In this document: one piece after another, positions 1 to 64,000 of the stretch | Position numbering within the stretch: the first letter of the stretch is position 1 | How the letters are laid out: each line of letters begins with the position of its first letter | Assembly (NCBI GenBank): GCA_963726745.1 | Contig: CAVSDR010000006.1 | Location: 64,001-128,000, forward strand | Length of the DNA: 64,000 bases | Source: an uncultured Verrucomicrobiae bacterium | GTDB lineage: Bacteria > Verrucomicrobiota > Verrucomicrobiia > Chthoniobacterales > UBA10450 | Direction of reading: 5' to 3' | Translations under genes and position numbers: made by a program | The notes under the pieces: generated by a model | The model's database searches: none | What the model saw: only the letters and a program-made list of their open reading frames with translations | What the model was told of the DNA's origin: nothing

Positions 1-650
1 TGCGCCTCGAGGTAGGGAATGATCTCGCGCCGCAGGCGGTTGCGCCGCGGGAGCAAGCTTTCGTTAGACCGATCCTCGCGGAACCGCAGCCCGTGCGCCG
101 CGATGTAGGCGTCGATCTCACTCCGCCAGGTCCCGAGCAGCGGCCGCACGATTTCCAGGGTTTGGCGGCCGACCTTCTGCCGCGCGACCGCGCGCATCCC
201 CCCGAGGCCCAGCGGACCGGCGCCGCGCAGGAGATTCATCAGGAAAGTCTCCGCGAGGTCGTCCGCGTGATGCGCCAGGAAAATTAGCCGGCACTTTCTC
301 CTGCGCGCTACTTCCGCAAAAAACTCCTGCCGCGCCCCGCGCGCCGCGGTTTCCAGCGATTCCTTCCGCTCCGCGGCCCGTGCCCGCACGTCGATTGTGG
401 CCGATTCGAACTCGCAGCCAAACTGAGCGGCCAGGCGCCCGACGAAACGCGCATCCGCCGCTGCGCTGCGGCCCCGCAGCCGATGATCGAGGTGGCAGAC
501 GACAAGCTTGCCGTAACCGCGCGCGCGCAGCGCATGGAGCAGCGCCACGGAATCGCGCCCGCCGGAGACCCCGATGAGATACCGGCGCGCCGGCGGGTAT
601 TCCGCGAGGATCGACGGCTCGCGCAGCAGCGGCGCATCCGGGGGCAACAT
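1..650 (-). CDS. tilS: tRNA(Ile)-lysidine synthetase, N-terminal part (runs off the window start)
   Basis: Manual translation of the minus strand from ATG 650: MLPPDAPLLREPSILAEYPPARRYLIGVSGGRDSVALL...LETAAR..R...LAHHADDLAETFLMNLLRGAG; PP-loop SGGxDS and HHxDD motifs. Not in the ORF track because it has no stop in the window. Confidence 0.93.
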   Translation of the reverse strand, partial: MLPPDAPLLREPSILAEYPPARRYLIGVSGGRDSVALLHALRARGYGKLVVCHLDHRLRGRSAAADARFVGRLAAQFGCEFESATIDVRARAAERKESLETAARGARQEFFAEVARRRKCRLIFLAHHADDLAETFLMNLLRGAGPLGLGGMRAVARQKVGRQTLEIVRPLLGTWRSEIDAYIAAHGLRFREDRSNESLLPRRNRLRREIIPYLEA

Positions 651-707
651 CGGAGCAGCAGGCCATCGCGCTTCCGCAGCGTCAAGCCACACGCGGCAAG
701 ATGTTGG

Positions 708-732
708 TTGACAATGAATGAACGTTCATTCA
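708..732 (+). promoter_or_regulatory. -35 element TTGACA followed by a perfect 18-bp palindrome TGAATGAACGTTCATTCA (probable TetR operator)
   Basis: TTGACA at 708-713, palindrome at 715-732, 14 nt upstream of the TetR-family ATG at 747. Confidence 0.8.
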
Positions 733-746
733 CTTACCCCTCCCCC

Positions 747-1367
747 ATGCCCGCGACCGCTGAACTTTCCACCGACCGTCGCGCGCAAATTCTCGCCGCG
801 GCCATGAAATGCTTTTCCCTGCGCGGCTTTCACCAGACGAGCATGCTCGACCTGAGCGCCGAGGCCGGGATCAGCGTCGGCCTGATCTATCGCTACTTCG
901 CGAGCAAGGAAGCCGTCATCGCCGCGATGGCGGAGGAGCACAAACGCGAGTTCGAGGAGTTGTTCGAGCGCGCCCAGACCGCGCCCACGGTGCTCGATTC
1001 GCTGGAAATTCTGCTCACCTCGCATTGCACCAAGGGCACCCCGCAAATGCACGCCGCTTTCGTGATCGACCTTTTCGCCGAAGCCGGGCGCAATCCGGCG
1101 ATCGCCGCTTCCGTGGGCGGAGTCCTCGAGACGCTCCGCCGCGGGATGACCGGGCTGGTCAGTCGCGTGCCGGAAATGCGCACTGCCGCCCACGGCCTGG
1201 AGCCGTCGGAAATTGCCGACCTCATCCTCGCGACCGCGCGCGGCTCGATGATGCGCGACGTGCTCGAGCGGCAAAACATCACGCTCGAAGAATGCCGGCA
1301 CCGGCAGCTGCGCGTCGTGCGCCATCTCTGGACGCTCCTCGCCCCGCCGCAGCCGGCTTTCGCCTAA
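747..1367 (+). CDS. TetR/AcrR family transcriptional regulator
   Basis: N-terminal HTH RRAQILAAAMKCFSLRGFHQTSMLDLSAEAGISVGLIYRYFASKE; first gene of an RND operon; start chosen at ATG 747. Confidence 0.93.
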   Translation: MPATAELSTDRRAQILAAAMKCFSLRGFHQTSMLDLSAEAGISVGLIYRYFASKEAVIAAMAEEHKREFEELFERAQTAPTVLDSLEILLTSHCTKGTPQMHAAFVIDLFAEAGRNPAIAASVGGVLETLRRGMTGLVSRVPEMRTAAHGLEPSEIADLILATARGSMMRDVLERQNITLEECRHRQLRVVRHLWTLLAPPQPAFA

Positions 1368-1381
1368 CGAATCTTTTTTTT

Positions 1382-2565
1382 ATGCACGCCACCGCTTCCC
1401 CCGCCACTGACCTCCGCTCGCGCTCCGCGAAATGGACCGTGTTCAAGGTCGTGCTCGGGCTCCTCGCCATCTTCCTCCTCATCGCCGGGATCAAGGCCTC
1501 GCAAATCATGGCCATGATCAAAGGCGGCAAAGCCATGCAAGGCGATCGATGCCGCCGACCACGGTCACGAGCGCGACGGTCATGCAGGGCGATTGGGCGC
1601 CGATGTTGACCGCCGTCGGCTCGATCGCGCCGGTGCAGGGCGCCACGATCAGCGCGGAGCTTCCCGGGATGGTCAGCGAAATCTTGTTTGAATCGGGACG
1701 GCCGGTGAAGAAAGGCGACCTCCTGGTGAAGCTGGACGCGTCGGCCGAGCAGGCGCAATTGCGCTCCGCGCAGGCCGACCTCGACCTGGCCAAGGCCGAC
1801 TTTGAGCGCGCTCGCGGCCTGAGCGAGGGCCGGGTGATCTCGAAAGCGGAATTCGATGCGGCCGCGGCGAAACTTTCTCAGCGCCAGGCGGCGCTCGACA
1901 ACATCCAGTCGGTGATCAACAAAAAGGAAATTCGCGCGCCCTTCGACGGCATCGCCGGCATTCGCGAGGTGAATCCCGGCCAGATGGTGCCCGCCGGGCA
2001 AAAGATCGTCACGCTGCAAGCGCTCGACCAGGTCTTCGCGGACTTCGCCTTGCCGCAGCAGGATCTCGGTTCCGTGCAGCCCGGCCTGCCAGTCGTGGTT
2101 ACGACCGATGCGATCGAAGGCCGGGAATTTAACGGCAAGATCAGCGCGATTAACTCCGCGATCGACACGGCCACGCGCACCGTGCCGGTGCAGGCGCTGC
2201 TCGACAATGCCGACCACGCGCTCCGCGCGGGCATGTTCGCGCGCGTGCGCGTCGTCTTGCCGCAAAAGGCGCCCACGCTCTTCATCCCGCAGACTGCGGT
2301 GGCCTACGCGCCCTACGGCAACTCCGTTTACGTGATTGAAAAAAAGGCGGACGAAAAGACGGGCAAGGAAGCGCTCACGATCCGCCAGCAATTTATCCGC
2401 ACCGGCGAAACGCGCGGCGATTTTGTAGCCGTGACCGAAGGCTTGAAGGAAGGCGACCAGGTCGTGAGCACCGGCGTCTTCAAGCTCCGCAATGGCGCCG
2501 CCGTCGCGATCGACAACAAGCTTGCGCCGGAGAACAACCTCGCGCCGAAGCCGCCGAATACCTGA
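1382..2565 (+). CDS. RND efflux membrane fusion protein (frameshift near 1540)
   Basis: N-terminal TM segment in one frame (MHATAS...LLAIFLLIAGIK), lipoyl/hairpin MFP body (GATISAELPGMV..., IRAPFDG, LRAGMF) in ORF 1432..2565. Confidence 0.9.
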
Positions 2566-2568
2566 AGC

Positions 2569-5500
2569 GTGAAGACGTTTACCGATCTCTTCATTCGCCG
2601 GCCGGTGCTCGCACTGGTCGTTAGTCTGGTGATCATCATCGCCGGGGTGCAGGCGCTTTCCTCCCTCAACGTCCGGCAGTATCCGCGCAGCGACATCGCC
2701 TCGGTCACGGTTACGACCGCCTACGTCGGCGCGAGCGCGGAACTGGTGCGCGGCTTCATCACCACCCCGCTGGAGCGCGCGATCGCGGCCGCGGATGGAA
2801 TCGATTACCTCTCGTCGCAAAGCTCGCAGAGCGTCTCCACGATCACCGCGCGGCTGAAGCTGAATTACGATTCCAACAAAGCGCTGGCTGAGATCAGCTC
2901 GAAGGTAAACCAGGTCCGCGGCGATCTCCCGCCGGAAGCCGAGATCCCGGTGATCAACATCGAGTCGTCGGATTCGCAGTTCGCCTCCGCTTATCTCAGC
3001 TTCACCTCCGATCTGCTGCAGGCGAACGAGATCACCGATTACCTCAACCGCATCGTCCAGCCGCGCCTGACTGCGATCGCGGGCGTGCAACGCGCGGAAA
3101 TCCTCGGCGGCCGCACTTTCGCGATGCGCATTTGGCTCAAGCCCGACCGCATGGCGGCGCTCAACGTCAGCCCGGCGCAGGTGCGCAAAGCGCTGGGAAA
3201 TAATAATTACCTTGCCGCCCTCGGCCGCACCAAGGGCGCGCTGGTGCAGGTTGACCTCACGGCCAACACCGACCTGCACACGGTCGAGGATTTCAAGAAT
3301 CTCGTCGTGCGCGAGGAAGCCGGCGCGCTCGTCCGCATCGGCGACATCGCCGACGTCGTCCTGGGCGCGGAGGATTACAACTCCGAGGTCCGCTTCTCCG
3401 GGCAGCGCGCGGTCTTCATGGGCATCTTCGTGCTCCCGAATGCGAACGCGATCGACGTGGTCGCCCGCGTGCGCACGGAAATGGAGCAGATTCAGAAGGA
3501 ACTGCCGACCGGCATGAACGGCCGCATCGCCTACGACGGCACGGCCTACATCAACACCGCGATCAAGGACGTCTACCAGACGCTCGGCGAAACCTTGCTC
3601 ATCGTCTGCGTGGTCATCTTCCTCTTCCTGGGCTCATGGCGCTCCGCGATCATCCCGGTAATCGCGATTCCAATCTCGCTCATCGGCGCGGTTTTCCTGA
3701 TGCAGGTCTTCGGGTTCACGATCAATCTGCTCACGCTCCTCGCGGTCGTGCTCTCGGTCGGTCTGGTGGTCGATGACGCCATCGTCGTGGTGGAAAATGT
3801 CGAGCGCCATCTGCGCGATGGCTTGAGCTCGATCAACGCCGCTCTACTCGGCGCGCGCGAGCTCGTCGGACCGATCATTGCGATGACGATCACCCTCGCC
3901 GCGGTCTACGTGCCGATCGGGATCCAGGGCGGATTAACCGGCACTTTGTTCCGCGAATTTGCCTTTACCCTCGCCGGCGCGGTGACCATTTCCGGCGTGG
4001 TTGCGCTTACGCTTTCGCCGGTGATGACGGCAAAATTCCTCCGCCCAGGCGACGCCGAGCGCGGCTTCGCCCTGCGCGTAAATCGCGTCTTCGATCGCGT
4101 GCGCGATTGGTATGGCCGCAAGGTCGACGCCACCCTGCGTGTGCGGCCGGCGGTCTATACCGCGTGGATCGGGCTCTCGCTCATCGCGGTGATCATGTTC
4201 CTCCTCATGCCGAGCTTTGCTTCCAAAGAGCTCGCGCCCACCGAGGATCAGGGCGTCATTTTCGGCATCGTTCAAGCCTCCTCGAACGCCACGATCGAGC
4301 AGACTGCGGCGTTTGCGGATGCGGCCAATTCCGTTTTCCAGAGTTTCCCGGAGACCGCTTTCACTTTTCAAATCACCAGCCCGAGCGGTGGATTTGGCGG
4401 CATGGTCTTGAAACCATGGGACCAACGCAACCGCACCGCCTTCGAACTCCGGCCGCTGGTGCAGCAAAAACTCGGCAGCATCCCGGGGATCGAACTTTTC
4501 CCGATCATGCCTCCCGCTCTTCCCGGCGGCGGCAACTTTGGCGTCGAGTTCGTTATCCTCTCAACCGAGGAACCGGAGCGGATGGTCGAGCTCGCAAAGA
4601 AGCTCGAGGAAAAAGCGATGCAGGCCGGATTCTTCTTCACCACCATCGACACCAAGATCGACCAGCCCCAGGCCGAGGTGGTGATCGACCACGACAAGGT
4701 CGCCGCGCTTGGGCTCAACCTGCAGCAAATCGGCGCCGACATCTCCGCGATGTTTGGCGGCAATTTCGTTAACCGCTTCAACATTTCCGGCCGGGCCTAC
4801 AAGGTCATCCCGCAGGTCGAGCGAATCGAGCGCTTGAACCCCGATCAGCTCAAGGACATCTACGTCACCGGACCGAACGATCAGCTCATCCCCTTGAGCA
4901 CCGTCGCGAAGATCGAGAAGAAAACCGTCCCGCGTTCCCTTAGCCGCTTCAAGCAACTCAACGCGGTTACGATCAGCGGCGCCTCGCGCCTTCCGCTCGA
5001 CCAGGCGCTCAAGCTTTTCGAGGACGAAGCCGCGCGCATTTTGCCGAAGGGTTACTCGATTGATTACAAAGGCGAATCCCGCCAGCTCCGCGTCGAGGGC
5101 GACAAGTTCCTGCCCGCTTTCGGCCTCGCGGTCGTGCTGATTTTCCTCGTGCTCGCGGCGCAGTTTAACAGCTTCCGCGATCCGCTCATCATCCTTGCCG
5201 GCTCGGTCCCGCTGGCGCTCTTCGGCGCGATGATTTTCATGTTCCTGAAGCTGCCCAACCCGAACATGAAGTTTTTTACCGACAGCTTCACCACCACCTT
5301 CAACATCTACTCGCAGGTCGGCCTGGTCACCCTCGTCGGCCTGATCTCGAAGAACGCGATCTTGATCGTGGAATTTGCCAACCACTTGCAGGAGCAGGGT
5401 CGCACCAAGATCCAGGCGGTCGCCGAAGCTTCGCGCATTCGCTTGCGGCCGGTGCTCATGACCACCATCGCGACCGTCGCCGGTCACATGCCGTTGGTCT

Positions 5501-5724
5501 TCGTCACCGGCGCAGGCGCGAAGGCGCGTAATTCGATAGGCTTGGTTTTGGTCGGCGGCATGACCATCGGCACGCTCTTCACCCTCTTTATCGTCCCCTC
5601 GCTTTACGTCCTGATCGCGAAACAGCATCAAGCTGACGAACTCGGGACCGATCTCGATGGCGATAATGTAGGCGATGCGCAATCGCTCCCGGAATTCGCC
5701 CTGGCGAACAACGGCCGCGCCTAA
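2569..5724 (+). CDS. RND efflux permease subunit (MexW/MexI-like)
   Basis: 1051 aa; FIRRPVLA start, GLVVDDAIVVVEN, KNAILIVEFAN, RLRPVLMTT motifs. Confidence 0.96.
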   Translation: MKTFTDLFIRRPVLALVVSLVIIIAGVQALSSLNVRQYPRSDIASVTVTTAYVGASAELVRGFITTPLERAIAAADGIDYLSSQSSQSVSTITARLKLNYDSNKALAEISSKVNQVRGDLPPEAEIPVINIESSDSQFASAYLSFTSDLLQANEITDYLNRIVQPRLTAIAGVQRAEILGGRTFAMRIWLKPDRMAALNVSPAQVRKALGNNNYLAALGRTKGALVQVDLTANTDLHTVEDFKNLVVREEAGALVRIGDIADVVLGAEDYNSEVRFSGQRAVFMGIFVLPNANAIDVVARVRTEMEQIQKELPTGMNGRIAYDGTAYINTAIKDVYQTLGETLLIVCVVIFLFLGSWRSAIIPVIAIPISLIGAVFLMQVFGFTINLLTLLAVVLSVGLVVDDAIVVVENVERHLRDGLSSINAALLGARELVGPIIAMTITLAAVYVPIGIQGGLTGTLFREFAFTLAGAVTISGVVALTLSPVMTAKFLRPGDAERGFALRVNRVFDRVRDWYGRKVDATLRVRPAVYTAWIGLSLIAVIMFLLMPSFASKELAPTEDQGVIFGIVQASSNATIEQTAAFADAANSVFQSFPETAFTFQITSPSGGFGGMVLKPWDQRNRTAFELRPLVQQKLGSIPGIELFPIMPPALPGGGNFGVEFVILSTEEPERMVELAKKLEEKAMQAGFFFTTIDTKIDQPQAEVVIDHDKVAALGLNLQQIGADISAMFGGNFVNRFNISGRAYKVIPQVERIERLNPDQLKDIYVTGPNDQLIPLSTVAKIEKKTVPRSLSRFKQLNAVTISGASRLPLDQALKLFEDEAARILPKGYSIDYKGESRQLRVEGDKFLPAFGLAVVLIFLVLAAQFNSFRDPLIILAGSVPLALFGAMIFMFLKLPNPNMKFFTDSFTTTFNIYSQVGLVTLVGLISKNAILIVEFANHLQEQGRTKIQAVAEASRIRLRPVLMTTIATVAGHMPLVFVTGAGAKARNSIGLVLVGGMTIGTLFTLFIVPSLYVLIAKQHQADELGTDLDGDNVGDAQSLPEFALANNGRA

Positions 5725-6677
5725 CGAGTCCTTCCCGCGGGCAGTTCCACTTCCGTCCGCTTTACCGCGATCGCGTGTGAGCTCGGCTTTCCGCCAGCGC
5801 CGAAACGGTTCGCGTAAACCTGGGTAAACTCCGCGCCGAAGAGCAGGATCTGCGACGAGTAGTAGATCCAAAGCAAGAGCGTCACCAACGAGCTCGCCGC
5901 GCCGTAAGCCGAGCCGGCGGCGCCGCTCCCGAGATAGAGCCCGAGGGCCCACTTGCCCACGAGGAAGAGCAGCGCCGTCATCGTTGCGCCCACGATCACA
6001 TCCCGCCAGCGCACTTCCACATCGGGCAGATATTTGAACATCGCCGCGAAAAGGAAGACCACGATCCCGAGGTCAACCAGCAGGTAGATCGAGAGCGTGA
6101 CGACCACACCGCCGGGAAAGGTTTGCTCGAGGTAATGGCTCAAGCCCTTTAAGACCGCTTCAATAACCAGCGAGATCAGGAGGAGAAAACAAACGCCCGC
6201 GACCATCGCAAACGAGAGAAAGCGCCCCCGCAAAAAGGTCCCGAGCGCGCCGCCCGGCTTCGCTTTCACGCCCCAGATGGTGTTCAGCGCTTCTTGCAAT
6301 TGCCCGAAGACGCCGCTCGCGCCGAAGAGCGCCAGCGCGATCCCGATGATCGTGGCCCATCTTCCGCTGGCCGGTTTTGCGGCCGTGGCTGCGATGTCCT
6401 GGATCACCTTCACCCCGCTCGGATCGAGCACATTTCGCATCTGCTCCGTGATCCGCTCCCACGCGCCCGCGGGATCGTTCCGGAAGACCAGGCCCACGAT
6501 CGCGAGCAACACCAGGATCAGCGGCGCGAGCGAGAAGACGCTGTAGTAGGCCAGGGCCGCGCCGAGTTGCGGGGCTTTATCCTCGAGCCATTCGTTAAAG
6601 GTCTGCCGCAGCATGCTCCAGAGATGGCGCGGGCTGATCGTGCTCAAGAAGGAAGGCTCGGGTTTCGTTGGGTTCAC
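5721..6677 (-). CDS. YihY/virulence factor BrkB family membrane protein
   Basis: GAALAYYSVFSLAP, LQEALNTIW, YGAASSLVTLLLWIYYSSQILLFGAE motifs. Confidence 0.92.
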   Translation of the reverse strand: MNPTKPEPSFLSTISPRHLWSMLRQTFNEWLEDKAPQLGAALAYYSVFSLAPLILVLLAIVGLVFRNDPAGAWERITEQMRNVLDPSGVKVIQDIAATAAKPASGRWATIIGIALALFGASGVFGQLQEALNTIWGVKAKPGGALGTFLRGRFLSFAMVAGVCFLLLISLVIEAVLKGLSHYLEQTFPGGVVVTLSIYLLVDLGIVVFLFAAMFKYLPDVEVRWRDVIVGATMTALLFLVGKWALGLYLGSGAAGSAYGAASSLVTLLLWIYYSSQILLFGAEFTQVYANRFGAGGKPSSHAIAVKRTEVELPAGRTR

Positions 6678-6753
6678 TTCTTTGATTCGTCCGCGCGCGC
6701 GCCGGAGGATGCGGAATGCACCCGCCGGGGTGGTCCGGGACGTTTCTCCACAC

Positions 6754-6985
6754 GTGGAATGGATCGAACACCTGCAATGGCCCGCGATGGCCGCGACTTT
6801 ACTCTCCGCCTGGCTCGTCGCCTCGCAGTCGAAAACGAAGCGGCGCTGGGGCTTCTGGATCTTTTCTGTTGAGCAATGCGCTTTGGGTTGCCTGGGGCCT
6901 GCACGATCACGCCTACGCGCTCATCGTCCTCCAGGTCGGCCTCGCCTTCCTTAACATCCGCGGCGTCGCGAAGAACGAGACCTAA
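6754..6985 (+). CDS. small hydrophobic membrane protein (frameshift near 6865)
   Basis: Joining two frames gives MEWIEHLQWPAMAATLLSAWLVASQSKTKRRWGFWIF/LLSNALWVAWGLHDHAYALIVLQVGLAFLNIRGVAKNET with about 3 TM segments. Confidence 0.65.
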
Positions 6986-8100
6986 CCGCGCGCGTAGATC
7001 GCCTCGTAAAGCGGCACAATTCGCTCCGCGGAAAAATGTGCCGCCGCGTGCGCCTGCCCCGCAGCGCCCATCGCCCGCGCGCGCTCTGGGGAATTAGCCA
7101 GCAAGCTCAGCGAGCGCGCCATCGGCTCGATGTCGCCTAACGAATGCAGGAAGCCGGTCGTCCCGTCCTGCATCACCTCGGGAATGCCGCCGACACGGAA
7201 GGCCACCACCGGCTTCGCGTAAAACATCGTCTCCAGGATACTCAAGCCAAAGCTCTCGCTCTCCGAGGTGTAAAGCCCGGCATCCGCGGCCGCGAGATAC
7301 TCTTCCACTTCCAGCACATTCTCCCGCACCAACAACGCCGCGCGCAGCCCCAACTCGTCGGCTAACGACTGGTAGGGCGCGAAGGAACCGCCCGCGAGAA
7401 CGAGCAGCCGCATCGGCGTTTCCTGCCGGGCCGCGGCGAAGACGCGCAGGAGCAGATCGATACGCTTCGGCGCCCGCAAATTGGAAACGTGCGTGACCAG
7501 GAATTCCCCTGGCCCGACACCCAACTCCGCGCGGACCGCGGCCGCGCTCCGGCGCGGCACCGTCGGCACGAAGAAATTCGGGATTACCTCCACCGGTTTC
7601 TGGAGGTCGAATGTGGTCAGCGTTTCCCTCCGCAAATCTTCCGAGACGGTCGTGATCGTGTCCGATTCCGTGAGCGCGTGCTCGATCGCCTCGCGATAAC
7701 TCGGGTCCTGCCCCAGCAGTGTCGTGTCCGTGCCGTGAAGGGTGGTCACGATCCGCGGCCGCTTCGCCGAATGCCGCGCCAGCATCTCGCGCGCAAGGTA
7801 GGCCGCGGTCGCATGCGGCACCGCGTAGTGCGCATGGAAAACATCCAGCCCTTTCTCCCGCGCCACGTGCGCCATCTTCACCGCCAGCGGCAGGGTGTAA
7901 TCGGGATAACGAAAGAGGCTGTACTCATTCACCGTCACCTCATGGAACGAGATCCCCGGCAGCGAGAGATCCAGCCGCACCGGCTTGGACGAGCTGAAGA
8001 AATCCACCTCATGCCCGCGGCGCGCGAGCTCATGCCCCAGCGCCGTCGCCAGGATCCCGCTCCCGCCGATCAGCGGATAACACACGATCCCGATCTTCAT
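6982..8100 (-). CDS. bshA: N-acetyl-alpha-D-glucosaminyl L-malate synthase (GT4)
   Basis: MKIGIVCYPLIGGSG start, HAHYAVPHA, TTLHGTD, HVSNLR..KR and ESFG motifs typical of BshA; directly downstream of a BshB-like gene. Confidence 0.88.
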   Translation of the reverse strand: MKIGIVCYPLIGGSGILATALGHELARRGHEVDFFSSSKPVRLDLSLPGISFHEVTVNEYSLFRYPDYTLPLAVKMAHVAREKGLDVFHAHYAVPHATAAYLAREMLARHSAKRPRIVTTLHGTDTTLLGQDPSYREAIEHALTESDTITTVSEDLRRETLTTFDLQKPVEVIPNFFVPTVPRRSAAAVRAELGVGPGEFLVTHVSNLRAPKRIDLLLRVFAAARQETPMRLLVLAGGSFAPYQSLADELGLRAALLVRENVLEVEEYLAAADAGLYTSESESFGLSILETMFYAKPVVAFRVGGIPEVMQDGTTGFLHSLGDIEPMARSLSLLANSPERARAMGAAGQAHAAAHFSAERIVPLYEAIYARG

Positions 8101-8813
8101 CAGTAGAGCCGCACCGTTGCGGGAATCTGCCCGAGATCGGCCACGAGAAAGTCTTCCGCGAGGAAGAGCGCCTGCGCGTATTCCACCCCTGCTTCCGCGC
8201 CGAGTAAACGCGCCCGCGCGGTCTGCAGCTCCACGTAAGCGCGGGTGCGTAACTGCGTCTGGTGGCACTCCATCAATTCGACCCACTTCTCGAAATGCTG
8301 GCTGATGTCCACCCGCACGCGCGCCCCGTCCCGCGGCTCGGCCGACGGCGTGACCGCATACTGAAAATGCTGGCTAATTCCGTGCGGTTCCAGCTCGCGC
8401 AATTCCGCCACGCCGCCGTAACGCGCCAGCCGCGCTGCGTCCCGCGCCAGCGCGCCGACCACTCGATGATCCGGGTGCTGCGCCACCGTGGTCACCGAGC
8501 TGAGCAAGATCTCCGGACGCGCCTGGCGAATCTCGCGCGCCAACCGCAAAGCATTCGCCGCGGTCGTCTCCATTTGCGCATCGCCGCCCAGATCGAGGAA
8601 GCGCATCTCCGCGCCTAACAAGTCCGCCGCCCGCCGCGCCTCCGCCTCCCGCTCGTCCGGCGTCCCGTTGCTCCCCGCTTCCCCGCGCGAGCAGAGACAG
8701 AGCGTGATCACCGTGCCGCGCGCCGCTTCCGCGAGCAGGATGCCGCCGCAAGCAAACTCGAGATCGTCGGGATGCGCGCCAATGGCGAGGAGGCGTTCAG
8801 GTTTCCGGGACAT
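8100..8813 (-). CDS. bshB1: PIG-L family deacetylase, BshB1-like
   Basis: GAHPDDLE, RGEAGSNGT..ER..EA and HPDH motifs; overlaps the bshA start by 1 nt. Confidence 0.8.
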   Translation of the reverse strand: MSRKPERLLAIGAHPDDLEFACGGILLAEAARGTVITLCLCSRGEAGSNGTPDEREAEARRAADLLGAEMRFLDLGGDAQMETTAANALRLAREIRQARPEILLSSVTTVAQHPDHRVVGALARDAARLARYGGVAELRELEPHGISQHFQYAVTPSAEPRDGARVRVDISQHFEKWVELMECHQTQLRTRAYVELQTARARLLGAEAGVEYAQALFLAEDFLVADLGQIPATVRLY

Positions 8814-9568
8814 AGGCGTGGTCGGACTCGTCGATGGAATCGCGCGGGACAAAGGTCACTTCCGGCGTTTCCTCCTGCCGGAGATACTGCATCTCGCCGG
8901 CACCCGCGATGTAATGCGTGCAGTGCACCACCGATTGCATCCAGCGCAGCCGCGTGTCGCGCGTGGGACTGACTTGCGCGCGCGTGAACTCCGCCAACGG
9001 CAACTGCAGGTAAGCGCCGCCGCCCTTGTGCAACCGAAGCGCATCCGGCGCGTGCCGCGCGCGCACGAGCTCGCCCTCGTGCTGGACATCGACAAAATAG
9101 TCGTCCACTTCACAGGCGGCGGCGCGCACTTCCGGATCGCCCGAGCGCAGCACGCGCATCCCCTCGAGCAATCCGAGTCTGCGATACATCTCCAGGCAAA
9201 AATCGGCCACATTCTCCGCCGCCACCGCCTCGAAGTGCGCGAGCAGTTCCGGCCCGACGCATTGCGCCAACTGCGCCCCGAGTTTGCGTTTCGCCTCCGG
9301 CAGCACCCGCTTCGCAAAGAGCGGTGAGAATTGTTTCTGCAGCCGGTTAGCGAAGGTGAAGTTTAGCCGGCGAATCGTCCCGCCCGCGCGCTCGCGCAGG
9401 ATGGTGACCGTCTCGCGCGGGTCGTGGTCGCTGTCGTGGTAAAAGAAGACGATCTCGCCGCCTATTTCCCGCTGAAGCCGGCGGGCGGTTTCCATTTTCG
9501 CGAAAAGAAACCGGCGCGGGAAAATCCCGCACGGTTGCTGCCCGAAGCAGATGATTGGCGAGGCGCAT
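8797..9568 (-). CDS. short BshC-like protein (about 255 aa; probable frameshift just after the ATG at 9568)
   Basis: The frame upstream of ORF 8797..9495 reads SPIICFGQQPCGIFPRRFLFAKMETARRL...VFFYHDSDHD...HYIAGAGEMQYL, matching BshC-type GQQ, xDHD and YxxGxGExxY motifs; operon context with bshA/bshB. Confidence 0.6.
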
Positions 9569-11250
9569 CAACGAGAAGCGAAGACGGTTTTCTGGAGCAC
9601 GAACGAGAGCCCGCAGACGGCCGCGCAGCCGATGAAGTTGAACCAAAGATAGCCGATATCGCTGGTGTAAAAGAGCAGGAGCACGAGCGCCTGCGAGATC
9701 AGCGCCGCAGTGAAAACTGCCGTCCCTTTGACCGCACGCAAAAAGAACGCGGTCAGGAAAAGGCCCAGGATGCTTCCGTAAAAAATCGAGCCAAGGATGT
9801 TCACCGCCTCGAGCAGGTTCTCCACGAGATTGGCGAAAAGCGCGAAGCCGATCGCGACCAGACCCCAGCCCGCGGTAAGGAATTTCGCCACGTAAAGATA
9901 GTGCCGCTCGCTCGCGCCCGGCCGGATGAGCGGGCGGTAAAAATCGACTTCGGTGGTCGAGCCGAGCGCGTTCAGCTCGCCCGCAGTCGACGACATGGCC
10001 GCGCAGAAAATCACGGCGACGAGCAGCCCGATGACGCCGTGCGGGAGATAGCGCAGGACGAAGGTGATGAAGACGTAGTCCGAGTCTTTCGTGTCGGTGC
10101 GCGCATTGGTTTCCCGAAGCACGCGCTTCACTTCCGCGCGGATCCCCTGCACCTCGTCCTGCGCGCCCCGGACCGCTGCCTGCGCCCCGCGGACGTCTCC
10201 ACTGGTCTGGATTGCACTCGTTAGGCCGCGCACCAGCGTTTGCTTGCGGGCAAAGGCTTCATCGTAGCGCGCCTCGAGCGCCGGCAGGCGGCCAGCGGGA
10301 TCGTTCGCCGCGGCCGCGGCGTAGGCTGGCTGGTTGAAGAAGAGCGGCGGCTTCTCAAACTGGAAGAAGATGAAGACCATCACGCCGATGAAGAGGATGA
10401 AGAATTGCATCGGCACCTTGAGGACCGCGTTAAAGAGCAGCCCGAAACGGCTCCCCGCGACGGAGCCGCCGGCAAGGTAGCGCTGCACCTGCGATTGGTC
10501 CGTGCCGAAGTAGGAAAGGGCGAGGAAGAACCCGCCGAAGAGTCCCGACCAAAAGGTGTAACGGCGGTTCGGGTCGAAGGAAAAATTGACCGCGTCCAGC
10601 TTCCCCATCTTGCCGGCCACGGTCACCGCCTCGGTGAACGAAAGGTCCGGCGGCAGCCGGCGCAGGATCATGAAAAACGCCACCACCATCCCGAAGAGGA
10701 TCACCGCCATCTGCCATTTGCCGGTGATGCTGACCGCCTTGGTCCCGCCGACGGAAGTGTAGAGAACGACGAAAAGGCCCGAAAGCAGGATCGTGAGCTG
10801 GAGGTTCCAGCCGAGAATAGCCGACAAGATGATCGCGGGCGCATAGATCGTGATCCCGGCCGCGAGCCCGCGCTGGACGAGAAAGAGGAACGCGCCCAGC
10901 CGCCGGGTTTTTTGATCGAAACGCTGCCCGAGATACTCGTACGCGGTGACCACCTTGAGCCGGTGGTAAATCGGAATGAAAACCGCGCAGACGACGATGA
11001 GCGCGAAGGGCAGCCCGAAGTAGTTTTGCACGAAACCCATCCCGCTCTCGTAGGCCTGCCCGGGCGTCGAGAGGAAAGTGATCGCGCTTGCCTGCGTGGC
11101 CATGACCGAGAGGCCGATCGTGCCCCAGCGGATGGTTTCATCGCCGTGGAGATAATGCCCGAGATCGTAATCGCGGCGCGTGCGCCAATGCCCGTAGAGC
11201 GCGATCGCGAGAAGCGTGCCGACGAGGACGGCGTAGTCGAGCCAGCTCAC
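9568..11250 (-). CDS. sodium:solute symporter (SSS family)
   Basis: LSVMATQASAITFLSTPG, YFGTDQSQVQRYL, AAMSS..GELNAL; many TM segments. Confidence 0.93.
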   Translation of the reverse strand: MSWLDYAVLVGTLLAIALYGHWRTRRDYDLGHYLHGDETIRWGTIGLSVMATQASAITFLSTPGQAYESGMGFVQNYFGLPFALIVVCAVFIPIYHRLKVVTAYEYLGQRFDQKTRRLGAFLFLVQRGLAAGITIYAPAIILSAILGWNLQLTILLSGLFVVLYTSVGGTKAVSITGKWQMAVILFGMVVAFFMILRRLPPDLSFTEAVTVAGKMGKLDAVNFSFDPNRRYTFWSGLFGGFFLALSYFGTDQSQVQRYLAGGSVAGSRFGLLFNAVLKVPMQFFILFIGVMVFIFFQFEKPPLFFNQPAYAAAAANDPAGRLPALEARYDEAFARKQTLVRGLTSAIQTSGDVRGAQAAVRGAQDEVQGIRAEVKRVLRETNARTDTKDSDYVFITFVLRYLPHGVIGLLVAVIFCAAMSSTAGELNALGSTTEVDFYRPLIRPGASERHYLYVAKFLTAGWGLVAIGFALFANLVENLLEAVNILGSIFYGSILGLFLTAFFLRAVKGTAVFTAALISQALVLLLFYTSDIGYLWFNFIGCAAVCGLSFVLQKTVFASR

Positions 11251-11369
11251 GCGAAGAAATGCTCCAGCGCCCAGAAGAGGAGGACGTCGAGGAAGAAGAC
11301 GAGCACGACCGCGAGGTAGGCCCGCCGCCAGGTGCCAAAGAGCGGCACGCGCTCTTCCTCAGGGGGCAT
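11247..11369 (-). CDS. 40-aa single-TM protein preceding the SSS transporter
   Basis: Manual translation MPPEEERVPLFGTWRRAYLAVVLVFFLDVLLFWALEHFFA*; overlaps both neighbours (GTGA coupling to the SSS gene). Confidence 0.75.
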   Translation of the reverse strand: MPPEEERVPLFGTWRRAYLAVVLVFFLDVLLFWALEHFFA

Positions 11370-13845
11370 GGCCTAACGAGACGATGTTTGCGAAGAGCCG
11401 GTAGGCGCCGGGCACGCCCGCCGGGAGCTGGCGGAAGAAGGAGAGGCCGGTGTAGACGAACCAGCCCTGGCCCACCCGGGCCACCAGCAGACCGCCCTCG
11501 GCCGGTTTTTCGCCCGGGTCGTTAGCCGACAAGATCGGCTGCCATTCGCGGCTCCACTCGTTAGGGAAATAGAGTCCGCGTTCCTGCACCCAGCCGCCAA
11601 AATCATCCGCGCCCAGCTTGTTTGGGAAGTTTAAGACCGGGTGCTCCGGTGCGAGCAGGCGCACCTCGGCATTTTCATCGGTCACGCGGTCGCGCGAGAC
11701 CTTGAGCGGAAACGGAAGCTGCTCGGGCTTCGGCCCGGGGGTGGTGTTGTATTGGTAGACGACCACGCCGCCGGCTTTGGCGTAGGCCAGCAGTTCCGGG
11801 AACCAGGCGGAAAGGCGGGCCGGATTCACGTTCGCCGCGCGCACCCCGAGGACCACAGCGTCGAACGGCTTCAATTTCGCCGCCTTAACCTCCGAATCAG
11901 CCAGCACTTTCACTTCCGCGCCGATCTCGCGCAGGCTCTCGGGAATGGCATCGCCCGCGCCGGGCAAATAGCCGACAAGCTTGGCCCGGTTCGCGATCGG
12001 CGCACGGACCACCTGCGCAGTCGCGGGCGAGATCAGCGTCTGCGGCTGGATGTGCGGATACTCGATTTGCTGGCGGCTCTGCGCCGGCGTGCGCGCGCCT
12101 TCGGGCCCGAGCGCGACCGCGCGCAAGGTCACTTCGCCCGCCGCCGCCGGCGGGGTGACCGTGAAACTGCAGGTCGTCTCGCTCTCCGCACCGTGCAATT
12201 CCACCGGCACGGAAGCCGGCTCGACTTTCCAACCGGCCGGCGCTTCCAGCGCCACCGCGCCCTGGATCGTCTCGGCCGCGGCAAGGACGCGCAGGTCGAT
12301 GCGCTTGGGCTCGCTCGCCGGGAAGACGAAGACCGCCTGCGGAAATTGCACAAAGACCGGCGGCGCGATCACCAACGGGCGCGTGGTCTCGCCCTGCACG
12401 CGATCGACCGTGCGCGAGCGCGGCTCCAATTCGTAGGCTATTTCTTCGCCGGCGATCGCCAGCCGGACGGTCACCGGGAACGCGGGCGGATTCTCCGGCA
12501 GCCCGATGAGCCGCTGCTCGGCGACCGTGAAAGTTCCCAGGGTGCCGGGCGCGCGCAGCCAATACGGCTGCGAAAAAGGAAGATCGCGCGGAAGCTCGAG
12601 CGTGAGCTTCTTCGTCAGGAGTTCATCGCGGCGCAAAGGCTCCTGGAACTTCTCCGTCCGCACGCCGCGGAGTTCCACCGCGACCGGCGAACGATTGATC
12701 GCTTCGACCTGGAGATTAATTTTTTCGCCGGGCTGCGCCGCCGGCTTTTCCACGATCGCCTCGAGGTGCAGGCCCAGGCAGGCCGCGATGAGCCGCTCGA
12801 CCGCGCGCGTTTTCTCCTGCGCCCAGAAGTTGTCGCCTAACGACTGCAATTGCTTTCGCAACTCGAGCAGCGCCGGGACGGAGGCAGAGGGCTCGGTGGC
12901 GCGGTAGTCCCGCAAAATAGCCGACACTTTCTCACCGATTATCTTCCCGTTCGGCACGCGGCCCCAGCCAGTCTCGATGCCGCTGAAAAGGTTCGCGCCT
13001 TCGACCGGCTGGCCGGCGAGCAACTTGAAGTATTCCTTGTCCGAGCCGCGCTCAATGCTTACGCCAAAGCCCTGGCTTTTGTGCATCGTGCGGCTGGCGG
13101 CAGCGATCTCTGGATACGACTTCCCGAGAAGCGGCTGGTAACCGCCCGCCTCGATCTCGATCAAACCGGTGGGGTCGAACGGAAGGTTGCGCGCGCGGAA
13201 GAAAAACGCCGAGGTGTTCCAGAGCAGCCGCGTCGCCTGCCATGGCTGGACGTCGCCGAGTTGCTCTGGAAAACGCTCGGGATCGGCCGCGGCCTGGAAG
13301 GCCTCGAGCGCGAGTTGCGCGGAGGCGGTGTGGTGGCCGTGCGTTTCGTTGTCGGTAGGCGAAAAGCGGGTCACGATGACGTCCGGGCGGAACTGGCGAA
13401 TGGCCCAGACAGTGTCGGCTAAAATTTTCTCGCGATCCCAGATGCGCAGGGTTTCCGCGACCGACTTGGAGTAGCCAAAATCGTTCGCGCGCGAGAAGAA
13501 CTGCCGGCCGTGATCGATCCGGCGCGCGGCCAGCAGCTCCTGCGTGCGGATGACCCCGAGCTGCTCGCGCAGCTCGGGGCCGATGAGGTTTTGCCCGCCG
13601 TCGCCGCGGGTTAACGAGAGGTAGGCCGCGTCGAGGAGCGCGCCATTCTCCCAGGAGGCGATCAGGCCAGTGTTCTCGTCGTCCGGGTGCGCGGCCACAT
13701 AGAGCACGCGCCCGAGGACGTTCAGTTTCTCGAGCGCGAGCCGGATCTCCGCCGCGTCCATCGGCGGCGGCAGCTCGGCGGCGCGGGCGGACGCGAGACT
13801 GATCACGGCCGCAAGCGCGCCGCACACGAGCGACTGGCGAAACAT
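11359..13845 (-). CDS. large exported PIG-L family deacetylase with C-terminal Ig-like and glutamine-amidotransferase-like regions
   Basis: Signal peptide; AAHPDDEN, TRGDGGQNLIGPE, RTQELLAARRID, HGHH motifs; C-terminal GWVQERGLYF. Confidence 0.88.
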   Translation of the reverse strand: MFRQSLVCGALAAVISLASARAAELPPPMDAAEIRLALEKLNVLGRVLYVAAHPDDENTGLIASWENGALLDAAYLSLTRGDGGQNLIGPELREQLGVIRTQELLAARRIDHGRQFFSRANDFGYSKSVAETLRIWDREKILADTVWAIRQFRPDVIVTRFSPTDNETHGHHTASAQLALEAFQAAADPERFPEQLGDVQPWQATRLLWNTSAFFFRARNLPFDPTGLIEIEAGGYQPLLGKSYPEIAAASRTMHKSQGFGVSIERGSDKEYFKLLAGQPVEGANLFSGIETGWGRVPNGKIIGEKVSAILRDYRATEPSASVPALLELRKQLQSLGDNFWAQEKTRAVERLIAACLGLHLEAIVEKPAAQPGEKINLQVEAINRSPVAVELRGVRTEKFQEPLRRDELLTKKLTLELPRDLPFSQPYWLRAPGTLGTFTVAEQRLIGLPENPPAFPVTVRLAIAGEEIAYELEPRSRTVDRVQGETTRPLVIAPPVFVQFPQAVFVFPASEPKRIDLRVLAAAETIQGAVALEAPAGWKVEPASVPVELHGAESETTCSFTVTPPAAAGEVTLRAVALGPEGARTPAQSRQQIEYPHIQPQTLISPATAQVVRAPIANRAKLVGYLPGAGDAIPESLREIGAEVKVLADSEVKAAKLKPFDAVVLGVRAANVNPARLSAWFPELLAYAKAGGVVVYQYNTTPGPKPEQLPFPLKVSRDRVTDENAEVRLLAPEHPVLNFPNKLGADDFGGWVQERGLYFPNEWSREWQPILSANDPGEKPAEGGLLVARVGQGWFVYTGLSFFRQLPAGVPGAYRLFANIVSLGHAP

Positions 13846-13863
13846 GGAGGCAAGGCCCGGCGC

Positions 13864-14745
13864 CTAACGAAGGCTGTCGATCAGGAGCTGGTTGTTGCGC
13901 ATTGCGCTTTCGTCCGGCTCCGGCTGGGCCTTCAGGATCTCATTCGACTTCTCAGCGGCGGCGATCGCTTCCGATTTCTTCCCGAGCTTGGCCAGGATCT
14001 GCGCCTTCTTGGTGAACATATAGTAGGCCTTCGGGTTCATCTCGGTGGCTTTGTCGACCCATTTGGCCGCCTGCTCGAGGTCCTTGTTCTGCTCGAAGTA
14101 AAAGCTGCCGGCGTTGTAGTAAAAGCCGGCGTCCTGTTCTTTCCCGCCCTGGATCGTCTTTTCGATCGCCTGGGAGACCTGCGCAGTCGTGTTCGTGGTC
14201 AACTTGATCGGCACATGCGTCTTGTCCCACTCGAGGAACAAAGTCGCCGTGTCGCTCTTGAGGTTCTCGAAGCCGATGGTGAAACTTTCGGTCACGTCCG
14301 GCACGGTCGCCGGTTTGACCGTGAAGCGCACCAGGTCGGCGTCTGGCTTGTAACCGTAGGCGCCCCAGAGCTTGGTATTCTTCGAGATGATGACCGTCCA
14401 CTCGTTAGCCGTCGGGATGGTATAGACAGCATACTCGCCCGCGGGAATTTCCTTGCCCTCGAGCTGGACGGCATCGCTGACCTTCAGCTTCGTGGGGTCG
14501 TTTGCGCCAGTGCGCCAGACTTTCTCCCAGGGCACGAGGCCACCGAAGATCTCGCGGTTGTTTTTGTTTGGCCGCGAATAATCGATCTCGACGTCGGTCA
14601 GGCCGACGCGTTGCTTGACCACGGCGTGCTGGCTCGCCTGCGGGAACTTGACCTTCTCCTCCTGCGCGGAAACGGCGAGGGCGGTGAGCGTGAGGGTGCA
14701 GACCGCGAGCGCGGCCGATCGGGGGATGAACGATACATAGGACAT
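13864..14745 (-). CDS. DUF2911 domain protein with C-terminal TPR
   Basis: Signal peptide; QRVGLTDVEIDYSRP, IFGGLVPWEKVWRTGAN, IPAGEYAVYTIP; helical TPR-like tail. Confidence 0.88.
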   Translation of the reverse strand: MSYVSFIPRSAALAVCTLTLTALAVSAQEEKVKFPQASQHAVVKQRVGLTDVEIDYSRPNKNNREIFGGLVPWEKVWRTGANDPTKLKVSDAVQLEGKEIPAGEYAVYTIPTANEWTVIISKNTKLWGAYGYKPDADLVRFTVKPATVPDVTESFTIGFENLKSDTATLFLEWDKTHVPIKLTTNTTAQVSQAIEKTIQGGKEQDAGFYYNAGSFYFEQNKDLEQAAKWVDKATEMNPKAYYMFTKKAQILAKLGKKSEAIAAAEKSNEILKAQPEPDESAMRNNQLLIDSLR

Positions 14746-14791
14746 CTGCCAAGATACGATGCCCGGATGCGAGTCAAAGACTGCTTCGCCC

Positions 14792-14863
14792 TGTCCCCGG
14801 CGGGAATCGAACCCACATCAAAGGTTTAGGAAACCTCCGTTCTATCCGTTGAACTACGGGGAC
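14792..14863 (-). tRNA. tRNA-Arg (anticodon CCT)
   Basis: Reverse complement GTCCCCGTAGTTCAACGGATAGAACGGAGGTTTCCTAAACCTTTGATGTGGGTTCGATTCCCGCCGGGGACA: acceptor stem GTCCCCG/CGGGGAC, T-loop GGTTCGATTCC, anticodon loop TTCCTAA; CCA not encoded. Confidence 0.96.
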
Positions 14864-15073
14864 GCAGGAGAGCCTGCGGATTGTCGGCGGCGACCGCTGG
14901 ATTTGCAATGGGCGCGCGGCATGGCGGGCGGGCGAAGAAAGGCTTGCCCGGCGGGGGTTGGCTCGCGCACTCTTCGCGGCGCCGGTGGCGAAAGTGTGGC
15001 CGCCGGCGCCTGATGTTTCCCCCGAGAGTCATGAGCGGCGCACGAAAAGTGCGATCGCGGGCAAAGAAACGCG

Positions 15074-15112
15074 TCGACAACGACGCCGGCACTTTATATG
15101 TTCACCTGAACA
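15074..15112 (+). promoter_or_regulatory. sigma70-like promoter overlapped by a Verrucomicrobia-type LexA (SOS) box
   Basis: TCGACA (15074-15079), 17-nt spacer, TATGTT (15097-15102); TGTTC-ACCT-GAACA at 15099-15112 is an exact match to TGTTC-N4-GAACA and its last base is the A of the downstream ATG. Confidence 0.8.
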
Positions 15113-15207
15113 TGAAGACTCTCGCGCGCCGCCTCCTCGCCTTGCTTCGCCGCCCCTTTGTCCCTCGCCCCGCTCAACTCGAGCTCCCCCTATGGCCGAA
15201 CAAATAG
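15112..15207 (+). CDS. 31-aa peptide with a QLELPL clamp-binding-like motif
   Basis: MKTLARRLLALLRRPFVPRPAQLELPLWPNK; ATG sits directly at the LexA box/promoter; overlaps the next ORF by 16 nt. Confidence 0.55.
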   Translation: MKTLARRLLALLRRPFVPRPAQLELPLWPNK

Positions 15208-15407
15208 AAAGCCTCCGCTCCGTCCTCAAGCGCATCCGCGACGACGCCCAGGAGGCGCTCGCGATGCTCGCAGCGAGCGGCCCGGCCCGCTCGCTGGCCT
15301 GGCGCTGCGTGCAATGCGGGAGCGTGAAGCACTTCACCCGACCGGCGGTAAAAGAGGTCGCGCCGCCCTGCCCGAAATGTCGCGGGGCGGAGTTTGCTCC
15401 GCACTGA
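15192..15407 (+). CDS. small zinc-ribbon protein (71 aa)
   Basis: N-terminal helix then WRCVQCG...CPKCRG (two CxxC pairs). Confidence 0.7.
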   Translation: MAEQIESLRSVLKRIRDDAQEALAMLAASGPARSLAWRCVQCGSVKHFTRPAVKEVAPPCPKCRGAEFAPH

Positions 15408-15427
15408 AGTTGCTGGCTAAATGACGA

Positions 15428-15460
15428 ACGCGCCGTCCCGGTCAATCCAGGACGGCGCGT
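15428..15460. terminator. GC-rich hairpin between convergent genes
   Basis: 11-bp stem ACGCGCCGTCC/GGACGGCGCGT with an 11-nt loop; no strong U-tract. Confidence 0.5.
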
Positions 15461-15498
15461 CACCTTTATAGCCTGCTCCTGGTCGATCAGCCCGCTGG

Positions 15499-17783
15499 CT
15501 AAAACTCGACCGACATGCCGGCGTAGCCGCTCCGGCCGGCCGCGGGATCGATGCTGCCGCCGCCGAACGGGAAGATGCGCGAGTAGTATTTCTTGTCCGC
15601 CAGGTTTGAGATGCCGCCGATCAAACGGACGTTGCGCGTCAGGTAGACTTCGCCGGAGAGGTTGAAGACTTCATACGACGGGATGGAAGCCGGCGGAATG
15701 CTGGCGCTGCCGATGTTCGAGTCGGCCCAGTATTGATCCGACACGTAGACGCCGCTGAAAGTGAGATTGAAGCACTTGTCCCGCTTGAAGGTGATCCCGC
15801 CCTTGAAGACAACGTCCGGCGCATAGGCCGGGGTGTTGCCGACAAAGCTGCGGGTCGTTCCGGGCACGAGCTGCGCGCTGTCGGTGAACTCCGCGTCGAG
15901 GATCTGGAGGTTGCTGAAGACGATCAACTGCAGCGGTCGCGGCGCGGGCAGCGGGGTGCGCACATTCTTGCCATCCTTCGCCTCTTGCGGCTCTGGCTCC
16001 GGCAGGAGCTCGCGCTGGAAGGAAGCCAGGAGATCGTAGGAAACTTCGCCCTCGAAACCGCGATGCCGCGTGGTCCCGGTGTTGACCGCGATGGTGTCGA
16101 ACGGTCCGCCGCCGGGCGCCGCGCGGGTCTCGATGCGGTTATCGAATTCCATCCAGAACAGGCCGACGTCATACCAGAAGCCCTTGATCGGCGTGCCGTG
16201 CACCCCGAGCTCGATGTCGAGCGAGCGGAACGGATCAGGCGTTTCGCCCGGCAGGATCGCGGTGCGCGTGCCTGCGATGTCGAAGAAGCGCACCGGGCGC
16301 CAGCCGGAGGAGGCGCTGAAGTAGGTCTCGTTATTGCCAGCAAAATCATTCCCCAGGCCAATGCCCCAAAGCGGGATCAGCTTGTCGGCACTCCGATTCG
16401 GCTCCGTGCCCGGCCGGAAATAGGGCGCGACATTGGCGTCGACTTCGACGCTCTCGTGATCGAGGCGGAACGACGGCACGATGTGGAATTTCCCGATGCG
16501 GATCAGGTCCTCGACGAAGAACGCTTGGTAATCAGCGGTGCGCTCCTGGTCGAGCGCGACCGTTGCCGACGTCGTCCCGCGCGAGGCGTAGAGGAAGCCG
16601 GGGCCGGTGTTGGCGTTGTTCAAGGTGTAGCGCTGGAAAGGCGCGTCGCCGTGATAGAGCGTGCCGCCAAAGGTAAGCGCGCTGCCGCGGAAAGTGCCGT
16701 CGCCGCCCCAACGTTTGCGTACGCGCAGGTCGACGCCGCCGTTGTTGAACTCCTCATAGCCGAAGGTCGTGCTCGTGGGAAACGCGCCCGTTACCGCGTT
16801 CACGTTGGCGCCAGCGCGCGCATCGATGTCCTGGTGGGTATACCAGGCTTTCGCCTGGACCAGCCAATCGGGCCCGAACTCGCCTTCGTAACGGAGGACG
16901 ACGTTATAGCGATCGACCCAATTGTGATTGTAAGGCGTGACCGCCTGGTCGGAATTGGCGACAAATTGCGCGTAGCTCAAGCGGCCCGGATCTTCGCCAT
17001 CGAAACGGGAAGCATGCGCATCGACCGCGACCAGCTGGCCGGGGGCAAAGCGCCAGCCGAGGTAACCGTTCGCCTGCCAAAGGTCATACTTGTTGTGGTC
17101 GCGCTGCCCTTCCGAGGTGCCGTAGTAACCGTCGAGCCGCATCTCCAGCGGGCCGGAAGCTTCCTGCACCGAGGCGAAGCTGGAGTAGGTGCCATTGGGT
17201 CCGCCGGTTTGCTCCACATACGCGCTCCAGGGCGTGCCGGGAGCCGGGCGCTTGCTCACGTAATTCACCGAAGGCGCAGGCTCTGGCCCGTAGAGCAGGC
17301 TGCTGCCGCCGCGGACGATTTGGATTTCGCTCACGCTCTGCGGGACGGGCAAATAGTAGAGCGTGGGAAACCCGATCCAGTCGCTCATCAGCGGGATGCC
17401 ATCGTGCAGGAAGAGGGTGTACTCAGACTCCTGTGGATTCCCGAGGCCGCGGTAGCTGAAGTTGTATTGCGCGGGGTTTTGCTGCTCGCTCACGATCAAG
17501 CCGGGGGCCTTGGTGTAGAGCTCCTGGAGGTTGTTGTTCTCCACCGGCGGCTGGCGGTCGAGTTTGATCACGCTGGCCTTCTTTGTGACCGTGATCTGCG
17601 TGCCGGCGACCTCGCGCATGATGTGCGCCAGCTTCGGCCGCGCGTCGTCCGGCGAAGGCGTGGGACTGGCCAGGGCCTCGCCGCGGACTTCGATCGGTTG
17701 CACGACTGCTTCCTGCGCTTTGAGCGAAGGATGCAGGACCGGACCGCGGCCAGCAGAGTGATAATGAAGGAAGTGCGTTTCAT
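15499..17783 (-). CDS. TonB-dependent receptor (FecA-like; frameshift in the signal peptide near 17740)
   Basis: Signal peptide MKRTSFIITLLAA.. at 17783; plug (YRGLGNPQES, IQIVRGGSSLLYG), barrel strands, NLADKKYYSR and terminal F. Confidence 0.9.
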
Positions 17784-18028
17784 ATTTGGTTTCGTTAGGC
17801 TAAGGCGGTTTTCGCGGGCCGATTGAGCGCGCTGGCTAATTCCCCGGAAGACTCCGTTCAATGCAGGGCGAAGCTGCCGCGTTCTCCGCTCCTGCGTTTT
17901 GGACCACGGCGGCTTGGCGACTGGGTGGCGCCGGGTTGGGCGCGCAAATTTCAGCCAGGAAACGCGGCCGCGCGGAGAGAATCATGGCGCGGTGTTTAGC
18001 TACGCCCGGCAGGCCTGACAAGAGAAAA

Positions 18029-18044
18029 GTTACACGGTTGTAAT
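18029..18044. promoter_or_regulatory. candidate CusR/CopR/CzcR-type operator GTTAC-N6-GTAAT
   Basis: GTTACACGGTTGTAAT contains TTACA-N4-TGTAA dyad symmetry; it overlaps the kinase stop codon and lies upstream of the TonB receptor. Confidence 0.5.
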
Positions 18045-19433
18045 GTTTCTTGCAGCTTTCGGATCTCGCGGAAACGCCAGCTTGACCGCCGTTCCGGCCC
18101 CCGGCGCGCTCGCCACCGAAGCGGTGCCGCCGTGAAGATCCATGATCGATTTCACCAAGGCGAGGCCAAGGCCGGTGCCCTCGGAACTGCGTGAAGCATC
18201 CGCGCGGTAAAAGCGGTCAAAGATTCGGGGAAGATGTTTTTCTGCAATGCCGGCGCCGTCGTCGCGGACCACGACCTCGCAACCATCTTCGCCGCCAGTA
18301 ACCGCGAGCTCGATCGTCCCGCCCGCCGGCGTGTGGCGGAGGGCGTTCTCCACCAAATTACTCACCGCACGGCCGAAGAGCGCGGCATCGGCCACGATCG
18401 CCGCCTGGCCTTGGCAACGCAGCGCAACTCCGTGCTCCTCCGCGAGCGTTTCGTAGTAAGCCGCGATCTTTTCCACGGCCGCGCGCGCGTCAAAGCTCGT
18501 CCGCTCCACGGTCTCGTCGGCGGCTTCCGCGCGCGCCAGAAAGAGCAGGTTGTCGATCATTCCGGAGAGCCGTTCGCACTCGGCCACGCTCGATTCGATG
18601 ACCTCGCGGTATTCGTCCGGCGTGCGCGGGCGGGTGAGCGCGACCTCGGCTTCGCCGCGCAAATTCGCCACCGGGGTGCGCAATTCGTGCGCAAGATCGG
18701 CGGAAAATTGCGAGAGCCGCGTGAACGAATCCTCCAGGCGATCGAGCATCTGGTCGAAGGTGGCCACCAAAGGCTGCAGCTCCCGCGGCCAGTGCTCCGG
18801 CGGGATGCGCTCATGCAAATGCGCCGGGCCCACACGTTCGAGCGAAGCCCGGAGCGCGGTCAGCGGGCGCAGGCCGCTGCGCGTGACCGTGATCGCGATT
18901 GCCGCGGAGACGAGCGTGCCGCAAGCGGTCACGGCCACCAGGAGAAAGGCAAAGCGCCGGCTAAATTGCTCGTCGAGCGAACGGTCCTGCGCCACCTGGA
19001 TGACGTGGCCCGGGCTGCTGGTCGCGAGCAGGCTGAAGATGCGACCCTCCAGGCGACGGCTGATGGGATTCGACTCGTTAGGCCGCGGCGCAGGGAAAAT
19101 CTCCGGCGGAAGTAAAGCGCGCATCCCCGGCGTTTCCGCCACGGTCTGCCCCGCCGGGCCGAGCACGCGGATAAAATAGGCGACCTTTTCACCGGCCCGG
19201 TGCGCCCCGGCTTCGGCCTGGAGGATCTCGGGGCCGGCGGCGCTCTCGAGATCGGCGCGAAGCGCGAGGGCCTTGTCTGCCAGGACTTCGTTGTCCTCTT
19301 CCCAGGCGTGCCGCACGACGATCGCGTAGAGCAGCCCCAGGCTGGCGCAGAGCAGAAGCGCCGCGCTCAAAGTGAAGAGAATTACCAGCCGGGCCGCGAT
19401 CGAGCGCGGCGGTTTACGCGGCTTTGAGGACAT
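18030..19433 (-). CDS. heavy-metal sensor histidine kinase (CusS/CzcS-like)
   Basis: Two TM segments, HAMP, FSADLAHELRTP H-box, NLVENALRH, GTGLGL. Confidence 0.93.
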   Translation of the reverse strand: MSSKPRKPPRSIAARLVILFTLSAALLLCASLGLLYAIVVRHAWEEDNEVLADKALALRADLESAAGPEILQAEAGAHRAGEKVAYFIRVLGPAGQTVAETPGMRALLPPEIFPAPRPNESNPISRRLEGRIFSLLATSSPGHVIQVAQDRSLDEQFSRRFAFLLVAVTACGTLVSAAIAITVTRSGLRPLTALRASLERVGPAHLHERIPPEHWPRELQPLVATFDQMLDRLEDSFTRLSQFSADLAHELRTPVANLRGEAEVALTRPRTPDEYREVIESSVAECERLSGMIDNLLFLARAEAADETVERTSFDARAAVEKIAAYYETLAEEHGVALRCQGQAAIVADAALFGRAVSNLVENALRHTPAGGTIELAVTGGEDGCEVVVRDDGAGIAEKHLPRIFDRFYRADASRSSEGTGLGLALVKSIMDLHGGTASVASAPGAGTAVKLAFPRDPKAARNITTV

Positions 19434-20088
19434 AGCCGACGCCGCGGATCGTGTGCACCAGCTTGACCGGGAAAGGATCGTCCACCTTTGCACGCAACCG
19501 CCGCACGACCACGTCGACCACGTTCGTTTGCGGCTCGAACTTGATGTCCCAGACGTGCTCCACAATTTCCGCGCGCGCGACCACTTCGCCCGGCGAACGC
19601 GCAAGGTGCGCCAGGAGGAGGAACTCCTTCGGCGTGAGATTAAGCGCGGTGCCGGCGCGCGTGGCTTTGTGCCGGCGCACGTCGATCGTCAGGTCTTCGA
19701 GTTGCAAGACCTCGTCTTCGGGCACGGGCGGAGCGCGGCGCAGGAGCATGCGGACACGCGCGAGAAGTTCCGGAAAGGCGAACGGCTTTACCAGGTAATC
19801 ATCCGCGCCCAGTTCCAGGCCTTTCACCCGATCGGGCACGCTGTCGCGCGCGGTCAGGAAAAGAATCGGCGTGCGAATGCCATCGCCGCGCAGCTTGGCC
19901 ACCACCGCCCAGCCGTCTTTTTTCGGCAGCATCACGTCGATGATCATCAAGTCGGTGCGCACCCGCCGCGCGAGATCCAAGCCCGCCTCGCCATCGTGCG
20001 CTCGCTCCACTTCGAAGCCCGCTTCCCGCAAACCTTTCGCCAGGAAGGCGGCAGTTTTTTGTTCGTCTTCGATCAGGAGGATGCGCAT
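19414..20088 (-). CDS. heavy-metal response regulator (CusR/CzcR-like, OmpR family)
   Basis: MRILLIEDE, GLELGADDYLVKPFAF, TNVVDVVVRRLRAKVDDPFPVKLVHTIRGVGYVL. Confidence 0.94.
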   Translation of the reverse strand: MRILLIEDEQKTAAFLAKGLREAGFEVERAHDGEAGLDLARRVRTDLMIIDVMLPKKDGWAVVAKLRGDGIRTPILFLTARDSVPDRVKGLELGADDYLVKPFAFPELLARVRMLLRRAPPVPEDEVLQLEDLTIDVRRHKATRAGTALNLTPKEFLLLAHLARSPGEVVARAEIVEHVWDIKFEPQTNVVDVVVRRLRAKVDDPFPVKLVHTIRGVGYVLKAA

Positions 20089-20132
20089 CTCGGCGGGAGA
20101 TTAGTAGGTCGAAGCGCGGCGCTCAAGGGGCG

Positions 20133-21128
20133 TCATCCGCCGTCGTTCGCCAGCTCGCCGACGGTTTCCTCAAGCGCCGAGACCAGGTGTGTCATCGCGT
20201 CGTAATCCAGCTTGTCGGGTGTGTCGCTCGCCTGGTGATAATGCGGATAACGAAACGGCGCCGTGTCGGTGATCATAAGCGCGCGATAGCCCGCCTGCCA
20301 GAAAGCCCAGTGATCCGACCAGCCCACTCCCGGCACGCTCGCCGGCAGCGCCGCGCCTTCCGAGGGCAAATGCGCGTGCTGCCGGAAGTTTTTCAGCACT
20401 GGCTGCAACCAACGAGCCGAGGAAAGATTGCTCACGAAGGCGATGAAGTTGCCGGCTGTCGGGTAAATCAAGCCCAGCCCGGCCACCGGAAATTTCTGCG
20501 AATGCGGCGCGCTCGAATAGTAACCGATCGTCTCCAGGCTGATCATCCCAGCGATGCGATCGCCGCGCGCGCGGCAGCGTTGCGCGTAGACCAGGCTGCC
20601 CATGATCTCGGTCTGGAAGCTGGCCGGCTCCTCGTTGGTGAACGCAACAAAGCGCAGCGTGCGACCGGCCGGTTTCTCGGCGAAGTGACGCGCGAGCGCG
20701 AGCAACGCGGCCACGCCGCTGGCATTATCATTCGCCCCGGGCGAGCCCGGCACGGAGTCGTAATGCGCCCCAAGGACGATGATCTCCGAGGTCGCGCCCG
20801 GCACTTCGGCCACGAGATTATCGCAACGCCGGCCGCCAGCCTGGTAGCTGTCGCGCGTCGTCCGCAGGCCCACGTGCGCGAAGGAATTTTCGATGAAATC
20901 CGCCGCCGCCGCGAGTTGCTCGGGATGCTGGAGATTGCGCTCGCCGATCACGCCCGCGAGCTGCTCGACATCGCGCCGCAACTCCTCGCGCAGGGCCAAT
21001 TCTTCCTGGGTGAAGGGAGGCGGATCGCCCGCAAAGCTCCGGCCGAGCGGGCGCAGACCACCCCAGGCAAACCAGACGCCGGCGAGCAGCAAGACGACCG
21101 CGCCCAGGAACCAAAGCGAACGAACCAC
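20133..21128 (-). CDS. M28 family peptidase
   Basis: GAHYDS, PGANDNASG, FTNEE, SDHWAF, YPHYH motifs; start uncertain (GTG 21128 precedes a TM/signal segment). Confidence 0.88.
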   Translation of the reverse strand: MVRSLWFLGAVVLLLAGVWFAWGGLRPLGRSFAGDPPPFTQEELALREELRRDVEQLAGVIGERNLQHPEQLAAAADFIENSFAHVGLRTTRDSYQAGGRRCDNLVAEVPGATSEIIVLGAHYDSVPGSPGANDNASGVAALLALARHFAEKPAGRTLRFVAFTNEEPASFQTEIMGSLVYAQRCRARGDRIAGMISLETIGYYSSAPHSQKFPVAGLGLIYPTAGNFIAFVSNLSSARWLQPVLKNFRQHAHLPSEGAALPASVPGVGWSDHWAFWQAGYRALMITDTAPFRYPHYHQASDTPDKLDYDAMTHLVSALEETVGELANDGG

Positions 21129-21173
21129 CGCGCAGGCTAACCCAGCCGCCCGCGCTGTGCTACCGTGCGCGCA

Positions 21174-22019
21174 ATGTCCGAGACGTTGTCCAAGGCGGAG
21201 CGCCGCCGCGCCGAGAAAGAAGCGGCGCGCCGATCCGCCTTTGACCGCGGCGAAACCTCGATGGCGCGCCTGCCGGAAGAAGGCTTGAGCACCGGGAAAA
21301 TCCTGCACGCGGTGCTGGCTAAAATTCGCGAGCTCGCGCCCGAACTGCGCGGGCATTACCTCGACGTCGGTGCCGGCAATGGCGAATTGCTCGACCGCGT
21401 GATGCGCGAGTGGCCGGTGCAGGTGCGGGCCTGCGATTACCGCGCCGACTTGCTGACTTTGCGCGACGTCCCGGTGGATGTGGCGAACTTAAACAGCGAT
21501 TCGCTCCCCTACCCCGACGCTTCCTTCGACCTCGTGACCTGCACGGAAGTAATCGAGCATCTGGAAGATTTTCGCGCCGCGTTGCGCGAGATGAGCCGCA
21601 TCCTCAAGCCGGGCGGTGTTCTCATCGTGAGCACTCCAAATGTGCTCAATCTCCGCTCGCGTCTGCGTTACCTCTTCTTCGGTTTCTTCAATATGTTTGG
21701 TCCGTTGCAGCTGGGCGACGACCGGCATCACTCGACCCACGGCCACATCAATCCGGTCGGCTATTTCTATCTCGCGCACGCCCTGGTCAATGCCGGCCTG
21801 GGCGAGCTGAGTGTCTCGGTCGACAAACGTCAGCGTGGCTCCTGGTTTCCCCTGCTCCTGCTGTGGCTGCCGCTGCGGGTTTATGAAGTCTTCGCCTTGC
21901 GCAAAGAGCGCGAAAAGTATCACACCCTGGACGCGGCGAACGAACCCTTCGTGCGTGCGATGAATCGCCTCGACCTCTTGTTAGGCCGGACAGTCATCGT
22001 GGGCGCACGCAAGCCGTAG
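21174..22019 (+). CDS. class I SAM-dependent methyltransferase
   Basis: YLDVGAGNG, LPYPDASFDLVTCTEVIEHL, RILKPGG. Confidence 0.9.
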   Translation: MSETLSKAERRRAEKEAARRSAFDRGETSMARLPEEGLSTGKILHAVLAKIRELAPELRGHYLDVGAGNGELLDRVMREWPVQVRACDYRADLLTLRDVPVDVANLNSDSLPYPDASFDLVTCTEVIEHLEDFRAALREMSRILKPGGVLIVSTPNVLNLRSRLRYLFFGFFNMFGPLQLGDDRHHSTHGHINPVGYFYLAHALVNAGLGELSVSVDKRQRGSWFPLLLLWLPLRVYEVFALRKEREKYHTLDAANEPFVRAMNRLDLLLGRTVIVGARKP

Positions 22020-22060
22020 TTCGCCCGCGACAACCCGTGGGGAGCGGTGCTAATTAGCGG

Positions 22061-24821
22061 ATGCTTCGCCGTTTCGCTTTCCTCTTCCTCGCTCCGTTAG
22101 TCTTGCACGCGCAGGAAACCCCGGCCCCGCCATCGCCGCCGCCGATCCAGCCAGAAACGCGTGCCCCGCAGCCCGCGCCTCCGGTATTCACCGAGGTGCA
22201 ATTCAAGAGTCTTAAGGCGCGCAGCATTGGTCCGGCGGTCATGGGGGGACGCGTCTCCGAGATTGCGATCGACCCGCGCAACCCGGCAATTTTCTTTGTT
22301 GGCTTCGCCACTGGCGGCATCTTCAAAACCGGCGACAACGGCGCGACCTTCGACCCGATTTTTGATAAAGAGACGACACTTTCAATCGGCGCGCTCGGCC
22401 TTTCCCCTTCCGATTCCGACATCCTTTACGCCGGCACCGGCGAGGCGAACGACCGCAATTCCTCCGGTTGGGGCAACGGCGTCTACCGCTCCGGCGACGG
22501 CGGCGGCACCTGGCAGAATGTCGGCTTAAAAGAGAGCCGCGCGATCGGCCGGCATCGTGGTGCATCCGAAGGATCCGAACACGGTTTATGTGGCCGCAGC
22601 CGGCAATCTCTGGGTCGATGGCGGGGAGCGCGGGCTCTTTAAAACCACCGACGGCGGCAAAACCTGGAAGCCGATCCTGCAAGCAGCCGGGTCGGCCGCC
22701 GCGCGCACCGGTGCGGGCGACGTGGTGCTCGATCCGGCGAATCCCGAGATCGTTTACGCCACGCTTTACGCGCGCCAGCGCACACCATGGAACTTCACCT
22801 ATGGCACCGCGCTCACCGAGGGCCAGGACGCAGGCGGCATCTTCAAGAGCACCAACGGTGGCGCCGCCTGGAAGAAGCTCGCCAACGGCCTTCCGACGCA
22901 GACCGGCCGCATCGGCTTGTCCGTTTCCGCGAGCAACCCGCGGGTGGTCATGGCGGTAGTCCAGAGCGACGAAGGCGGCGCGAATGATTTCCGCAACATC
23001 CAGAGCAAAGCCGGCGGCGTTTTCCGTTCCGAAGATGGCGGCGAGAAATGGACCCGCGTGAGCGACATCAATCCGCGCCCATTTTATTTCAGCCAAATCC
23101 GGATCGATCCTGCGAACGACCAGCGTGTTTACCTGCTGGGCTATGCGCTCCTGGTTTCGGATGACGGCGGGAAAAACTTCCGGGAAGACTTAAGCGACAA
23201 GATTCACCCGGATTGCCATGCGCTCGCGATCCAGGCAGGCAGCGCGCCCGCACCCAAGCCGGTGAAGCCGGAGGACAAGGACAAGCCGGTGAAGCCGATC
23301 AACTCCACCCGGCTCTTGTTAGGCACCGATGGCGGCGTCTACCAAAGCTACGCCGCGGGCAAAGGCTGGGAGCACTTGGCAAACATCCCGGCGGGCCAGT
23401 TTTACCGGATATCCCTCGACGATTCGCAGCCGTTTTACCGGGTGGCCGGCGGCTTGCAGGATAACTGCAACTGGGTTGGCCCGACCGGCGTTCAAAGCAA
23501 GGACGGCATCGTGAACAATGATTGGACCAACCTCGGCGGCGGCGATGGCTTCTACGTCCTCTTCGACCAGCAAGACAAGGATACCTTCTACGCTGAGAGC
23601 CAACAGGGTGCGGTCCACCGAATGAATACGCGCACCGGCGAGGTGCGCGAGCTCCGCCCGGCGCCGCAGGAGGGCCAGCCGGAATTCCGCTTCCATTGGA
23701 ATTCGCCCCTGGTCCCGAGCAAACACAAACCAGGCGTGATCTACCTCGGCGGCAATCAGGTTTTCCGCCTGACCAACCGCGCGGAAAACTACGACGTGAT
23801 CAGTCCGGACCTGACCCGGAACGAACCTGGAAAGACGAACGCCACCGGCAGTGGCGCGGAGAACTACGGCGTGGTCTACTCGTTAGCCGAGTCGCCGGTG
23901 AAAGCCGGCCTGCTCTGGGCGGGCACGGACGACGGGCGTCTGTGGGTGACCGAGGATGACGGGGGCAAATGGACTGAGCTGACCCAAAACCTGCCGGAAA
24001 CCGTGCGTGGCCAGTGGGTCGTGCGCATCGAGCCGGGGCACCAGGACCCGAAGGTGGCCTACGTGGCGCTTAATGCCTACCGGAGCGGCGACGACCATCC
24101 AATGCTTGTGCGCACCAGCGACGGCGGCGCCACCTGGCAAAGCGTCGTCGGCGATGGCTTGCCGGCTTATGCGCCGGTGGAGGTGATTCGCGAGGACCCG
24201 GTCAATCCGCGCCTGCTTTACACCGGGACACACTTCGGCCTTTTCATGTCGCTCGATGGCGGCGGCAAGTGGATGCGCTTCGGCGATCTGCCCGCGGTTC
24301 GCGTGGACGATCTCCAGATTCATCCGCGCACGAGCGACCTCGTGATTGCGACGCATGGCCGCAGCCTGCACGTGATCGACGACACCCGACCGCTTCGCGA
24401 CCTGACACCGGAAATCGCAGCGCAGCCCGCCTACCTTTTCCCGGTGGCTCCGGTGCGGGGCGACTACCAGCTCCCGGGTTGGGTCGAATGGGCTGGCAAA
24501 AGCGAATTCCGCGGGAAGAATCCGCCGGACGGCGCGGTCTTCAACATCTGGGTCAAGGAATTCACCGGCGACGAGTTGAAGATCTCGATCAGCAACGCTG
24601 CCGGGACTCCCGTGGCTACTTTGAAAGCCACCCCTGCGCAGGGCCTGACTCGTCTTACCTGGGACCTTTTACCGACGAAGGATGTGCTCACGCAATACGG
24701 CGGCATCGACGCCAAGCGGCTGGTGCCCGGTGGCGATTACACCGCTGAGTTAAGCTTCGGCCAAACCAAGCAGAAGCAGACCTTCAAAGTGAATATTGCT
24801 GAGGGGATTAAGACTCGTTAG
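22061..24821 (+). CDS. exported VPS10/BNR-repeat beta-propeller protein (glycosyl hydrolase-like; frameshift near 22550)
   Basis: RSIGPAVMGGRV, repeated S/T-x-D-G-G-x-T/W Asp boxes, GGLQDN, ATHGRS; split over ORFs 22061 and 22557. Confidence 0.88.
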
Positions 24822-24830
24822 CCTGCGCGC

Positions 24831-25514
24831 ATGTCTCGCCGCTCCCTGCGTTTTGGCTGCGCCATCCTCGCCGGCAGCCTGCTCGCGGCCGGCGCGGCGC
24901 GCGCCACCACCAAAGGCCTAAGCCAGATCGTGACCCCGGACCTGCAGTCGCCGGGCGACTTTTCGCTCAGCGCTCAGGTGCAAAGCGCGCGCATCGCCAA
25001 TCCCTATCAACTGCAGGCCGAACTCGGCCTGGTCGACTGGGCGGAGGTCGCGGTCTTCCAGGGCTTCAAGCCGAACGAGCTTATCTTCGGCGCGGAGTTC
25101 GGGATCCTGCGGAAGGAACCGGTGCTCCTGGCCGCGGGCTTCATCAACTGGTCGCCGCAGCGCGGCGTCGATCCGCAGCCGTTTCTCGAAGCCGGCTATT
25201 ATACCGAGCATCATAAATTCATCCTCGGCGCGATCCACGCTGATGATCGCAACCAGGCGATCCTCGGCTATGCCTGGGACTACAACAAAACCTGGCGCGC
25301 CCAGATCGATTTCCAGAGCGGCTCCGGCAACTCCGTCACTGTCGGTTTTACCTGCAATGTCACCCGCGACCTGCAGATCAATCCGGCGCTCTACCTAACG
25401 AACGATTCGCCGCACCGCGTCCTCGGTTACTTTGTCGCCACCTACACTTTCCACGCCTGGAATCCGCATCGCGGCCAGCCGGAGAGCGGCGGCGCGCAAC
25501 GCCCCTCGCCTTAG
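24831..25514 (+). CDS. exported hypothetical protein, possible outer-membrane beta-barrel
   Basis: Signal peptide; alternating aromatic/hydrophobic strands. Confidence 0.65.
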   Translation: MSRRSLRFGCAILAGSLLAAGAARATTKGLSQIVTPDLQSPGDFSLSAQVQSARIANPYQLQAELGLVDWAEVAVFQGFKPNELIFGAEFGILRKEPVLLAAGFINWSPQRGVDPQPFLEAGYYTEHHKFILGAIHADDRNQAILGYAWDYNKTWRAQIDFQSGSGNSVTVGFTCNVTRDLQINPALYLTNDSPHRVLGYFVATYTFHAWNPHRGQPESGGAQRPSP

Positions 25515-25544
25515 ACAGCTGTGGCGGCGCGCGGAAGTTGCCGG

Positions 25545-26915
25545 CTAATCCTGCCGCACCGCTTCCACGAAGGCGACATTGCCTTCCTCCAGGTCGAGCG
25601 CCGCTTCCTCCGGTGTGCCGAAAAGCCGGGCGCGTTTGTCGTCGAACTCGCCTTCCCAGCGCGCGATCACGACCGTGGCCAGGCAGTTGCCCATCAGGTT
25701 GACCGCGCTGCGGCCCATATCCATCAGCTCATCGATCCCGAAGATCACCGCCACGCCGATCGGCCCGAGGCCATTTGGCAGGAAGCTGTTTAAAGTTGCC
25801 AGCAAGACGACCGCGGAAGCTCGCGGGACGGCGGCCACGCCTTTGGAAGTGACCATGAGCGCCAGCATCATCGTGATCTGATGCCAGATGTTCATGTGGA
25901 AACCCATGGTCGTCTCCGCGGCCTGCGCGACGAAGACCGACGCGGTCGCGAGATGGAGCGTGGAGCCGTCGAGATTGAATGAGTAACCAGTCGGCATGAC
26001 GAAGGCCACGATCCGCTTCGGCACGCCGATGCGTTCCATCGCCTGCATCGCCTTCGGCAACGCGGACTCGCTGCTGGTGGTGGCAAAGGCAATCGTCGCC
26101 GGCTCGCGGATGGCGTGGAGAAATTGCCGGATCGGCACGCGCGCGATCAGCATGACCGCGCCAAAGATGAAGACCACGAAGATGGCCAGGCCCAGATAGA
26201 GCGTCAGGATCAGGTTCCCTAAATTAACCAGCACGCTCAGTCCCTGCGTGCCGATGGTATGAGCCATCGCCGCGCCCACGCCGATGGGGGCAAACATCAT
26301 CACGTAATTGGTGAACTTGAACATCACCTGCGAGAGACTTTCCATCGCGCGCAGGATTGGTTTGCCCTTCTCGCCTACGGAGGAAACGGCCATGCCGAAG
26401 AGCACCGCATAGGCGACAATCTGCAGCACTTCGCCGCGCGCCATCGCCTCCACGATGCTCGCCGGGAAAGTGTAGACTAAAGTTTCGACCAGCGTCTTCG
26501 GATGCGCCGAGCCGAGCTTTTGCACGATCTCCGCGCCGCCGGTCGAAAGAATCACGCCGATGCCCGGCTTGGTGATGTTGACCACGAGCAACCCGATCGC
26601 GAGCGCGGCCGTGGTCACGATCTCAAAGTAGATCAGCGCCTTCATCCCCATGCGCCCGACTTTTTTCAAGTCGCCACTCCCCGCGATGCCGACGACCAGG
26701 GTGGAGAAAACCAGCGGCCCGATGATCGACTTGATCAGGTTCAGGAAAATATCGCGGAGGAAATAGACCTTGTTCCCCCACTCCGGCTGGATCCAGCCGA
26801 TGAATCCGCCGATGACCAGACCGAGCATGATCTGCGTGGTCAACGAAGGCCGATACCACGGCCGCTTGCCCGCCGGCGAAGGCGAAGCGTCGATCGGGGA
26901 AGCGGTCAAGTTCAT
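25545..26915 (-). CDS. dicarboxylate/amino acid:cation symporter (GltP/DctA family)
   Basis: AFATTSSESALP, PTGYSFNLDGS, DMGRSAVNLMGN. Confidence 0.94.
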   Translation of the reverse strand: MNLTASPIDASPSPAGKRPWYRPSLTTQIMLGLVIGGFIGWIQPEWGNKVYFLRDIFLNLIKSIIGPLVFSTLVVGIAGSGDLKKVGRMGMKALIYFEIVTTAALAIGLLVVNITKPGIGVILSTGGAEIVQKLGSAHPKTLVETLVYTFPASIVEAMARGEVLQIVAYAVLFGMAVSSVGEKGKPILRAMESLSQVMFKFTNYVMMFAPIGVGAAMAHTIGTQGLSVLVNLGNLILTLYLGLAIFVVFIFGAVMLIARVPIRQFLHAIREPATIAFATTSSESALPKAMQAMERIGVPKRIVAFVMPTGYSFNLDGSTLHLATASVFVAQAAETTMGFHMNIWHQITMMLALMVTSKGVAAVPRASAVVLLATLNSFLPNGLGPIGVAVIFGIDELMDMGRSAVNLMGNCLATVVIARWEGEFDDKRARLFGTPEEAALDLEEGNVAFVEAVRQD

Positions 26916-27076
26916 GCGAAGGGGCAGCGGCTTTCGACTCTTGGCGCAGGCGTCGAAAAAGGAAACAGGAAAAGTGCGCGCGGCCGTTTAATGACTTTGG
27001 CTTCCTCTTCTTTCTGCCCGACGCCGGCGCTTTCTCTGGAGGCGCGACTCATGGGAATGCGTATGGTGAGCGCCCC

Positions 27077-28220
27077 ATGCTTGTTGTCATGAATGCGGGC
27101 GCGACGGCGCCGGAGATCGATCACGTCATCGAAGTCGTGCAGGCGCTGGGCTTCCGCGCGCACGCCATGCCCGGGGCCACCCGCACCGCCATCGGCATCA
27201 CCGGCAACGACGGCTCAATCGATGGCCGCCGCTTCGAGAATCTTCCCGGGGTGGCGGAAGTGATCCGCGTGACCAAGCCCTACAAGCTGATCACGCTCGA
27301 TCTGCAGCCCGACCGCACAATCGTGCGCGTGGGCGACGCGACCATCGGCGGCGACGAGCTCGCGATCATCGCCGGTCCGTGCGCGATCGAAAATCGCGAG
27401 CAGGCCCTGGCCGCGGCCCGCGCGGTCAAGGAGAGCGGTGCGCGTTTTTTTCGCGGCGGGATCTACAAGCCGCGCTCGTCGCCTTACAGCTTTCAAGGGC
27501 TTGGGCGACAAGGGCTGGGAAATCATGGATGAAATCCGCGAAACTCTCGGCCTCAAGATTGTCACCGAGGCTTTGGACGACGCCAGCGTGGACTTGGTCG
27601 AGCAGCATGGCGACGTCATCCAGATCGGCGCGCGCAACATGCAAAACTCCTCGCTCCTGAAGCGGGTGGGTAAATCGAAGTTACCCGTCCTTTTGAAACG
27701 CGGGATGGCCGCGACCCTCGAGGAATGGCTCCTCGCGGCGGAATACATCATGGCCGAGGGAAACTACAACGTCATCCTCTGCGAGCGCGGCGTGCGCACC
27801 TTTGCGCAGCACACGCGGAACACGCTCGACCTCGCAGCGGTTCCGGCGATCCGCCGCATCTCGCACCTGCCGGTGATCGTCGATCCGTCGCACGGCAGCG
27901 GAAATACCTACATGGTGACGCCGCTGGCGCGCGCGGGCGTGGCCGTGGGCGCGGATGGCCTGATGGTCGAGGTGCACGACGCGCCGGAAGTGGCGCTCTC
28001 CGATGGCGCGCAGGCGTTGACCCCGGGACAATACCGCGAGCTAATCGAGGAAGTGCGCGCGCTCGATGCGGTGCATGCGGAAGACGAAGCCCCGTGCTCC
28101 TGCTGCTGGATAACTACGACTCGTTTACCTACAACCTCGCGCAATACTTTGGCGAGCTGGGGTGCGAACTGCTCGTTAGGCGAAATGATGCCATCACGCT
28201 CGACGAGATCGAGTCGTTAG
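27077..28220 (+). CDS. aroF: 3-deoxy-7-phosphoheptulonate (DAHP) synthase, class I-beta with N-terminal regulatory domain (frameshift near 27495; true end probably near 28097)
   Basis: [46 protein letters not shown]. Confidence 0.92.
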
Positions 28221-28660
28221 GCCCGCGGCACATCTGCATTTCGCCCGGCCCGGGCACGCCGGCGGCGGCGGGCGTGAGCCAGGGGGTGATCGAGCGCTTC
28301 GGCCGGCGCACCCCGGTGCTGGGGGTTTGCCTGGGACATCAATGCATCGGCGAAGTCTTTGGCGGCAAGGTGGTGCGCGCGCCGGAGTTGGTGCATGGCA
28401 AGTCGTCCATCGTGCGCCACCGAGGCGATGCGCTTTTCGCCGGGGTGCCCTCGCCTTTCCGCGCCGGGCGTTACCATTCGCTCATCGTGGAGCGGGAAAG
28501 CTTCCCGTCGTGCCTCGAAGAAACGGCCACGAGCGAAACAGACGGCGAGATCATGGCCTTGCGGCACCGGGAGCACCCGATCTTCGGCGTGCAATTTCAT
28601 CCGGAATCGATCCTGACCGCGGACGGCAAAACCATCCTGCGGAACTTCCTCGCGGTTTAG
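28094..28660 (+). CDS. trpG: anthranilate/aminodeoxychorismate synthase component II
   Basis: [31 protein letters not shown]. Confidence 0.92.
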
Positions 28661-28668
28661 CCAGCAAG

Positions 28669-30135
28669 ATGACGCTCCAGCCTTCGCTCGAAGAATTCCG
28701 CCGCCTCGCGCACGATGGGAATGTCATCCCGGTCTACGCCGAGTTCGTGGCCGATCACGAGACCCCGGTCTCGGCCTTCGCCAAACTGGACGACGGCGGG
28801 CATAGCTTCCTCTTCGAATCGACCGAAAAGAATGATGTCTCCGGGCGCTTCTCCTTTGTCGGCACCGCGCCGCGCACGGTCATCCGGGCGCGCGGGCGCG
28901 AGGTCACGCTGGACGGCGAGACTTACACCGCCGCCGGCGACCCGCTCGACGAAGTGCGGCGGCTGATGGCGCGCTACCGGCCGGTGGCGCTCCCGGCGGT
29001 GCGCTTCACCGGCGGCGCGGTCGGCTTTCTCGGTTACGAGGCGATCCACCATTTCGAGCCAACGGTGCCGCTGGCGGAGCGCGACGAGCTCGGCCTGCCG
29101 GAGATGCTCTTCATGATCACGAGCAATCTCCTGGTCTTCGATCACCGCCTGCGCTCGCTCAAGATCGTGGTGAACGCGTTCCTCGAGGATGGGGCCGCCG
29201 AGGAAGTTTACGCCGCGGCAGCGGCGACAATCGCGGAAATAGCCGGCAAGTTGTCCCAGCCTTCGCAGTTGCCGCTCCTGGCGCCGGCGGAGGGCGCGCC
29301 GCCGGAAACGCGGAGCAATTTTAGCCAGCAAGCTTTCGAAGCCGCGGTGGCGCGCGCGCAGGAATCCATCCGCGCGGGCGATGTCTTCCAGGTCGTCTTG
29401 TCGCAGCGTTTCGAGGCGGATTACCGCGGGACGGCGCTCGAGCTTTACCGCTGCCTCCGGTTTGTGAATCCGTCGCCCTACATGTTTTGCCTGCGCTTTG
29501 GCGGCGAGTTTTCGCTCGTCGGCAGCTCGCCGGAGTTGCACGTGCGCCTAACGAATGGTCTCGCGGAGATCCGCCCGATCGCCGGCACGCGCCCGCGCGG
29601 CGCCAGCCCCGCGGAAGACGAGGCCAATGCGGCTGAGCTTCTGGCGGACCCGAAGGAATGTGCCGAGCACACAATGCTGGTGGACCTGGCCCGGAACGAC
29701 ATCGGCCGCGTGGCGGAGTTCGGCAGCGTGCAGGTGAACGAGCTGATGAACATCGAGCGCTACAGCCACGTGATGCACCTCGTCTCCAATGTCACCGGAC
29801 GGCTGCGCGCGGGTTTGGATGGCTTCGATTTGGTGCGCGCGACCTTTCCGGCGGGCACGGTCTCGGGCGCGCCAAAAGTGCGGGCGATGCAGCTAATCGC
29901 CGAGCTCGAGGGGACGCGACGCGGATGCTACGCGGGGGCGATCGGCTACTTCGGCTTCGATGGAAAGGTCGACTCCTGCATCGCCTTGCGCTCGGCGTTG
30001 TTGAAAGACGGGAAGGCCTACTTCCAAGCCGGCGCCGGCATCGTGGCCGATTCCGTGCCGGCCGTGGAATTCCAGGAAACCGTGAGCAAAGCGGGCGCAG
30101 TCCGGCGCGCGCTCGCGATGGCGGCGCGCACCTAG
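28669..30135 (+). CDS. trpE: anthranilate synthase component I
   Basis: FLFES, FQVVLSQRF, NPSPYM, PIAGTRPRG, EHTMLVDLARND, FPAGTVSGAPK. Confidence 0.92.
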   Translation: MTLQPSLEEFRRLAHDGNVIPVYAEFVADHETPVSAFAKLDDGGHSFLFESTEKNDVSGRFSFVGTAPRTVIRARGREVTLDGETYTAAGDPLDEVRRLMARYRPVALPAVRFTGGAVGFLGYEAIHHFEPTVPLAERDELGLPEMLFMITSNLLVFDHRLRSLKIVVNAFLEDGAAEEVYAAAAATIAEIAGKLSQPSQLPLLAPAEGAPPETRSNFSQQAFEAAVARAQESIRAGDVFQVVLSQRFEADYRGTALELYRCLRFVNPSPYMFCLRFGGEFSLVGSSPELHVRLTNGLAEIRPIAGTRPRGASPAEDEANAAELLADPKECAEHTMLVDLARNDIGRVAEFGSVQVNELMNIERYSHVMHLVSNVTGRLRAGLDGFDLVRATFPAGTVSGAPKVRAMQLIAELEGTRRGCYAGAIGYFGFDGKVDSCIALRSALLKDGKAYFQAGAGIVADSVPAVEFQETVSKAGAVRRALAMAART

Positions 30136-30207
30136 CCCAGAACGCGCAGGCCGGTGCGCCGGCGAATCTCGGGCAACTGCCGGCAGGCGCGGATGCGATT
30201 CCGGGTC

Positions 30208-30543
30208 ATGAAGACTTACCCTGCAAATTCAATCGGTGGGATGATGCTTTTCCGTGCTCCGGAGCATGGCGGCGAGGCCGTCACAGGCGGTGGACACCCG
30301 GCGGATTCCAGCGTGCCGGCGCAGGAGCAGATCAACGACGCCTTCGGCGAGAACCAGCGCGGCCACGGGAATACCCCCGGCGTGGGCGTGCCCGGGAGCC
30401 ACTCGAACCCGGTGCCCTCGATGGAACAAATCTCGGAGCGCGCGAAGCAGATCTGGGAAGACGAAGGCCGGCCGGAAGGCAAGGCGGACGAACACTGGCT
30501 GCGAGCGGAGGAACAACTGCGCCGTCCGCCCGAGCGCCAATAA
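30208..30543 (+). CDS. DUF2934 domain protein
   Basis: C-terminal EQISERAKQIWEDEGRPEGKADEHWLRAEEQL. Confidence 0.82.
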   Translation: MKTYPANSIGGMMLFRAPEHGGEAVTGGGHPADSSVPAQEQINDAFGENQRGHGNTPGVGVPGSHSNPVPSMEQISERAKQIWEDEGRPEGKADEHWLRAEEQLRRPPERQ

Positions 30544-30625
30544 GAGGCGGAAGCGGCGCGGAAGGTAACGAGCGCGTTACCTCTGCGGGGTTGATGTTCC
30601 GCAGGCAAGGTAATTAGATCGCCCA

Positions 30626-33283
30626 ATGCGCCGCTCTTTCACGCTCCTCGCCGCCCTCGCCCTGGCAGCCACCGCGGGTGCCCAAACCTACCGGCTAATC
30701 GACCTGGGAGTGCCGCCAGGGCAGCAAGTGATCGCAGCCGCGGCGATGAATAATTCCGACCACGTGGCGGCCTCGAGCGAGAACTTTGCTTTCCGCTTCG
30801 CCGGCGGGACCTGGCAGAACCTCGGCACTCTCCCCGGTGGCACCCTCAGTAGCGCGGCCGCGATCAATAGCCTCGGCCAGGTCGCCGGCAGTTCGCAATT
30901 TACCGGGAGCGGGAGCCTGCAACACGCGGCGATTTTAGACAGCAACATGGTGACCGACTTGGGGACGCTGCCAGACTATGGGAACGACAGTCGAGCTCGC
31001 GGGATAAACACCGCCCGGCAGGTGGTGGGACGCGTGGGGACGAGCGGCGGCTCGACCTCGTCGCGCGCATTTATTTGGGATGAAGCCAATGGCATGCGCT
31101 TGATCACGCCCGGTCTCGCCCAGGCCAACAGCATCAACGATGCCGGCCAGGTCACCGGCAACTTCGCGCCTCCCGGCGTGGGCACCGGGGTGCGGCATGC
31201 GTTTCTCTGGACGGAAGCGGGCGGCGTGCAGGACCTCGGGACGCTGGTGCCGAGCGATGGGAATCCTTTCCACGAGACGTCGAGCGAAGGCGTCTTCGTG
31301 AACGCCAACGGCCATGTCGCCGGCAATTCGGCGATCAATTATTTCGACAACCGGCAGCATGCCGTGCTTTACGACGGCACGGCGCTGCGCGATCTCGGCT
31401 CGCTCGGGCCGGACGCCTTCGAGAGCGACCGGAGCACGGCCTTCGGGGTGAACAATCGCGATGAAGTGGTCGGCAGCAGCTACCGGCCTTTCGACGGCGG
31501 CGCGCTCTATCAGGTGGCGTTTATTTATCGTCACGGCGCGATGTATGACCTGGAGCGCCTGCTCGACGCCTCCGGAAGCGATTACCGGCTCTACAGCGCG
31601 GTCGCGATCAATGATTACGGGCACATTTTAGTCGACGCGATCAAGCGTTCGACCGGCGAGCGGCGGGCGGTCATCCTGCAGCCGAATCCAATCGCCACCG
31701 ACTTCGCGATTGTCGTCGACAATAGCGACCCGGCGAACACTGCTTTTGGCACGGGCCCGACGATCAACGATCGCGGGTCGGTCGCCTTTTACGTGGAAGC
31801 AGGCACGAGCACGCCGGGCGTTTACCGGAAAGATCCTGGAGCGCCGCCGGTCTTTGTTGCGGACGCGAACAACGGCTTCCCAGCCATCGACAACTTGGGC
31901 GAAGTCATCTCGCGCCGGACGGGCACGGGCCTGGGGCCGACGGAAATTTTCAAGGGCACGAGCGCCGCGACTTTGGCGATCGTCGCGCAGGCCTTTTCGA
32001 GCGGACCCGATGGGACCTTCCGGTTGTTTGGCGGTTATCCAAATGTCGGGAACGACACCGGGACCGTGGTTTTTTATGCGGAGCTCAATCCCTTGAATCC
32101 ACGCCGTCGTGGAATCTACACGGGCGACGGCACCGGCAGCACTCGCTTGGTCGCCGATAACACGGGAAGCTTCACCTACTTTGGCAACGATCCGGCGATC
32201 AACAACGCCGGCACGGTGGCCTTTATCGGCACCCTCAGCACGACGGAGAATGGGATCTTCGTGGGCCGCGACGGGGGCGCGAACGCAGCCACGAGGGTGG
32301 TGAGCGATCCCGGCAGCGGTCTTTACGCCTTCGAGTCGCTCGCCTTGAACAATCATGGCCAGATCGTCTTCCTCGCGCGCCGACAAGCCACCGGGGCCAA
32401 GGCGATCTACACGGTGCGCGAAGACGGCAGCGGCCTGCGCCTCCTGGCGGACGCCGCCGGACCTTTCGGGCTTTTGAAACCGCCGGCGATCAACGACCTT
32501 GGCACAATCCTGTTCTACGCCACGCTCGACAATAATGCGGCCGGCCTCTACGCCGGACCGGACCCGGTGGACGACAAGGTGCTGGAGGTGGGCGACCCTC
32601 TCTTTGATTCCACCGTCACCAGCCTCGCCTTCTTCCGCGGGCTGAATAATCGCAACGAGTTCGCCTTTTACTACGAGCTCGCCAACGGCCGCAAAGGCAT
32701 CGCCCAAGGCCGGCTGACGCTTGCGAGCACGCCGACCAACGTCGTCTCGCGGCGGACGCACGGAAGCGCAGGCACGTTCGACCTGCCGCTGGCGACGAGC
32801 GGCCAGCCGACGGTTGAGCCGCGCAATGGCCAGGGAAGTTACCGCATCACCTTTCACTTCCCGGTGCCCGTGAGCTTTGGAGCCGCCACCGTGACCAGCG
32901 CCAGCGGCCAGACCGCGGAGGTGGCAGACACGCGGGCGTCAAATGCGGAGGGCACTGAGATCAGTGTAGATTTGGCGAATGTGAGCAACGGGCAGGTGCT
33001 CACGACCACCCTCCAGGGAGTGGAAGGGAGAGCCGACGTCGCCGTGCGACTGGCCATTCTCCCGGGCGACGTCAACGGCGACGGCATCGTCAACGCGGGG
33101 GATGTGATCCCGGTGCGGAACCGCTCCGGGCAGGTCACGGACGTAAGCAATTTCCTCGCAGACGTGACTACGGACGGCGTGATCAATGGCGCGGACACCC
33201 TGGTGGTGCGAGGCCGGGCAGGCAGCGCGCTGTCGCGCAACCAAAACGGCGCCGCGCGGGAAACGCGCGGCGCCGTTCGTTAG
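30626..33283 (+). CDS. secreted repeat protein: HAF-type repeats, NxxGxVAF repeats, C-terminal dockerin-like domain
   Basis: Signal peptide; DLGTL/HAFLW repeats; INDRGSVAF, INNAGTVAF, LNNRNEFAF repeats; VSRRTHGSAGTFDLPL followed by GDVNGDGIVNAGD..DVTTDGVINGAD. Confidence 0.85.
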   Translation: MRRSFTLLAALALAATAGAQTYRLIDLGVPPGQQVIAAAAMNNSDHVAASSENFAFRFAGGTWQNLGTLPGGTLSSAAAINSLGQVAGSSQFTGSGSLQHAAILDSNMVTDLGTLPDYGNDSRARGINTARQVVGRVGTSGGSTSSRAFIWDEANGMRLITPGLAQANSINDAGQVTGNFAPPGVGTGVRHAFLWTEAGGVQDLGTLVPSDGNPFHETSSEGVFVNANGHVAGNSAINYFDNRQHAVLYDGTALRDLGSLGPDAFESDRSTAFGVNNRDEVVGSSYRPFDGGALYQVAFIYRHGAMYDLERLLDASGSDYRLYSAVAINDYGHILVDAIKRSTGERRAVILQPNPIATDFAIVVDNSDPANTAFGTGPTINDRGSVAFYVEAGTSTPGVYRKDPGAPPVFVADANNGFPAIDNLGEVISRRTGTGLGPTEIFKGTSAATLAIVAQAFSSGPDGTFRLFGGYPNVGNDTGTVVFYAELNPLNPRRRGIYTGDGTGSTRLVADNTGSFTYFGNDPAINNAGTVAFIGTLSTTENGIFVGRDGGANAATRVVSDPGSGLYAFESLALNNHGQIVFLARRQATGAKAIYTVREDGSGLRLLADAAGPFGLLKPPAINDLGTILFYATLDNNAAGLYAGPDPVDDKVLEVGDPLFDSTVTSLAFFRGLNNRNEFAFYYELANGRKGIAQGRLTLASTPTNVVSRRTHGSAGTFDLPLATSGQPTVEPRNGQGSYRITFHFPVPVSFGAATVTSASGQTAEVADTRASNAEGTEISVDLANVSNGQVLTTTLQGVEGRADVAVRLAILPGDVNGDGIVNAGDVIPVRNRSGQVTDVSNFLADVTTDGVINGADTLVVRGRAGSALSRNQNGAARETRGAVR
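33243..33277 (-). terminator. rho-independent terminator of the RRM gene
   Basis: 14-bp stem AACGGCGCCGCGCG/CGCGCGGCGCCGTT, 5-nt loop, short T-run on the minus strand; lies inside the 3' end of the convergent gene. Confidence 0.7.
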
Positions 33284-33304
33284 GCAACAAGTTGCCGGCT
33301 AAAA

Positions 33305-33604
33305 TTAGCGACGTCCGCCGCCGCCGCCGCCGCCGCCGCCAGAGAAGGAACGCGGGCGTTCTTCGCGGGCACGAGCTTCGTTGACGGTGAGGGTGCGACC
33401 CTGGACTTCTTTGCCATTGAAGGCTTCGATCGCGGCGTTGCCGGAAGCGGCGTCACCCATGGTGACGAAACCGAAACCGCGCGAGCGGCCGGTGGTGCGA
33501 TCGTTGATCAACGCCACGTCCATGACTTTGCCGTGTTGCTCGAAAAGATCCTGGAGATCGTTTTCAGTGGTGTCGAATGAGAGGTTTCCTACGTACAGTT
33601 TCAT
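33305..33604 (-). CDS. RRM-domain RNA-binding protein with Gly-rich tail
   Basis: KLYVGNL (RNP2), RGFGFVTM (RNP1), LTVNEAR. Confidence 0.95.
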
Positions 33605-33865
33605 AACAAGTTTTGGAGCAAAACTGGGAGTTTACAGAGCCGTTCCCGTGAATCGGGTTTCGGATCACCAATGAGGAGTCTCACCTGACGATCTACCAAG
33701 CAGCGAACAGAACAGAATCAATCCAATAAGCGGGCACCGTCGCCCGAATCGCCCAAAGCACAACCTTTCATTTCCCCCGGCCGGCCGCAGCGTTGGGCGC
33801 GTTCCCCCTAGGCGCGAGGGGGCCATTGCTTCCGCGGCGTCGCCCAGCGAAGCTGCCGGAACAGG

Positions 33866-36800
33866 ATGCAACCAAGCCAGGAACCCGCCTCAACCCCGTC
33901 GCCCGAAAGTAATTCAACCAAGGGCCCGGGGCCGTTGGCCGTGGTCGGCTTGGGCGCTTCGGCCGGCGGGCTCAAGCCGCTGCAAGCATTCTTTGCCGCG
34001 ATCGCGCCGGATTCGCAGCTCGCCTTCGTGGTCGTGATGCACCTGGCCCCGGAGCACGAAAGCAGCCTGCCTGAGATTCTGCAGCTCCGCACGAAGATGC
34101 CGGTGCTGCAGGTGAATGACAAAGTGCGGGTGCAGGCGAACCACGTTTACGTCATCCCGCCCGGGAAGCAGTTGACCATGAGCGACGGCTTCGTCGTGAC
34201 CTCGGAGTTGCACCAGCCGCTCGGGCGGCGGGTGGCGATCGACCTCTTTTTCCGCACGCTCGCGGAGCAATGGGGCCACCGGGGCATCAGCGTCATTCTC
34301 TCGGGGAGCGACTCCGACGGCGTCATCGGCGTGCGCCACATCAAAGCCCAGGGCGGGATCACGATCGCGCAGGATCCGGCCGAGGCGGAACACGCCAGCA
34401 TGCCACGGAACGCGATCGAATCGGGAATGATCGATTGGGTTCTGCCGGTCGCGGAGATGCCGCGAAAGCTGCTCGAGTATGTGCGCAACGAGCAACGTCT
34501 CAAGCTGCCGCCGGAAGAGGTGGCGGAAGCAGCACCCGAAGACGAAGCCGACGAAGTGGCCACCGCTGAAGGTCCGCCCAAGGCTCCGCCCGCCCGCCAA
34601 ACTGGCAGTGCGCAGGACGAGGCGGCCCTGCACAAAGTGCTGGCTTTTGTCCGCAGTCACACCGGGCACGACTTCGGGCATTACAAGCGTGCGACCGTGC
34701 TCCGCCGGATCGCGCGCCGTCTCCAGGTAAATTCGCTCGAGGACATCCCCTCTTACCTCGGCTTTCTCCAAAGTCACCCGATGGAGGCGCCGGCGCTCCT
34801 GAGCGACTTGCTCATCGGAGTGACCAATTTTTTCCGCGACCGCGCGGCTTTCGATTCGCTGGCTAATAATCTGCCGCAAATCTTCGCGAGCAAGCAACCG
34901 GGGGACGAGGTGCGTGTCTGGGTGCCGGCCTGCGCCACAGGCGAGGAAGCCTATTCCATTGCGATGCTCATGCGGGCGCACATGGACAAGCTGGAAAGCC
35001 CGCCCTCGGTGCAGATGTTTGCCACTGATCTCGACGTGGAGGCCGTGGGCGATGCCCGGCGCGGCGAATACCCCACGGCGATCGAAGCCGATGTGCCGCC
35101 GGAATTTCTCCGCCGGCACTTCGTGAATCACCACGGGCGCTACGTCATCTCCAAGGAGATCCGCGGGATGGTCCTCTTTACCCCGCACGATCTCCTGAGC
35201 GACTCACCGTTCTCGCGGATCGATCTCGTTTCCTGCCGGAATCTCCTGATCTACCTGAAGCCGGACGCGCAACACAGAGTGCTGGATATTTTTCACTTTG
35301 CGCTCCGCCCCGGCGGGCTCCTTTTCCTTGGCAGCTCGGAGACGGTCGATGGCGAGCACACACTCTTTGCCGCGATCGACAAAACCCATCGGATTTACGT
35401 GCGCCGCAGCGGCGCGCGCGTGCCGCTGGTGATCTCGCTTCCAGTCACGCTCACGCCCAAGCGGATCGAGCCCTCCACGCTCCTGCCGCGGAACCTTCGC
35501 ACGCCGTTGCGCCTGCCGAGTGTGCAGTCCCGCGCGGGCGATCCGATCCCGGTGGTGGAAGCACGCTCGACCGCCGATCTCCACCTCGCCTTGGTGGAGC
35601 AATACGCGCCGCCTTCGGTGATCATCGACGAGCATCACAATGTGCTCCACGTCTCCGCGCGCGCCGGCCGCTACCTGCAATTTAGCGCCGGCGTGCCTTC
35701 GGCAGAGTTGCTCAAGGCAGTCGACGAATCGTTGCGCGTGCCGCTGCGCACGGCGCTTTTTCGCGCCGCGCAAACCGGGGAAAACATCACCGCACCGCGC
35801 GTGGCCCTGGAGGCGAATGGCGATTCCATGTTGCTGGATCTCCACATCCGTCCGGCGCGCGACAGCATCACGGGCAATTACTATTTCCTGATCGTCTTCG
35901 AGGAACATACGACCGAGGGAGCAGTCGCCGCGGCCGCGCTGGCGCACGAACCGGCCGCTCCGCATCTGGAGGAGGAATTGCGGCAAATGCGGCAACAGCT
36001 CAGCCAGACGGTGGAGCAATACGAGGCCTCCAATGAGGAGCTCAAAGCCTCGAACGAGGAACTCCAGGCGATGAACGAGGAACTGCGTTCCGCCACCGAG
36101 GAGCTGGAGACGAGTCGCGAGGAACTGCAGTCGGTGAACGAAGAGCTCACCACAGTGAACTACGAGCTGAAGACGAGCGTGGAGGACTTGAGCAAGGCCA
36201 ACAGCGACCTGCAAAACCTCATGGCCTCGACCGACATCGGGACCATTTTCCTGAACCGCTCGCTCCACATCGAACGCTTTACCCCGCCGGTGCGGGATCT
36301 GTTCAACCTCCGCGAGAATGATCTCGGCCGGCCGCTCTCTGATCTCACCAGCCACCTCGAGTATCCGGATCTCGAAGAAGACGCGCGCCTTGTCCTGCGC
36401 GACCTGACGAAACTGGAGCGCGAAGTGCGCAGCCGGGAAGGCCAGTCCTTCCTGGTGCGCCTGGTGCCTTATCGCAGCCTGGAGGATCGGATCGATGGCG
36501 TGATCCTGAACTTCGTCGAAATCACCGAGCGCCGAAAAGCCGAGGAACAACGCGCGCAAAGCCAGCAGCAGCTCGACTTGATCGTGGGTGTGGCCCCGTT
36601 GCCGATCCTTTACCTCGACCCCGACGGCACGGTCCGTTTCGCCAACCGCACCTGGCTCGACTGGATCCAGCGCACGCGCGAGGAAACCTTCGGGCGTTCC
36701 CTGCGCGAGATCCTGGGCGACGAGCATTTCGCCACCGTCCAGCCGTACTTTGCGCGCGCCCTTCACGGGGAGATCCTGAGCTTCGAGTTCCGGAGAAATT

Positions 36801-38461
36801 ACCCCGCGCTGGGCGAGCGCGAAGTGCAGGTGCAGATGGCGCCGGATCGCGATGCCGCGGGGAAAGTCGTGGGCGTGGTCGGCGCGCTCACCGACATCAG
36901 TCACCTGCGCGAGGCTGAGCTGGCGCTGCGCGAGAGCGAGGCGCGCTTCCGGCAATTTGCCGAGAATTCTTCCGACCTGCTTTGGATCGCCGAGGCGGAA
37001 ACCGGCCAGCTGGAATTCCTCAGCCCGGCTTTCGAGGAAGTCTGCGGCCTCTCGAGCGCCGAGGTGATGCGGAATGGGGAACATTGGAACGCGCTCATCC
37101 ATCCGGATGACCGCGCGCCGGTATCGCAGGCGCTGGCTCGTGCGCGTGATGGCGAAACCGTGGCGCTCGAGTATCGCATCGTCCGCGCAGCGGATGGTGA
37201 GGCCCGCTGGATTCGCGGCACGGCTTTTCCGATGCGCAATGAAAAGGGCGTAATCGTGCGCGTGGGCGGCCTGGCTCAGGACGTGACCGAAGCTCATCGG
37301 CATGCAGCGGAACTCCGCGTGAGCGAGGAGCGCCTCAGCCTCCTGGTCGAAGGGGCGCGCGACTATGCGATGTTCCTGCTCGATCCGAGCAACATCATTG
37401 TCCACTGGAACAGCGGTGCGGAACGCGTCTTCGGCTGGAGCGCAGAAGAAGCTTTGGGGAAATCGGGCGAACTCATTTTCACGCCCGAAGACCGCGCGAT
37501 CGAAGCCGAAGAGCACGAGATCCGACAAGCGATGGAGCACGGGCGCGCGCTCGATCAACGCTGGCATCTGCGAAAAGATGGCAGCCGCATCTGGGTCGAT
37601 GGCGTGATGCACCGGCTGGACGACGAGCACACCGGAGCGCTCCGAGGGTTTGCCAAGATCGCCCGCGATGCCTCCGGACGCCGAAAAATCGAGCAGGATC
37701 TGGAAAGGGCGCACGCCGAGCTCGAGGAACGCGTGCGGGAACGAACCGCCGAACTCCAGGCGACAAACGACGCCTTGAATACGGAAATTAGCCAGCGCCA
37801 GCGCCTCGAACGCGAGATCCTCGGCGTGACCGAGCGCGAGCGCGCCCGGATCAGCCAGGATTTACACGACAGCCTCTGCCAGGCGCTCACCGCCACGGCC
37901 TTCCTGCTGAAGTCGCGCGCGAAATCTTTCGCCGCGGGCGACCCGGAAGCGGCCGAGGCTTTGCTTGAGGCCGCGGAGACGGTGAACGAAAACGCCGGCC
38001 TGGCGCGCGATCTCGCACGCGGCTTGCACCCATTCGATCTCGGCTCCGGCGGCCTCCCCTCGGCCCTGCGCGAGCTCTGCGCGCGCACCCAGGAAAAGAT
38101 CAACTGCCGCTGCCAATCGCCGCGCAGCATCGCCCTGGACGAGAACTTGTCGGTTAATCTCTACCGCATCGCGCAGGAAGCGGTCACCAACGCAAGCAAA
38201 CACGCAAAGGCGAGCGAGATCGTGATCGAGCTGCGGCGGCTCTCCCGCGAGATCATCCTTTCGATCAAGGACGATGGGCAACCAATGAAGCCGAAGGCAC
38301 GCGAAGGCCTCGGCATTCACATGATGCAGTATCGCGCCAACGCCATCGGTGGGACGCTCGAGTTCACCACGCCCGAATGCGGCGGCACGGTCGTGACCTG
38401 CCGGGTGCCACGGCCAAAGAAGTCGGCGGCGCGAAAAAGCCCTTCGGAAAAGCCTGCATAA
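33866..38461 (+). CDS. CheB/CheR fusion with PAS domains and HisKA_3-type histidine kinase
   Basis: GASAGG CheB; VTNFFRD, CATGEEAYS, CRNLLIY CheR; NEEL coiled coil; several PAS domains; QDLHDSLCQ H-box, QEAVTNASKHA. Confidence 0.93.
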   Translation: MQPSQEPASTPSPESNSTKGPGPLAVVGLGASAGGLKPLQAFFAAIAPDSQLAFVVVMHLAPEHESSLPEILQLRTKMPVLQVNDKVRVQANHVYVIPPGKQLTMSDGFVVTSELHQPLGRRVAIDLFFRTLAEQWGHRGISVILSGSDSDGVIGVRHIKAQGGITIAQDPAEAEHASMPRNAIESGMIDWVLPVAEMPRKLLEYVRNEQRLKLPPEEVAEAAPEDEADEVATAEGPPKAPPARQTGSAQDEAALHKVLAFVRSHTGHDFGHYKRATVLRRIARRLQVNSLEDIPSYLGFLQSHPMEAPALLSDLLIGVTNFFRDRAAFDSLANNLPQIFASKQPGDEVRVWVPACATGEEAYSIAMLMRAHMDKLESPPSVQMFATDLDVEAVGDARRGEYPTAIEADVPPEFLRRHFVNHHGRYVISKEIRGMVLFTPHDLLSDSPFSRIDLVSCRNLLIYLKPDAQHRVLDIFHFALRPGGLLFLGSSETVDGEHTLFAAIDKTHRIYVRRSGARVPLVISLPVTLTPKRIEPSTLLPRNLRTPLRLPSVQSRAGDPIPVVEARSTADLHLALVEQYAPPSVIIDEHHNVLHVSARAGRYLQFSAGVPSAELLKAVDESLRVPLRTALFRAAQTGENITAPRVALEANGDSMLLDLHIRPARDSITGNYYFLIVFEEHTTEGAVAAAALAHEPAAPHLEEELRQMRQQLSQTVEQYEASNEELKASNEELQAMNEELRSATEELETSREELQSVNEELTTVNYELKTSVEDLSKANSDLQNLMASTDIGTIFLNRSLHIERFTPPVRDLFNLRENDLGRPLSDLTSHLEYPDLEEDARLVLRDLTKLEREVRSREGQSFLVRLVPYRSLEDRIDGVILNFVEITERRKAEEQRAQSQQQLDLIVGVAPLPILYLDPDGTVRFANRTWLDWIQRTREETFGRSLREILGDEHFATVQPYFARALHGEILSFEFRRNYPALGEREVQVQMAPDRDAAGKVVGVVGALTDISHLREAELALRESEARFRQFAENSSDLLWIAEAETGQLEFLSPAFEEVCGLSSAEVMRNGEHWNALIHPDDRAPVSQALARARDGETVALEYRIVRAADGEARWIRGTAFPMRNEKGVIVRVGGLAQDVTEAHRHAAELRVSEERLSLLVEGARDYAMFLLDPSNIIVHWNSGAERVFGWSAEEALGKSGELIFTPEDRAIEAEEHEIRQAMEHGRALDQRWHLRKDGSRIWVDGVMHRLDDEHTGALRGFAKIARDASGRRKIEQDLERAHAELEERVRERTAELQATNDALNTEISQRQRLEREILGVTERERARISQDLHDSLCQALTATAFLLKSRAKSFAAGDPEAAEALLEAAETVNENAGLARDLARGLHPFDLGSGGLPSALRELCARTQEKINCRCQSPRSIALDENLSVNLYRIAQEAVTNASKHAKASEIVIELRRLSREIILSIKDDGQPMKPKAREGLGIHMMQYRANAIGGTLEFTTPECGGTVVTCRVPRPKKSAARKSPSEKPA

Positions 38462-38538
38462 AGCGATGAATCGCAGACATCTCCCGTCTCTGCGGCCTGC
38501 GATTAGTAAACTGAGTGCAATCGTCACAATCGACTCTC

Positions 38539-39237
38539 ATGCCCAAGCCTCCTGCTGCTCCGACCTCTCCACCGCCGGCAGCCGAGGCGAAAATTTACCA
38601 TGTCATCGTAGTGGACGATCATCCGCTCTTCCGTAAAGGGGTGGTCCAACTCTTGAGCGATGAGCCCGATCTTCGGGTCACCGGCGAAGCCAGCACCAGC
38701 CATGAGGCGCTGGGGCAAATTCGCGCGCAAAATTTCGACCTCGCCGTGGTCGACATCGGCCTCGAAGGCAGCGCGAACGGCATCGAGCTCACGAAATCCA
38801 TTCGAGCTGAGCGGCCGCATCTGCCGGTGCTCGTCCTTTCGATGCACGATGAAACCGTCTTCGCCGAGCGCGCCCTGCGCGCGGGAGCTCGCGGCTACGT
38901 GATGAAACGCGAGGCGCTGGATAATTTCATCCTCGCCGTGCGCACCGTCCTCACCGGAGAGATTTTCATCAGCCCGGCGATGTCGAAGCGGATTGTTTTT
39001 GCCCATCTCCACGGCGGCGGAGAATCGGCTTCGCCGGTCGAGCGTCTGACCGATCGCGAGCTGGAAATTTTCCAGCTCATCGGCAAAGGCCGCGAGGTCG
39101 CGGAAATAGCCGTCGACTTGCACATCAGCGCGAAGACGGTGGAAGCCCACCGGGCGCACATTAAAGAGAAGCTCGACCTCAAGAACGCGCGTGAGGTCGC
39201 GCGCTTCGCGGTGCAGTGGGTCGACCGCCAAGGCTAG
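38539..39237 (+). CDS. NarL/LuxR family response regulator
   Basis: VDDHPLFR receiver, LTDRELEIFQLIG..ISAKTVEAHRAHIKEKL HTH. Confidence 0.94.
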   Translation: MPKPPAAPTSPPPAAEAKIYHVIVVDDHPLFRKGVVQLLSDEPDLRVTGEASTSHEALGQIRAQNFDLAVVDIGLEGSANGIELTKSIRAERPHLPVLVLSMHDETVFAERALRAGARGYVMKREALDNFILAVRTVLTGEIFISPAMSKRIVFAHLHGGGESASPVERLTDRELEIFQLIGKGREVAEIAVDLHISAKTVEAHRAHIKEKLDLKNAREVARFAVQWVDRQG

Positions 39238-39246
39238 ACCAGCAAG

Positions 39247-39313
39247 CACCCGCGCCGACTACCGGATCGGCGATCAGCGCGGGTGATGCCCCCAAACGTA
39301 CCCCCTACGTTTG
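39247..39313. terminator. two hairpins between convergent genes
   Basis: CACCCGCGC..GCGCGGGTG (39247-39285) and CAAACGTA-N5-TACGTTTG (39293-39313). Confidence 0.4.
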
Positions 39314-39317
39314 AGCC

Positions 39318-39923
39318 CTAAACTTTGCCGCGTTGCGCGCGGACACTGCTCCCGAGCTTCCGCAGGCCGAGCTCCAGCCGCGTCTTCACTGTCCCAAGCG
39401 GCGTGCGCGTGCGGGCCGCAATCTCGCGATGGCTCAGCCCGCTGAAGAACGAAAGCCGCAGCGCTTCGCGCTGGAAATCAGGCAGCCGGTTGAGCTCGCT
39501 CTCGAGAAATTTCCGAATGTCGTGCGCGCTGTTATCCGCCTCCGTATGGCTGCGCAGCCACGAGCGCGGCTCGCGTTCCACGTAAGTTTCGAAGCGATCT
39601 TTCGCCCGCGAGTACGCCGCCCGGCGCCGGACTCGGTCAATCGCCCGCCGCCGCGCGATCGTGATGATCCAGCCAAGCGGCTTGCCCAACGCCGGCGAGT
39701 AGCTCCCGGCCTCGCGCCAAATTTGCAGCATGCTCTCCTGGAGCACGTCATCGGCTTCCGCTTCATCCTGCAACACCTGGTAAATGACGTTGCGCAGCAT
39801 CTTGCCATGGCGCTGGTAAAGCGCGGTCACAGCCGCCTGCCGCTTCTGCGCGATGCGCTTCATCAAGGTCTCGTCGGAGGGCGTTCGCGCGAGAATTCCG
39901 GGATCGATTGCGGGTGTGATCAT
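39318..39923 (-). CDS. ECF sigma-70 family RNA polymerase sigma factor
   Basis: EADDVLQE..IW, WIITIARRRAIDRVR (region 2), GLSHREIA..TPLGTVKTRL (region 4). Confidence 0.93.
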   Translation of the reverse strand: MITPAIDPGILARTPSDETLMKRIAQKRQAAVTALYQRHGKMLRNVIYQVLQDEAEADDVLQESMLQIWREAGSYSPALGKPLGWIITIARRRAIDRVRRRAAYSRAKDRFETYVEREPRSWLRSHTEADNSAHDIRKFLESELNRLPDFQREALRLSFFSGLSHREIAARTRTPLGTVKTRLELGLRKLGSSVRAQRGKV

Positions 39924-40261
39924 GCTTGGTTGCTTCTCTGGTTCGGAGTTTTGTTGCTTAGTGGTTGATTGCCGTCCTCCATCGCGCGTTCCCAGTCCGC
40001 CCAGGCTTCCGCCGAGGTCAGCGGATCGCCGGGCAAGACCCATTCGCGGGGCGTGCCGGCGCAGCCCTCCGTCGGGCAATGCAGGGCGGTCGCGCCGCCG
40101 TCGGGACATCCCGTGACCACGACCTGCCGGCCGCTGAAGGTGCGGTCGCAGACCATGCAAAGGCGACGGTCATCGAGTGATTTCCACCCGTGCGCCGAAT
40201 CGCCTTCGCGGAGAACATCGAGCTTCTCTTCGGGAAGCCAATGCGAGTGCGGCAACGACAT
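39920..40261 (-). CDS. hypothetical Cys-rich (zinc-finger-like) protein
   Basis: WKSLDDRRLCMVCDRTFSGRQ...LHCPTEGC; ATGA overlap with the sigma factor start. Confidence 0.75.
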   Translation of the reverse strand: MSLPHSHWLPEEKLDVLREGDSAHGWKSLDDRRLCMVCDRTFSGRQVVVTGCPDGGATALHCPTEGCAGTPREWVLPGDPLTSAEAWADWERAMEDGNQPLSNKTPNQRSNQA

Positions 40262-40438
40262 GTTCCAAGCCTCTGTGCCCGGCACGGCCGCGTAAATCGG
40301 CGACCGCTCTTGAAGTCTCCTAGGTCAAACCCGTAATGATTCGACCCATACGCGCACTTCACCAAATCCATTCGAATGTGCTCCCCAAACTCCGGGCGCG
40401 CACCGCCCTTCCCTGCGCTAGGATACGCGCCTCGCTCC

Positions 40439-41287
40439 ATGAATTTCCTCCGCTCTCTCGTGCAAAAATTCTCCGGCAAACCCGTCGATTGGGACGAGCT
40501 GGAAGAAGCTCTTATCCGCGCCGATCTCGGTGTGCCGATGAGCCAGCGCATCCTCACTGCCCTACAGGAACGCGCGCAGACGGTCACAATCACCGCAAAC
40601 GACATCAGCGAAGTGGCGCGCGATGAGATCGTGAAAGTGCTGCCTATTTCTCCGCCGCCGATTCGTCCCCTCCCCGCGGGCCCGAAGGTGATGCTGATCG
40701 TGGGCGTGAACGGCACCGGCAAAACCACTTCAACCGCCAAACTGGCGCATTATTTCAAGAGCCGGCGTCACACCGTGATGCTCGCAGCCGCGGATACTTT
40801 CCGCGCGGCCGCAATCGAGCAGCTCGGCATCTGGGCGGACCGCCTCGGCGTGGAGATGATCAAGGGGCAATACAACGCCGACCCCGCGGCGCTTTGTTAC
40901 GATGCCTACCAGGCGGCCGATAAAAAAGATGTGGAGTTTCTCCTGTGCGATACCGCCGGCCGGCTGCATACCAAGAGCAACCTCATGGCCGAGCTCGACA
41001 AAGTGAAACGCAGCATTGCCAAGCACGACGCGAAAGCGCCGCACGAAACGCTGCTCGTGGTCGACGCCACCACCGGCAGCAACGCGCTCGCCCAGGCGCG
41101 CGAGTTTCACCAGGCCGTCGGCTTGACCGGCTTGATCGTGACCAAGCTCGACGGCAGCGGCAAAGGCGGCGTGGTCATCGCGATCCAGAACGAGCTCGGG
41201 ATTCCCACTCGCTTCGTCGGCACCGGGGAGAAGTTGGAAGACTTGAAGCCGTTCGACGGGCGCGAGTTCATCGCGCAGATGGTGTGA
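40439..41287 (+). CDS. ftsY: signal recognition particle receptor (NG domain only)
   Basis: [31 protein letters not shown]. Confidence 0.96.
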
Positions 41288-41306
41288 TCTTGTCGGCTAT
41301 TTCTCG

Positions 41307-42782
41307 ATGAACACGGCCGAGCCGCAGCAAAAAGTCGCCGGAGGCTTCGCCGGCTTCATCGGCAAATTCACCGTCATGCGCGGGGCGCAACGCGAGCTTT
41401 GGCTCACGTTCCTGATCAAGTTCCTGATCTACACCGCCTACTCGGTGACGAACAAAACGATGGTCCTGTGGCTCTCGCGCGACCTCGGCTTTAACGACCA
41501 GGCGGCCGGCGCGCTCGTCGGCTGGGTTTGGGCGCCCGCGATGACCGTCTTCACCTTGCTGGCTGGCTCGCTGACCGACGCGATCGGACTGCGCCGCACT
41601 TTCTTCCTCGGCGTCGGGATTTGCACGGTCGCGCGCACGGTCATGGTCACCACTTCGGTGCCGTCGATCGCGCTCGCCTGCGGTGTGCTCCCACTGGCGA
41701 TCGGCGAAGCGCTCGGCACGCCGGTCTTGCTCGCGGCCACGCGGCGCTACTCCACCACGCGGCAGCGCTCGATTTCGTTTTCGATCATCTACATGGTGAT
41801 GAACGTCGGCTACATCGCTGCCGGCTGGATCTTCGACTTCGTCCGGCGCGTCGAGTTCCACTTCGATTGGTTCGGTTTCGCGCCGACGACGCACCAGCAA
41901 TTATTTCTCGTTAGTCTGGCCTTCGAGGTCGTGCTCTTCCCGGTGATTTACTTTCTCCGCCGCGGCGCAGAGGCGACCGATGAAGGCGTTCAATTCACGC
42001 CCGAAGCGATCCGGCCGGCGGGCAATTTCTTCCAAAGCATCGGCACGACCGTGCGCGAGAGCGCCGCTGCTACTGGGGCGCTCTTCCGCCGCCTGGTGCA
42101 CCAGCCGGACTTCTACCGCCTGCTCGCCTTCTTTCTCTTCATCGGCTTCCTCAAGGCGATCTTCCTGCAGATGGATTACGTCTTTCCGAAATTCGGCGAT
42201 CGCGAGCTCGGGCTGCACGCGCCGGTGGGCAAGCTCTCGGCGATTAACAGCATTCTCATCATCCTGCTGGTGCCGATCATTGGCGCGCTTACGCAACGCC
42301 AGGCCGCTTATCGCATGGTCATCATCGGCGGGATCATCTGCTCCGCGGGTGTGTTTGTCATGGCCCTGCCGACCGGCTGGTTCCAGCCGCTGGTCGAGAG
42401 CGGAGTCGGCCAATGGCTCGGGCACAGCTACCTCGGCCTCGATGGTCCGATCCATCCGTACTACATCATGACCGCGCTCTATCTCGCAGTCTTCTCGATC
42501 GGCGAAGCCTTTTACTCGCCGCGCGTCTACGAATACGCGGCCGCGATCGCACCGCGCGGGCAGGAAGCTTCCTACGGCGCGCTCGCTTACATCCCTTTCC
42601 TCATCGGCAAGCTCCTCGTCGGCACTTCCGGCTGGATCCTTGCCTGGCTCTGCCCGGCCGCGGGTCAATGCCGCGCCGCCGCCATGTGGCTCATCTTTGC
42701 CCTGGCCGCGTCGGTGGCGCCGATCGGGTTAATCGTTTTCCAGCGATATATCCGCGTCCCGGAAGAAGGCCGCGACGAATAA
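41307..42782 (+). CDS. MFS transporter (POT/peptide transporter-like)
   Basis: About 12 TM segments; [31 protein letters not shown]. Confidence 0.85.
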
Positions 42783-42818
42783 CCGAACGACGCGCCGCTG
42801 CGCGCTGTCGAAATACTT

Positions 42819-43373
42819 ATGCTGATCATCCGTTCACGCCGCCGCCACTCCTGGCTGGTGCCGCTCTTCATCGCCGCCTTTGCCCTCGGTAACGCTTTCC
42901 TCCATTCCCACCACGCCATGGCCCAAAAATCCGAGAACCCCAACGAGACCGAGCTCCGCAAGAAGCTCACCCCCGAGCAGTATCACGTGACCAAGGAAAA
43001 CGGCACCGAGCCGCCTTTCCGGAACGAGTATTGGGACAACCACCAGGCCGGGATCTACGTCGATCGCATCAGCGGACAGCCGCTCTTCAGCTCGCTGGAT
43101 AAATTCGAGAGCGGCACCGGCTGGCCCAGTTTCACCAAGCCGCTGGCGAAAGAAAACATCGTCGAGAAAACAGACAGCACTCTCGGAATGTCTCGCACCG
43201 AAGTGCGCAGCAAAGGGGGCGACGCCCACCTCGGCCACCTCTTCCCCGATGGCCCACCGCCGACAGGCATGCGCTATTGCCTGAACTCAGCGGCGCTTCG
43301 CTTCGTCCCGGTGGAGAAGCTCAAGGAAGAAGGCCTGGAGCAGTATCTCCCGCTCTTCGAAGGGAAGAAGTAA
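42819..43373 (+). CDS. msrB: peptide-methionine (R)-S-oxide reductase with N-terminal signal
   Basis: [36 protein letters not shown]. Confidence 0.95.
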
Positions 43374-45305
43374 GCAACGCCTGGAAGCGCGGCTCGCTGC
43401 GCAGCGGATCCCATTCCGGCTCCGCCCGCAGCAGGCCCGGCGTGGGGCCATTCGGCAGCCTAACGAGTCGTTCCAGCTCCGCGAGCGCGCGCTCTTTTTC
43501 GCCCACCTGCGCGTAGACTACCGCGAGGTTGGTTGCAAGGATCGGGCCGTCATAGGCATCGCGTTCCACCGGCAGTGCCTCGGTCACTTTCCGCAGTTGC
43601 CGGATGGCCTCCTCCTTCCGCCCGAGCGCAGCCAGCACCAAGCCGAGCATGCTCTGCGGCTTCGGATCCTCGGCGCAACAGGCGATCTGCTCTTCGACCG
43701 CGGCGCATGCGCTTTCTCGAAGGCAACTTCCGCGCCGCGGCCTCATTGCCCAGGCCGCGGGCGACCAGGCCCTCATACCAGGCACGCGGAAACGGATAAC
43801 TGTCGAGCGTCCCCGCCGTACCGCCGACGCCGGGATCGTTGAACTCCTCCTGCGGATGCCGCCGCAATGCCTCCGCCGCGCCGGCAAAATCCCGCTCCAT
43901 CAAGCGCACCCGCAGTTCGACTAACGAGACGCCTCCCCCCGGATCGAAGCTGCGCGGGATCGCTCGCAGCGCGGCCTGGAGCGGCGCGAGATCCCCCGTC
44001 GCGCGCAAGGCCAGCGCGGCCCGCGCGAGCGCGAAGAAATGCGCCTGCGGATTCACCTCCAGGCCCGCTGCCATCGTCCGCGCGGCCTCCTCGATCCGCC
44101 CCGTGAGGGCGTAGCACTCGGCGAGATTCCAGATCACCGAGACGTTTCGCGGATCGAGCTCCCGCGCTTTCTCGAAATGCCCGATCGCCCGCTCCCAATT
44201 TCCCTGCCGCCGGTCGAGCGCGCCGAAGGCGTCCCAAATTTCCGCGTCGTTCGGCACCGCCCGCCGCGCGATCTCCAGCTCGGCGCGAGCCTTCGGGTAA
44301 TCGCGGAAGCCAAAGTAGTGATAATAGGCCAGCGCGGTGTGCGCATCGCCCAGCTCGGGTTCCAACTCCAGCGCCCGCTCCGCCGACGCCTTCGCAAGCG
44401 CCAGCCGTTCGGTCGTCCGGTCGAGCCCAAACCAATAGAGCTCGCCGTGCCAGCGCGACCGCAGGCAATGCGCGAGCGCAAATTGCGGATCGCGCGCGAG
44501 CGCCCGCTCGAGATGACGCAGCGCTTTTTCGCCGTTCTCACGCGGATCGCCCGCGCCGCTCCAGCGAAAGAGATCGCGCGCGCGCAGATAATCTTCGTAG
44601 GCCTCGAGATCGGCGGTCGAGTGGATCCGCAGCCCGGCCCGCTCGCGCGGCGAAAGATTCGCCTGCAGCGCCATCGTGATCCGCTCTGCGAGCTCGCTCT
44701 GGAGCGCGAAAAGGTCGGTTAATTCCCGGTCAAACGAGTCCGCCCAGACGTGCGCGTCGATCGCGGCGTTAATCAACTGCACATTGACCCGCACCCGCTG
44801 CCCCGCGCGCCGCACCGTTCCCTCGAGAATGTGCGCCACGCCCAGTTCGCGGCCGATCTCGCGCAGGTTGCGCGTGCCGCTGCGATACTGGCGCACGGAG
44901 GTGCGGCTGATCACTTTCAAGTCCGCGATTTTCGCCAGCCGCGCGAGGATGTCGTCCTGGATGCCGTCGGCAAAATATTCGTTCTCCTGCTCGTGGCTCA
45001 GGTTTTCGAACGGGAGCACCGCGATGCTTTTCTCGGGGGCCGCTGCCGGTGGCGGCTGCCGGCGCGTCCTCGGTCCGCTTCACTCCTTTGCGCGTGAGGT
45101 CGAAGGCCCATGAAAGAATCAACGCGAGCGGAAAGCCGGCAGCCAGCAGAAGGATCACCAGGCGCACGGTCCAATTCGGAATGTCGAAAAACGGAAAGAC
45201 CTGCGTCGCCACCTGGATCAAGAGCCAGCTGACCACGCAGTAGCCGACCGCCAGGCGGTAGACCTTCCGCCGCTTCAGCTCGGTGAAAAATTGCTGGAGC
45301 TTCAC
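43321..45305 (-). CDS. membrane-anchored TolB-like/TPR protein (frameshifts near 45050 and 43715)
   Basis: [16 protein letters not shown]-terminus, [21 protein letters not shown] repeats, C-terminal [13 protein letters not shown] across three ORFs. Confidence 0.85.
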
Positions 45306-45396
45306 GCGCCTCAGAGATGCAGACGCGTGCGCCGCAAGTCAATCGCGCGCGCGGGCCGTGCCTTGCTCGCCGCGCTGATCAGTGAAATAGGGTGGC

Positions 45397-46335
45397 GTGC
45401 CTTCCGCTACGTCGCCTAACGAGTCCACCAACCGGAGCGCGCTCCTCGCCGGTTTCGCGGCCTTCGGCTTCTGGGGCGTGATCCCGGTCTACTGGAAGCT
45501 GCTCAAAACCGTGAGCGCGCCGGAAATTCTCGCGCATCGCTTCGTTTGGACGACGGCCTTCCTGGTTTTCCTCCTCACCTGGCAAGGCCGCTGGCCGGAG
45601 GTGCGCGCCGCCTTGCGCTCGCGCCGCGCAACCATGTTCTGCATCGCCAGCGGGCTCGCGGTCTCAGGCAACTGGCTCCTCTTCATCTGGGCGGTGAACG
45701 TGAACCGCGTCCTCGAGACCAGCCTGGGTTACTTCATGGCGCCGTTGGTCAACGTTCTCCTGGGCGCGATCTTCCTGCGCGAGCGGCTGACCCGCTGGCA
45801 ACTCGCCTCCGTCCTCCTGGCCACGCTCGGCGTGCTCAATCTCACCTTCGGCTACGGACGATTCCCGTGGATCGCGCTCGGCCTTTGCCTTTCCTGGGGC
45901 GTCTACGGCTTGCTCCGGAAAATGTCCGGCACGGCCGCGATTCCCGGCTTGTTTTTCGAAACCACCATCCTCACTCCCGTGGCGATCGGTTATCTCCTTT
46001 GGCTGCCGGCCACTGGCGCCGGCATCTTCGGCCCGGCGCAGTGGACGCTCTCACTCCTGCTCCTGAGCACTGGCGTGGTCACCGGTCTGCCGCTGGTTTG
46101 GTTCGGCCATGCCGCGCGGCACTTGCGCCTAACGACCATCGGCTTCCTGCAATATCTCGCGCCGACCGGCACTTTCTTCCTCGGCGTCTTTCTCTATCAC
46201 GAGCCGTTCACCCGCGCGCACCTGATCACCTTCGGGCTGATCTGGATCGCGCTGGCTATTTTTACCAGCGAGATGATCCGGCTTTGGCGGGCGCGCCGTC
46301 CGGTGCCCGGTTCCGCGCCGCCGATCGCGGAGTGA
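45397..46335 (+). CDS. rarD: EamA family transporter RarD
   Basis: EILAHR, ETSLGYFMAPLV, GFLQYLAPT. Confidence 0.92.
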   Translation: MPSATSPNESTNRSALLAGFAAFGFWGVIPVYWKLLKTVSAPEILAHRFVWTTAFLVFLLTWQGRWPEVRAALRSRRATMFCIASGLAVSGNWLLFIWAVNVNRVLETSLGYFMAPLVNVLLGAIFLRERLTRWQLASVLLATLGVLNLTFGYGRFPWIALGLCLSWGVYGLLRKMSGTAAIPGLFFETTILTPVAIGYLLWLPATGAGIFGPAQWTLSLLLLSTGVVTGLPLVWFGHAARHLRLTTIGFLQYLAPTGTFFLGVFLYHEPFTRAHLITFGLIWIALAIFTSEMIRLWRARRPVPGSAPPIAE

Positions 46336-46344
46336 CGGCCGGCG

Positions 46345-46728
46345 CTATCCCCAGAACGAGTCGTCCGTCCGCGCGCGGACTGTCTTCAGGCGATGCTTTG
46401 CGATCTTGCGGATCAGCGCCACGGGGAGCGGCTGATCGTAAGGGACCTTGAGGAAGTTCTTCGTCGTCTCGTGCTTCGCCAATTCCTCGCGAAACGGGTC
46501 CAGTCCGGACTCCATGGGCGAGAAGCTCAGGTGCGCCTTGTGCGCCGAAAACGCGAAGAGGAAGCGCGGCTCCACAAAGAAGGGCGTGTTCCATTTCATC
46601 GTCTCCTGCGCGTCCGGCGCGATGCTTTTCAAGAGCGCGTAGAGCTCGCGCAACAACGGTCGGCCGGCCGCTGGCGCGGCCTCGATGTATTCGGCGACGG
46701 TTTCGGGGCGCTGGCTTTTTGCCTTCAT
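46345..46728 (-). CDS. DUF1801 (YdhG-like) domain protein
   Basis: TVAEYI...IAPDAQETMKWNTPFF...PLPVALIRKI. Confidence 0.85.
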   Translation of the reverse strand: MKAKSQRPETVAEYIEAAPAAGRPLLRELYALLKSIAPDAQETMKWNTPFFVEPRFLFAFSAHKAHLSFSPMESGLDPFREELAKHETTKNFLKVPYDQPLPVALIRKIAKHRLKTVRARTDDSFWG

Positions 46729-46940
46729 CTTGTTGGTTCCGTTTTCCCCGCGAAAAGCCGGCGCACAAGGTGGCCTTTCCACATCCAGAGGCCCGAGAGC
46801 ACAATCACTGGCGCGAAGAAAAAGCGCACCAGCGGCGCGTAGTTCGGGATCTCCTCAAACGGGCTGTAGATGTAGCCCAGGATCGGGATGCTGAAGACCA
46901 GATGAATCCAGCGGGTGATCGTGCGTTTCGTTGACCTCAT
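46725..46940 (-). CDS. small membrane protein
   Basis: RWIHLVFSIPILGYIYSP..LSGLWMWKG; 4-nt overlaps with both neighbours. Confidence 0.75.
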   Translation of the reverse strand: MRSTKRTITRWIHLVFSIPILGYIYSPFEEIPNYAPLVRFFFAPVIVLSGLWMWKGHLVRRLFAGKTEPTR

Positions 46941-47519
46941 TCATCGTGCAGTCCTTTTCCCTGGAGAATATGCGGCCTCCATTTCGCCACCCGCGCCGTC
47001 CGGGTCTTCGACTGTTTCGCGCCGGCGAAGTGCAAGAGGTAGCCGCGCTGGCGTCCCGGGGTCAAGCTCCCGAACGCCGCCTTGAACTTCGCATTTTTCT
47101 CGAGCTGCTCCGTGAGTTCCGCCGGGACCGCGAACTCCGCGGTCTCCTTGTAGACCACCTCCAGGCCGGCACGCTCCACCTCGGTCGCTTCCGCGAGATA
47201 CGCTTTCACCGCGTTCGCGCGCCGCGCCACCTCCGCCACGCTGCCGAATTTCATCCAGCGCCCCGCCTGCGTATGCTCCCCCGGTTTAGCCAGCAGGCTC
47301 TGCCCGTCGCGCAGCAGCGCGCCCTTGCAGAACATGAGCGCGCAGGCCTCCTTCAAAGTCATCAGGATGGCGACGTTTTTCCCCGCAAGGGTGTAGCACG
47401 GCTTGCCCCACTTCAGCTCCTCGGTCAGCCCGGAGTCGAGCAGGAGCTCGCGCAGTGCTTCCAATTCCGGCTCGCCATTTTTCCGCGCGCCGAAAATAGC
47501 CATCCACCTTCGCGTTCAT
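46937..47519 (-). CDS. YdeI/OmpD-associated family protein (frameshift near 47480)
   Basis: MNAKVDGYF..KW start, EELKWGKPCY, LTPGRQRGY..AKQSKTR. Confidence 0.88.
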
Positions 47520-47585
47520 TCGTTCGCGTGGTAGCGGATCGGCCCGCGAAAGACAAGTCTGGCGCGCTCCGTAGAGTAAGCCTCC

Positions 47586-48110
47586 ATGCCGAGCGCCGAC
47601 GATTTCCAATACGCTGCCGAAAACACGGAGGTCATCCTCGCGCCCGATGGACAGATTGCGACCTTCGGAACCACGCGTTTTCATTTCTACCTCGTCTCGG
47701 AGTTGATGGACCGGGCGAATGAAGTGCGCGTGCGCGACGGCCAGATCGAGGCGGAGCGTCCGCAGATTCTCGCGCCGGACCATTTCGCGCGGCTCCTGCT
47801 CGAAGGCTTCGGCGAAAAGGCCGAGCGCTACGCCGAGCAACTGCGCGCGCGGCTGCGGAACGTCGCCGTGCTCAAGTATGGCTTTCAGTTTCGCAAAAGC
47901 GGCGTGACCGAAAACACCTACCGCGAACCGCTCGCCACCGTGATCGAGCGCACCAAGCTGCGGGTGCAAAACTCCGGCGAACCAATGCGCGCCGTCATCC
48001 AGGGCGTGGACGACGCCTGGGAAGTTTGCCTGCTCAAGTTCACCCTCGACCTGATCGAGCGCAGCGCCGGCGGCAACGTGCAAGACTTCCGCCGCCGCGG
48101 CCTGCTCTGA
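47586..48110 (+). CDS. conserved hypothetical protein
   Basis: 174-aa ORF with normal codon usage (YAAENTEV..TFGTTRFHFYLVSELMD..GVDDAWEVCLLKF). Confidence 0.75.
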   Translation: MPSADDFQYAAENTEVILAPDGQIATFGTTRFHFYLVSELMDRANEVRVRDGQIEAERPQILAPDHFARLLLEGFGEKAERYAEQLRARLRNVAVLKYGFQFRKSGVTENTYREPLATVIERTKLRVQNSGEPMRAVIQGVDDAWEVCLLKFTLDLIERSAGGNVQDFRRRGLL

Positions 48111-48125
48111 TCAACGAAGCGCGCC

Positions 48126-48822
48126 CTACTTCTTCGGGTAGCGCCGGAGCAATTTGAGGAAGCGGATGGTGTCGCGCACCGGGTGGATGCTGCTCACTTC
48201 ATCGGAGTAGACCGTGCTGATCGGGACGGCGCCGATCTTGAAGCCTTGCCGGCTCACGACCAGGAGCATCTCGGTCTCGTAATCGAAGCGCGCCGCGCCT
48301 TCGAGCAAGAGCGGGATGACGGCCGCCGAGAGCAGGCGGAATCCGCATTGCGTATCGGGAATGTCCTGCCCACAGCGCTGGCTAATTTCGTGGCTCATCC
48401 AGCGATTGACCACGCGGCGGACGAAGGGCATCGTCGCGCACGTCGTTCATCCGCGTGCCCACGAGGAGCTGAGCGCCCTTGGCGGTCGCGTCGAGAAAGC
48501 GAGAAATCTCTTCGGGCAAATGCTGGCCGTCGGCATCGAGCATGATCACGTGGGTGAAGCCGCGCTCGAGCCAGTGGCGCAGGCCGGTTTTGACCGCCTC
48601 GCCTTTCCCGAGATTCTGCGGATGCACGATCACTTCCGCGCCGGCTTCCCGGGCGCGCGCGGCGGTGGCATCGCTCGAGCCGTCATCGACCACGAGCACG
48701 TGGTCGAGCTGCGCGAGCGTGCGGCGGACGACTTCGCCGACGTGTTTTTCTTCGCAGTAAGCCGGAATGATCGCGGCGACGGTCGCGCGATTCACCGCGC
48801 TCGCGGCCATCGGATGAGACAT
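48126..48822 (-). CDS. glycosyltransferase family 2 (frameshift near 48435)
   Basis: IIPAY, VVDDGSSD, NLGKG, LDADGQH, DTQCGFR. Confidence 0.9.
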
Positions 48823-48825
48823 CGG

Positions 48826-49714
48826 CTAACGAACGACCGGATGGAAATCGGCCGCGTGATACGAGCTGCGCACGAGCGGCCCGGAGGCGACGTGGTCGAA
48901 GCCCTTGGCCCGCGCGATTTCGCCGTAGGCGTCGAATTGATCGGGCGTGATGTAGGCGACCACCGGGAGATGCTGCGGCGTCGGCCGGAGATACTGGCCA
49001 AGCGTGAGCACCTGGCAGCCGACCTCGCGCAGGTCGTCCATCGTCTGGAAAAGCTCCGGCTCGGTCTCGCCCAGGCCGAGCATGACGCCGCTTTTGGTGA
49101 CGATTTTAGGCGACAACTTCTTCGCCTTCGCCAGCACCTCGAGCGAGGTGCGATACTTCGCGCGCGACCGGACCACCGGCGTGAGGCGCTCGACCGTCTC
49201 GAGGTTGTGATTGAAGATTTCCGGCGCGGCGTCGGTCACCAGTTGGATGCACCAATCCTGCGCGTGAAAGTCGGGCACGAGCACTTCGATGATGATCGCT
49301 CGGGTCCATCGCGCGGACCGCGCCGATGGTGCGGGCGAAATGCTTCGCGCCGCCGTCCTTCAAGTCATCGCGCGCGACCGCGGTGATGACGACGTGCTTC
49401 AAGCCCATGCGGCGCACGGCCTCGGCCACGCGCTCCGGTTCGTCGGCCTCGAGCGCGAAGGGTTTCGCGGTGCTGACCGCGCAAAAGCCGCAAGCGCGGG
49501 TGCAACGTTCGCCCGCGATCATGACCGTGGCGGTGCCCTGGCTCCAGCATTCCCAGCGGTTCGGGCACTGCGCGCTTTCGCAGACGGTGTGCAGGCGCAG
49601 ATCGGAAATGAGCGCCTTGGTGGAGAAAAATTTCGGGTTCGAAGGCAGCCGCACTTTGATCCAGGGCGGCTTTTGCGCCTGGTGCAGGGCGGGATCGATC
49701 TTCGCGCAGGACAT
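48826..49714 (-). CDS. lipA: lipoyl synthase (frameshift near 49295)
   Basis: TVCESAQCPNRWEC, CTRACGFC, FNHNLETV, GQYLRP, GPLVRSSYHA. Confidence 0.95.
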
Positions 49715-49752
49715 GTGGCTGGAAATTTCCCCGAAATCCGCCTGGTGAAAAC

Positions 49753-50361
49753 CTAAATCTGCCGCCGGCCTGAAAGCGCCTGGTAAAGCGTGAGCTCGTC
49801 GGCTGATTCCAAACCGCCGCCTGCGGGCAAGCCGTGAGCGATCCGGGTGAGCTTGACCGGGAAGCGCTTGAGCAGGTCGACGAGATAGTTCGTGGTCGCC
49901 TCCCCTTCCACGTCGGCCGCGAGCGCGAGGATCACTTCCGCAAACGACTCGCGCTCGAGCCGCGCGACCAGTTCATTGATCCGCAAATCCTCCGGGCCCA
50001 CGTGATCCAGCGGCGAGATCCTGCCGCCTAACGAATGGTAGCGCCCGCGGAAAGCGCTCGTTTTCTCGAGCGGGAGAATGTCGGTCGGCTGCTCGACCAC
50101 GCAAAGGAGGTCGGGGATGCGGATCGGGTCGGTGCAGATCTCGCAGAGCTCGGCTTCCATGGTGAAAAAGCCGCACTGCACGCAGGGCCGCACGCTCGCG
50201 CGCGTCTGCGCGATCGCGGCCGCGATCTCCTCCGGGCGGGCGGTTTTAGCCTGCACCATCCAGAGCGCAATGCGCTCCGCCGAGCGCGGGCCGACGCCGG
50301 GCATCTGGCGCAGGTGGGCGATTAACTCCCGGATCGCGACCGGATACTCGATCTTCCTCAA
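49753..50361 (-). CDS. recR: recombination mediator RecR
   Basis: PGVGPRSAER HhH, CxxC..CxxC zinc finger, Toprim VEGEAT..Y, TRIAHGLP; start codon uncertain. Confidence 0.95.
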   Translation of the reverse strand: MRKIEYPVAIRELIAHLRQMPGVGPRSAERIALWMVQAKTARPEEIAAAIAQTRASVRPCVQCGFFTMEAELCEICTDPIRIPDLLCVVEQPTDILPLEKTSAFRGRYHSLGGRISPLDHVGPEDLRINELVARLERESFAEVILALAADVEGEATTNYLVDLLKRFPVKLTRIAHGLPAGGGLESADELTLYQALSGRRQI

Positions 50362-50369
50362 GGCGACGG

Positions 50370-51611
50370 CTACGGCGTTTCCACCAGGTTGAGCGCGAGC
50401 GGCTCGAGCCGACGGAGATAAAGCTGCAGCGGCGCGTCTTCCTCGCCCTCCGGGCCGCGCGCTTTCTGGAATTGCGTGTAGGCCTCGGCCCAGCGCTTTT
50501 CCCGATAAAGGACCACGCCCTGCCAGAAGTAGTCGCGCCGCGCGATCTGCTCGGCCGAAGCTTCGCTCGCGAGCATCAGTGGCTCGTAAATTTCATGGCG
50601 CTCGCGCACATCGACCCCGCTCAGGAAATCGATCGGACGCGCGACGACGTTCTTGCTCGCCATTTCAAACGTCCCCGGCCCGATGAGAATGTGCGAGCCG
50701 TAGAAGCGATTCGCGATGCAGAAGCGGCGCGCCAATTCCACCGGCTCGCCGATCGCGAGCAAGGCGCGCCGGCCTTCCTGCGGCACGGGCGCAAACATCA
50801 TCGGCCCGGTGGCAATGCCGACGTGCACGCTGAAACGCCGGAAGGATTCGTCGCGGCCGGTGCGCTGTTTCTCGAACGATTCGAAGAGCTCGAGCGCGTG
50901 GCGCGTGGCCTTCTCGGCGCGCTCGCCATCCTCCGCGGGGAAGCCGAAGAGCGCGACGATGCCTTCGCCGGTGATCGTCTCGATGTAAGCCCCCGCGCGG
51001 AGAAATGACTCGGTCGCGTGGCGGATGAACTTGTCGGTTAATTCCGCGAGCTGCGCCGGACTGCATTCTTCCGCGAGGTCGTGCTTGTTCGCGATGTCGC
51101 AGACGACCGCGGTGACCTCGTGCGCCGCGGCCTCCGGGTTGTAAGCCAATTCGCCGGCCGCGATCGCGCCCACCCGCTCCGAGGAAATGCGACCGTGGAA
51201 AAGCTCCCGCGCCATCCCCGCTTGGCTCCGCCCGCCGAGCGCGACGTAGGCATAGGCCGCGCCGAAGCCGAGGAGCGTGGCCAGGACCGACGGCAATGGC
51301 TGGAAGAACATCTGGAAAAGCAGCCCTACCCAAGCAATCCCGAAAAGCTCGAGGACAAAGAGCACGAGCGGCAGCACCAACCGCTCGCGGCGCGTGCTCC
51401 TGACCACCAGCCAGCAACTGCCTAACGAGAGCAAAACCACGAGAATGTACTGCGCGCTTACGCTCACGACCCGAGCGGGCGCCTGCCCGCCGAGGAGCAG
51501 CTGCATGAAGGCGGTCTCCAACGGCAGGAGCAGACGCGTGGCGTAAAGCGCGATCACGATCGCGCTTACAATCACGCCCAGGACCAGCGCCACGAGGGTG
51601 GTGCGTTTCAT
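50370..51611 (-). CDS. membrane-bound class III nucleotide cyclase-like protein (degenerate active site) with C-terminal TPR-like helix
   Basis: Four TM segments; VCDI, GEGIVALFG, VHVGIATG, IGEPVELARR. Confidence 0.78.
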   Translation of the reverse strand: MKRTTLVALVLGVIVSAIVIALYATRLLLPLETAFMQLLLGGQAPARVVSVSAQYILVVLLSLGSCWLVVRSTRRERLVLPLVLFVLELFGIAWVGLLFQMFFQPLPSVLATLLGFGAAYAYVALGGRSQAGMARELFHGRISSERVGAIAAGELAYNPEAAAHEVTAVVCDIANKHDLAEECSPAQLAELTDKFIRHATESFLRAGAYIETITGEGIVALFGFPAEDGERAEKATRHALELFESFEKQRTGRDESFRRFSVHVGIATGPMMFAPVPQEGRRALLAIGEPVELARRFCIANRFYGSHILIGPGTFEMASKNVVARPIDFLSGVDVRERHEIYEPLMLASEASAEQIARRDYFWQGVVLYREKRWAEAYTQFQKARGPEGEEDAPLQLYLRRLEPLALNLVETP

Positions 51612-51625
51612 TCGCAGGATTGCTC

Positions 51626-53221
51626 TCAGTGATTCTCCGATGAGGCAAGCGGATAGTGCGACTGCACCACCAGGTCGCTGAGAAATTTATCCGGCGCCTC
51701 GACCGCCGCGCGCGGCAGCTCGAACTCGGTTTGCCCAGTGTTTTTCTGCACCAGGCTGAGGCCAAATTGGTAATCCTTGAACAGGTGCGCGCAGAGTTCC
51801 GCCATGGTCATGCGCTCGGCCTGGGCGCGTTCCGCAAGGCGCATCGCGCGCCGCTTCGTCGAAGCGAATTGTGAGCCCGTGCTCGCGGGTGAATTCGTCG
51901 GCAAAAACGCGCGCCTGCTTCGCGTAGCGTGGCCGTCTCCTGGCGATCGCCTTCCGCGAGCAAGCGCTCGAGCACCCGGGCAGGCTCGCGCACCAGCTCG
52001 CTGGAAACGCGCAGCTGCGTGAGCCCGGAGCCAGCGAGATGATACTTGTAGTCGCGGAATAATTTCTCCCAGACGGTGAGCAAACCGCGCGCGCCGGTTT
52101 TCTCCTTGGCCGCTTCCGCCGCCATCAAGCGCAAGCGCTTCATCCTCGAAGCTGATCTCGATCCCGTAGGCGCGGAAGGCGCGCTCGTATTGCCGGAGGA
52201 TGCTCCCCTCGGAGAACTTCATGATCTGGTAGAGATCGTCCGCGCTTAGTTCCTCGCAGACCACCCGCACCGGCAGGCGGCCGATGAACTCCGGCTCGAA
52301 GCCATACTCGATGAAATCGGCCGTGCGCACGTGCTGGAACAACTCGTTATCCATCACCTGCCGCGGCTCGGCGTTGAACCCGATCTGCCCCTGCGTGAGC
52401 CGCCGCGAGACCTGCTTCTTCAAGCGCTCGAAGGCGCCGCTGACGACAAAAAGAATGTGCCGGGTGCTGATCGTCTCGCGCTTGGCCTTCCCGCCGCGCT
52501 TCTGGAATTCAAACGCTGCCTGGAGCTGCGCCTGGATATCGTTCGCGCTGCGGAGCGCCACCTCCGTGTCCTCCATCAGCTTGAGCAAGGTCGTCTGCAC
52601 GCCGCGGCCGCTGACGTCGCGTCCGCTCACGTTGGAGGCCGCCGCGATCTTGTCGATCTCGTCGATGTAGATGATCCCAAACTGTGCCAGCTCCACGTCG
52701 CCATCCGCCTTCTGCACGAGCTCGCGCACCAGGTCTTCGACGTCGCCGCCGACGTAACCGGTCTCGCTGAACTTGGTCGCGTCGGCTTTGACAAACGGCA
52801 CTTTGATCAGCTCCGCGATGTGCTTGATCAGGTAGGTTTTTCCGACGCCGGTCGGGCCCACGAGGATGACGTTCTGCTTGGCGTATTCCGTTTCCTCGGC
52901 CTTGGCCGCGTCCTCCTGCGCGAGCCGCCGGAGATAGCCGACGTGATTGTAGTGATCGCAGACCGCGATCGAGAGGACCTTCTTGGCCTCATCCTGCTGG
53001 ATCACGAAGCGGTCGAGATGCGCCTTGATGTCGCGCGGGAGGAAATCGAAAGCAAAAGCGTCGCGCTCGTTCGGCGCCGGCTTTTCCTCGGGCCCGTTTT
53101 CCGACGTTTCCGGCTGGGCAAAAGTGGCGAAGGAAACCTTGTCGCCGAAGTTCGTTTTCATGAACTCGGAGAGCTTCGACTTCAGTTCTTCGGGCGACGG
53201 AAAGGGCGGGTTTTGTTCCAT
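51626..53221 (-). CDS. ClpX-like AAA+ ATPase (two compensating frameshifts near 52135 and 51900)
   Basis: GPTGVGKT, DATKFSETGYVGGDVE, IYIDEIDKI, RDVSGRGVQ, IGF loop, PEFIGRLP, TGARGL. Confidence 0.88.
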   Translation of the reverse strand: MEQNPPFPSPEELKSKLSEFMKTNFGDKVSFATFAQPETSENGPEEKPAPNERDAFAFDFLPRDIKAHLDRFVIQQDEAKKVLSIAVCDHYNHVGYLRRLAQEDAAKAEETEYAKQNVILVGPTGVGKTYLIKHIAELIKVPFVKADATKFSETGYVGGDVEDLVRELVQKADGDVELAQFGIIYIDEIDKIAAASNVSGRDVSGRGVQTTLLKLMEDTEVALRSANDIQAQLQAAFEFQKRGGKAKRETISTRHILFVVSGAFERLKKQVSRRLTQGQIGFNAEPRQVMDNELFQHVRTADFIEYGFEPEFIGRLPVRVVCEELSADDLYQIMKFSEGSILRQYERAFRAYGIEISFEDEALALDGGGSGQGENRRARFAHRLGEIIPRLQVSSRWLRAHAAARFQRAGARACPGARALARGRRSPGDGHATRSRRAFLPTNSPASTGSQFASTKRRAMRLAERAQAERMTMAELCAHLFKDYQFGLSLVQKNTGQTEFELPRAAVEAPDKFLSDLVVQSHYPLASSENH

Positions 53222-53304
53222 GCGAAAGGTGTGACCCGCCGACGGCACGGGGCGTTCAAGAACTTATCCGCCCCGCTGGGTGTGTAAAACCGCGCGGCGC
53301 GGTG

Positions 53305-53313
53305 TGGTATAGT
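53305..53313 (+). promoter_or_regulatory. extended -10 element (TGnTATAGT) 5 nt before the copA ATG
   Basis: TGGTATAGT at 53305-53313, ATG at 53319, no Shine-Dalgarno sequence. Confidence 0.55.
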
Positions 53314-53318
53314 CACCC

Positions 53319-55625
<2,307 letters not shown>

Positions 55626-55629
<4 letters not shown>

Positions 55630-55879
55630 AAGCGCACGGCCAACCCGGCGAACGGCTGGTTGCCCACGAGGTTCACGCCCGTCTCGACGTAAAAATGGCC
55701 GGCGTTGACGGTGGAGGGCCCGGCCGATTGACTGGGTCGATCGGCCGAGAGGCGCGCAAAGGACGATCCGGAGTCGCTTGGAAAAGATTATAGCGGCTCT
55801 TCTCGACCGGGCTGCTCTCTTCCGCGAGCGCGGCGTCGACCGCCAGCAAAAGACAAAAGAAACGCAGGGCAATTCGCAT
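55626..55879 (-). pseudogene. internally deleted remnant of an outer-membrane transporter-family gene
   Basis: Signal peptide + KSRYNLFQATPD, then after a frameshift LSADRPSQSAGPSTVNAGHFYVETGVNLVGNQPFAGLAVRF*: N-terminal DRP..TV.AGHF..E motif joined directly to a barrel-type C-terminus. Confidence 0.5.
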
Positions 55880-55963
55880 CCGGCCTACCGAAATTTTAAC
55901 CAGCATCCTGGCAATCGCCCAAGCGGCATCGACGAAGGGATCGCTTCATGCTATAAGAGGAGC

Positions 55964-56308
55964 ATGTCGCGTCGGCTAACGACTGGTCTGCTCCTTCTGG
56001 TGGCGTTGCTTTTGGCGCCGCTCCAGGGACCGGTGCAGGCCTGTGCCATGAGCACGACGCCGGTGGCGCAGAGTGCGGAATGCCCTTGCTGCGCGACGAT
56101 GAAGTCGTGCGTTTTGCCGCAACAAAATCCTGCCGACACGAGCACTGCTCCAGCGGTGCAAACGGTCGCAATCGTGCTCGCCGCCCCGGCGGCGACGGTC
56201 TTGTTGCAGGAGCTTCTGGCCTCTCCGGCTGACTTCACGGCGGCGACGCCGGTGGTGCTTTCCGCGGGTCCTTCGCGCCTCGCGGTCCTCTGCACTTTCC
56301 TCATCTGA
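55964..56308 (+). CDS. Cys-rich small exported protein upstream of the metal efflux operon (DUF2946-like)
   Basis: Signal/TM segment, ACAM..ECPCC..KSC, Pro/Ala-rich linker, terminal RLAVLCTFLI. Confidence 0.65.
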   Translation: MSRRLTTGLLLLVALLLAPLQGPVQACAMSTTPVAQSAECPCCATMKSCVLPQQNPADTSTAPAVQTVAIVLAAPAATVLLQELLASPADFTAATPVVLSAGPSRLAVLCTFLI

Positions 56309-56389
56309 TTCCGGGGCGCTGACAGGCGCAGTGTGCCCATTTCCGGGCACTCCTCTTGGACGTTCTCCGTCCGTGAACCCCCGAATCTC

Positions 56390-57661
56390 ATGAAGAAACT
56401 ATCCCTATTCCTACTACTACTCGTTAGCCAAAGCAGCCACGCCGCCGAGACACTTTCCCTTGAGGAAGCGACCCGGAAAGCGCTGGCTAATTATGCCGGG
56501 CTTCGTGCGGCGCACGCGAAGTGGGAGGCGATGAAGGCGCGCGTCCCGCAGGCCGCCGCCTGGGAGGACCCGATGGTGGGCGTCGACTTTGAGCGGCGCG
56601 AGACCACGCGCTTTGACACCTACAGCGACGCCGAGTGGATGCTCTCGCAAAAGCTTCCGCTGGCGGGGAAAAATCGCAGCCGCGCCCGCGCCGCCGAGGC
56701 CGAAGCGCGCGCGACGCTCGATGAATATCGCCGGCAACAGCTCGACCTGGTGGCGAAGGTGCGCGCGGCCTATTTCCGCTGGTTGAATGCGACTGCGCAG
56801 CTCGACGTGAACCAGCGCAACGATGCGCTGCTCGCGCAATTCTTCGAGATCAGTCGCGCGAAGTATTCCGTGGGCACGCAGACCCAGGGGAGCCTCTTGC
56901 TCGCGGAAACGGACCTGATTCGCCTCCAGGAAGAACGCCGCGCGCTCGAGCGCGAACTCTCCGATGCGCAGTCGGCGCTCAATGTCCTGATGAATCGCCC
57001 GGCCCGCACGGCGCTCGGCCAGCCGGTGGAGGTAAACGTGCGGCCGCTCCGCTTCAATGCCGGCAAGCTCGAGGCGCTCGCGCTGCAATTTCGCCCGGAG
57101 CTGCACCTGGCCGCGAACCGCATCGCCGCCGAGGAGCAGCGGTTGCAGGCGGCGAAACGCGATTGGATTCCGGAGCCGCAGGTGCGCGTGGAAGCGCGTT
57201 CCTTCAAGGGCTCAGGTCGCGGCTTCAACGAATATGACACCGGCGTGTTCTTCAACGTGCCGCTGGGGAACGTGGGCAAATATCGCGCGCAGGAACGCGA
57301 GGCGCGCAGCAGTCTCGAGCAGGCCCAGGCCGAGCTGGAAAACGCGCGCACGGAAACGCTCGGCCTGGTGCGCGACGCACTTGCCAAAGTCGAGACCTAT
57401 CGCCATCACGTGGAGCTCTTCCGCGACCAGCTCCTCCCGCTCACCGCGCAATCGGTCGAGACCAGCCGCAACGGCTACGAGACGGACAAGTCGAGCTTCC
57501 TCGAGTTGATCACCGCGCAGCGCACCCTGCGCGACACCGACGCGACGTATCTTCGCCATCTCGCTGACTACCGCATTGCCCTGGCCGAACTCGAAGCGGT
57601 CGTGGGCGTGGACCTGCAGATTTTCCCAACCTTCCGCCTAACGACTGATTCCTCCAAATGA
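56390..57661 (+). CDS. TolC family outer-membrane efflux protein (CusC/CzcC-like)
   Basis: Signal peptide, OEP helical repeats, GYETDKSSFLELITAQ; first gene of the cusBA-like operon. Confidence 0.9.
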   Translation: MKKLSLFLLLLVSQSSHAAETLSLEEATRKALANYAGLRAAHAKWEAMKARVPQAAAWEDPMVGVDFERRETTRFDTYSDAEWMLSQKLPLAGKNRSRARAAEAEARATLDEYRRQQLDLVAKVRAAYFRWLNATAQLDVNQRNDALLAQFFEISRAKYSVGTQTQGSLLLAETDLIRLQEERRALERELSDAQSALNVLMNRPARTALGQPVEVNVRPLRFNAGKLEALALQFRPELHLAANRIAAEEQRLQAAKRDWIPEPQVRVEARSFKGSGRGFNEYDTGVFFNVPLGNVGKYRAQEREARSSLEQAQAELENARTETLGLVRDALAKVETYRHHVELFRDQLLPLTAQSVETSRNGYETDKSSFLELITAQRTLRDTDATYLRHLADYRIALAELEAVVGVDLQIFPTFRLTTDSSK

Positions 57662-58912
57662 ACTCGCTCCGCCTCCTTCTCGTCGTCCTTCTCCTGGCCA
57701 CCCTCGGCTGCCACCGGAGCACGCCGCCAAAAACAGACAGCAACATCGATTACTACACCTGCAGCATGCATCCCTCGGTGCACGCCTCGGAGATGGGGAA
57801 GTGCCCGATTTGCGGGATGGATTTGGTCCCGGTGCTGAAACGCGGGGCCGCCGCCAGCGCCGACCGCTCCGACGGCCAACGCGCCTAACGAGTTCAGCGT
57901 CCCGGTGGAACGCCAGCAGCAGATCGGCGTGACCTATGCCCCGGTCGAGCGCCGCGCGCTCGAGCACACGATTCGCGCAGTCGGCATGGTCGAGCCGGAC
58001 TCGACCCGCCGCTGGAGTTTCGTCTCCCGGGTCAACGGCTACGTCGAGAAGCTCTTCGTCACCTCGCCGGGCGAGATCGTGGAAAAAAACGCGCCGCTCC
58101 TTTCGATCTACAGCCCGGACCTGCTGACCACGGAGCGCGAACTCGTTTCCGTCTTTAAGATGCGCGACGACGCGCGCTCGCCCGCGGCGCGCGCCACGGC
58201 GCAACGCTTGATCGAGGCCGCGCGGTCGCGCCTGGAACAGTGGAACGTGACTGCGGAGCAGATCGCAGCCCTGGAAAAGAGCCGGCAACCTTCCGAGTTC
58301 CTGACCCTCCAGTCGCCCTTCCGCGGGATTGTCGAGCGCGTCGCGGCGCAACAGGGCGCCAGCGTAAAACCGGGCGACGCGCTGGTCGAAATCGCCGATC
58401 TCTCGGTCGTCTGGGTGTGGGCCGAGTTCTACGAGAACGAGCTGCGCATGCTTCAGCAGGAACAGGAGCTCGCCCTCACGACCGCTTCTTATCCCGGAGA
58501 AAATTTTGCCGGCAAGATCGCGGTGATCAATCCGTTCATCGACCCGGCGAAACGCACCGCAAAAGTCCGGATCGACATCGCCAACCCCGACTTCAAGCTC
58601 CGCCCCGGCATGTTCATGAACGCCGAGCTCGCGATGGCCATGGGCGAGGGCCTGACCGTGCCCGTGAGCGCGATCATGCCCACCGGCTCGCGCAACATCG
58701 TTTTCGTCGATCAAGGCGACGGCAAACTCGAGCCGCGCCTGGTCGAGCTGGGCGAAAAATACGGCGAGCGCTACGAAGTCCGCCGCGGCCTCCAGGAAGG
58801 CGAGCGCGTGGTCGCGAGCGCGAACTTTTTGATCGATGCCGAAGCCAAAGTGCAAGGCGCGCTCAAAGCCTTCGAAGCCCCCGCGCCCAGCCCGGAGGAG
58901 GCGCAGCCGTGA
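57658..58912 (+). CDS. cusB: CusB-like membrane fusion protein (frameshift near 57870)
   Basis: YYTCSMHPS..CPICGMDLVP, then QQIGV, IYSPDL, LRPGMF, ERVVASANFLIDAE. Confidence 0.85.
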
Positions 58913-61900
58913 TCGAAAAGCTGATCGACTGGAGCGCGCGGAACAGGTTCCTCGTCATCGTCTTTACCCTCTTCGCGTTTGCCGGCGGGCTTTACGCGCT
59001 CCGGCACACCCCGCTCGATGCCATCCCGGATCTGAGCGATGTGCAGGTGATCGTTTACACCGATTGGGAAGGGCGCTCGCCCGACCTGATCGAGGACCAG
59101 ATTACCTACCCGATCACGTCGCGTTTCATCGCCGCGCCAAAGGTGAAATTTGTCCGTGGCGAATCGATGTTCGGGAAGTCCTTCGTCTACGTTATTTTCG
59201 AGGACGGGACGGATATCTACTGGGCGCGCTCGCGCGTGATCGAATACTTAAGCTCGGTCCGCGGCTCGCTGCCGGAAGGGGTCAATCCGGTCATCGGTCC
59301 CGACGCCACGGGAGTCGGCTGGGTTTACGAGTACGCGCTGGTCGACGAGACCGGGAAGCAAAGCCTGGCGGACCTGCGTTCCTTCCAGGATTGGAATCTG
59401 CGCTACGCCCTCGAGTCGGTGAAGGGCGTCGCCGAAGTCGCGGCCGTGGGCGGCTTCGTGAAGCAATACCAGATCGATCTCGATCCGAACAAACTCGCGG
59501 CTTACGGCATTACGCTGAGCGACCTCGTCGCACGCGTGAAAGCGAGCAACGGCGACGTCGGCGGCAAAGTCTTCGAAGTCGCGACCACGGAGTATTACGT
59601 GCGCGGCCGCGGCTACATCAAAAGCGTGGACGACATCGAGAATATCGTCCTCAAGGTCGACAACGGCACGCCGGTCTACGTGCGCAATGTCGGGACCGTC
59701 CACCTCGGCGGCGACCTCCGGCGCGGGGTCGCGGAGTTGAATGGCCGGGGCGAAGTCGTGGGCGGGATCGTGGTCATGCGCTACGGCGAAAACGCGCTCG
59801 AAGTAATCGATGGCGTGAAGCGTAAACTCGCCGAAGTGCAGTCGTCGCTCCCGGAGGGCGTGCGCGTCGTGCCCACTTATGACCGCAGCGAGCTGATCAA
59901 GCACGCGATCAAAACGCTGCGCGAAAAGTTGATCGAGGAAAGCATCGTAGTCGCGCTCGTTTGCATCCTTTTCCTCTGGCACGTGCGCTCGGCGCTGGTC
60001 GCGATCATCACCCTGCCGATCGCGATCGTGCTCGCGTTTTTGCCGATGCTGCAGCTGGGATTAACCAGCAACATCATGTCGTTAGGCGGCATCGCCATTG
60101 CCATCGGCGCGATGGTCGACGCTGCAATCATCATGGTGGAAAACGCGCACAAGGCGCTGGAGCATTTCCGGGACGAGCACGGGCGCGAACCCGATAATCG
60201 CGAGCGCGTGGAAGCGATCATCGGCGCGGCAAAATCAGTCGGCCGGCCACTCTTTTTCTCGCTCCTCGTGATCACCGTGAGCTTCATCCCGGTCTTCTCG
60301 CTGACCGCGCAGGAAGGCCGGCTTTTCAAGCCGCTGGCTTACACCAAGACCTTCTCGATGTTCTTCGCCGCGCTCCTCGGCGTGACCTTGGTGCCGGTGC
60401 TGATGACGCTGCTTATCCGCGGCAAGATCACGCCGGAATTTCGAAATCCGGTGAACCGCTTCCTCATTTGGGTCTACCGCCCGGCGGTCGATTTCGTTCT
60501 TCGTTTTCGCTGGCTCACGCTTCTGAGCGCGCTGGTTATTTTACTGCTCACGCTCATTCCTTTCAGCCGCCTCGGCTCGGAGTTCATGCCGCCGTTAAAC
60601 GAAGGCACGATCCTCTACATGCCGACCGCAGTGCCGGGGATGTCGATCAACGAAGCGACCAAAATCCTCCAGATCCAGGACCGGCAACTGAAAAAGATTC
60701 CCGAGGTCCTGACCGTCTTCGGGAAGGCCGGGCAGGCCGACACTTCGACCGATCCCGCGCCGCTCTCGATGTTCGAGACCGTGATCACGCTCCGCCCGCC
60801 TAACGAGTGGAGACCGGGGATGACCTGGGAAAAAATCCTCGAGGAGATGAACGCAATCAAGACTCCTGGGATGGCGAATATCTTCTGGATGCCGATCCAG
60901 ACGCGCACGGAAATGCTCACCACCGGCTTCCGCACTTCGTTAGGCATCAAGGTCTTCGGCGACGACCTCGGGACGATCGAGGAAGTCGCGGTGCAAATCG
61001 AGAAAGCGCTGGCTGATTTTCCAGACACCCGGAGCGTCTTCGCCGAGCGGACCACGGGCGGTTACTTTCTCGACTTCACGGTCAACCGTGAAGCAGCCGC
61101 GCGCTACGGCCTGACCGTGGGCGACGTGAACGACGTCATCGAAACCGCGATCGGCGGCAAGACGATCACGACCACCGTGGAAGGGCGCGAACGCTACCCG
61201 GTGAACGCGCGTTACGCGCGCGATTTTCGCCAGAACCTCGATAGCCTGAAGCGCGTGCTTGTCCCCACCCCGACCGGCGCGCAGGTGCCGATCTCCCTCC
61301 TCGCGAAGATCGAATACAAAACCGGCCCGCCCTCGATCCGGAACGAGAACGGCAAGCTCGTCGGCTTTGTCTTCGTCGACCCGGCCACGAGCGACATCGA
61401 AGGCTACGTGCGCGCGGCGGCGCAGCGGATCCAGGAGCGGGTGAAATTTCCCGCCGGCTATTACATCGAGTGGGCCGGGCAATTCCAATACCTCAAGGCG
61501 GCGGAAAAGCGGCTGCAATTAGTCATCCCTTTCACCCTCCTGATCATCTTCGTGCTCCTTTACCTGAATACGAAGTCGGTCGCGAAAACCGCGATCGTCC
61601 TGCTCGCGGTCCCCTTCTCGTTAGTCGGCGCTTTCTGGCTGATCTACTTGTTAGGCTACAACATGAGCGTGGCCGTCTGGGTGGGCTTGATCGCGCTCGC
61701 CGGGCTCGATGCCGAGACCGGCGTGATCATGCTCCTCTACCTTGACCACGCCTGGGAAAAACGCCGCGCGGAGGGTCGCATGAACTCGTTAGCCGACCTC
61801 CAGGCGGCGGTGCGCGCAGGCGCGGTCGAGCGGATTCGTCCGAAGATCATGACCGTTTGCGCCATCCTCTTCGGGCTCCTGCCGATCATGTGGTCGCCCG

Positions 61901-62079
61901 CGACCCAGGCGGGTGCCGATGTGATGAAGCGCATCGCCACGCCGATGATTGGCGGTATTGTCACCTCGGCGCTGATGGAATTGCTGATCTACCCGGTGAT
62001 CTACGTCCTCTGGCGCGGGCGGGCGCTACCGGCGGAAGATTTGAACGTCCAACAACTTCAACCCATCGAACAAACATGA
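58909..62079 (+). CDS. cusA: CusA/CzcA family heavy-metal RND permease (Cu/Ag type)
   Basis: TPLDAIPDLSDVQVI, GPDATGVGW, IGAMVDAAIIMVENAHK, EFMP..EG.ILYMP, SMFET; GTG start at 58909. Confidence 0.94.
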   Translation: MIEKLIDWSARNRFLVIVFTLFAFAGGLYALRHTPLDAIPDLSDVQVIVYTDWEGRSPDLIEDQITYPITSRFIAAPKVKFVRGESMFGKSFVYVIFEDGTDIYWARSRVIEYLSSVRGSLPEGVNPVIGPDATGVGWVYEYALVDETGKQSLADLRSFQDWNLRYALESVKGVAEVAAVGGFVKQYQIDLDPNKLAAYGITLSDLVARVKASNGDVGGKVFEVATTEYYVRGRGYIKSVDDIENIVLKVDNGTPVYVRNVGTVHLGGDLRRGVAELNGRGEVVGGIVVMRYGENALEVIDGVKRKLAEVQSSLPEGVRVVPTYDRSELIKHAIKTLREKLIEESIVVALVCILFLWHVRSALVAIITLPIAIVLAFLPMLQLGLTSNIMSLGGIAIAIGAMVDAAIIMVENAHKALEHFRDEHGREPDNRERVEAIIGAAKSVGRPLFFSLLVITVSFIPVFSLTAQEGRLFKPLAYTKTFSMFFAALLGVTLVPVLMTLLIRGKITPEFRNPVNRFLIWVYRPAVDFVLRFRWLTLLSALVILLLTLIPFSRLGSEFMPPLNEGTILYMPTAVPGMSINEATKILQIQDRQLKKIPEVLTVFGKAGQADTSTDPAPLSMFETVITLRPPNEWRPGMTWEKILEEMNAIKTPGMANIFWMPIQTRTEMLTTGFRTSLGIKVFGDDLGTIEEVAVQIEKALADFPDTRSVFAERTTGGYFLDFTVNREAAARYGLTVGDVNDVIETAIGGKTITTTVEGRERYPVNARYARDFRQNLDSLKRVLVPTPTGAQVPISLLAKIEYKTGPPSIRNENGKLVGFVFVDPATSDIEGYVRAAAQRIQERVKFPAGYYIEWAGQFQYLKAAEKRLQLVIPFTLLIIFVLLYLNTKSVAKTAIVLLAVPFSLVGAFWLIYLLGYNMSVAVWVGLIALAGLDAETGVIMLLYLDHAWEKRRAEGRMNSLADLQAAVRAGAVERIRPKIMTVCAILFGLLPIMWSPATQAGADVMKRIATPMIGGIVTSALMELLIYPVIYVLWRGRALPAEDLNVQQLQPIEQT

Positions 62080-62471
62080 CTATGAAGAAACTCGTTATCC
62101 TCGCTTTCTCCCTCGCCGCCCTGGCGGCACCGCTCCGGGCCGCGGAACCGGCCGGCGACGAACAGCAATTTCTCCAGCACTACGTCAAGGTGCAGGCCGC
62201 GCTGGCAGCCGATGACCTCGCGGGCGCAAAGCAAGCCGCCGGCGAGCTGGGAGCGGAAGGCAAGCCGCTGGCCGAGAGCGAAAAAATCGCCGACGCGCGG
62301 AACGCCTTCGAGAAGCTGAGCGAGAAAGCCATTCCCCTGGCCAAAGGCAAGCCGGAGTACTACGTGGTCAATTGCCCGATGGTGAAAAAGGATTGGGTGC
62401 AACCGAAGGGCTCAATCGCAAACCCGTATGCGGGCAAGGCAATGCTCACCTGCGGAATGATCAAGAAGTAA
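62076..62471 (+). CDS. DUF3347-like exported protein
   Basis: Signal peptide; Y..VQAALAADD, ARNAFEKLS, CPM...W..IANPYAGKAMLTCG. Confidence 0.82.
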   Translation: MTMKKLVILAFSLAALAAPLRAAEPAGDEQQFLQHYVKVQAALAADDLAGAKQAAGELGAEGKPLAESEKIADARNAFEKLSEKAIPLAKGKPEYYVVNCPMVKKDWVQPKGSIANPYAGKAMLTCGMIKK

Positions 62472-62509
62472 ACCAAACGCCCGGCGCCTCCGGGCTTAGA
62501 AAAAACAAA

Positions 62510-62887
62510 ATGAAACCAATGAAAACCCTGTTCGGAATCGCCGCGCTCGCGGCCCTCATCACCAGCCCAATCCTCGCCGCTGAGGAGAAGCATGAACACG
62601 CCGCCGGCGACATGAAAAAGGTCACCGGCGAAGTGGTTGACCTGGCCTGTTACGTCGATCACGGCGCGACCGGCGAGAAGCACGCGGATTGCGCAAAGAA
62701 ATGCATCGAGAACGGATTGCCGGTGGGCTTGAAGTCGGCCGACGGCAAGACCTACCTCCTGATCGGAGACCACATGCCGATGAACAAGGACCTCGCGCAA
62801 TACGCTGCCAAGACGATCACCGTCGAAGGCAAGGTCGTCTCACGCGATGGCGTGAACCTGATCGAGAACGCCAGCATTCAGAAATAG
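62510..62887 (+). CDS. exported Cys/His-rich hypothetical protein
   Basis: Signal peptide, KHEH, VTGEVVDLACY..H..KHADCAKKCIENGLPVG. Confidence 0.78.
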   Translation: MKPMKTLFGIAALAALITSPILAAEEKHEHAAGDMKKVTGEVVDLACYVDHGATGEKHADCAKKCIENGLPVGLKSADGKTYLLIGDHMPMNKDLAQYAAKTITVEGKVVSRDGVNLIENASIQK

Positions 62888-62898
62888 CCGGCAAGATC

Positions 62899-63396
62899 AT
62901 GCTCGAGCACCTCAGCAATCCGGAATACGTCCACACTTTGCTGAACCCGTTGCCGGTCTACGGACTGGTGACGGGGGTGCTCGCCTTGATCATCGCCCTG
63001 GTGACGCAAGCGCGCGCGGCGCGGGTCACGGCGCTGGCGATTGTCTTCCTCGCCGCGGCTTCGGCGTGGCCAGCCTTCGAATACGGCGAAAAAGGTTACG
63101 ATCGCGTCCTCTCCATGTCCGACAGCGACGGCGCCGCCTGGTTAAAAGAACATGCGCATCGCGCCGACAAATTAATTTATCTCTTCTACGCGTTGGCAGC
63201 GCTCTCCGCAGCCGGCCTGGTGGTCGAATGGAAGGGCTCCGCCAAAGCGGCCACCGCCGTGGCCTTGGTCACGGTGCTGCTCGCAGGCGCGACGCTAGGT
63301 TCCGGCGTCTACATCGCGTATGCAGGCGGTCGCATCCGGCATCGGGAGTTTCGCTACGAGCCTCCGCCCAGCCCCCCGCCGGAAGGAGAGCACTGA
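62899..63396 (+). CDS. four-TM membrane protein (DUF2231-like)
   Basis: YVHTLLNPLP, EH..RA, AGGRIRHREFR. Confidence 0.72.
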   Translation: MLEHLSNPEYVHTLLNPLPVYGLVTGVLALIIALVTQARAARVTALAIVFLAAASAWPAFEYGEKGYDRVLSMSDSDGAAWLKEHAHRADKLIYLFYALAALSAAGLVVEWKGSAKAATAVALVTVLLAGATLGSGVYIAYAGGRIRHREFRYEPPPSPPPEGEH

Positions 63397-63434
63397 GTTG
63401 CGACTCCCCTGCCCTGCCTTACCTTAGGCGGGAG

Positions 63435-63989
63435 ATGAAGGCAGCGGCGGAAATCGACCCAAACATGACCATGCGCGACCTGCTCCGGGCGTTTCCGGGC
63501 GCGCAGCGGGCGATGTTTCGGAAGTATCACATCGGTGGTTGCGCCAGCTGTGGTTTTTCGCCGGACGAAACGCTCGCCGGTGTCTGCGCGCGCAACGAGA
63601 ACGTCGAGGTCGAGGAAGCGATCGCGCACATCCTCGCGAGCGACGAAGCGGAGCGCGCGATGCAGCTCACGCCGCAGGAATTAGCCGACAAATTGACCGC
63701 GAACGAACGGCTTCACCTGCTCGATGTGCGCACGCGCGAGGAGTTCGAGGCCGTCCGGCTCCCTGGCGCCGAGCTCTTCACCCAGGAATCGATGCAGGGC
63801 ATCTTGAGCGATTGGGCGCGCGAAGAGTTGCTCGTGATTTACGATCATCAGGGCGCGCGCAGCCTCGACGCGGCCGCTTATTTTCAAGGGCACGGCTTCA
63901 CGAATGTGAAAAGCCTGCGCGGTGGGATTGATGCTTACAGCGCCGAGGTCGACGCCTTGCTGCCGCGCTACGAACTGGAGCCGGCATGA
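63435..63989 (+). CDS. rhodanese-like domain protein with an N-terminal GGCxxC domain
   Basis: FPGAQRAMFRKYHIGGCASC; LLDVRTREE, VIYDHQGARS, SLRGGIDAY. Confidence 0.85.
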   Translation: MKAAAEIDPNMTMRDLLRAFPGAQRAMFRKYHIGGCASCGFSPDETLAGVCARNENVEVEEAIAHILASDEAERAMQLTPQELADKLTANERLHLLDVRTREEFEAVRLPGAELFTQESMQGILSDWAREELLVIYDHQGARSLDAAAYFQGHGFTNVKSLRGGIDAYSAEVDALLPRYELEPA

Positions 63990-64000
63990 GCGACGAGAAT

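What the first reader, a model, noticed from the sequence alone, without database searches (positions are those of the whole stretch)
61..61794. Highly iterated non-palindromic motif GCCTAACGA written into coding sequence: candidate DNA-uptake or chromosome-organising signal
Seen: 25 exact copies (15 forward, 10 reverse), plus single-mismatch variants TCGTTAGCC/GGCTAACGA (10: 7360, 11519, 14402, 23880, 24815, 48824, 54411, 55974, 56421, 61786), TCGTTAGTC/GACTAACGA (4: 2618, 41908, 43919, 61618), TTGTTAGGC/GCCTAACAA (5) and three singletons (61, 11558, 25393). That is about one site per 1.4 kb. A zero-order estimate at an assumed 65% GC gives about 0.4 exact copies for both strands. Most copies lie inside unrelated genes, in different frames (TCG-TTA-GGC = S-L-G, CCT-AAC-GAG = P-N-E, CTA-ACG = L-T), and often force TTA/CTA codons that are otherwise rare here, so protein sequence does not explain them. 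Established: Neisseria DUS and Pasteurellaceae USS show this pattern (9-10-mer, both strands, about 1 per kb, intragenic), whereas Chi and KOPS are strand-polarised and HIP1 is palindromic. Inference: a sequence-specific uptake signal or a binding site for an abundant DNA-binding protein. I know of no such motif described for Verrucomicrobia.
Basis: partly seen in the sequence, partly recalled or inferred. Interest (0 to 1): 0.92.

Follow-up and report, generated by a model that had tools for sequence, protein, structure and literature searches.

The report
Hyper-abundant genome-wide 9-mer in soil Verrucomicrobia
An uncultured soil bacterium and its whole family carry thousands of copies of one short DNA word written even into their genes, much like the self-recognition tags that a few bacteria use to take up kin DNA, and the word matches the end of the lineage's integron recombination sites.

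Summary
The genome holds 1312 copies on all 7 contigs. That is about 60-80x over Markov models, 260x over a motif-masked model and about 45x over synonymous-codon shuffles.

The motif has no strand polarity and distorts codon and amino-acid usage. It is depleted in low-GC polysaccharide islands. It is conserved at orthologous sites far above its flanks.

It is enriched across most of one Chthoniobacterales family (Ca. Udaeobacter relatives, about 30 genera, up to 4633 copies). It is not enriched in 16 genomes of other families of the order.

Three new facts:
- Sister genera carry a second unrelated motif, TTGTCGATCTTG.
- This species carries a third, about GCYGGCTAAWTT.
- GCCTAACGAG is the R''-box end of the lineage's integron attC sites, yet motif density does not follow integron integrase.

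Best reading (0.4): a DUS/USS/HIP1-like signal linked to DNA uptake or transformation and kept up by molecular drive. The function is untested. No paper found describes it. Earlier notes of this scan report similar motifs on other Verrucomicrobia DNA.

The parts
1362..1370 (+). exact GCCTAACGA, intergenic/uncalled
5719..5727 (+). exact GCCTAACGA, intergenic/uncalled
7135..7143 (+). exact copy, antisense phase 0 (TCG TTA GGC = S-L-G) in ORF 6982-8286 (-)
10218..10226 (-). exact copy, sense phase 1 (P-N-D/E) in ORF 9568-11250 (-)
11371..11379 (+). exact copy, antisense phase 0 (S-L-G) in ORF 11359-13845 (-)
12835..12843 (+). exact copy, antisense phase 0 (S-L-G) in ORF 11359-13845 (-)
13862..13870 (+). 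exact copy, intergenic/uncalled
17792..17800 (-). exact copy, intergenic/uncalled
19075..19083 (-). exact copy, sense phase 2 (L-T) in ORF 18030-19604 (-)
28173..28181 (-). exact copy, antisense phase 0 (S-L-G) in ORF 27438-28220 (+)
28214..28222 (-). exact copy at an ORF boundary; direct pair with 28173 (41 bp apart)
29546..29554 (+). exact copy, sense phase 1 in ORF 28327-30135 (+)
33277..33285 (-). exact copy, intergenic/uncalled
43458..43466 (+). exact copy, intergenic/uncalled
45414..45422 (+). exact copy, sense phase 2 in ORF 45397-46335 (+)
46127..46135 (+). exact copy, sense phase 1 in ORF 45397-46335 (+)
50026..50034 (+). exact copy, antisense phase 0 (S-L-G) in ORF 49753-50361 (-)
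51420..51428 (+). exact copy, antisense phase 0 (S-L-G) in ORF 50370-51611 (-)
54267..54275 (-). exact copy, antisense phase 0 (S-L-G) in ORF 53319-54692 (+)
55486..55494 (-). exact copy, antisense phase 0 (S-L-G) in ORF 54526-55629 (+)
57636..57644 (+). exact copy, sense phase 1 in ORF 56333-57661 (+)
57883..57891 (+). exact copy, intergenic/uncalled
60079..60087 (-). exact copy, antisense phase 0 (S-L-G) in ORF 58240-62079 (+)
60798..60806 (+). exact copy, sense phase 2 in ORF 58240-62079 (+)
60937..60945 (-). exact copy, antisense phase 0 (S-L-G) in ORF 58240-62079 (+)
61..69 (-). tolerated variant GTCTAACGA (position 2)
2618..2626 (-). tolerated variant GACTAACGA
7360..7368 (+). tolerated variant GGCTAACGA
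8613..8621 (+). enriched variant GCCTAACAA (position 8 G>A)
11519..11527 (-). variant GGCTAACGA
11558..11566 (-). variant CCCTAACGA
14402..14410 (-). variant GGCTAACGA
21978..21986 (-). variant GCCTAACAA
23316..23324 (-). variant GCCTAACAA
23880..23888 (-). variant GGCTAACGA
24815..24823 (-). variant GGCTAACGA
25393..25401 (+). variant ACCTAACGA
41908..41916 (-). variant GACTAACGA
43919..43927 (+). variant GACTAACGA
48824..48832 (+). variant GGCTAACGA
54009..54017 (-). variant GCCTAACAA
54411..54419 (-). variant GGCTAACGA
55974..55982 (+). variant GGCTAACGA
56421..56429 (-). variant GGCTAACGA
61618..61626 (-). variant GACTAACGA
61648..61656 (-). variant GCCTAACAA
61786..61794 (-). variant GGCTAACGA

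Best explanation
GCCTAACGA (fuller footprint nGCCTAACGAGTnnT, invariant core CTAACGA) is a DNA-level signal on double-stranded DNA. A sequence-specific molecular drive has written it across the genomes of one Chthoniobacterales family. The most likely reader is the DNA-uptake/transformation pathway, as for Neisseria DUS, Pasteurellaceae USS and, as recently proposed, cyanobacterial HIP1. In that model, fragments from kin that carry the word are bound preferentially outside the cell. They are pulled in through a secretin by a type IV pilus-like or type II secretion-like fibre, enter as single strands through ComEC, are loaded by DprA and recombine. Alleles that carry the word are over-sampled, so mutations that create it spread even at a cost in codons and amino acids. 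The word decays where the preference is lost. SHOWN: hyper-abundance, the imprint on codons and amino acids, lack of polarity, clade limits, site conservation, decay in some species, depletion in islands, identity to the attC end, and presence of ComEC, DprA, pilus and secretin genes.
For: Abundance: 1312 copies against 16-24 (Markov order 0-3) or 5.1 (motif-masked model). 944 copies in CDS against 15-29 in 20 synonymous-codon shuffles.

DNA-level writing: 432 of 732 S-L-G tripeptides are coded TCGTTAGGC (4.1 expected). S-L-G occurs 732 times against 405-528 for its five permutations. P-N-E occurs 230 times against 96 expected. All stop-free frames on both gene strands are used. The flank preferences (+9 G, +10 T, +13 T) are the same in genic and intergenic copies.

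No polarity: strand heterogeneity over 50-kb bins gives chi2 72.0 on 69 df, p 0.38. Spearman rho with GC skew is -0.04.

Intergenic excess: 376 of 1312 copies lie in about 17% of the genome.

Clade limits: 24 of 24 same-genus genomes are enriched (138-2412 copies against reversed-pattern controls of 30-118). 16 of 16 genomes of other families of the order are not (1-19 copies). Across 200 family genomes in 30 genera, counts reach 4633 in 4.3 Mb.

Site conservation against flanks: G013 30 of 65 motif sites identical against 9 and 7 of 65 flanking 9-mers. G192, a different genus, 14 of 26 against 2 and 2. Motif-poor G002 1 of 33 against 3 and 3, which looks like decay.

Depletion in atypical DNA: 0-0.9 copies per 10 kb below 60% GC against 4.8 at 64-66% GC. 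The two largest deserts (35 and 24 kb) are polysaccharide/O-antigen clusters.

Machinery: full-length ComEC, DprA, a PilM..secretin cluster, a GspD-type secretin with its ATPase, a pseudopilin/minor-pilin cluster, and 14 prepilin-like ORFs found by regex.

Precedent: DUS/USS are enriched in the core genome and absent from recently acquired genes (passages). HIP1 raises transformation efficiency and has been proposed as an uptake sequence (abstracts).
Against: No uptake experiment exists and the organisms are uncultured.

No ComP_DUS-type receptor was found (best 21.9 bits against a cut-off of 27.3).

No convincing ComEA was found. TIGR00426 scores 15.4 bits at best. There is only one HhH motif, at 29.3 bits, in a doubtful 95-aa frame.

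Only 2 inverted pairs within 60 bp occur among 1312 copies, and close pairs are depleted (11 against 50 expected below 100 bp). About half of DUS/USS sit in terminators.

Uptake genes do not track motif density. ComEC is found in 191 of 201 family genomes, including genera without enrichment. The pseudopilin cluster is conserved in motif-poor G002, G019 and G016.

The family holds further unrelated hyper-abundant motifs. They sometimes share one genome (G062: 1803 of motif A and 2561 of motif B). One is nearly species-specific (motif C: 479 in G000, 127 in G015, 34 or fewer in the 22 other genus members). This is unknown for DUS/USS.

The identity to the attC R'' box points to a link with a recombination site that uptake does not by itself explain.

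GC skew in this genome is weak, so the polarity test rests mainly on the homogeneity of the bins.
Confidence: 0.4

Rival explanations
1. A drive based on methylation or mismatch repair, as in Elhai's model for cyanobacterial HIP1. A sequence-specific methyltransferase or nickase marks the word, and biased repair converts near-matches into it. No role in uptake is needed.
For: Specificities that change fast, coexist and are patchy (motif A family-wide, B in some genera, C nearly species-specific) resemble restriction-modification or methyltransferase repertoires. G000 encodes a PF01555 DNA methylase, an HsdM-like gene and an Eco57I-like N6 methylase that is 86-99% identical between species and patchy. 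The enrichment is of HIP1 size (15-300x, abstract). The enriched variant GCCTAACAA is the CpG-transition product.
Against: The two methylases tested do not follow density. The PF01555 gene is found in 28 of 31 genus genomes, including motif-poor G002. The Eco57I-like gene is intact in low-density G022, absent or fragmentary in high-density G024, and present in G018, which lacks motif C. My regex over the ORF calls found no C5-methylase signature (crude). The motifs are not palindromes. One-off variants at core positions 3-7 sit at background rather than being depleted.
Confidence: 0.15
2. The copies are sites for an integron integrase or another tyrosine recombinase. They would be double-stranded R-box sites (G|TTAGGC) that serve as genomic landing sites (attG-like), or that are kept up by recombinase activity.
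For: GCCTAACGAG equals the R'' box (RYYYAAC) plus the first three spacer bases of the attC units of G000's own cassette array and of those in G028, G013, G093, G192, G068, G062, G081 and G044. The units fold as attC-type hairpins, z -2.9 to -3.6. Integron integrase is common in the order: 21 of 41 genomes score above the curated cut-off. Integrases insert cassettes at double-stranded genome sites with a GWT core (passages).
Against: G000 has no integron integrase (best 80 bits against a cut-off of 265) although its copies are conserved. High-density G024 and G010 also lack it, while low-density G016, G005, G019 and G021 have it. Orthologous comparisons show substitutions inside conserved genes, not insertions or scars. 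No partner box lies nearby, since pairs are depleted. Known integrase chemistry restores the target on excision and gives no way to write the word (my inference). The R'-side form GCCTAACCA has only 23 copies, and the attC-type extension GCCTAACGAGAA has 46 against 321 for GCCTAACGAGT.
Confidence: 0.1
3. Binding sites of an abundant nucleoid-associated or chromosome-organising protein, kept by selection on each site, as Xu et al. proposed for HIP1.
For: Sites are conserved above their flanks between genera. Both strands are used, and spacing is fairly even with a deficit of close pairs. A footprint of about 14 bp is shared by genic and intergenic copies.
Against: Density varies 15-fold among species of one genus and the word decays fully in some (G002), which is odd for a core architectural system. 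Selection on thousands of single sites strong enough to change amino acids is hard to sustain without a drive (inference). No candidate protein was identified.
Confidence: 0.12
4. A recombination or self-protection signal of the Chi type, read by a RecBCD/AddAB-like enzyme.
For: Chi words are short, lineage-specific and over-represented. HIP1 has been suggested to act partly like Chi (abstract). Motif C begins with GCTGG, as E. coli Chi does (recalled).
Against: There is no strand polarity in any 50-kb bin (chi2 p 0.38). The enrichment (60-260x) is far above what I recall for Chi. I did not search for RecBCD or AddAB.
Confidence: 0.05

Closest known systems
USS of Pasteurellaceae and DUS of Neisseriaceae (DNA uptake enhancing sequences)
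   Same: A non-palindromic word with a 9-12 nt core. More than 1000 copies per genome, about one per 1-3 kb. Both strands are equal. Copies lie inside genes in every stop-free frame, with biased codons and tripeptides. There is an intergenic excess, conservation at family level, depletion in acquired DNA and conservation at orthologous sites.
   Different: A different phylum and an unrelated sequence. There are almost no inverted pairs or terminator copies (2 of 1312). No ComP-type receptor or clear ComEA was detected. Unrelated second and third motifs exist in the family, sometimes in one genome. The word coincides with an integron attC end. Uptake is untested.
HIP1 (GCGATCGC) of cyanobacteria
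   Same: Hyper-abundance of 15-300x, presence in genes, conservation between genomes, lineages with alternative motifs, and an unsettled function now linked to transformation.
   Different: HIP1 is a palindrome with known cognate methylases. Here the words are asymmetric, and the two methylases tested do not track density.
Integron attC R'' box / core site (RYYYAAC / GTTRRRY) and attG genome sites
   Same: GCCTAAC fits RYYYAAC, and its complement GTTAGGC fits GTTRRRY. The 10-mer GCCTAACGAG is the consensus 5' end of the attC units of this order.
   Different: About 99% of copies are solitary and double-stranded, lie inside conserved genes and have no L box or partner arm. Density is unrelated to the presence of integron integrase.
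Chi, KOPS and other architecture-imparting sequences
   Same: Short, lineage-specific, over-represented words.
   Different: Those are strand-polarised with respect to replication. This word is not.

Membership tests
DNA uptake sequences (DUS/USS) | Genome-wide hyper-abundance of one 9-12-mer far above compositional and codon-aware expectation | tested here: met
   1312 copies against 5-24 expected; 944 in CDS against 15-29 in codon shuffles
DNA uptake sequences (DUS/USS) | Both orientations equal, no replichore polarity | tested here: met
   681 forward and 631 reverse; bin heterogeneity p 0.38; rho with GC skew -0.04. GC skew is weak.
DNA uptake sequences (DUS/USS) | Restricted to one family, with related dialects | tested here: inconclusive
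   Family-restricted. The other motifs found (TTGTCGATCTTG, GCYGGCTAAWTT) are unrelated words rather than dialects, and they coexist.
DNA uptake sequences (DUS/USS) | Many copies as inverted pairs in transcription terminators | tested here: not met
   2 inverted pairs within 60 bp; 11 gaps under 100 bp against 50 expected
DNA uptake sequences (DUS/USS) | Depleted in recently acquired DNA | tested here: met
   Density falls to 0-0.9 per 10 kb below 60% GC; the deserts are polysaccharide clusters
DNA uptake sequences (DUS/USS) | A specific receptor (ComP minor pilin; predicted ComN/PpdA) | tested here: not met
   PF16732 best 21.9 bits, below the cut-off. Generic minor pilins are present.
DNA uptake sequences (DUS/USS) | Complete competence machinery | tested here: inconclusive
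   ComEC, DprA, secretins, PilM, ATPases and pilins are present. ComEA was not convincingly found. The genome is 94.7% complete.
DNA uptake sequences (DUS/USS) | The word raises uptake or transformation | not testable with these tools
   Uncultured organisms; no experiment available
HIP1-type highly iterated palindromes | Palindromic word | tested here: not met
   GCCTAACGA differs from its reverse complement TCGTTAGGC
HIP1-type highly iterated palindromes | A cognate methyltransferase co-occurs with abundance | tested here: inconclusive
   The two methylases tested do not co-vary. The HsdM-like gene was not tested. No methylation data.
Chi / KOPS polar motifs | Strand bias relative to replication | tested here: not met
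Integron attC site | R'' RYYYAAC, L'', L', R' GTTRRRY arranged as an imperfect hairpin of about 60-140 nt, in same-strand arrays | tested here: not met
   Met only by about 14-17 units at G000 C6:736.5-744.8 kb. The other roughly 2000 CTAACGA copies are solitary.
Integron attC site | A neighbouring integron integrase | tested here: not met
   No TIGR02249 match above the cut-off in G000; the array lacks a neighbouring integrase (a CALIN)
REP / MITE / longer dispersed repeat | Conserved flanks beyond the core | tested here: not met
   No conservation beyond +13 or upstream of the core

The most novel reading that the evidence does not exclude
Cells of this family would then preferentially import cassette arrays released by kin. 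These arrive as single strands that fold into attC and can be captured. As a by-product, the uptake drive wrote the attC end thousands of times into the core genome. New specificities (TTGTCGATCTTG, GCYGGCTAAWTT) arise repeatedly and act as lineage barcodes for gene flow among co-occurring soil Verrucomicrobia.
Probability: 0.15. Interest if true: 0.95.

Novelty: new variant of a known kind. Interest (0 to 1): 0.85.

Why it matters
Sequence-specific self-recognition tags for DNA uptake are established in only two proteobacterial families, and HIP1 of cyanobacteria is a recent candidate. A comparable signal in the Ca. Udaeobacter family would bear on gene flow and species barriers in organisms that cannot be grown. 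From my own knowledge, this family is among the most abundant soil bacteria and none has been cultured.

The signal has practical uses. It can serve for binning, for detecting horizontally acquired DNA, and for designing DNA that such cells might accept.

Three features also give a natural system for asking how hyper-abundant genome words arise and die:
- several unrelated words coexist in the family;
- density differs 15-fold among congeners;
- the word is identical to an integron attC end.

That question is still open for HIP1 after 30 years.

Tried and rejected
- **A longer repeat or mobile element:** rejected, because the flanks are unconserved.
- **Protein, codon or RNA-level cause:** rejected, because of the codon shuffles, use of both gene strands and use of all stop-free frames.
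- **Chi/KOPS polarity:** rejected.
- **Artefact of one contig or one assembly:** rejected. All 7 contigs carry the word, and so do about 200 genomes from many sources.
- **'One-off variants are depleted':** my first table suggested this. The motif-masked model showed it was an artefact of a background inflated by the motif itself.
- **Dialect replacement in low-count congeners:** not seen. G002 has the same word at 16x and no alternative.
- **ComEC presence against motif density:** uninformative, 191 of 201.
- **Pseudopilin cluster presence against density:** uninformative.
- **Two methylases against density:** no correlation.
- **Integron integrase against density:** no correlation.
- **Motif B as the L'' box of attC in B-rich genera:** not supported. 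Their attC arms keep CAAGAT[C/G]AGC. The 34 adjacent A-B composites in G062 exceed my rough chance estimate of about 7 but are dispersed.
- **Two other enriched words in relatives:** GGCCGTGTTG in G068 and CGTACAGTTC in G093 are tandem arrays with periods of about 51 and 147 bp at contig ends. They are not dispersed motifs.
- **ORFs through the attC units:** the translations look non-coding.
- **A script error:** my first attC-finding script returned nothing because its stem criterion was too strict. It was replaced by a signature regex.
- **Tools left unused:** sequencing-run, structure and complex tools, because none bears on the open question.

Full report
**1. The observation**

The window is G000:C6:64001-128000 of a 3,406,779-bp assembly in 7 contigs. 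It holds 25 exact GCCTAACGA, 15 on the + strand and 10 on the - strand, at the coordinates given. Dinucleotide-preserving shuffles give 0.30 on average and never more than 2.

Allowing one mismatch gives 53 sites against 11.6 expected. It also holds six unlisted sites of types that are at background genome-wide (background).

17 of the 25 exact copies fall in my ORF calls and 8 are intergenic or uncalled. Of the 17, 10 read TCG-TTA-GGC (S-L-G) on the coding strand, 4 read xxG-CCT-AAC-GAx and 3 read xGC-CTA-ACG-Axx. My gene calls are crude: ORFs of 80 aa or more, chosen by the excess of GC3 over GC2, 2642 ORFs covering 83% of the genome.

**2. Genome-wide statistics**

- **Count.** The word occurs 1312 times (681 forward, 631 reverse) on all seven contigs, one per 1.9-3.1 kb. 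It is the second most frequent 9-mer of the genome.
- **Expectation.** Markov models of order 0-3 expect 16-24. A model built after masking all near-matches expects 5.1.
- **Codon shuffles.** Shuffling synonymous codons within each gene leaves 15-29 copies in 20 trials, against 944 observed in coding sequence.
- **Core and tolerated positions.** The invariant core is CTAACGA, with 2025 copies; 73% of all CTAAC pentamers are followed by GA. Positions 1 and 2 and the G>A change at position 8 are tolerated. Variants at positions 3-7 sit at background.
- **Flanks.** G at +9 (0.62), T at +10 (0.43) and T at +13 (0.37) are preferred equally in genic and intergenic copies. Nothing further is conserved. 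The word stands alone with a footprint of about 14 bp. It is not part of a longer repeat.

**3. It is written at the DNA level and costs the proteome**

- TTA makes up 2.9% of leucine codons, yet 432 of 732 S-L-G tripeptides are coded TCGTTAGGC, where codon usage predicts 4.1.
- S-L-G itself occurs 732 times, against 405-528 for its five permutations.
- P-N-E occurs 230 times against 96 expected from composition, and 169 of these are coded CCTAACGA (all).
- Both gene strands and all four stop-free frames are used; the two remaining frames would create TAA or TAG.
- Intergenic or boundary copies are 376 of 1312, in about 17% of the sequence.

**4. No polarity**

Forward and reverse counts in 50-kb bins fit a single binomial (chi2 72.0, 69 df, p 0.38). 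They do not correlate with GC skew (rho -0.04) or with gene strand (rho 0.04). GC skew is weak here, so the homogeneity of the bins is the stronger argument.

Copies closer than 100 bp are depleted (11 against 50 expected under Poisson). Only 2 inverted pairs lie within 60 bp.

**5. Where it is missing**

Density rises with GC: 0 per 10 kb below 58%, 0.89 at 58-60% and 4.8 at 64-66%. The two longest gaps are C7:60.0-95.4 kb (GC 0.593) and C6:413.7-437.8 kb (GC 0.60). Both encode glycosyltransferases, DegT aminotransferases, Wzy/Wzz, ABC transport and an exosortase. These are polysaccharide clusters of the kind that are commonly exchanged (the last point is established knowledge).

**6. Clade distribution**

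The titles of the closest public records name MAGs of Chthoniobacterales, Verrucomicrobiota and Candidatus Udaeobacter.

- All 24 sampled genomes of the genus are enriched, at 138-2412 copies against reversed-pattern controls of 30-118.
- All 16 genomes from 15 other families of the order are not enriched, at 1-19 copies, below their controls.
- Among 200 family genomes in 30 genera, the word is strongly enriched in several genera. Examples are g37 with up to 4633 copies in 4.3 Mb, and g18, g30, g38 and g19.
- It is near control level in g21, g35 and g44.
- Counts from genomes flagged unpublished (G001, G008, G045, G155, G208, G227) appear in those tables. No statement here depends on them.

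**7. Evolution of sites**

I aligned sampled DNA of relatives to G000 with blastn. Overall nucleotide identity was 71-76%.

| Relative | Kind | G000 motif sites identical in relative | Left flank 9-mer identical | Right flank 9-mer identical |
|---|---|---|---|---|
| G013 | same genus, motif-rich | 30 of 65 | 9 of 65 | 7 of 65 |
| G192 | another genus, motif-rich | 14 of 26 | 2 of 26 | 2 of 26 |
| G002 | same genus, motif-poor | 1 of 33 | 3 of 33 | 3 of 33 |

(All.)

Where the relative lacks the word it usually differs at 3-6 of 9 bases and encodes a similar tripeptide such as A-L-G, T-L-G, S-L-x or A-F-G. Sites therefore arise by substitution inside conserved genes. They are held where the process is active and decay where it is not. 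G002 has no replacement word; GCCTAACGA is still 16x enriched there.

**8. More than one word**

- **Motif B.** G068 (g44) lacks the enrichment but carries a different stand-alone word, TTGTCGATCTTG: 20 forward and 24 reverse in 154 kb, with unconserved flanks. Searched as TGTCGATCTTG in 111 family genomes, it reaches 2561 copies in G062. The reversed control gives 0-2 everywhere.
  - Other counts are 1583 in G044, 809 in G081, 693 in G047 and 399 in G068.
  - It is rare in g1, g37, g18 and g28; G000 has 11.
  - G062 also holds 1803 GCCTAACGA, so the two words can share a genome.
- **Motif C.** After masking motif A, G000 shows a third word with consensus about CAAnTTGC[C/T]GGCTAAWTT.
  - GGCTAAWT occurs 629 times (324 forward, 305 reverse; 181 intergenic).
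  - TTAGCCAGC occurs 440 times against 9.5 expected.
  - Its core GCTGGCTAA has 479 copies in G000, 127 in G015 and 6-34 in the other 22 genus genomes, at or below control.
  - Its sites are also substitutions relative to orthologs.
  - Like A, it places the rare TTA codon, and it shares G[G/C]CTAA with A.

**9. The integron link**

That led me to look for local clustering.

- **The array in G000.** The densest place in G000 is C6:736.5-745.3 kb (GC 0.60). It holds 14-16 same-strand copies of a unit of about 125 nt, spaced 470-920 bp.
- **Unit structure.** Each unit reads [G/A][C/T]CTAAC-GAGAA-CAAGAT[C/G]AGCGAC...GTTCGCT[G/C]CATCGC-ATG-GTTAG[G/A][C/T].
  - GCCTAAC fits RYYYAAC and GTTAGGC fits GTTRRRY, the consensus boxes of attC sites. 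I recalled those consensus strings; both occur in integron papers listed, of which I saw only the listing.
  - As single strands, two of three tested units fold into the expected imperfect hairpin: paired ends, an unpaired spacer and a bulged inner stem. All three have z between -2.9 and -3.6.
  - ORFs read through the units look non-coding.
- **The same attC type elsewhere.** It forms arrays in G028, which belongs to another family. There, the listed GCCTAACGA copies (19 in all) lie mostly in such arrays. It also occurs in G013 and G093, and in G192 (71 pattern matches), G068, G062, G081 and G044.
- **What this means for motif A.** Integron integrase scores above the curated cut-off in 21 of 41 relatives. 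GCCTAACGAG is thus the R'' end of the order's attC sites, and that end exists without genome-wide enrichment outside the family.
  - My rough estimate is that a random 9-mer fits RYYYAAC at some offset and strand with probability of about 0.6%. The further GA(G) match makes coincidence unlikely.
  - Only about 14-17 of the 2025 CTAACGA copies in G000 lie in attC units.
  - The attC-type extension GCCTAACGAGAA has 46 copies against 321 for GCCTAACGAGT. The R'-side form GCCTAACCA has 23.
- **Integrase does not track density.** G000 has no integron integrase (best 80 bits, Xer-like). High-density G024 and G010 also have no match above the cut-off, while low-density G016, G005, G019 and G021 do.
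  - Motif B is not the L'' box of attC in B-rich genera.

**10. Candidate readers**

- **Uptake machinery found in G000.**
  - a full-length ComEC (DUF4131 + Competence + Lactamase_B);
  - DprA;
  - a PilM...TPR...secretin cluster;
  - a GspD-type secretin next to a T2SSE/MshEN ATPase;
  - a cluster with T2SSE, three small pilin-like ORFs, T2SSK, T2SSG and T2SSF;
  - 14 prepilin-like ORFs found by regex.
- **How much this shows.** These genes are common in bacteria (10-11 of 14 control genomes), so they show capacity and nothing more specific.
- **Receptor and ComEA.** No ComP_DUS match passes the cut-off. ComEA is doubtful: one HhH motif at 29.3 bits in a 95-aa frame that overlaps a transglycosylase gene, and TIGR00426 at 15.4 bits.
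- **No tracking of density.** ComEC is found in 191 of 201 family genomes whatever the motif density. The pseudopilin cluster is conserved in motif-poor genomes.
- **DNA methylases.** G000 has a PF01555 gene, an HsdM-like gene and an Eco57I-like gene.
  - The PF01555 gene is in 28 of 31 genus genomes, including G002.
  - The Eco57I-like gene is patchy and 86-99% identical between species, but unrelated to the density of A or C.

**11. Reading**

The data require a process that acts on double-stranded DNA, is blind to strand and frame, favours one exact word strongly enough to override codon and amino-acid preference, needs time to act on newly arrived DNA, can be lost, and can take new specificities.

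Preferential uptake of word-bearing kin DNA followed by recombination is the one mechanism experimentally established for such patterns (DUS/USS). HIP1 is now linked to transformation too (abstracts). I therefore rank uptake first, at 0.4.

The points against it are in section 10, together with the lack of terminator pairs and the coexistence of unrelated words. The attC identity is not explained by classical uptake.

The rivals are a methylation or repair drive (0.15), nucleoid-protein sites (0.12), recombinase sites (0.1) and a Chi-like signal (0.05). The rest is unknown.

**12. Novelty**

- Full-text searches for the word and its complement found only primers and oligonucleotides.
- Searches for uptake sequences with Verrucomicrobia, for Udaeobacter with competence and for new uptake sequences found nothing on this.
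- Recent DUS/USS work treats only Neisseriaceae and Pasteurellaceae (passages).
- A search on integrons, attC and Verrucomicrobia listed general integron surveys only (listing).
- I did not open supplementary files. A table in a k-mer survey or an integron survey could mention these genomes.
- Earlier notes of this scan, which are unchecked AI notes, describe an uptake-like 9-mer, a 31-bp motif and CTAAC islands in other soil Verrucomicrobia. The scan has therefore met this phenomenon before on other DNA.

Noticed in passing
G000 C6:736300-745300 (outside the window; locus L227:3300-12300): An integron cassette array without a neighbouring integrase: 14-16 attC units of about 125 nt, all on one strand, spaced 470-920 bp, in a 60% GC region. 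The cassette ORFs were not annotated.
   Followed up: partly
window 282, 7092, 8372, 15415, 17834, 18959, 37786, 48380, 56485, 63679 (GGCTAAWT); 25 sites match G[CT][CT]GGCTAA: A third hyper-abundant motif, about CAAnTTGC[C/T]GGCTAAWTT. G000 holds 629 GGCTAAWT. The motif is almost confined to this species and G015.
   Followed up: partly
family genomes G062, G084, G099, G044, G081, G047, G068 and others: A second stand-alone motif, TTGTCGATCTTG, with up to 2561 copies per genome in sister genera. It is sometimes found together with GCCTAACGA. G000 has 11 copies and the window none.
   Followed up: partly
G000 C1:5034-5241; C3:731564-731815 and 82903; C4:146654-146838; C6:313567-313708 and 1027450-1027651: At five or more loci, runs of (GGAGTC)n lie next to runs of (GCCAAC)n. 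This is a composite tandem-hexamer element of unknown nature.
   Followed up: no
G000 C6:484-1458; also G018:C7:491, G015:C16:487, G140, G013, G226, G022: An Eco57I-like N6 DNA methylase gene that is 86-99% identical between species whose genomes are about 75% identical. It often starts about 485 bp from a contig end. It is probably part of a recently spreading mobile element that breaks assemblies.
   Followed up: no
G000 C3:981068-982042: A PF01555 N6/N4 DNA methylase conserved in 28 of 31 genus genomes. It behaves like a core orphan methylase.
   Followed up: partly
G068 L069, L071, L075 and G093 L053, L056 (contig ends): Tandem arrays with periods of about 51 bp (G068) and about 147 bp (G093) at contig ends. 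They are unrelated to the dispersed motifs.
   Followed up: no
G062 (34 places): Dispersed composites CTAACGA-N(3-9)-CAAGATCGAC, with motif A next to the complement of motif B in a fixed order. This is about five times my rough chance estimate. The order recalls the R''-spacer-L'' layout of the attC arm.
   Followed up: partly
G000 C2:230151-230438 (L196:10151-10438 +): A 95-aa frame with a single ComEA-like helix-hairpin-helix motif that overlaps a transglycosylase gene on the other strand. It may be a remnant or a mis-called small gene.
   Followed up: partly

What the first reader, a model, noticed from the sequence alone, without database searches (positions are those of the whole stretch)
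15074..15407. LexA-boxed, apparently leaderless mini-operon: 31-aa clamp-binding-like peptide plus zinc-ribbon protein
Seen: TGTTCACCTGAACA (15099-15112) overlaps a TCGACA-17-TATGTT promoter and the ATG of MKTLARRLLALLRRPFVPRPAQLELPLWPNK, which overlaps a 71-aa CxxC..CxxC protein. Established: the Verrucomicrobia LexA motif is TGTTC-N4-GAACA; beta-clamp ligands use QL[SD]LF or the hexameric QLxLPL form (E. coli Hda has QLSLPL). Inference: a DNA-damage-induced micropeptide that is little more than an amphipathic helix and a clamp-binding motif, possibly a replication checkpoint or polymerase-switch factor, with a Zn-ribbon partner. Standard gene callers would miss it.
Basis: partly seen in the sequence, partly recalled or inferred. 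Interest (0 to 1): 0.85.

Follow-up and report, generated by a model that had tools for sequence, protein, structure and literature searches.

The report
SOS-induced sliding-clamp-binding micropeptide operon
A group of soil bacteria carries an overlooked, tiny gene that looks switched on by DNA damage and whose 31-residue product is built to plug the docking site of the DNA-replication clamp, which would be a new way for a bacterium to brake or redirect replication, though neither expression nor binding has been measured.

Summary
A TGTTC-N4-GAACA box (15099-15112) overlaps a sigma-70-like promoter and the ATG of a 31-aa ORF, which overlaps a 71-aa helix plus zinc-ribbon gene. The same box precedes lexA in 20 of 27 and imuA in 23 of 27 family genomes. 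Among 95 unique loci picked by the zinc-ribbon gene alone, 82 keep the box and 70 keep box, start and Q-L-x-[LF]-x-[LF]. The peptide frame is under purifying selection (dN/dS 0.35; other frames 1.0-1.6). A model places the motif in the canonical pocket of the host's DnaN (0.71, best control 0.00), possibly from memory of solved complexes. Corrections: the conserved N-terminal trait is positive charge, not amphipathicity, and a physical link to the zinc-ribbon protein is untested. The unit is patchy (59 of 251 family genomes), often broken, non-syntenic and was not found intact beyond one Chthoniobacterales family. Best reading: an SOS-induced free clamp ligand that competes for DnaN. No expression or binding data exist; no description was found in print.

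The parts
15074..15079 (+). -35-like hexamer TCGACA
   Evidence: only promoter-like site in 1 kb; T[GAC]GAC-like element 36-40 nt before the ATG in 48 of 51 relatives of this class (distances)
15097..15102 (+). -10-like hexamer TATGTT, overlapping the left half of the box
   Evidence: A at hexamer position 2 (outside the box) in 44 of 51, T at position 1 in 34 of 51 relatives of this class
15099..15112 (+). LexA operator TGTTC-N4-GAACA covering -10, predicted start site and first base of the ATG
   Evidence: same box before lexA (20 of 27) and imuA (23 of 27) in the family; present in 82 of 95 unique zinc-ribbon loci; published motif recalled, paper not retrievable
15112..15207 (+). 31-aa micropeptide gene, no Shine-Dalgarno, (near-)leaderless
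   Evidence: dN/dS 0.35 (0.25-0.47) for codons before the motif, 23 disjoint pairs; 70 of 82 boxed loci keep start and motif
15112..15174 (+). cationic N-terminal segment, residues 1-21 (net +6; amphipathic in this clade only)
15175..15192 (+). hexameric clamp-binding motif QLELPL, residues 22-27
   Evidence: 60 of 70 fit Q-aliphatic-x-[LM]-x-[FL], 9 have F at position 4; modelled in the DnaN pocket
15192..15407 (+). 71-aa protein: helix 2-28 plus C4 zinc ribbon; unnamed family
   Evidence: W37, C39, C42, C60, C63 invariant in 92 sequences; dN/dS 0.15
15428..15460 (.). GC-rich hairpin between the zinc-ribbon gene and the convergent TonB-receptor gene; possible transcript end
   Evidence: RNAfold; not scored as a terminator (no T run); conservation not tested

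Best explanation
A two-gene SOS unit of one Chthoniobacterales family. LexA sits on the operator that covers the -10 element, start site and start codon. After DNA damage LexA is cleaved and a leaderless or nearly leaderless mRNA is made. Its first ORF gives a 30-50-aa peptide with no enzyme or folded domain: a cationic arm and a hexameric clamp-binding motif. The motif docks in the partner pocket of DnaN and competes with Pol III and other partners, slowing forks or changing who holds the clamp while repair and ImuABC act; the cationic arm adds affinity through DNA, membrane or the acidic clamp surface. The overlapping zinc-ribbon gene is translated by coupling and acts in the same process, role open. 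Shown: anatomy, conservation, selection, motif fit, conserved pocket. Inferred: LexA binding, induction, translation, binding in the cell, braking effect.
For: Box at lexA and imuA family-wide and before two further repair-like genes of this genome. Loci chosen without regard to the peptide: 8 of 10 relatives; 70 of 82 boxed unique loci. Positions 1, 2, 4, 6 fixed while 3 and 5 vary; all six Leu codons used at position 4, E as GAG 32 / GAA 30: protein-level, not a ribosome-binding site. In 13 of 70 the motif lies 60-168 nt from the zinc-ribbon start and still ends in L or F. dN/dS 0.35 against 1.04, 1.60, 1.13 in other frames and 0.98 in upstream DNA. Where the usual ATG is lost, an in-frame ATG lies 6 nt upstream in 10 of 13, against 10 of 45 otherwise (p=0.014 after merging five kin). 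Complex model 0.71, best of 3 controls 0.00, runs agree in at least 95% of contacts, partner pLDDT at least 67; mark reached by 116 of 157 solved and 2 of 215 mismatched pairs; interface is peptide 18-29 on DnaN 171-176, 241-246, 319, 343-345, 357-363, the pocket listed in PMC11139829. That review reports that an expressed bare motif peptide inhibits E. coli growth; Hda QLSLPL binds at 0.44 uM (bioRxiv 10.64898/2026.05.27.728225).
Against: Clamp-peptide complexes are textbook and many clamps are solved (39 distinct sequences), so the model may pass from memory. The motif dN/dS (0.06) is biased by my motif filter. 12 of 82 boxed loci failed the peptide test, about half through deletions that keep box and zinc-ribbon gene, and 5 of 30 boxed family loci likewise: the second gene can stand without the peptide. 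The unit is in only 37 of 124 good genomes and many copies are broken. Hexameric motifs bind the B. subtilis clamp 10-20-fold more weakly, so affinity here is open; 9 of 70 have F at position 4. Binding does not tell blocker from recruiter. Kin are not independent in any count.
Confidence: 0.5

Rival explanations
1. Detachable clamp adaptor: the peptide binds DnaN but recruits rather than blocks, its N-terminal arm holding the zinc-ribbon protein (or another SOS factor) so that the two genes make one clamp-tethered unit.
For: The genes travel together: both peptide-only hits that lack an intact second gene (L015, L018) show remnants of it. The zinc-ribbon helix is slightly acidic (median -2), the peptide arm cationic. 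4 of 146 distant representatives carry the motif in frame before the zinc-ribbon protein.
Against: The four fusions are single records and may be frameshift errors. The arm differs strongly between clades while the helix is conserved. Loci keep the zinc-ribbon gene without peptide. The idea that it replaces a missing ImuB motif failed: the separate ImuB C-half has its own QFSLF.
Confidence: 0.2
2. Selfish toxin-antitoxin-like module: the peptide poisons the clamp, the zinc-ribbon protein neutralises it, and the pair spreads and decays as an addiction cassette under LexA control.
For: Two small overlapping genes; unrelated neighbours between genera; up to three copies or fragments per genome; this copy groups with another genus and one clade for its own genus is rejected (p-AU 0.0003); peptide loss with the second gene kept fits toxin loss. 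SocB is a clamp-binding toxin (PMC8610362).
Against: Both genes are repressed by the same LexA box, so no addiction in unstressed cells; the tree mostly follows genus (10 changes, minimum 8, shuffled 20); only 1 integrase and 2 restriction genes among 107 neighbours; no viral copy found.
Confidence: 0.12
3. Leader ORF only: it loads ribosomes on a leaderless mRNA and hands them to the zinc-ribbon gene; the motif is incidental or a stalling signal.
For: In 57 of 70 loci the motif lies within 40 nt of the second start, and its last codon and the following Trp are dictated by that ATG; no Shine-Dalgarno before the peptide in 70 of 70 (expected, as the box lies there).
Against: The motif persists 60-168 nt away from the second start in 13 of 70; stop position and phase vary (ORF 30-69 aa); the pattern of fixed and free positions is that of a clamp motif; model fit.
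Confidence: 0.1
4. SOS membrane peptide or division inhibitor of the TisB, DinQ or SidA kind, acting through its N-terminal helix.
For: LexA-controlled peptides of this size are known (PMC8610362 passages; PMC3567139 listing); one clade has an amphipathic-looking N-terminus.
Against: No hydrophobic transmembrane stretch (best 11-residue window mean hydrophobicity -0.33, net +6); the larger clade is poly-Arg; the most conserved part is the motif.
Confidence: 0.08

Closest known systems
Hexameric clamp-binding motifs of Hda (QLSLPL), Pol IV (QLVLGL), Pol III alpha C-terminus (QVELEF)
   Same: Same consensus, Q-aliphatic-x-[LM]-x-[FL] (passages of PMC11139829; bioRxiv 10.64898/2026.05.27.728225); modelled in the same pocket.
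   Different: Those motifs tether a large enzyme; here the motif is most of the gene product.
SocB of Caulobacter socAB (type VI toxin-antitoxin)
   Same: Chromosomal two-gene unit whose product binds the clamp and blocks elongation (PMC8610362 passages).
   Different: SocB is a full-size protein controlled by SocA-directed proteolysis; here a 31-aa peptide under LexA, no family match; not aligned to SocA/SocB directly.
SOS small proteins TisB, DinQ, SidA
   Same: LexA-repressed peptides of about 30 aa (passages for TisB, listing for DinQ; SidA recalled).
   Different: They are hydrophobic membrane peptides; this one is cationic with a clamp motif.
Phage Twort Gp168; griselimycin; engineered motif peptides
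   Same: Small clamp inhibitors; an expressed bare motif peptide inhibits E. coli growth (PMC11139829).
   Different: Gp168 binds the DNA channel and is phage-made; griselimycin is a secreted cyclic peptide; none is the host's own damage-induced gene.
Eukaryotic p21 and PAF15 (recalled, no call)
   Same: Short, largely unfolded PCNA ligands with basic residues that regulate clamp access after damage.
   Different: No homology; functional analogy only.
FmdB-type zinc ribbons (TIGR02605, PF09723) and rubredoxin-like domains
   Same: C4 ribbon with weak profile matches.
   Different: Scores far under cut-off (16 against 31.3 bits); extra 27-residue N-terminal helix and a family-specific KHFTRP hairpin.

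Membership tests
LexA (SOS) regulon of Verrucomicrobiota | Host lineage has LexA | tested here: met
   TIGR00498 171 bits, cut-off 111; 27 of 30 family genomes; relatives named Chthoniobacterales
LexA (SOS) regulon of Verrucomicrobiota | Same box at lexA and other SOS genes, overlapping the promoter | tested here: met
   20 of 27 lexA (loose pattern), 23 of 27 imuA; overlap with -10
LexA (SOS) regulon of Verrucomicrobiota | LexA binds the site; transcript induced by damage | not testable with these tools
   needs EMSA and RNA data
Beta-clamp ligands (hexameric motif) | Q-aliphatic-x-[LM]-x-[FL] | tested here: met
   QLELPL here; 60 of 70 canonical, 9 with F at 4, 1 with R at 1; consensus
Beta-clamp ligands (hexameric motif) | Host clamp keeps the pocket | tested here: met
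   T171, G173, R175, L176, P241, V246, V357, M359, P360, M361, R362 invariant or nearly so in 30 DnaN; His175 equivalent is Arg; E. coli numbering matched by motif
Beta-clamp ligands (hexameric motif) | Physical binding in the pocket | tested here: inconclusive
   model 0.71 against control 0.00 supports but does not show it; like complexes are solved
Type I SOS membrane toxins (TisB, DinQ) | Hydrophobic transmembrane helix | tested here: not met
Type I SOS membrane toxins (TisB, DinQ) | Antisense RNA antitoxin | tested here: inconclusive
   no Rfam match above threshold but the tRNA; an undescribed RNA is not excluded
SocAB (type VI toxin-antitoxin) | Homology to SocB/SocA; antitoxin as protease adaptor | not tested
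   no direct comparison; no Pfam or NCBIfam family over cut-off
FmdB zinc ribbon (TIGR02605) | Score over curated cut-off | tested here: not met
   16 bits against 31.3; PF09723 18.3 against 34.4
DksA/TraR C4 finger | Profile match and helical C-terminus (recalled); same C-x2-C-x17-C-x2-C spacing prompted the test | tested here: inconclusive
   not among Pfam hits at E<=1; model ends in a strand; not listed in fold searches, which does not exclude it

The most novel reading that the evidence does not exclude
A bacterial counterpart of p21/PAF15: a chromosomal, LexA-induced micropeptide that is essentially a free clamp-binding motif with a DNA- or membrane-gripping cationic arm, titrating DnaN as a dedicated replication checkpoint or polymerase-exchange switch, with the zinc-ribbon protein setting its off-switch.
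Probability: 0.4. Interest if true: 0.88.

Novelty: new variant of a known kind. Interest (0 to 1): 0.76.

Why it matters
Known SOS checkpoints act on division or the membrane; how the clamp is reallotted between replicative and translesion polymerases is an open question usually answered by polymerase numbers alone. A natural 31-aa, damage-induced clamp ligand would be a new regulatory layer and is directly testable with a synthetic peptide and purified DnaN. It also adds two unannotated genes to the small SOS regulon of an abundant soil lineage, and offers natural sequence variants of a motif pursued as an antibiotic lead.

Tried and rejected
(1) Peptide supplies a clamp motif missing from the short ImuB: rejected, the separate C-half carries QFSLF. 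(2) Motif is a disguised Shine-Dalgarno for gene 2: rejected by codon variation and distant copies. (3) Programmed frameshift fusing both ORFs: relative phase varies among loci; not pursued further; no search for longer forms was run beyond. Not found in those searched, not shown absent. (5) Fold searches of the zinc-ribbon model: no Foldseek match at E<=0.001, best Z 2.9; no PHROG at E<=0.001; Atlas gave unnamed Verrucomicrobiota clusters and only sub-threshold scores for the peptide. (6) tRNA-linked integration: tRNA in only 4 of 43 loci. (7) Sequencing runs: no RNA holder listed; nothing laid. (8) Erill et al. 2016 not held; seen only in reference lists. (9) Earlier findings: none.

Full report
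OBSERVATION. A tRNA-Arg lies upstream and a TonB-receptor gene converges from downstream. The palindrome by itself is not rarer than chance; its meaning comes from position and conservation.

IS IT A LexA BOX? The paper defining the Verrucomicrobia motif could not be read (title seen in reference lists; the motif is recalled and searches for it found nothing), so I tested it independently. The genome has one lexA. The only other exact box lies between lexA and an imuA-like gene (imuA named from position and a sub-threshold RecA match), and variants precede lexA itself and two radical-SAM-like genes. In 27 lexA loci from 30 family genomes, 20 have a box about 47 nt before lexA and 23 have one before imuA. 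Named relatives are Chthoniobacterales. LexA control is therefore well supported; binding is not shown.

IS THE SMALL ORF A GENE? Loci were collected with the zinc-ribbon protein only. Among 60 relatives 10 had it; 8 keep box, ATG and motif, one has the motif without box, one is a fragment. From 80 metagenome loci (best 80 of 210) and 43 genome loci I dropped 3 without the anchor, 7 too short and 18 duplicates; of 95 unique loci 82 have a box and 70 have box, start and [QR][LM]x[LF]x[LF] (62 ATG, 8 ATA/ATT). Motifs seen include QLELNL (39), QLELPL (9), QLELPF (5), QLQFPF (3). In 23 disjoint pairs the codons before the motif have dN/dS 0.35 (bootstrap 0.25-0.47) against 1.04, 1.60 and 1.13 in other frames and 0.98 for upstream DNA; the zinc-ribbon gene has 0.15; the motif 0.06, biased by the filter. 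Box-to-gene distances fall in one phase in 51 of 63 loci. Where the ATG at the box end is lost, an in-frame ATG inside the box is present in 10 of 13 (one further row with a downstream ATG left out) against 10 of 45. Kin are not independent in these counts. Gene callers miss the ORF: 0 of 10 exact peptides are among 15 billion proteins; a profile finds 10 records, 9 with extended starts, against 244 for the second gene.

PROMOTER. Two geometries occur. In this copy's class (51 loci) the -10 ends 10 nt before the ATG, which suggests a leader of 2-4 nt. In the other (16 loci) TTGCC starts at -35 and a T is invariant at -7 from the ATG, placing +1 on the A: leaderless geometry. Both are inferred; no RNA data.

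WHAT THE PEPTIDE LOOKS BUILT FOR. The motif fits the hexameric consensus given in PMC11139829 (passages and section 25 read) in 60 of 70, with F at position 4 in 9; measured hexamers include QLSLPL at 0.44 uM (bioRxiv 10.64898/2026.05.27.728225, passages). It persists 60-168 nt from the second start in 13 of 70, so overlap does not explain it. The host DnaN keeps the pocket, and its own DnaE and DinB carry QVSLF and QLALL. A complex model scored 0.71 against a best control of 0.00, three runs agreeing in at least 95% of contacts, partner pLDDT at least 67; 116 of 157 solved and 2 of 215 mismatched pairs reached the mark; contacts are peptide 18-29 on the canonical pocket. As such complexes are solved many times over, this shows likeness, not binding. 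The N-terminal arm is cationic in 54 of 54 (+3 to +10) but amphipathic in only one clade and not significantly so here (p=0.10).

THE SECOND GENE. AlphaFold gives a helix (2-28) and a ribbon, pLDDT 90. No family passes its cut-off and no fold match stands out. Invariant W37 and four Cys, a basic KHFTRP hairpin would suit nucleic-acid or protein binding (inference). It survives with its box where the peptide is deleted, so it is an SOS gene in its own right.

RANGE AND HISTORY. Matches in 59 of 251 family genomes (37 of 124 good ones, 13 of 36 genera), many partial or broken; not found intact outside the family in 400 class and 400 phylum genomes or in viral contigs. Neighbours (107 ORFs from 31 loci, picked by a heuristic) differ between genera, with 1 integrase and 2 restriction genes. 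The tree mostly follows genus, but this copy groups with another genus: transfer or hidden paralogy. It is an accessory, movable unit. Unpublished genomes G030 and G182 enter the counts and alignments A1-A3; no conclusion rests on them alone, except that G030 is this copy's sister in the tree.

MECHANISM. Most likely (0.5) the peptide is a free clamp ligand made on damage that competes for DnaN; the review reports that an expressed bare motif peptide already inhibits E. coli growth. Rivals: adaptor for the zinc-ribbon protein (0.2), toxin-antitoxin-like cassette (0.12), mere leader ORF (0.1), membrane peptide (0.08). That the peptide binds DnaN at all I put near 0.75.

KNOWN SYSTEMS AND NOVELTY. 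It works like SocB or engineered motif peptides and is regulated like TisB or DinQ (PMC8610362 passages; PMC3567139 listing only; PMC8565304 passages), but is a member of neither. Ten library searches (listings only unless named above) showed no LexA-controlled clamp-motif peptide and nothing on SOS in Chthoniobacterales; most subscription papers, Erill 2016 and all supplements were not seen. The p21/PAF15 analogy is recalled. Verdict: real, undescribed as far as searched, new variant of a known kind; interest 0.76.

Noticed in passing
G000:C6:883092-883694 (+) and C6:873050-873970 (-); L321-L347: ImuB is split: the N-half follows lexA-imuA and stops 164-188 aa after my anchor motif in 18 of 27 lexA loci (others: longer in 1, run off or not detected in 8); in G000 a 306-aa C-half with QFSLF sits 10 kb away, directly before dnaE2.
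   Followed up: partly
G000:C6 upstream of 875928 (-): Degenerate box CGATC-N4-GAACA before a 653-aa repeat-protein gene that precedes imuB-C and dnaE2; may put that operon under LexA.
   Followed up: no
G000:C6:545074 and C3:508533: Box variants directly before two radical-SAM-like genes (SplB-like and DNA-repair type; names recalled from sequence, not tested).
   Followed up: partly
G000:C6:172199-172988 and 869829-873050: recA and the 5' end of dnaE2 read in two frames; probably assembly errors, not checked against reads.
   Followed up: no
P0133, P0144, P0186, P0205: Four records carry the peptide motif fused in frame to the zinc-ribbon protein.
   Followed up: no
L135, L136, L140, L143-L148, L152, L153: A 42-45-aa peptide form with a conserved basic tail after the motif that overlaps no other gene.
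   Followed up: no
window 14792-14863 (-): tRNA-Arg(CCT) about 210 nt upstream, divergent; not a general feature of the unit.
   Followed up: yes
L126, L128; P0280: Copies in records titled Limnocylindria and Blastocatellia; may be labelling or binning errors, or transfer.
   Followed up: no
L215, L220, L269: Viral contigs with a 28-29-aa frame ending in QLTLF or QLDLF after a box-like site; no score with the peptide profile, probably the end of a longer gene.
   Followed up: partly
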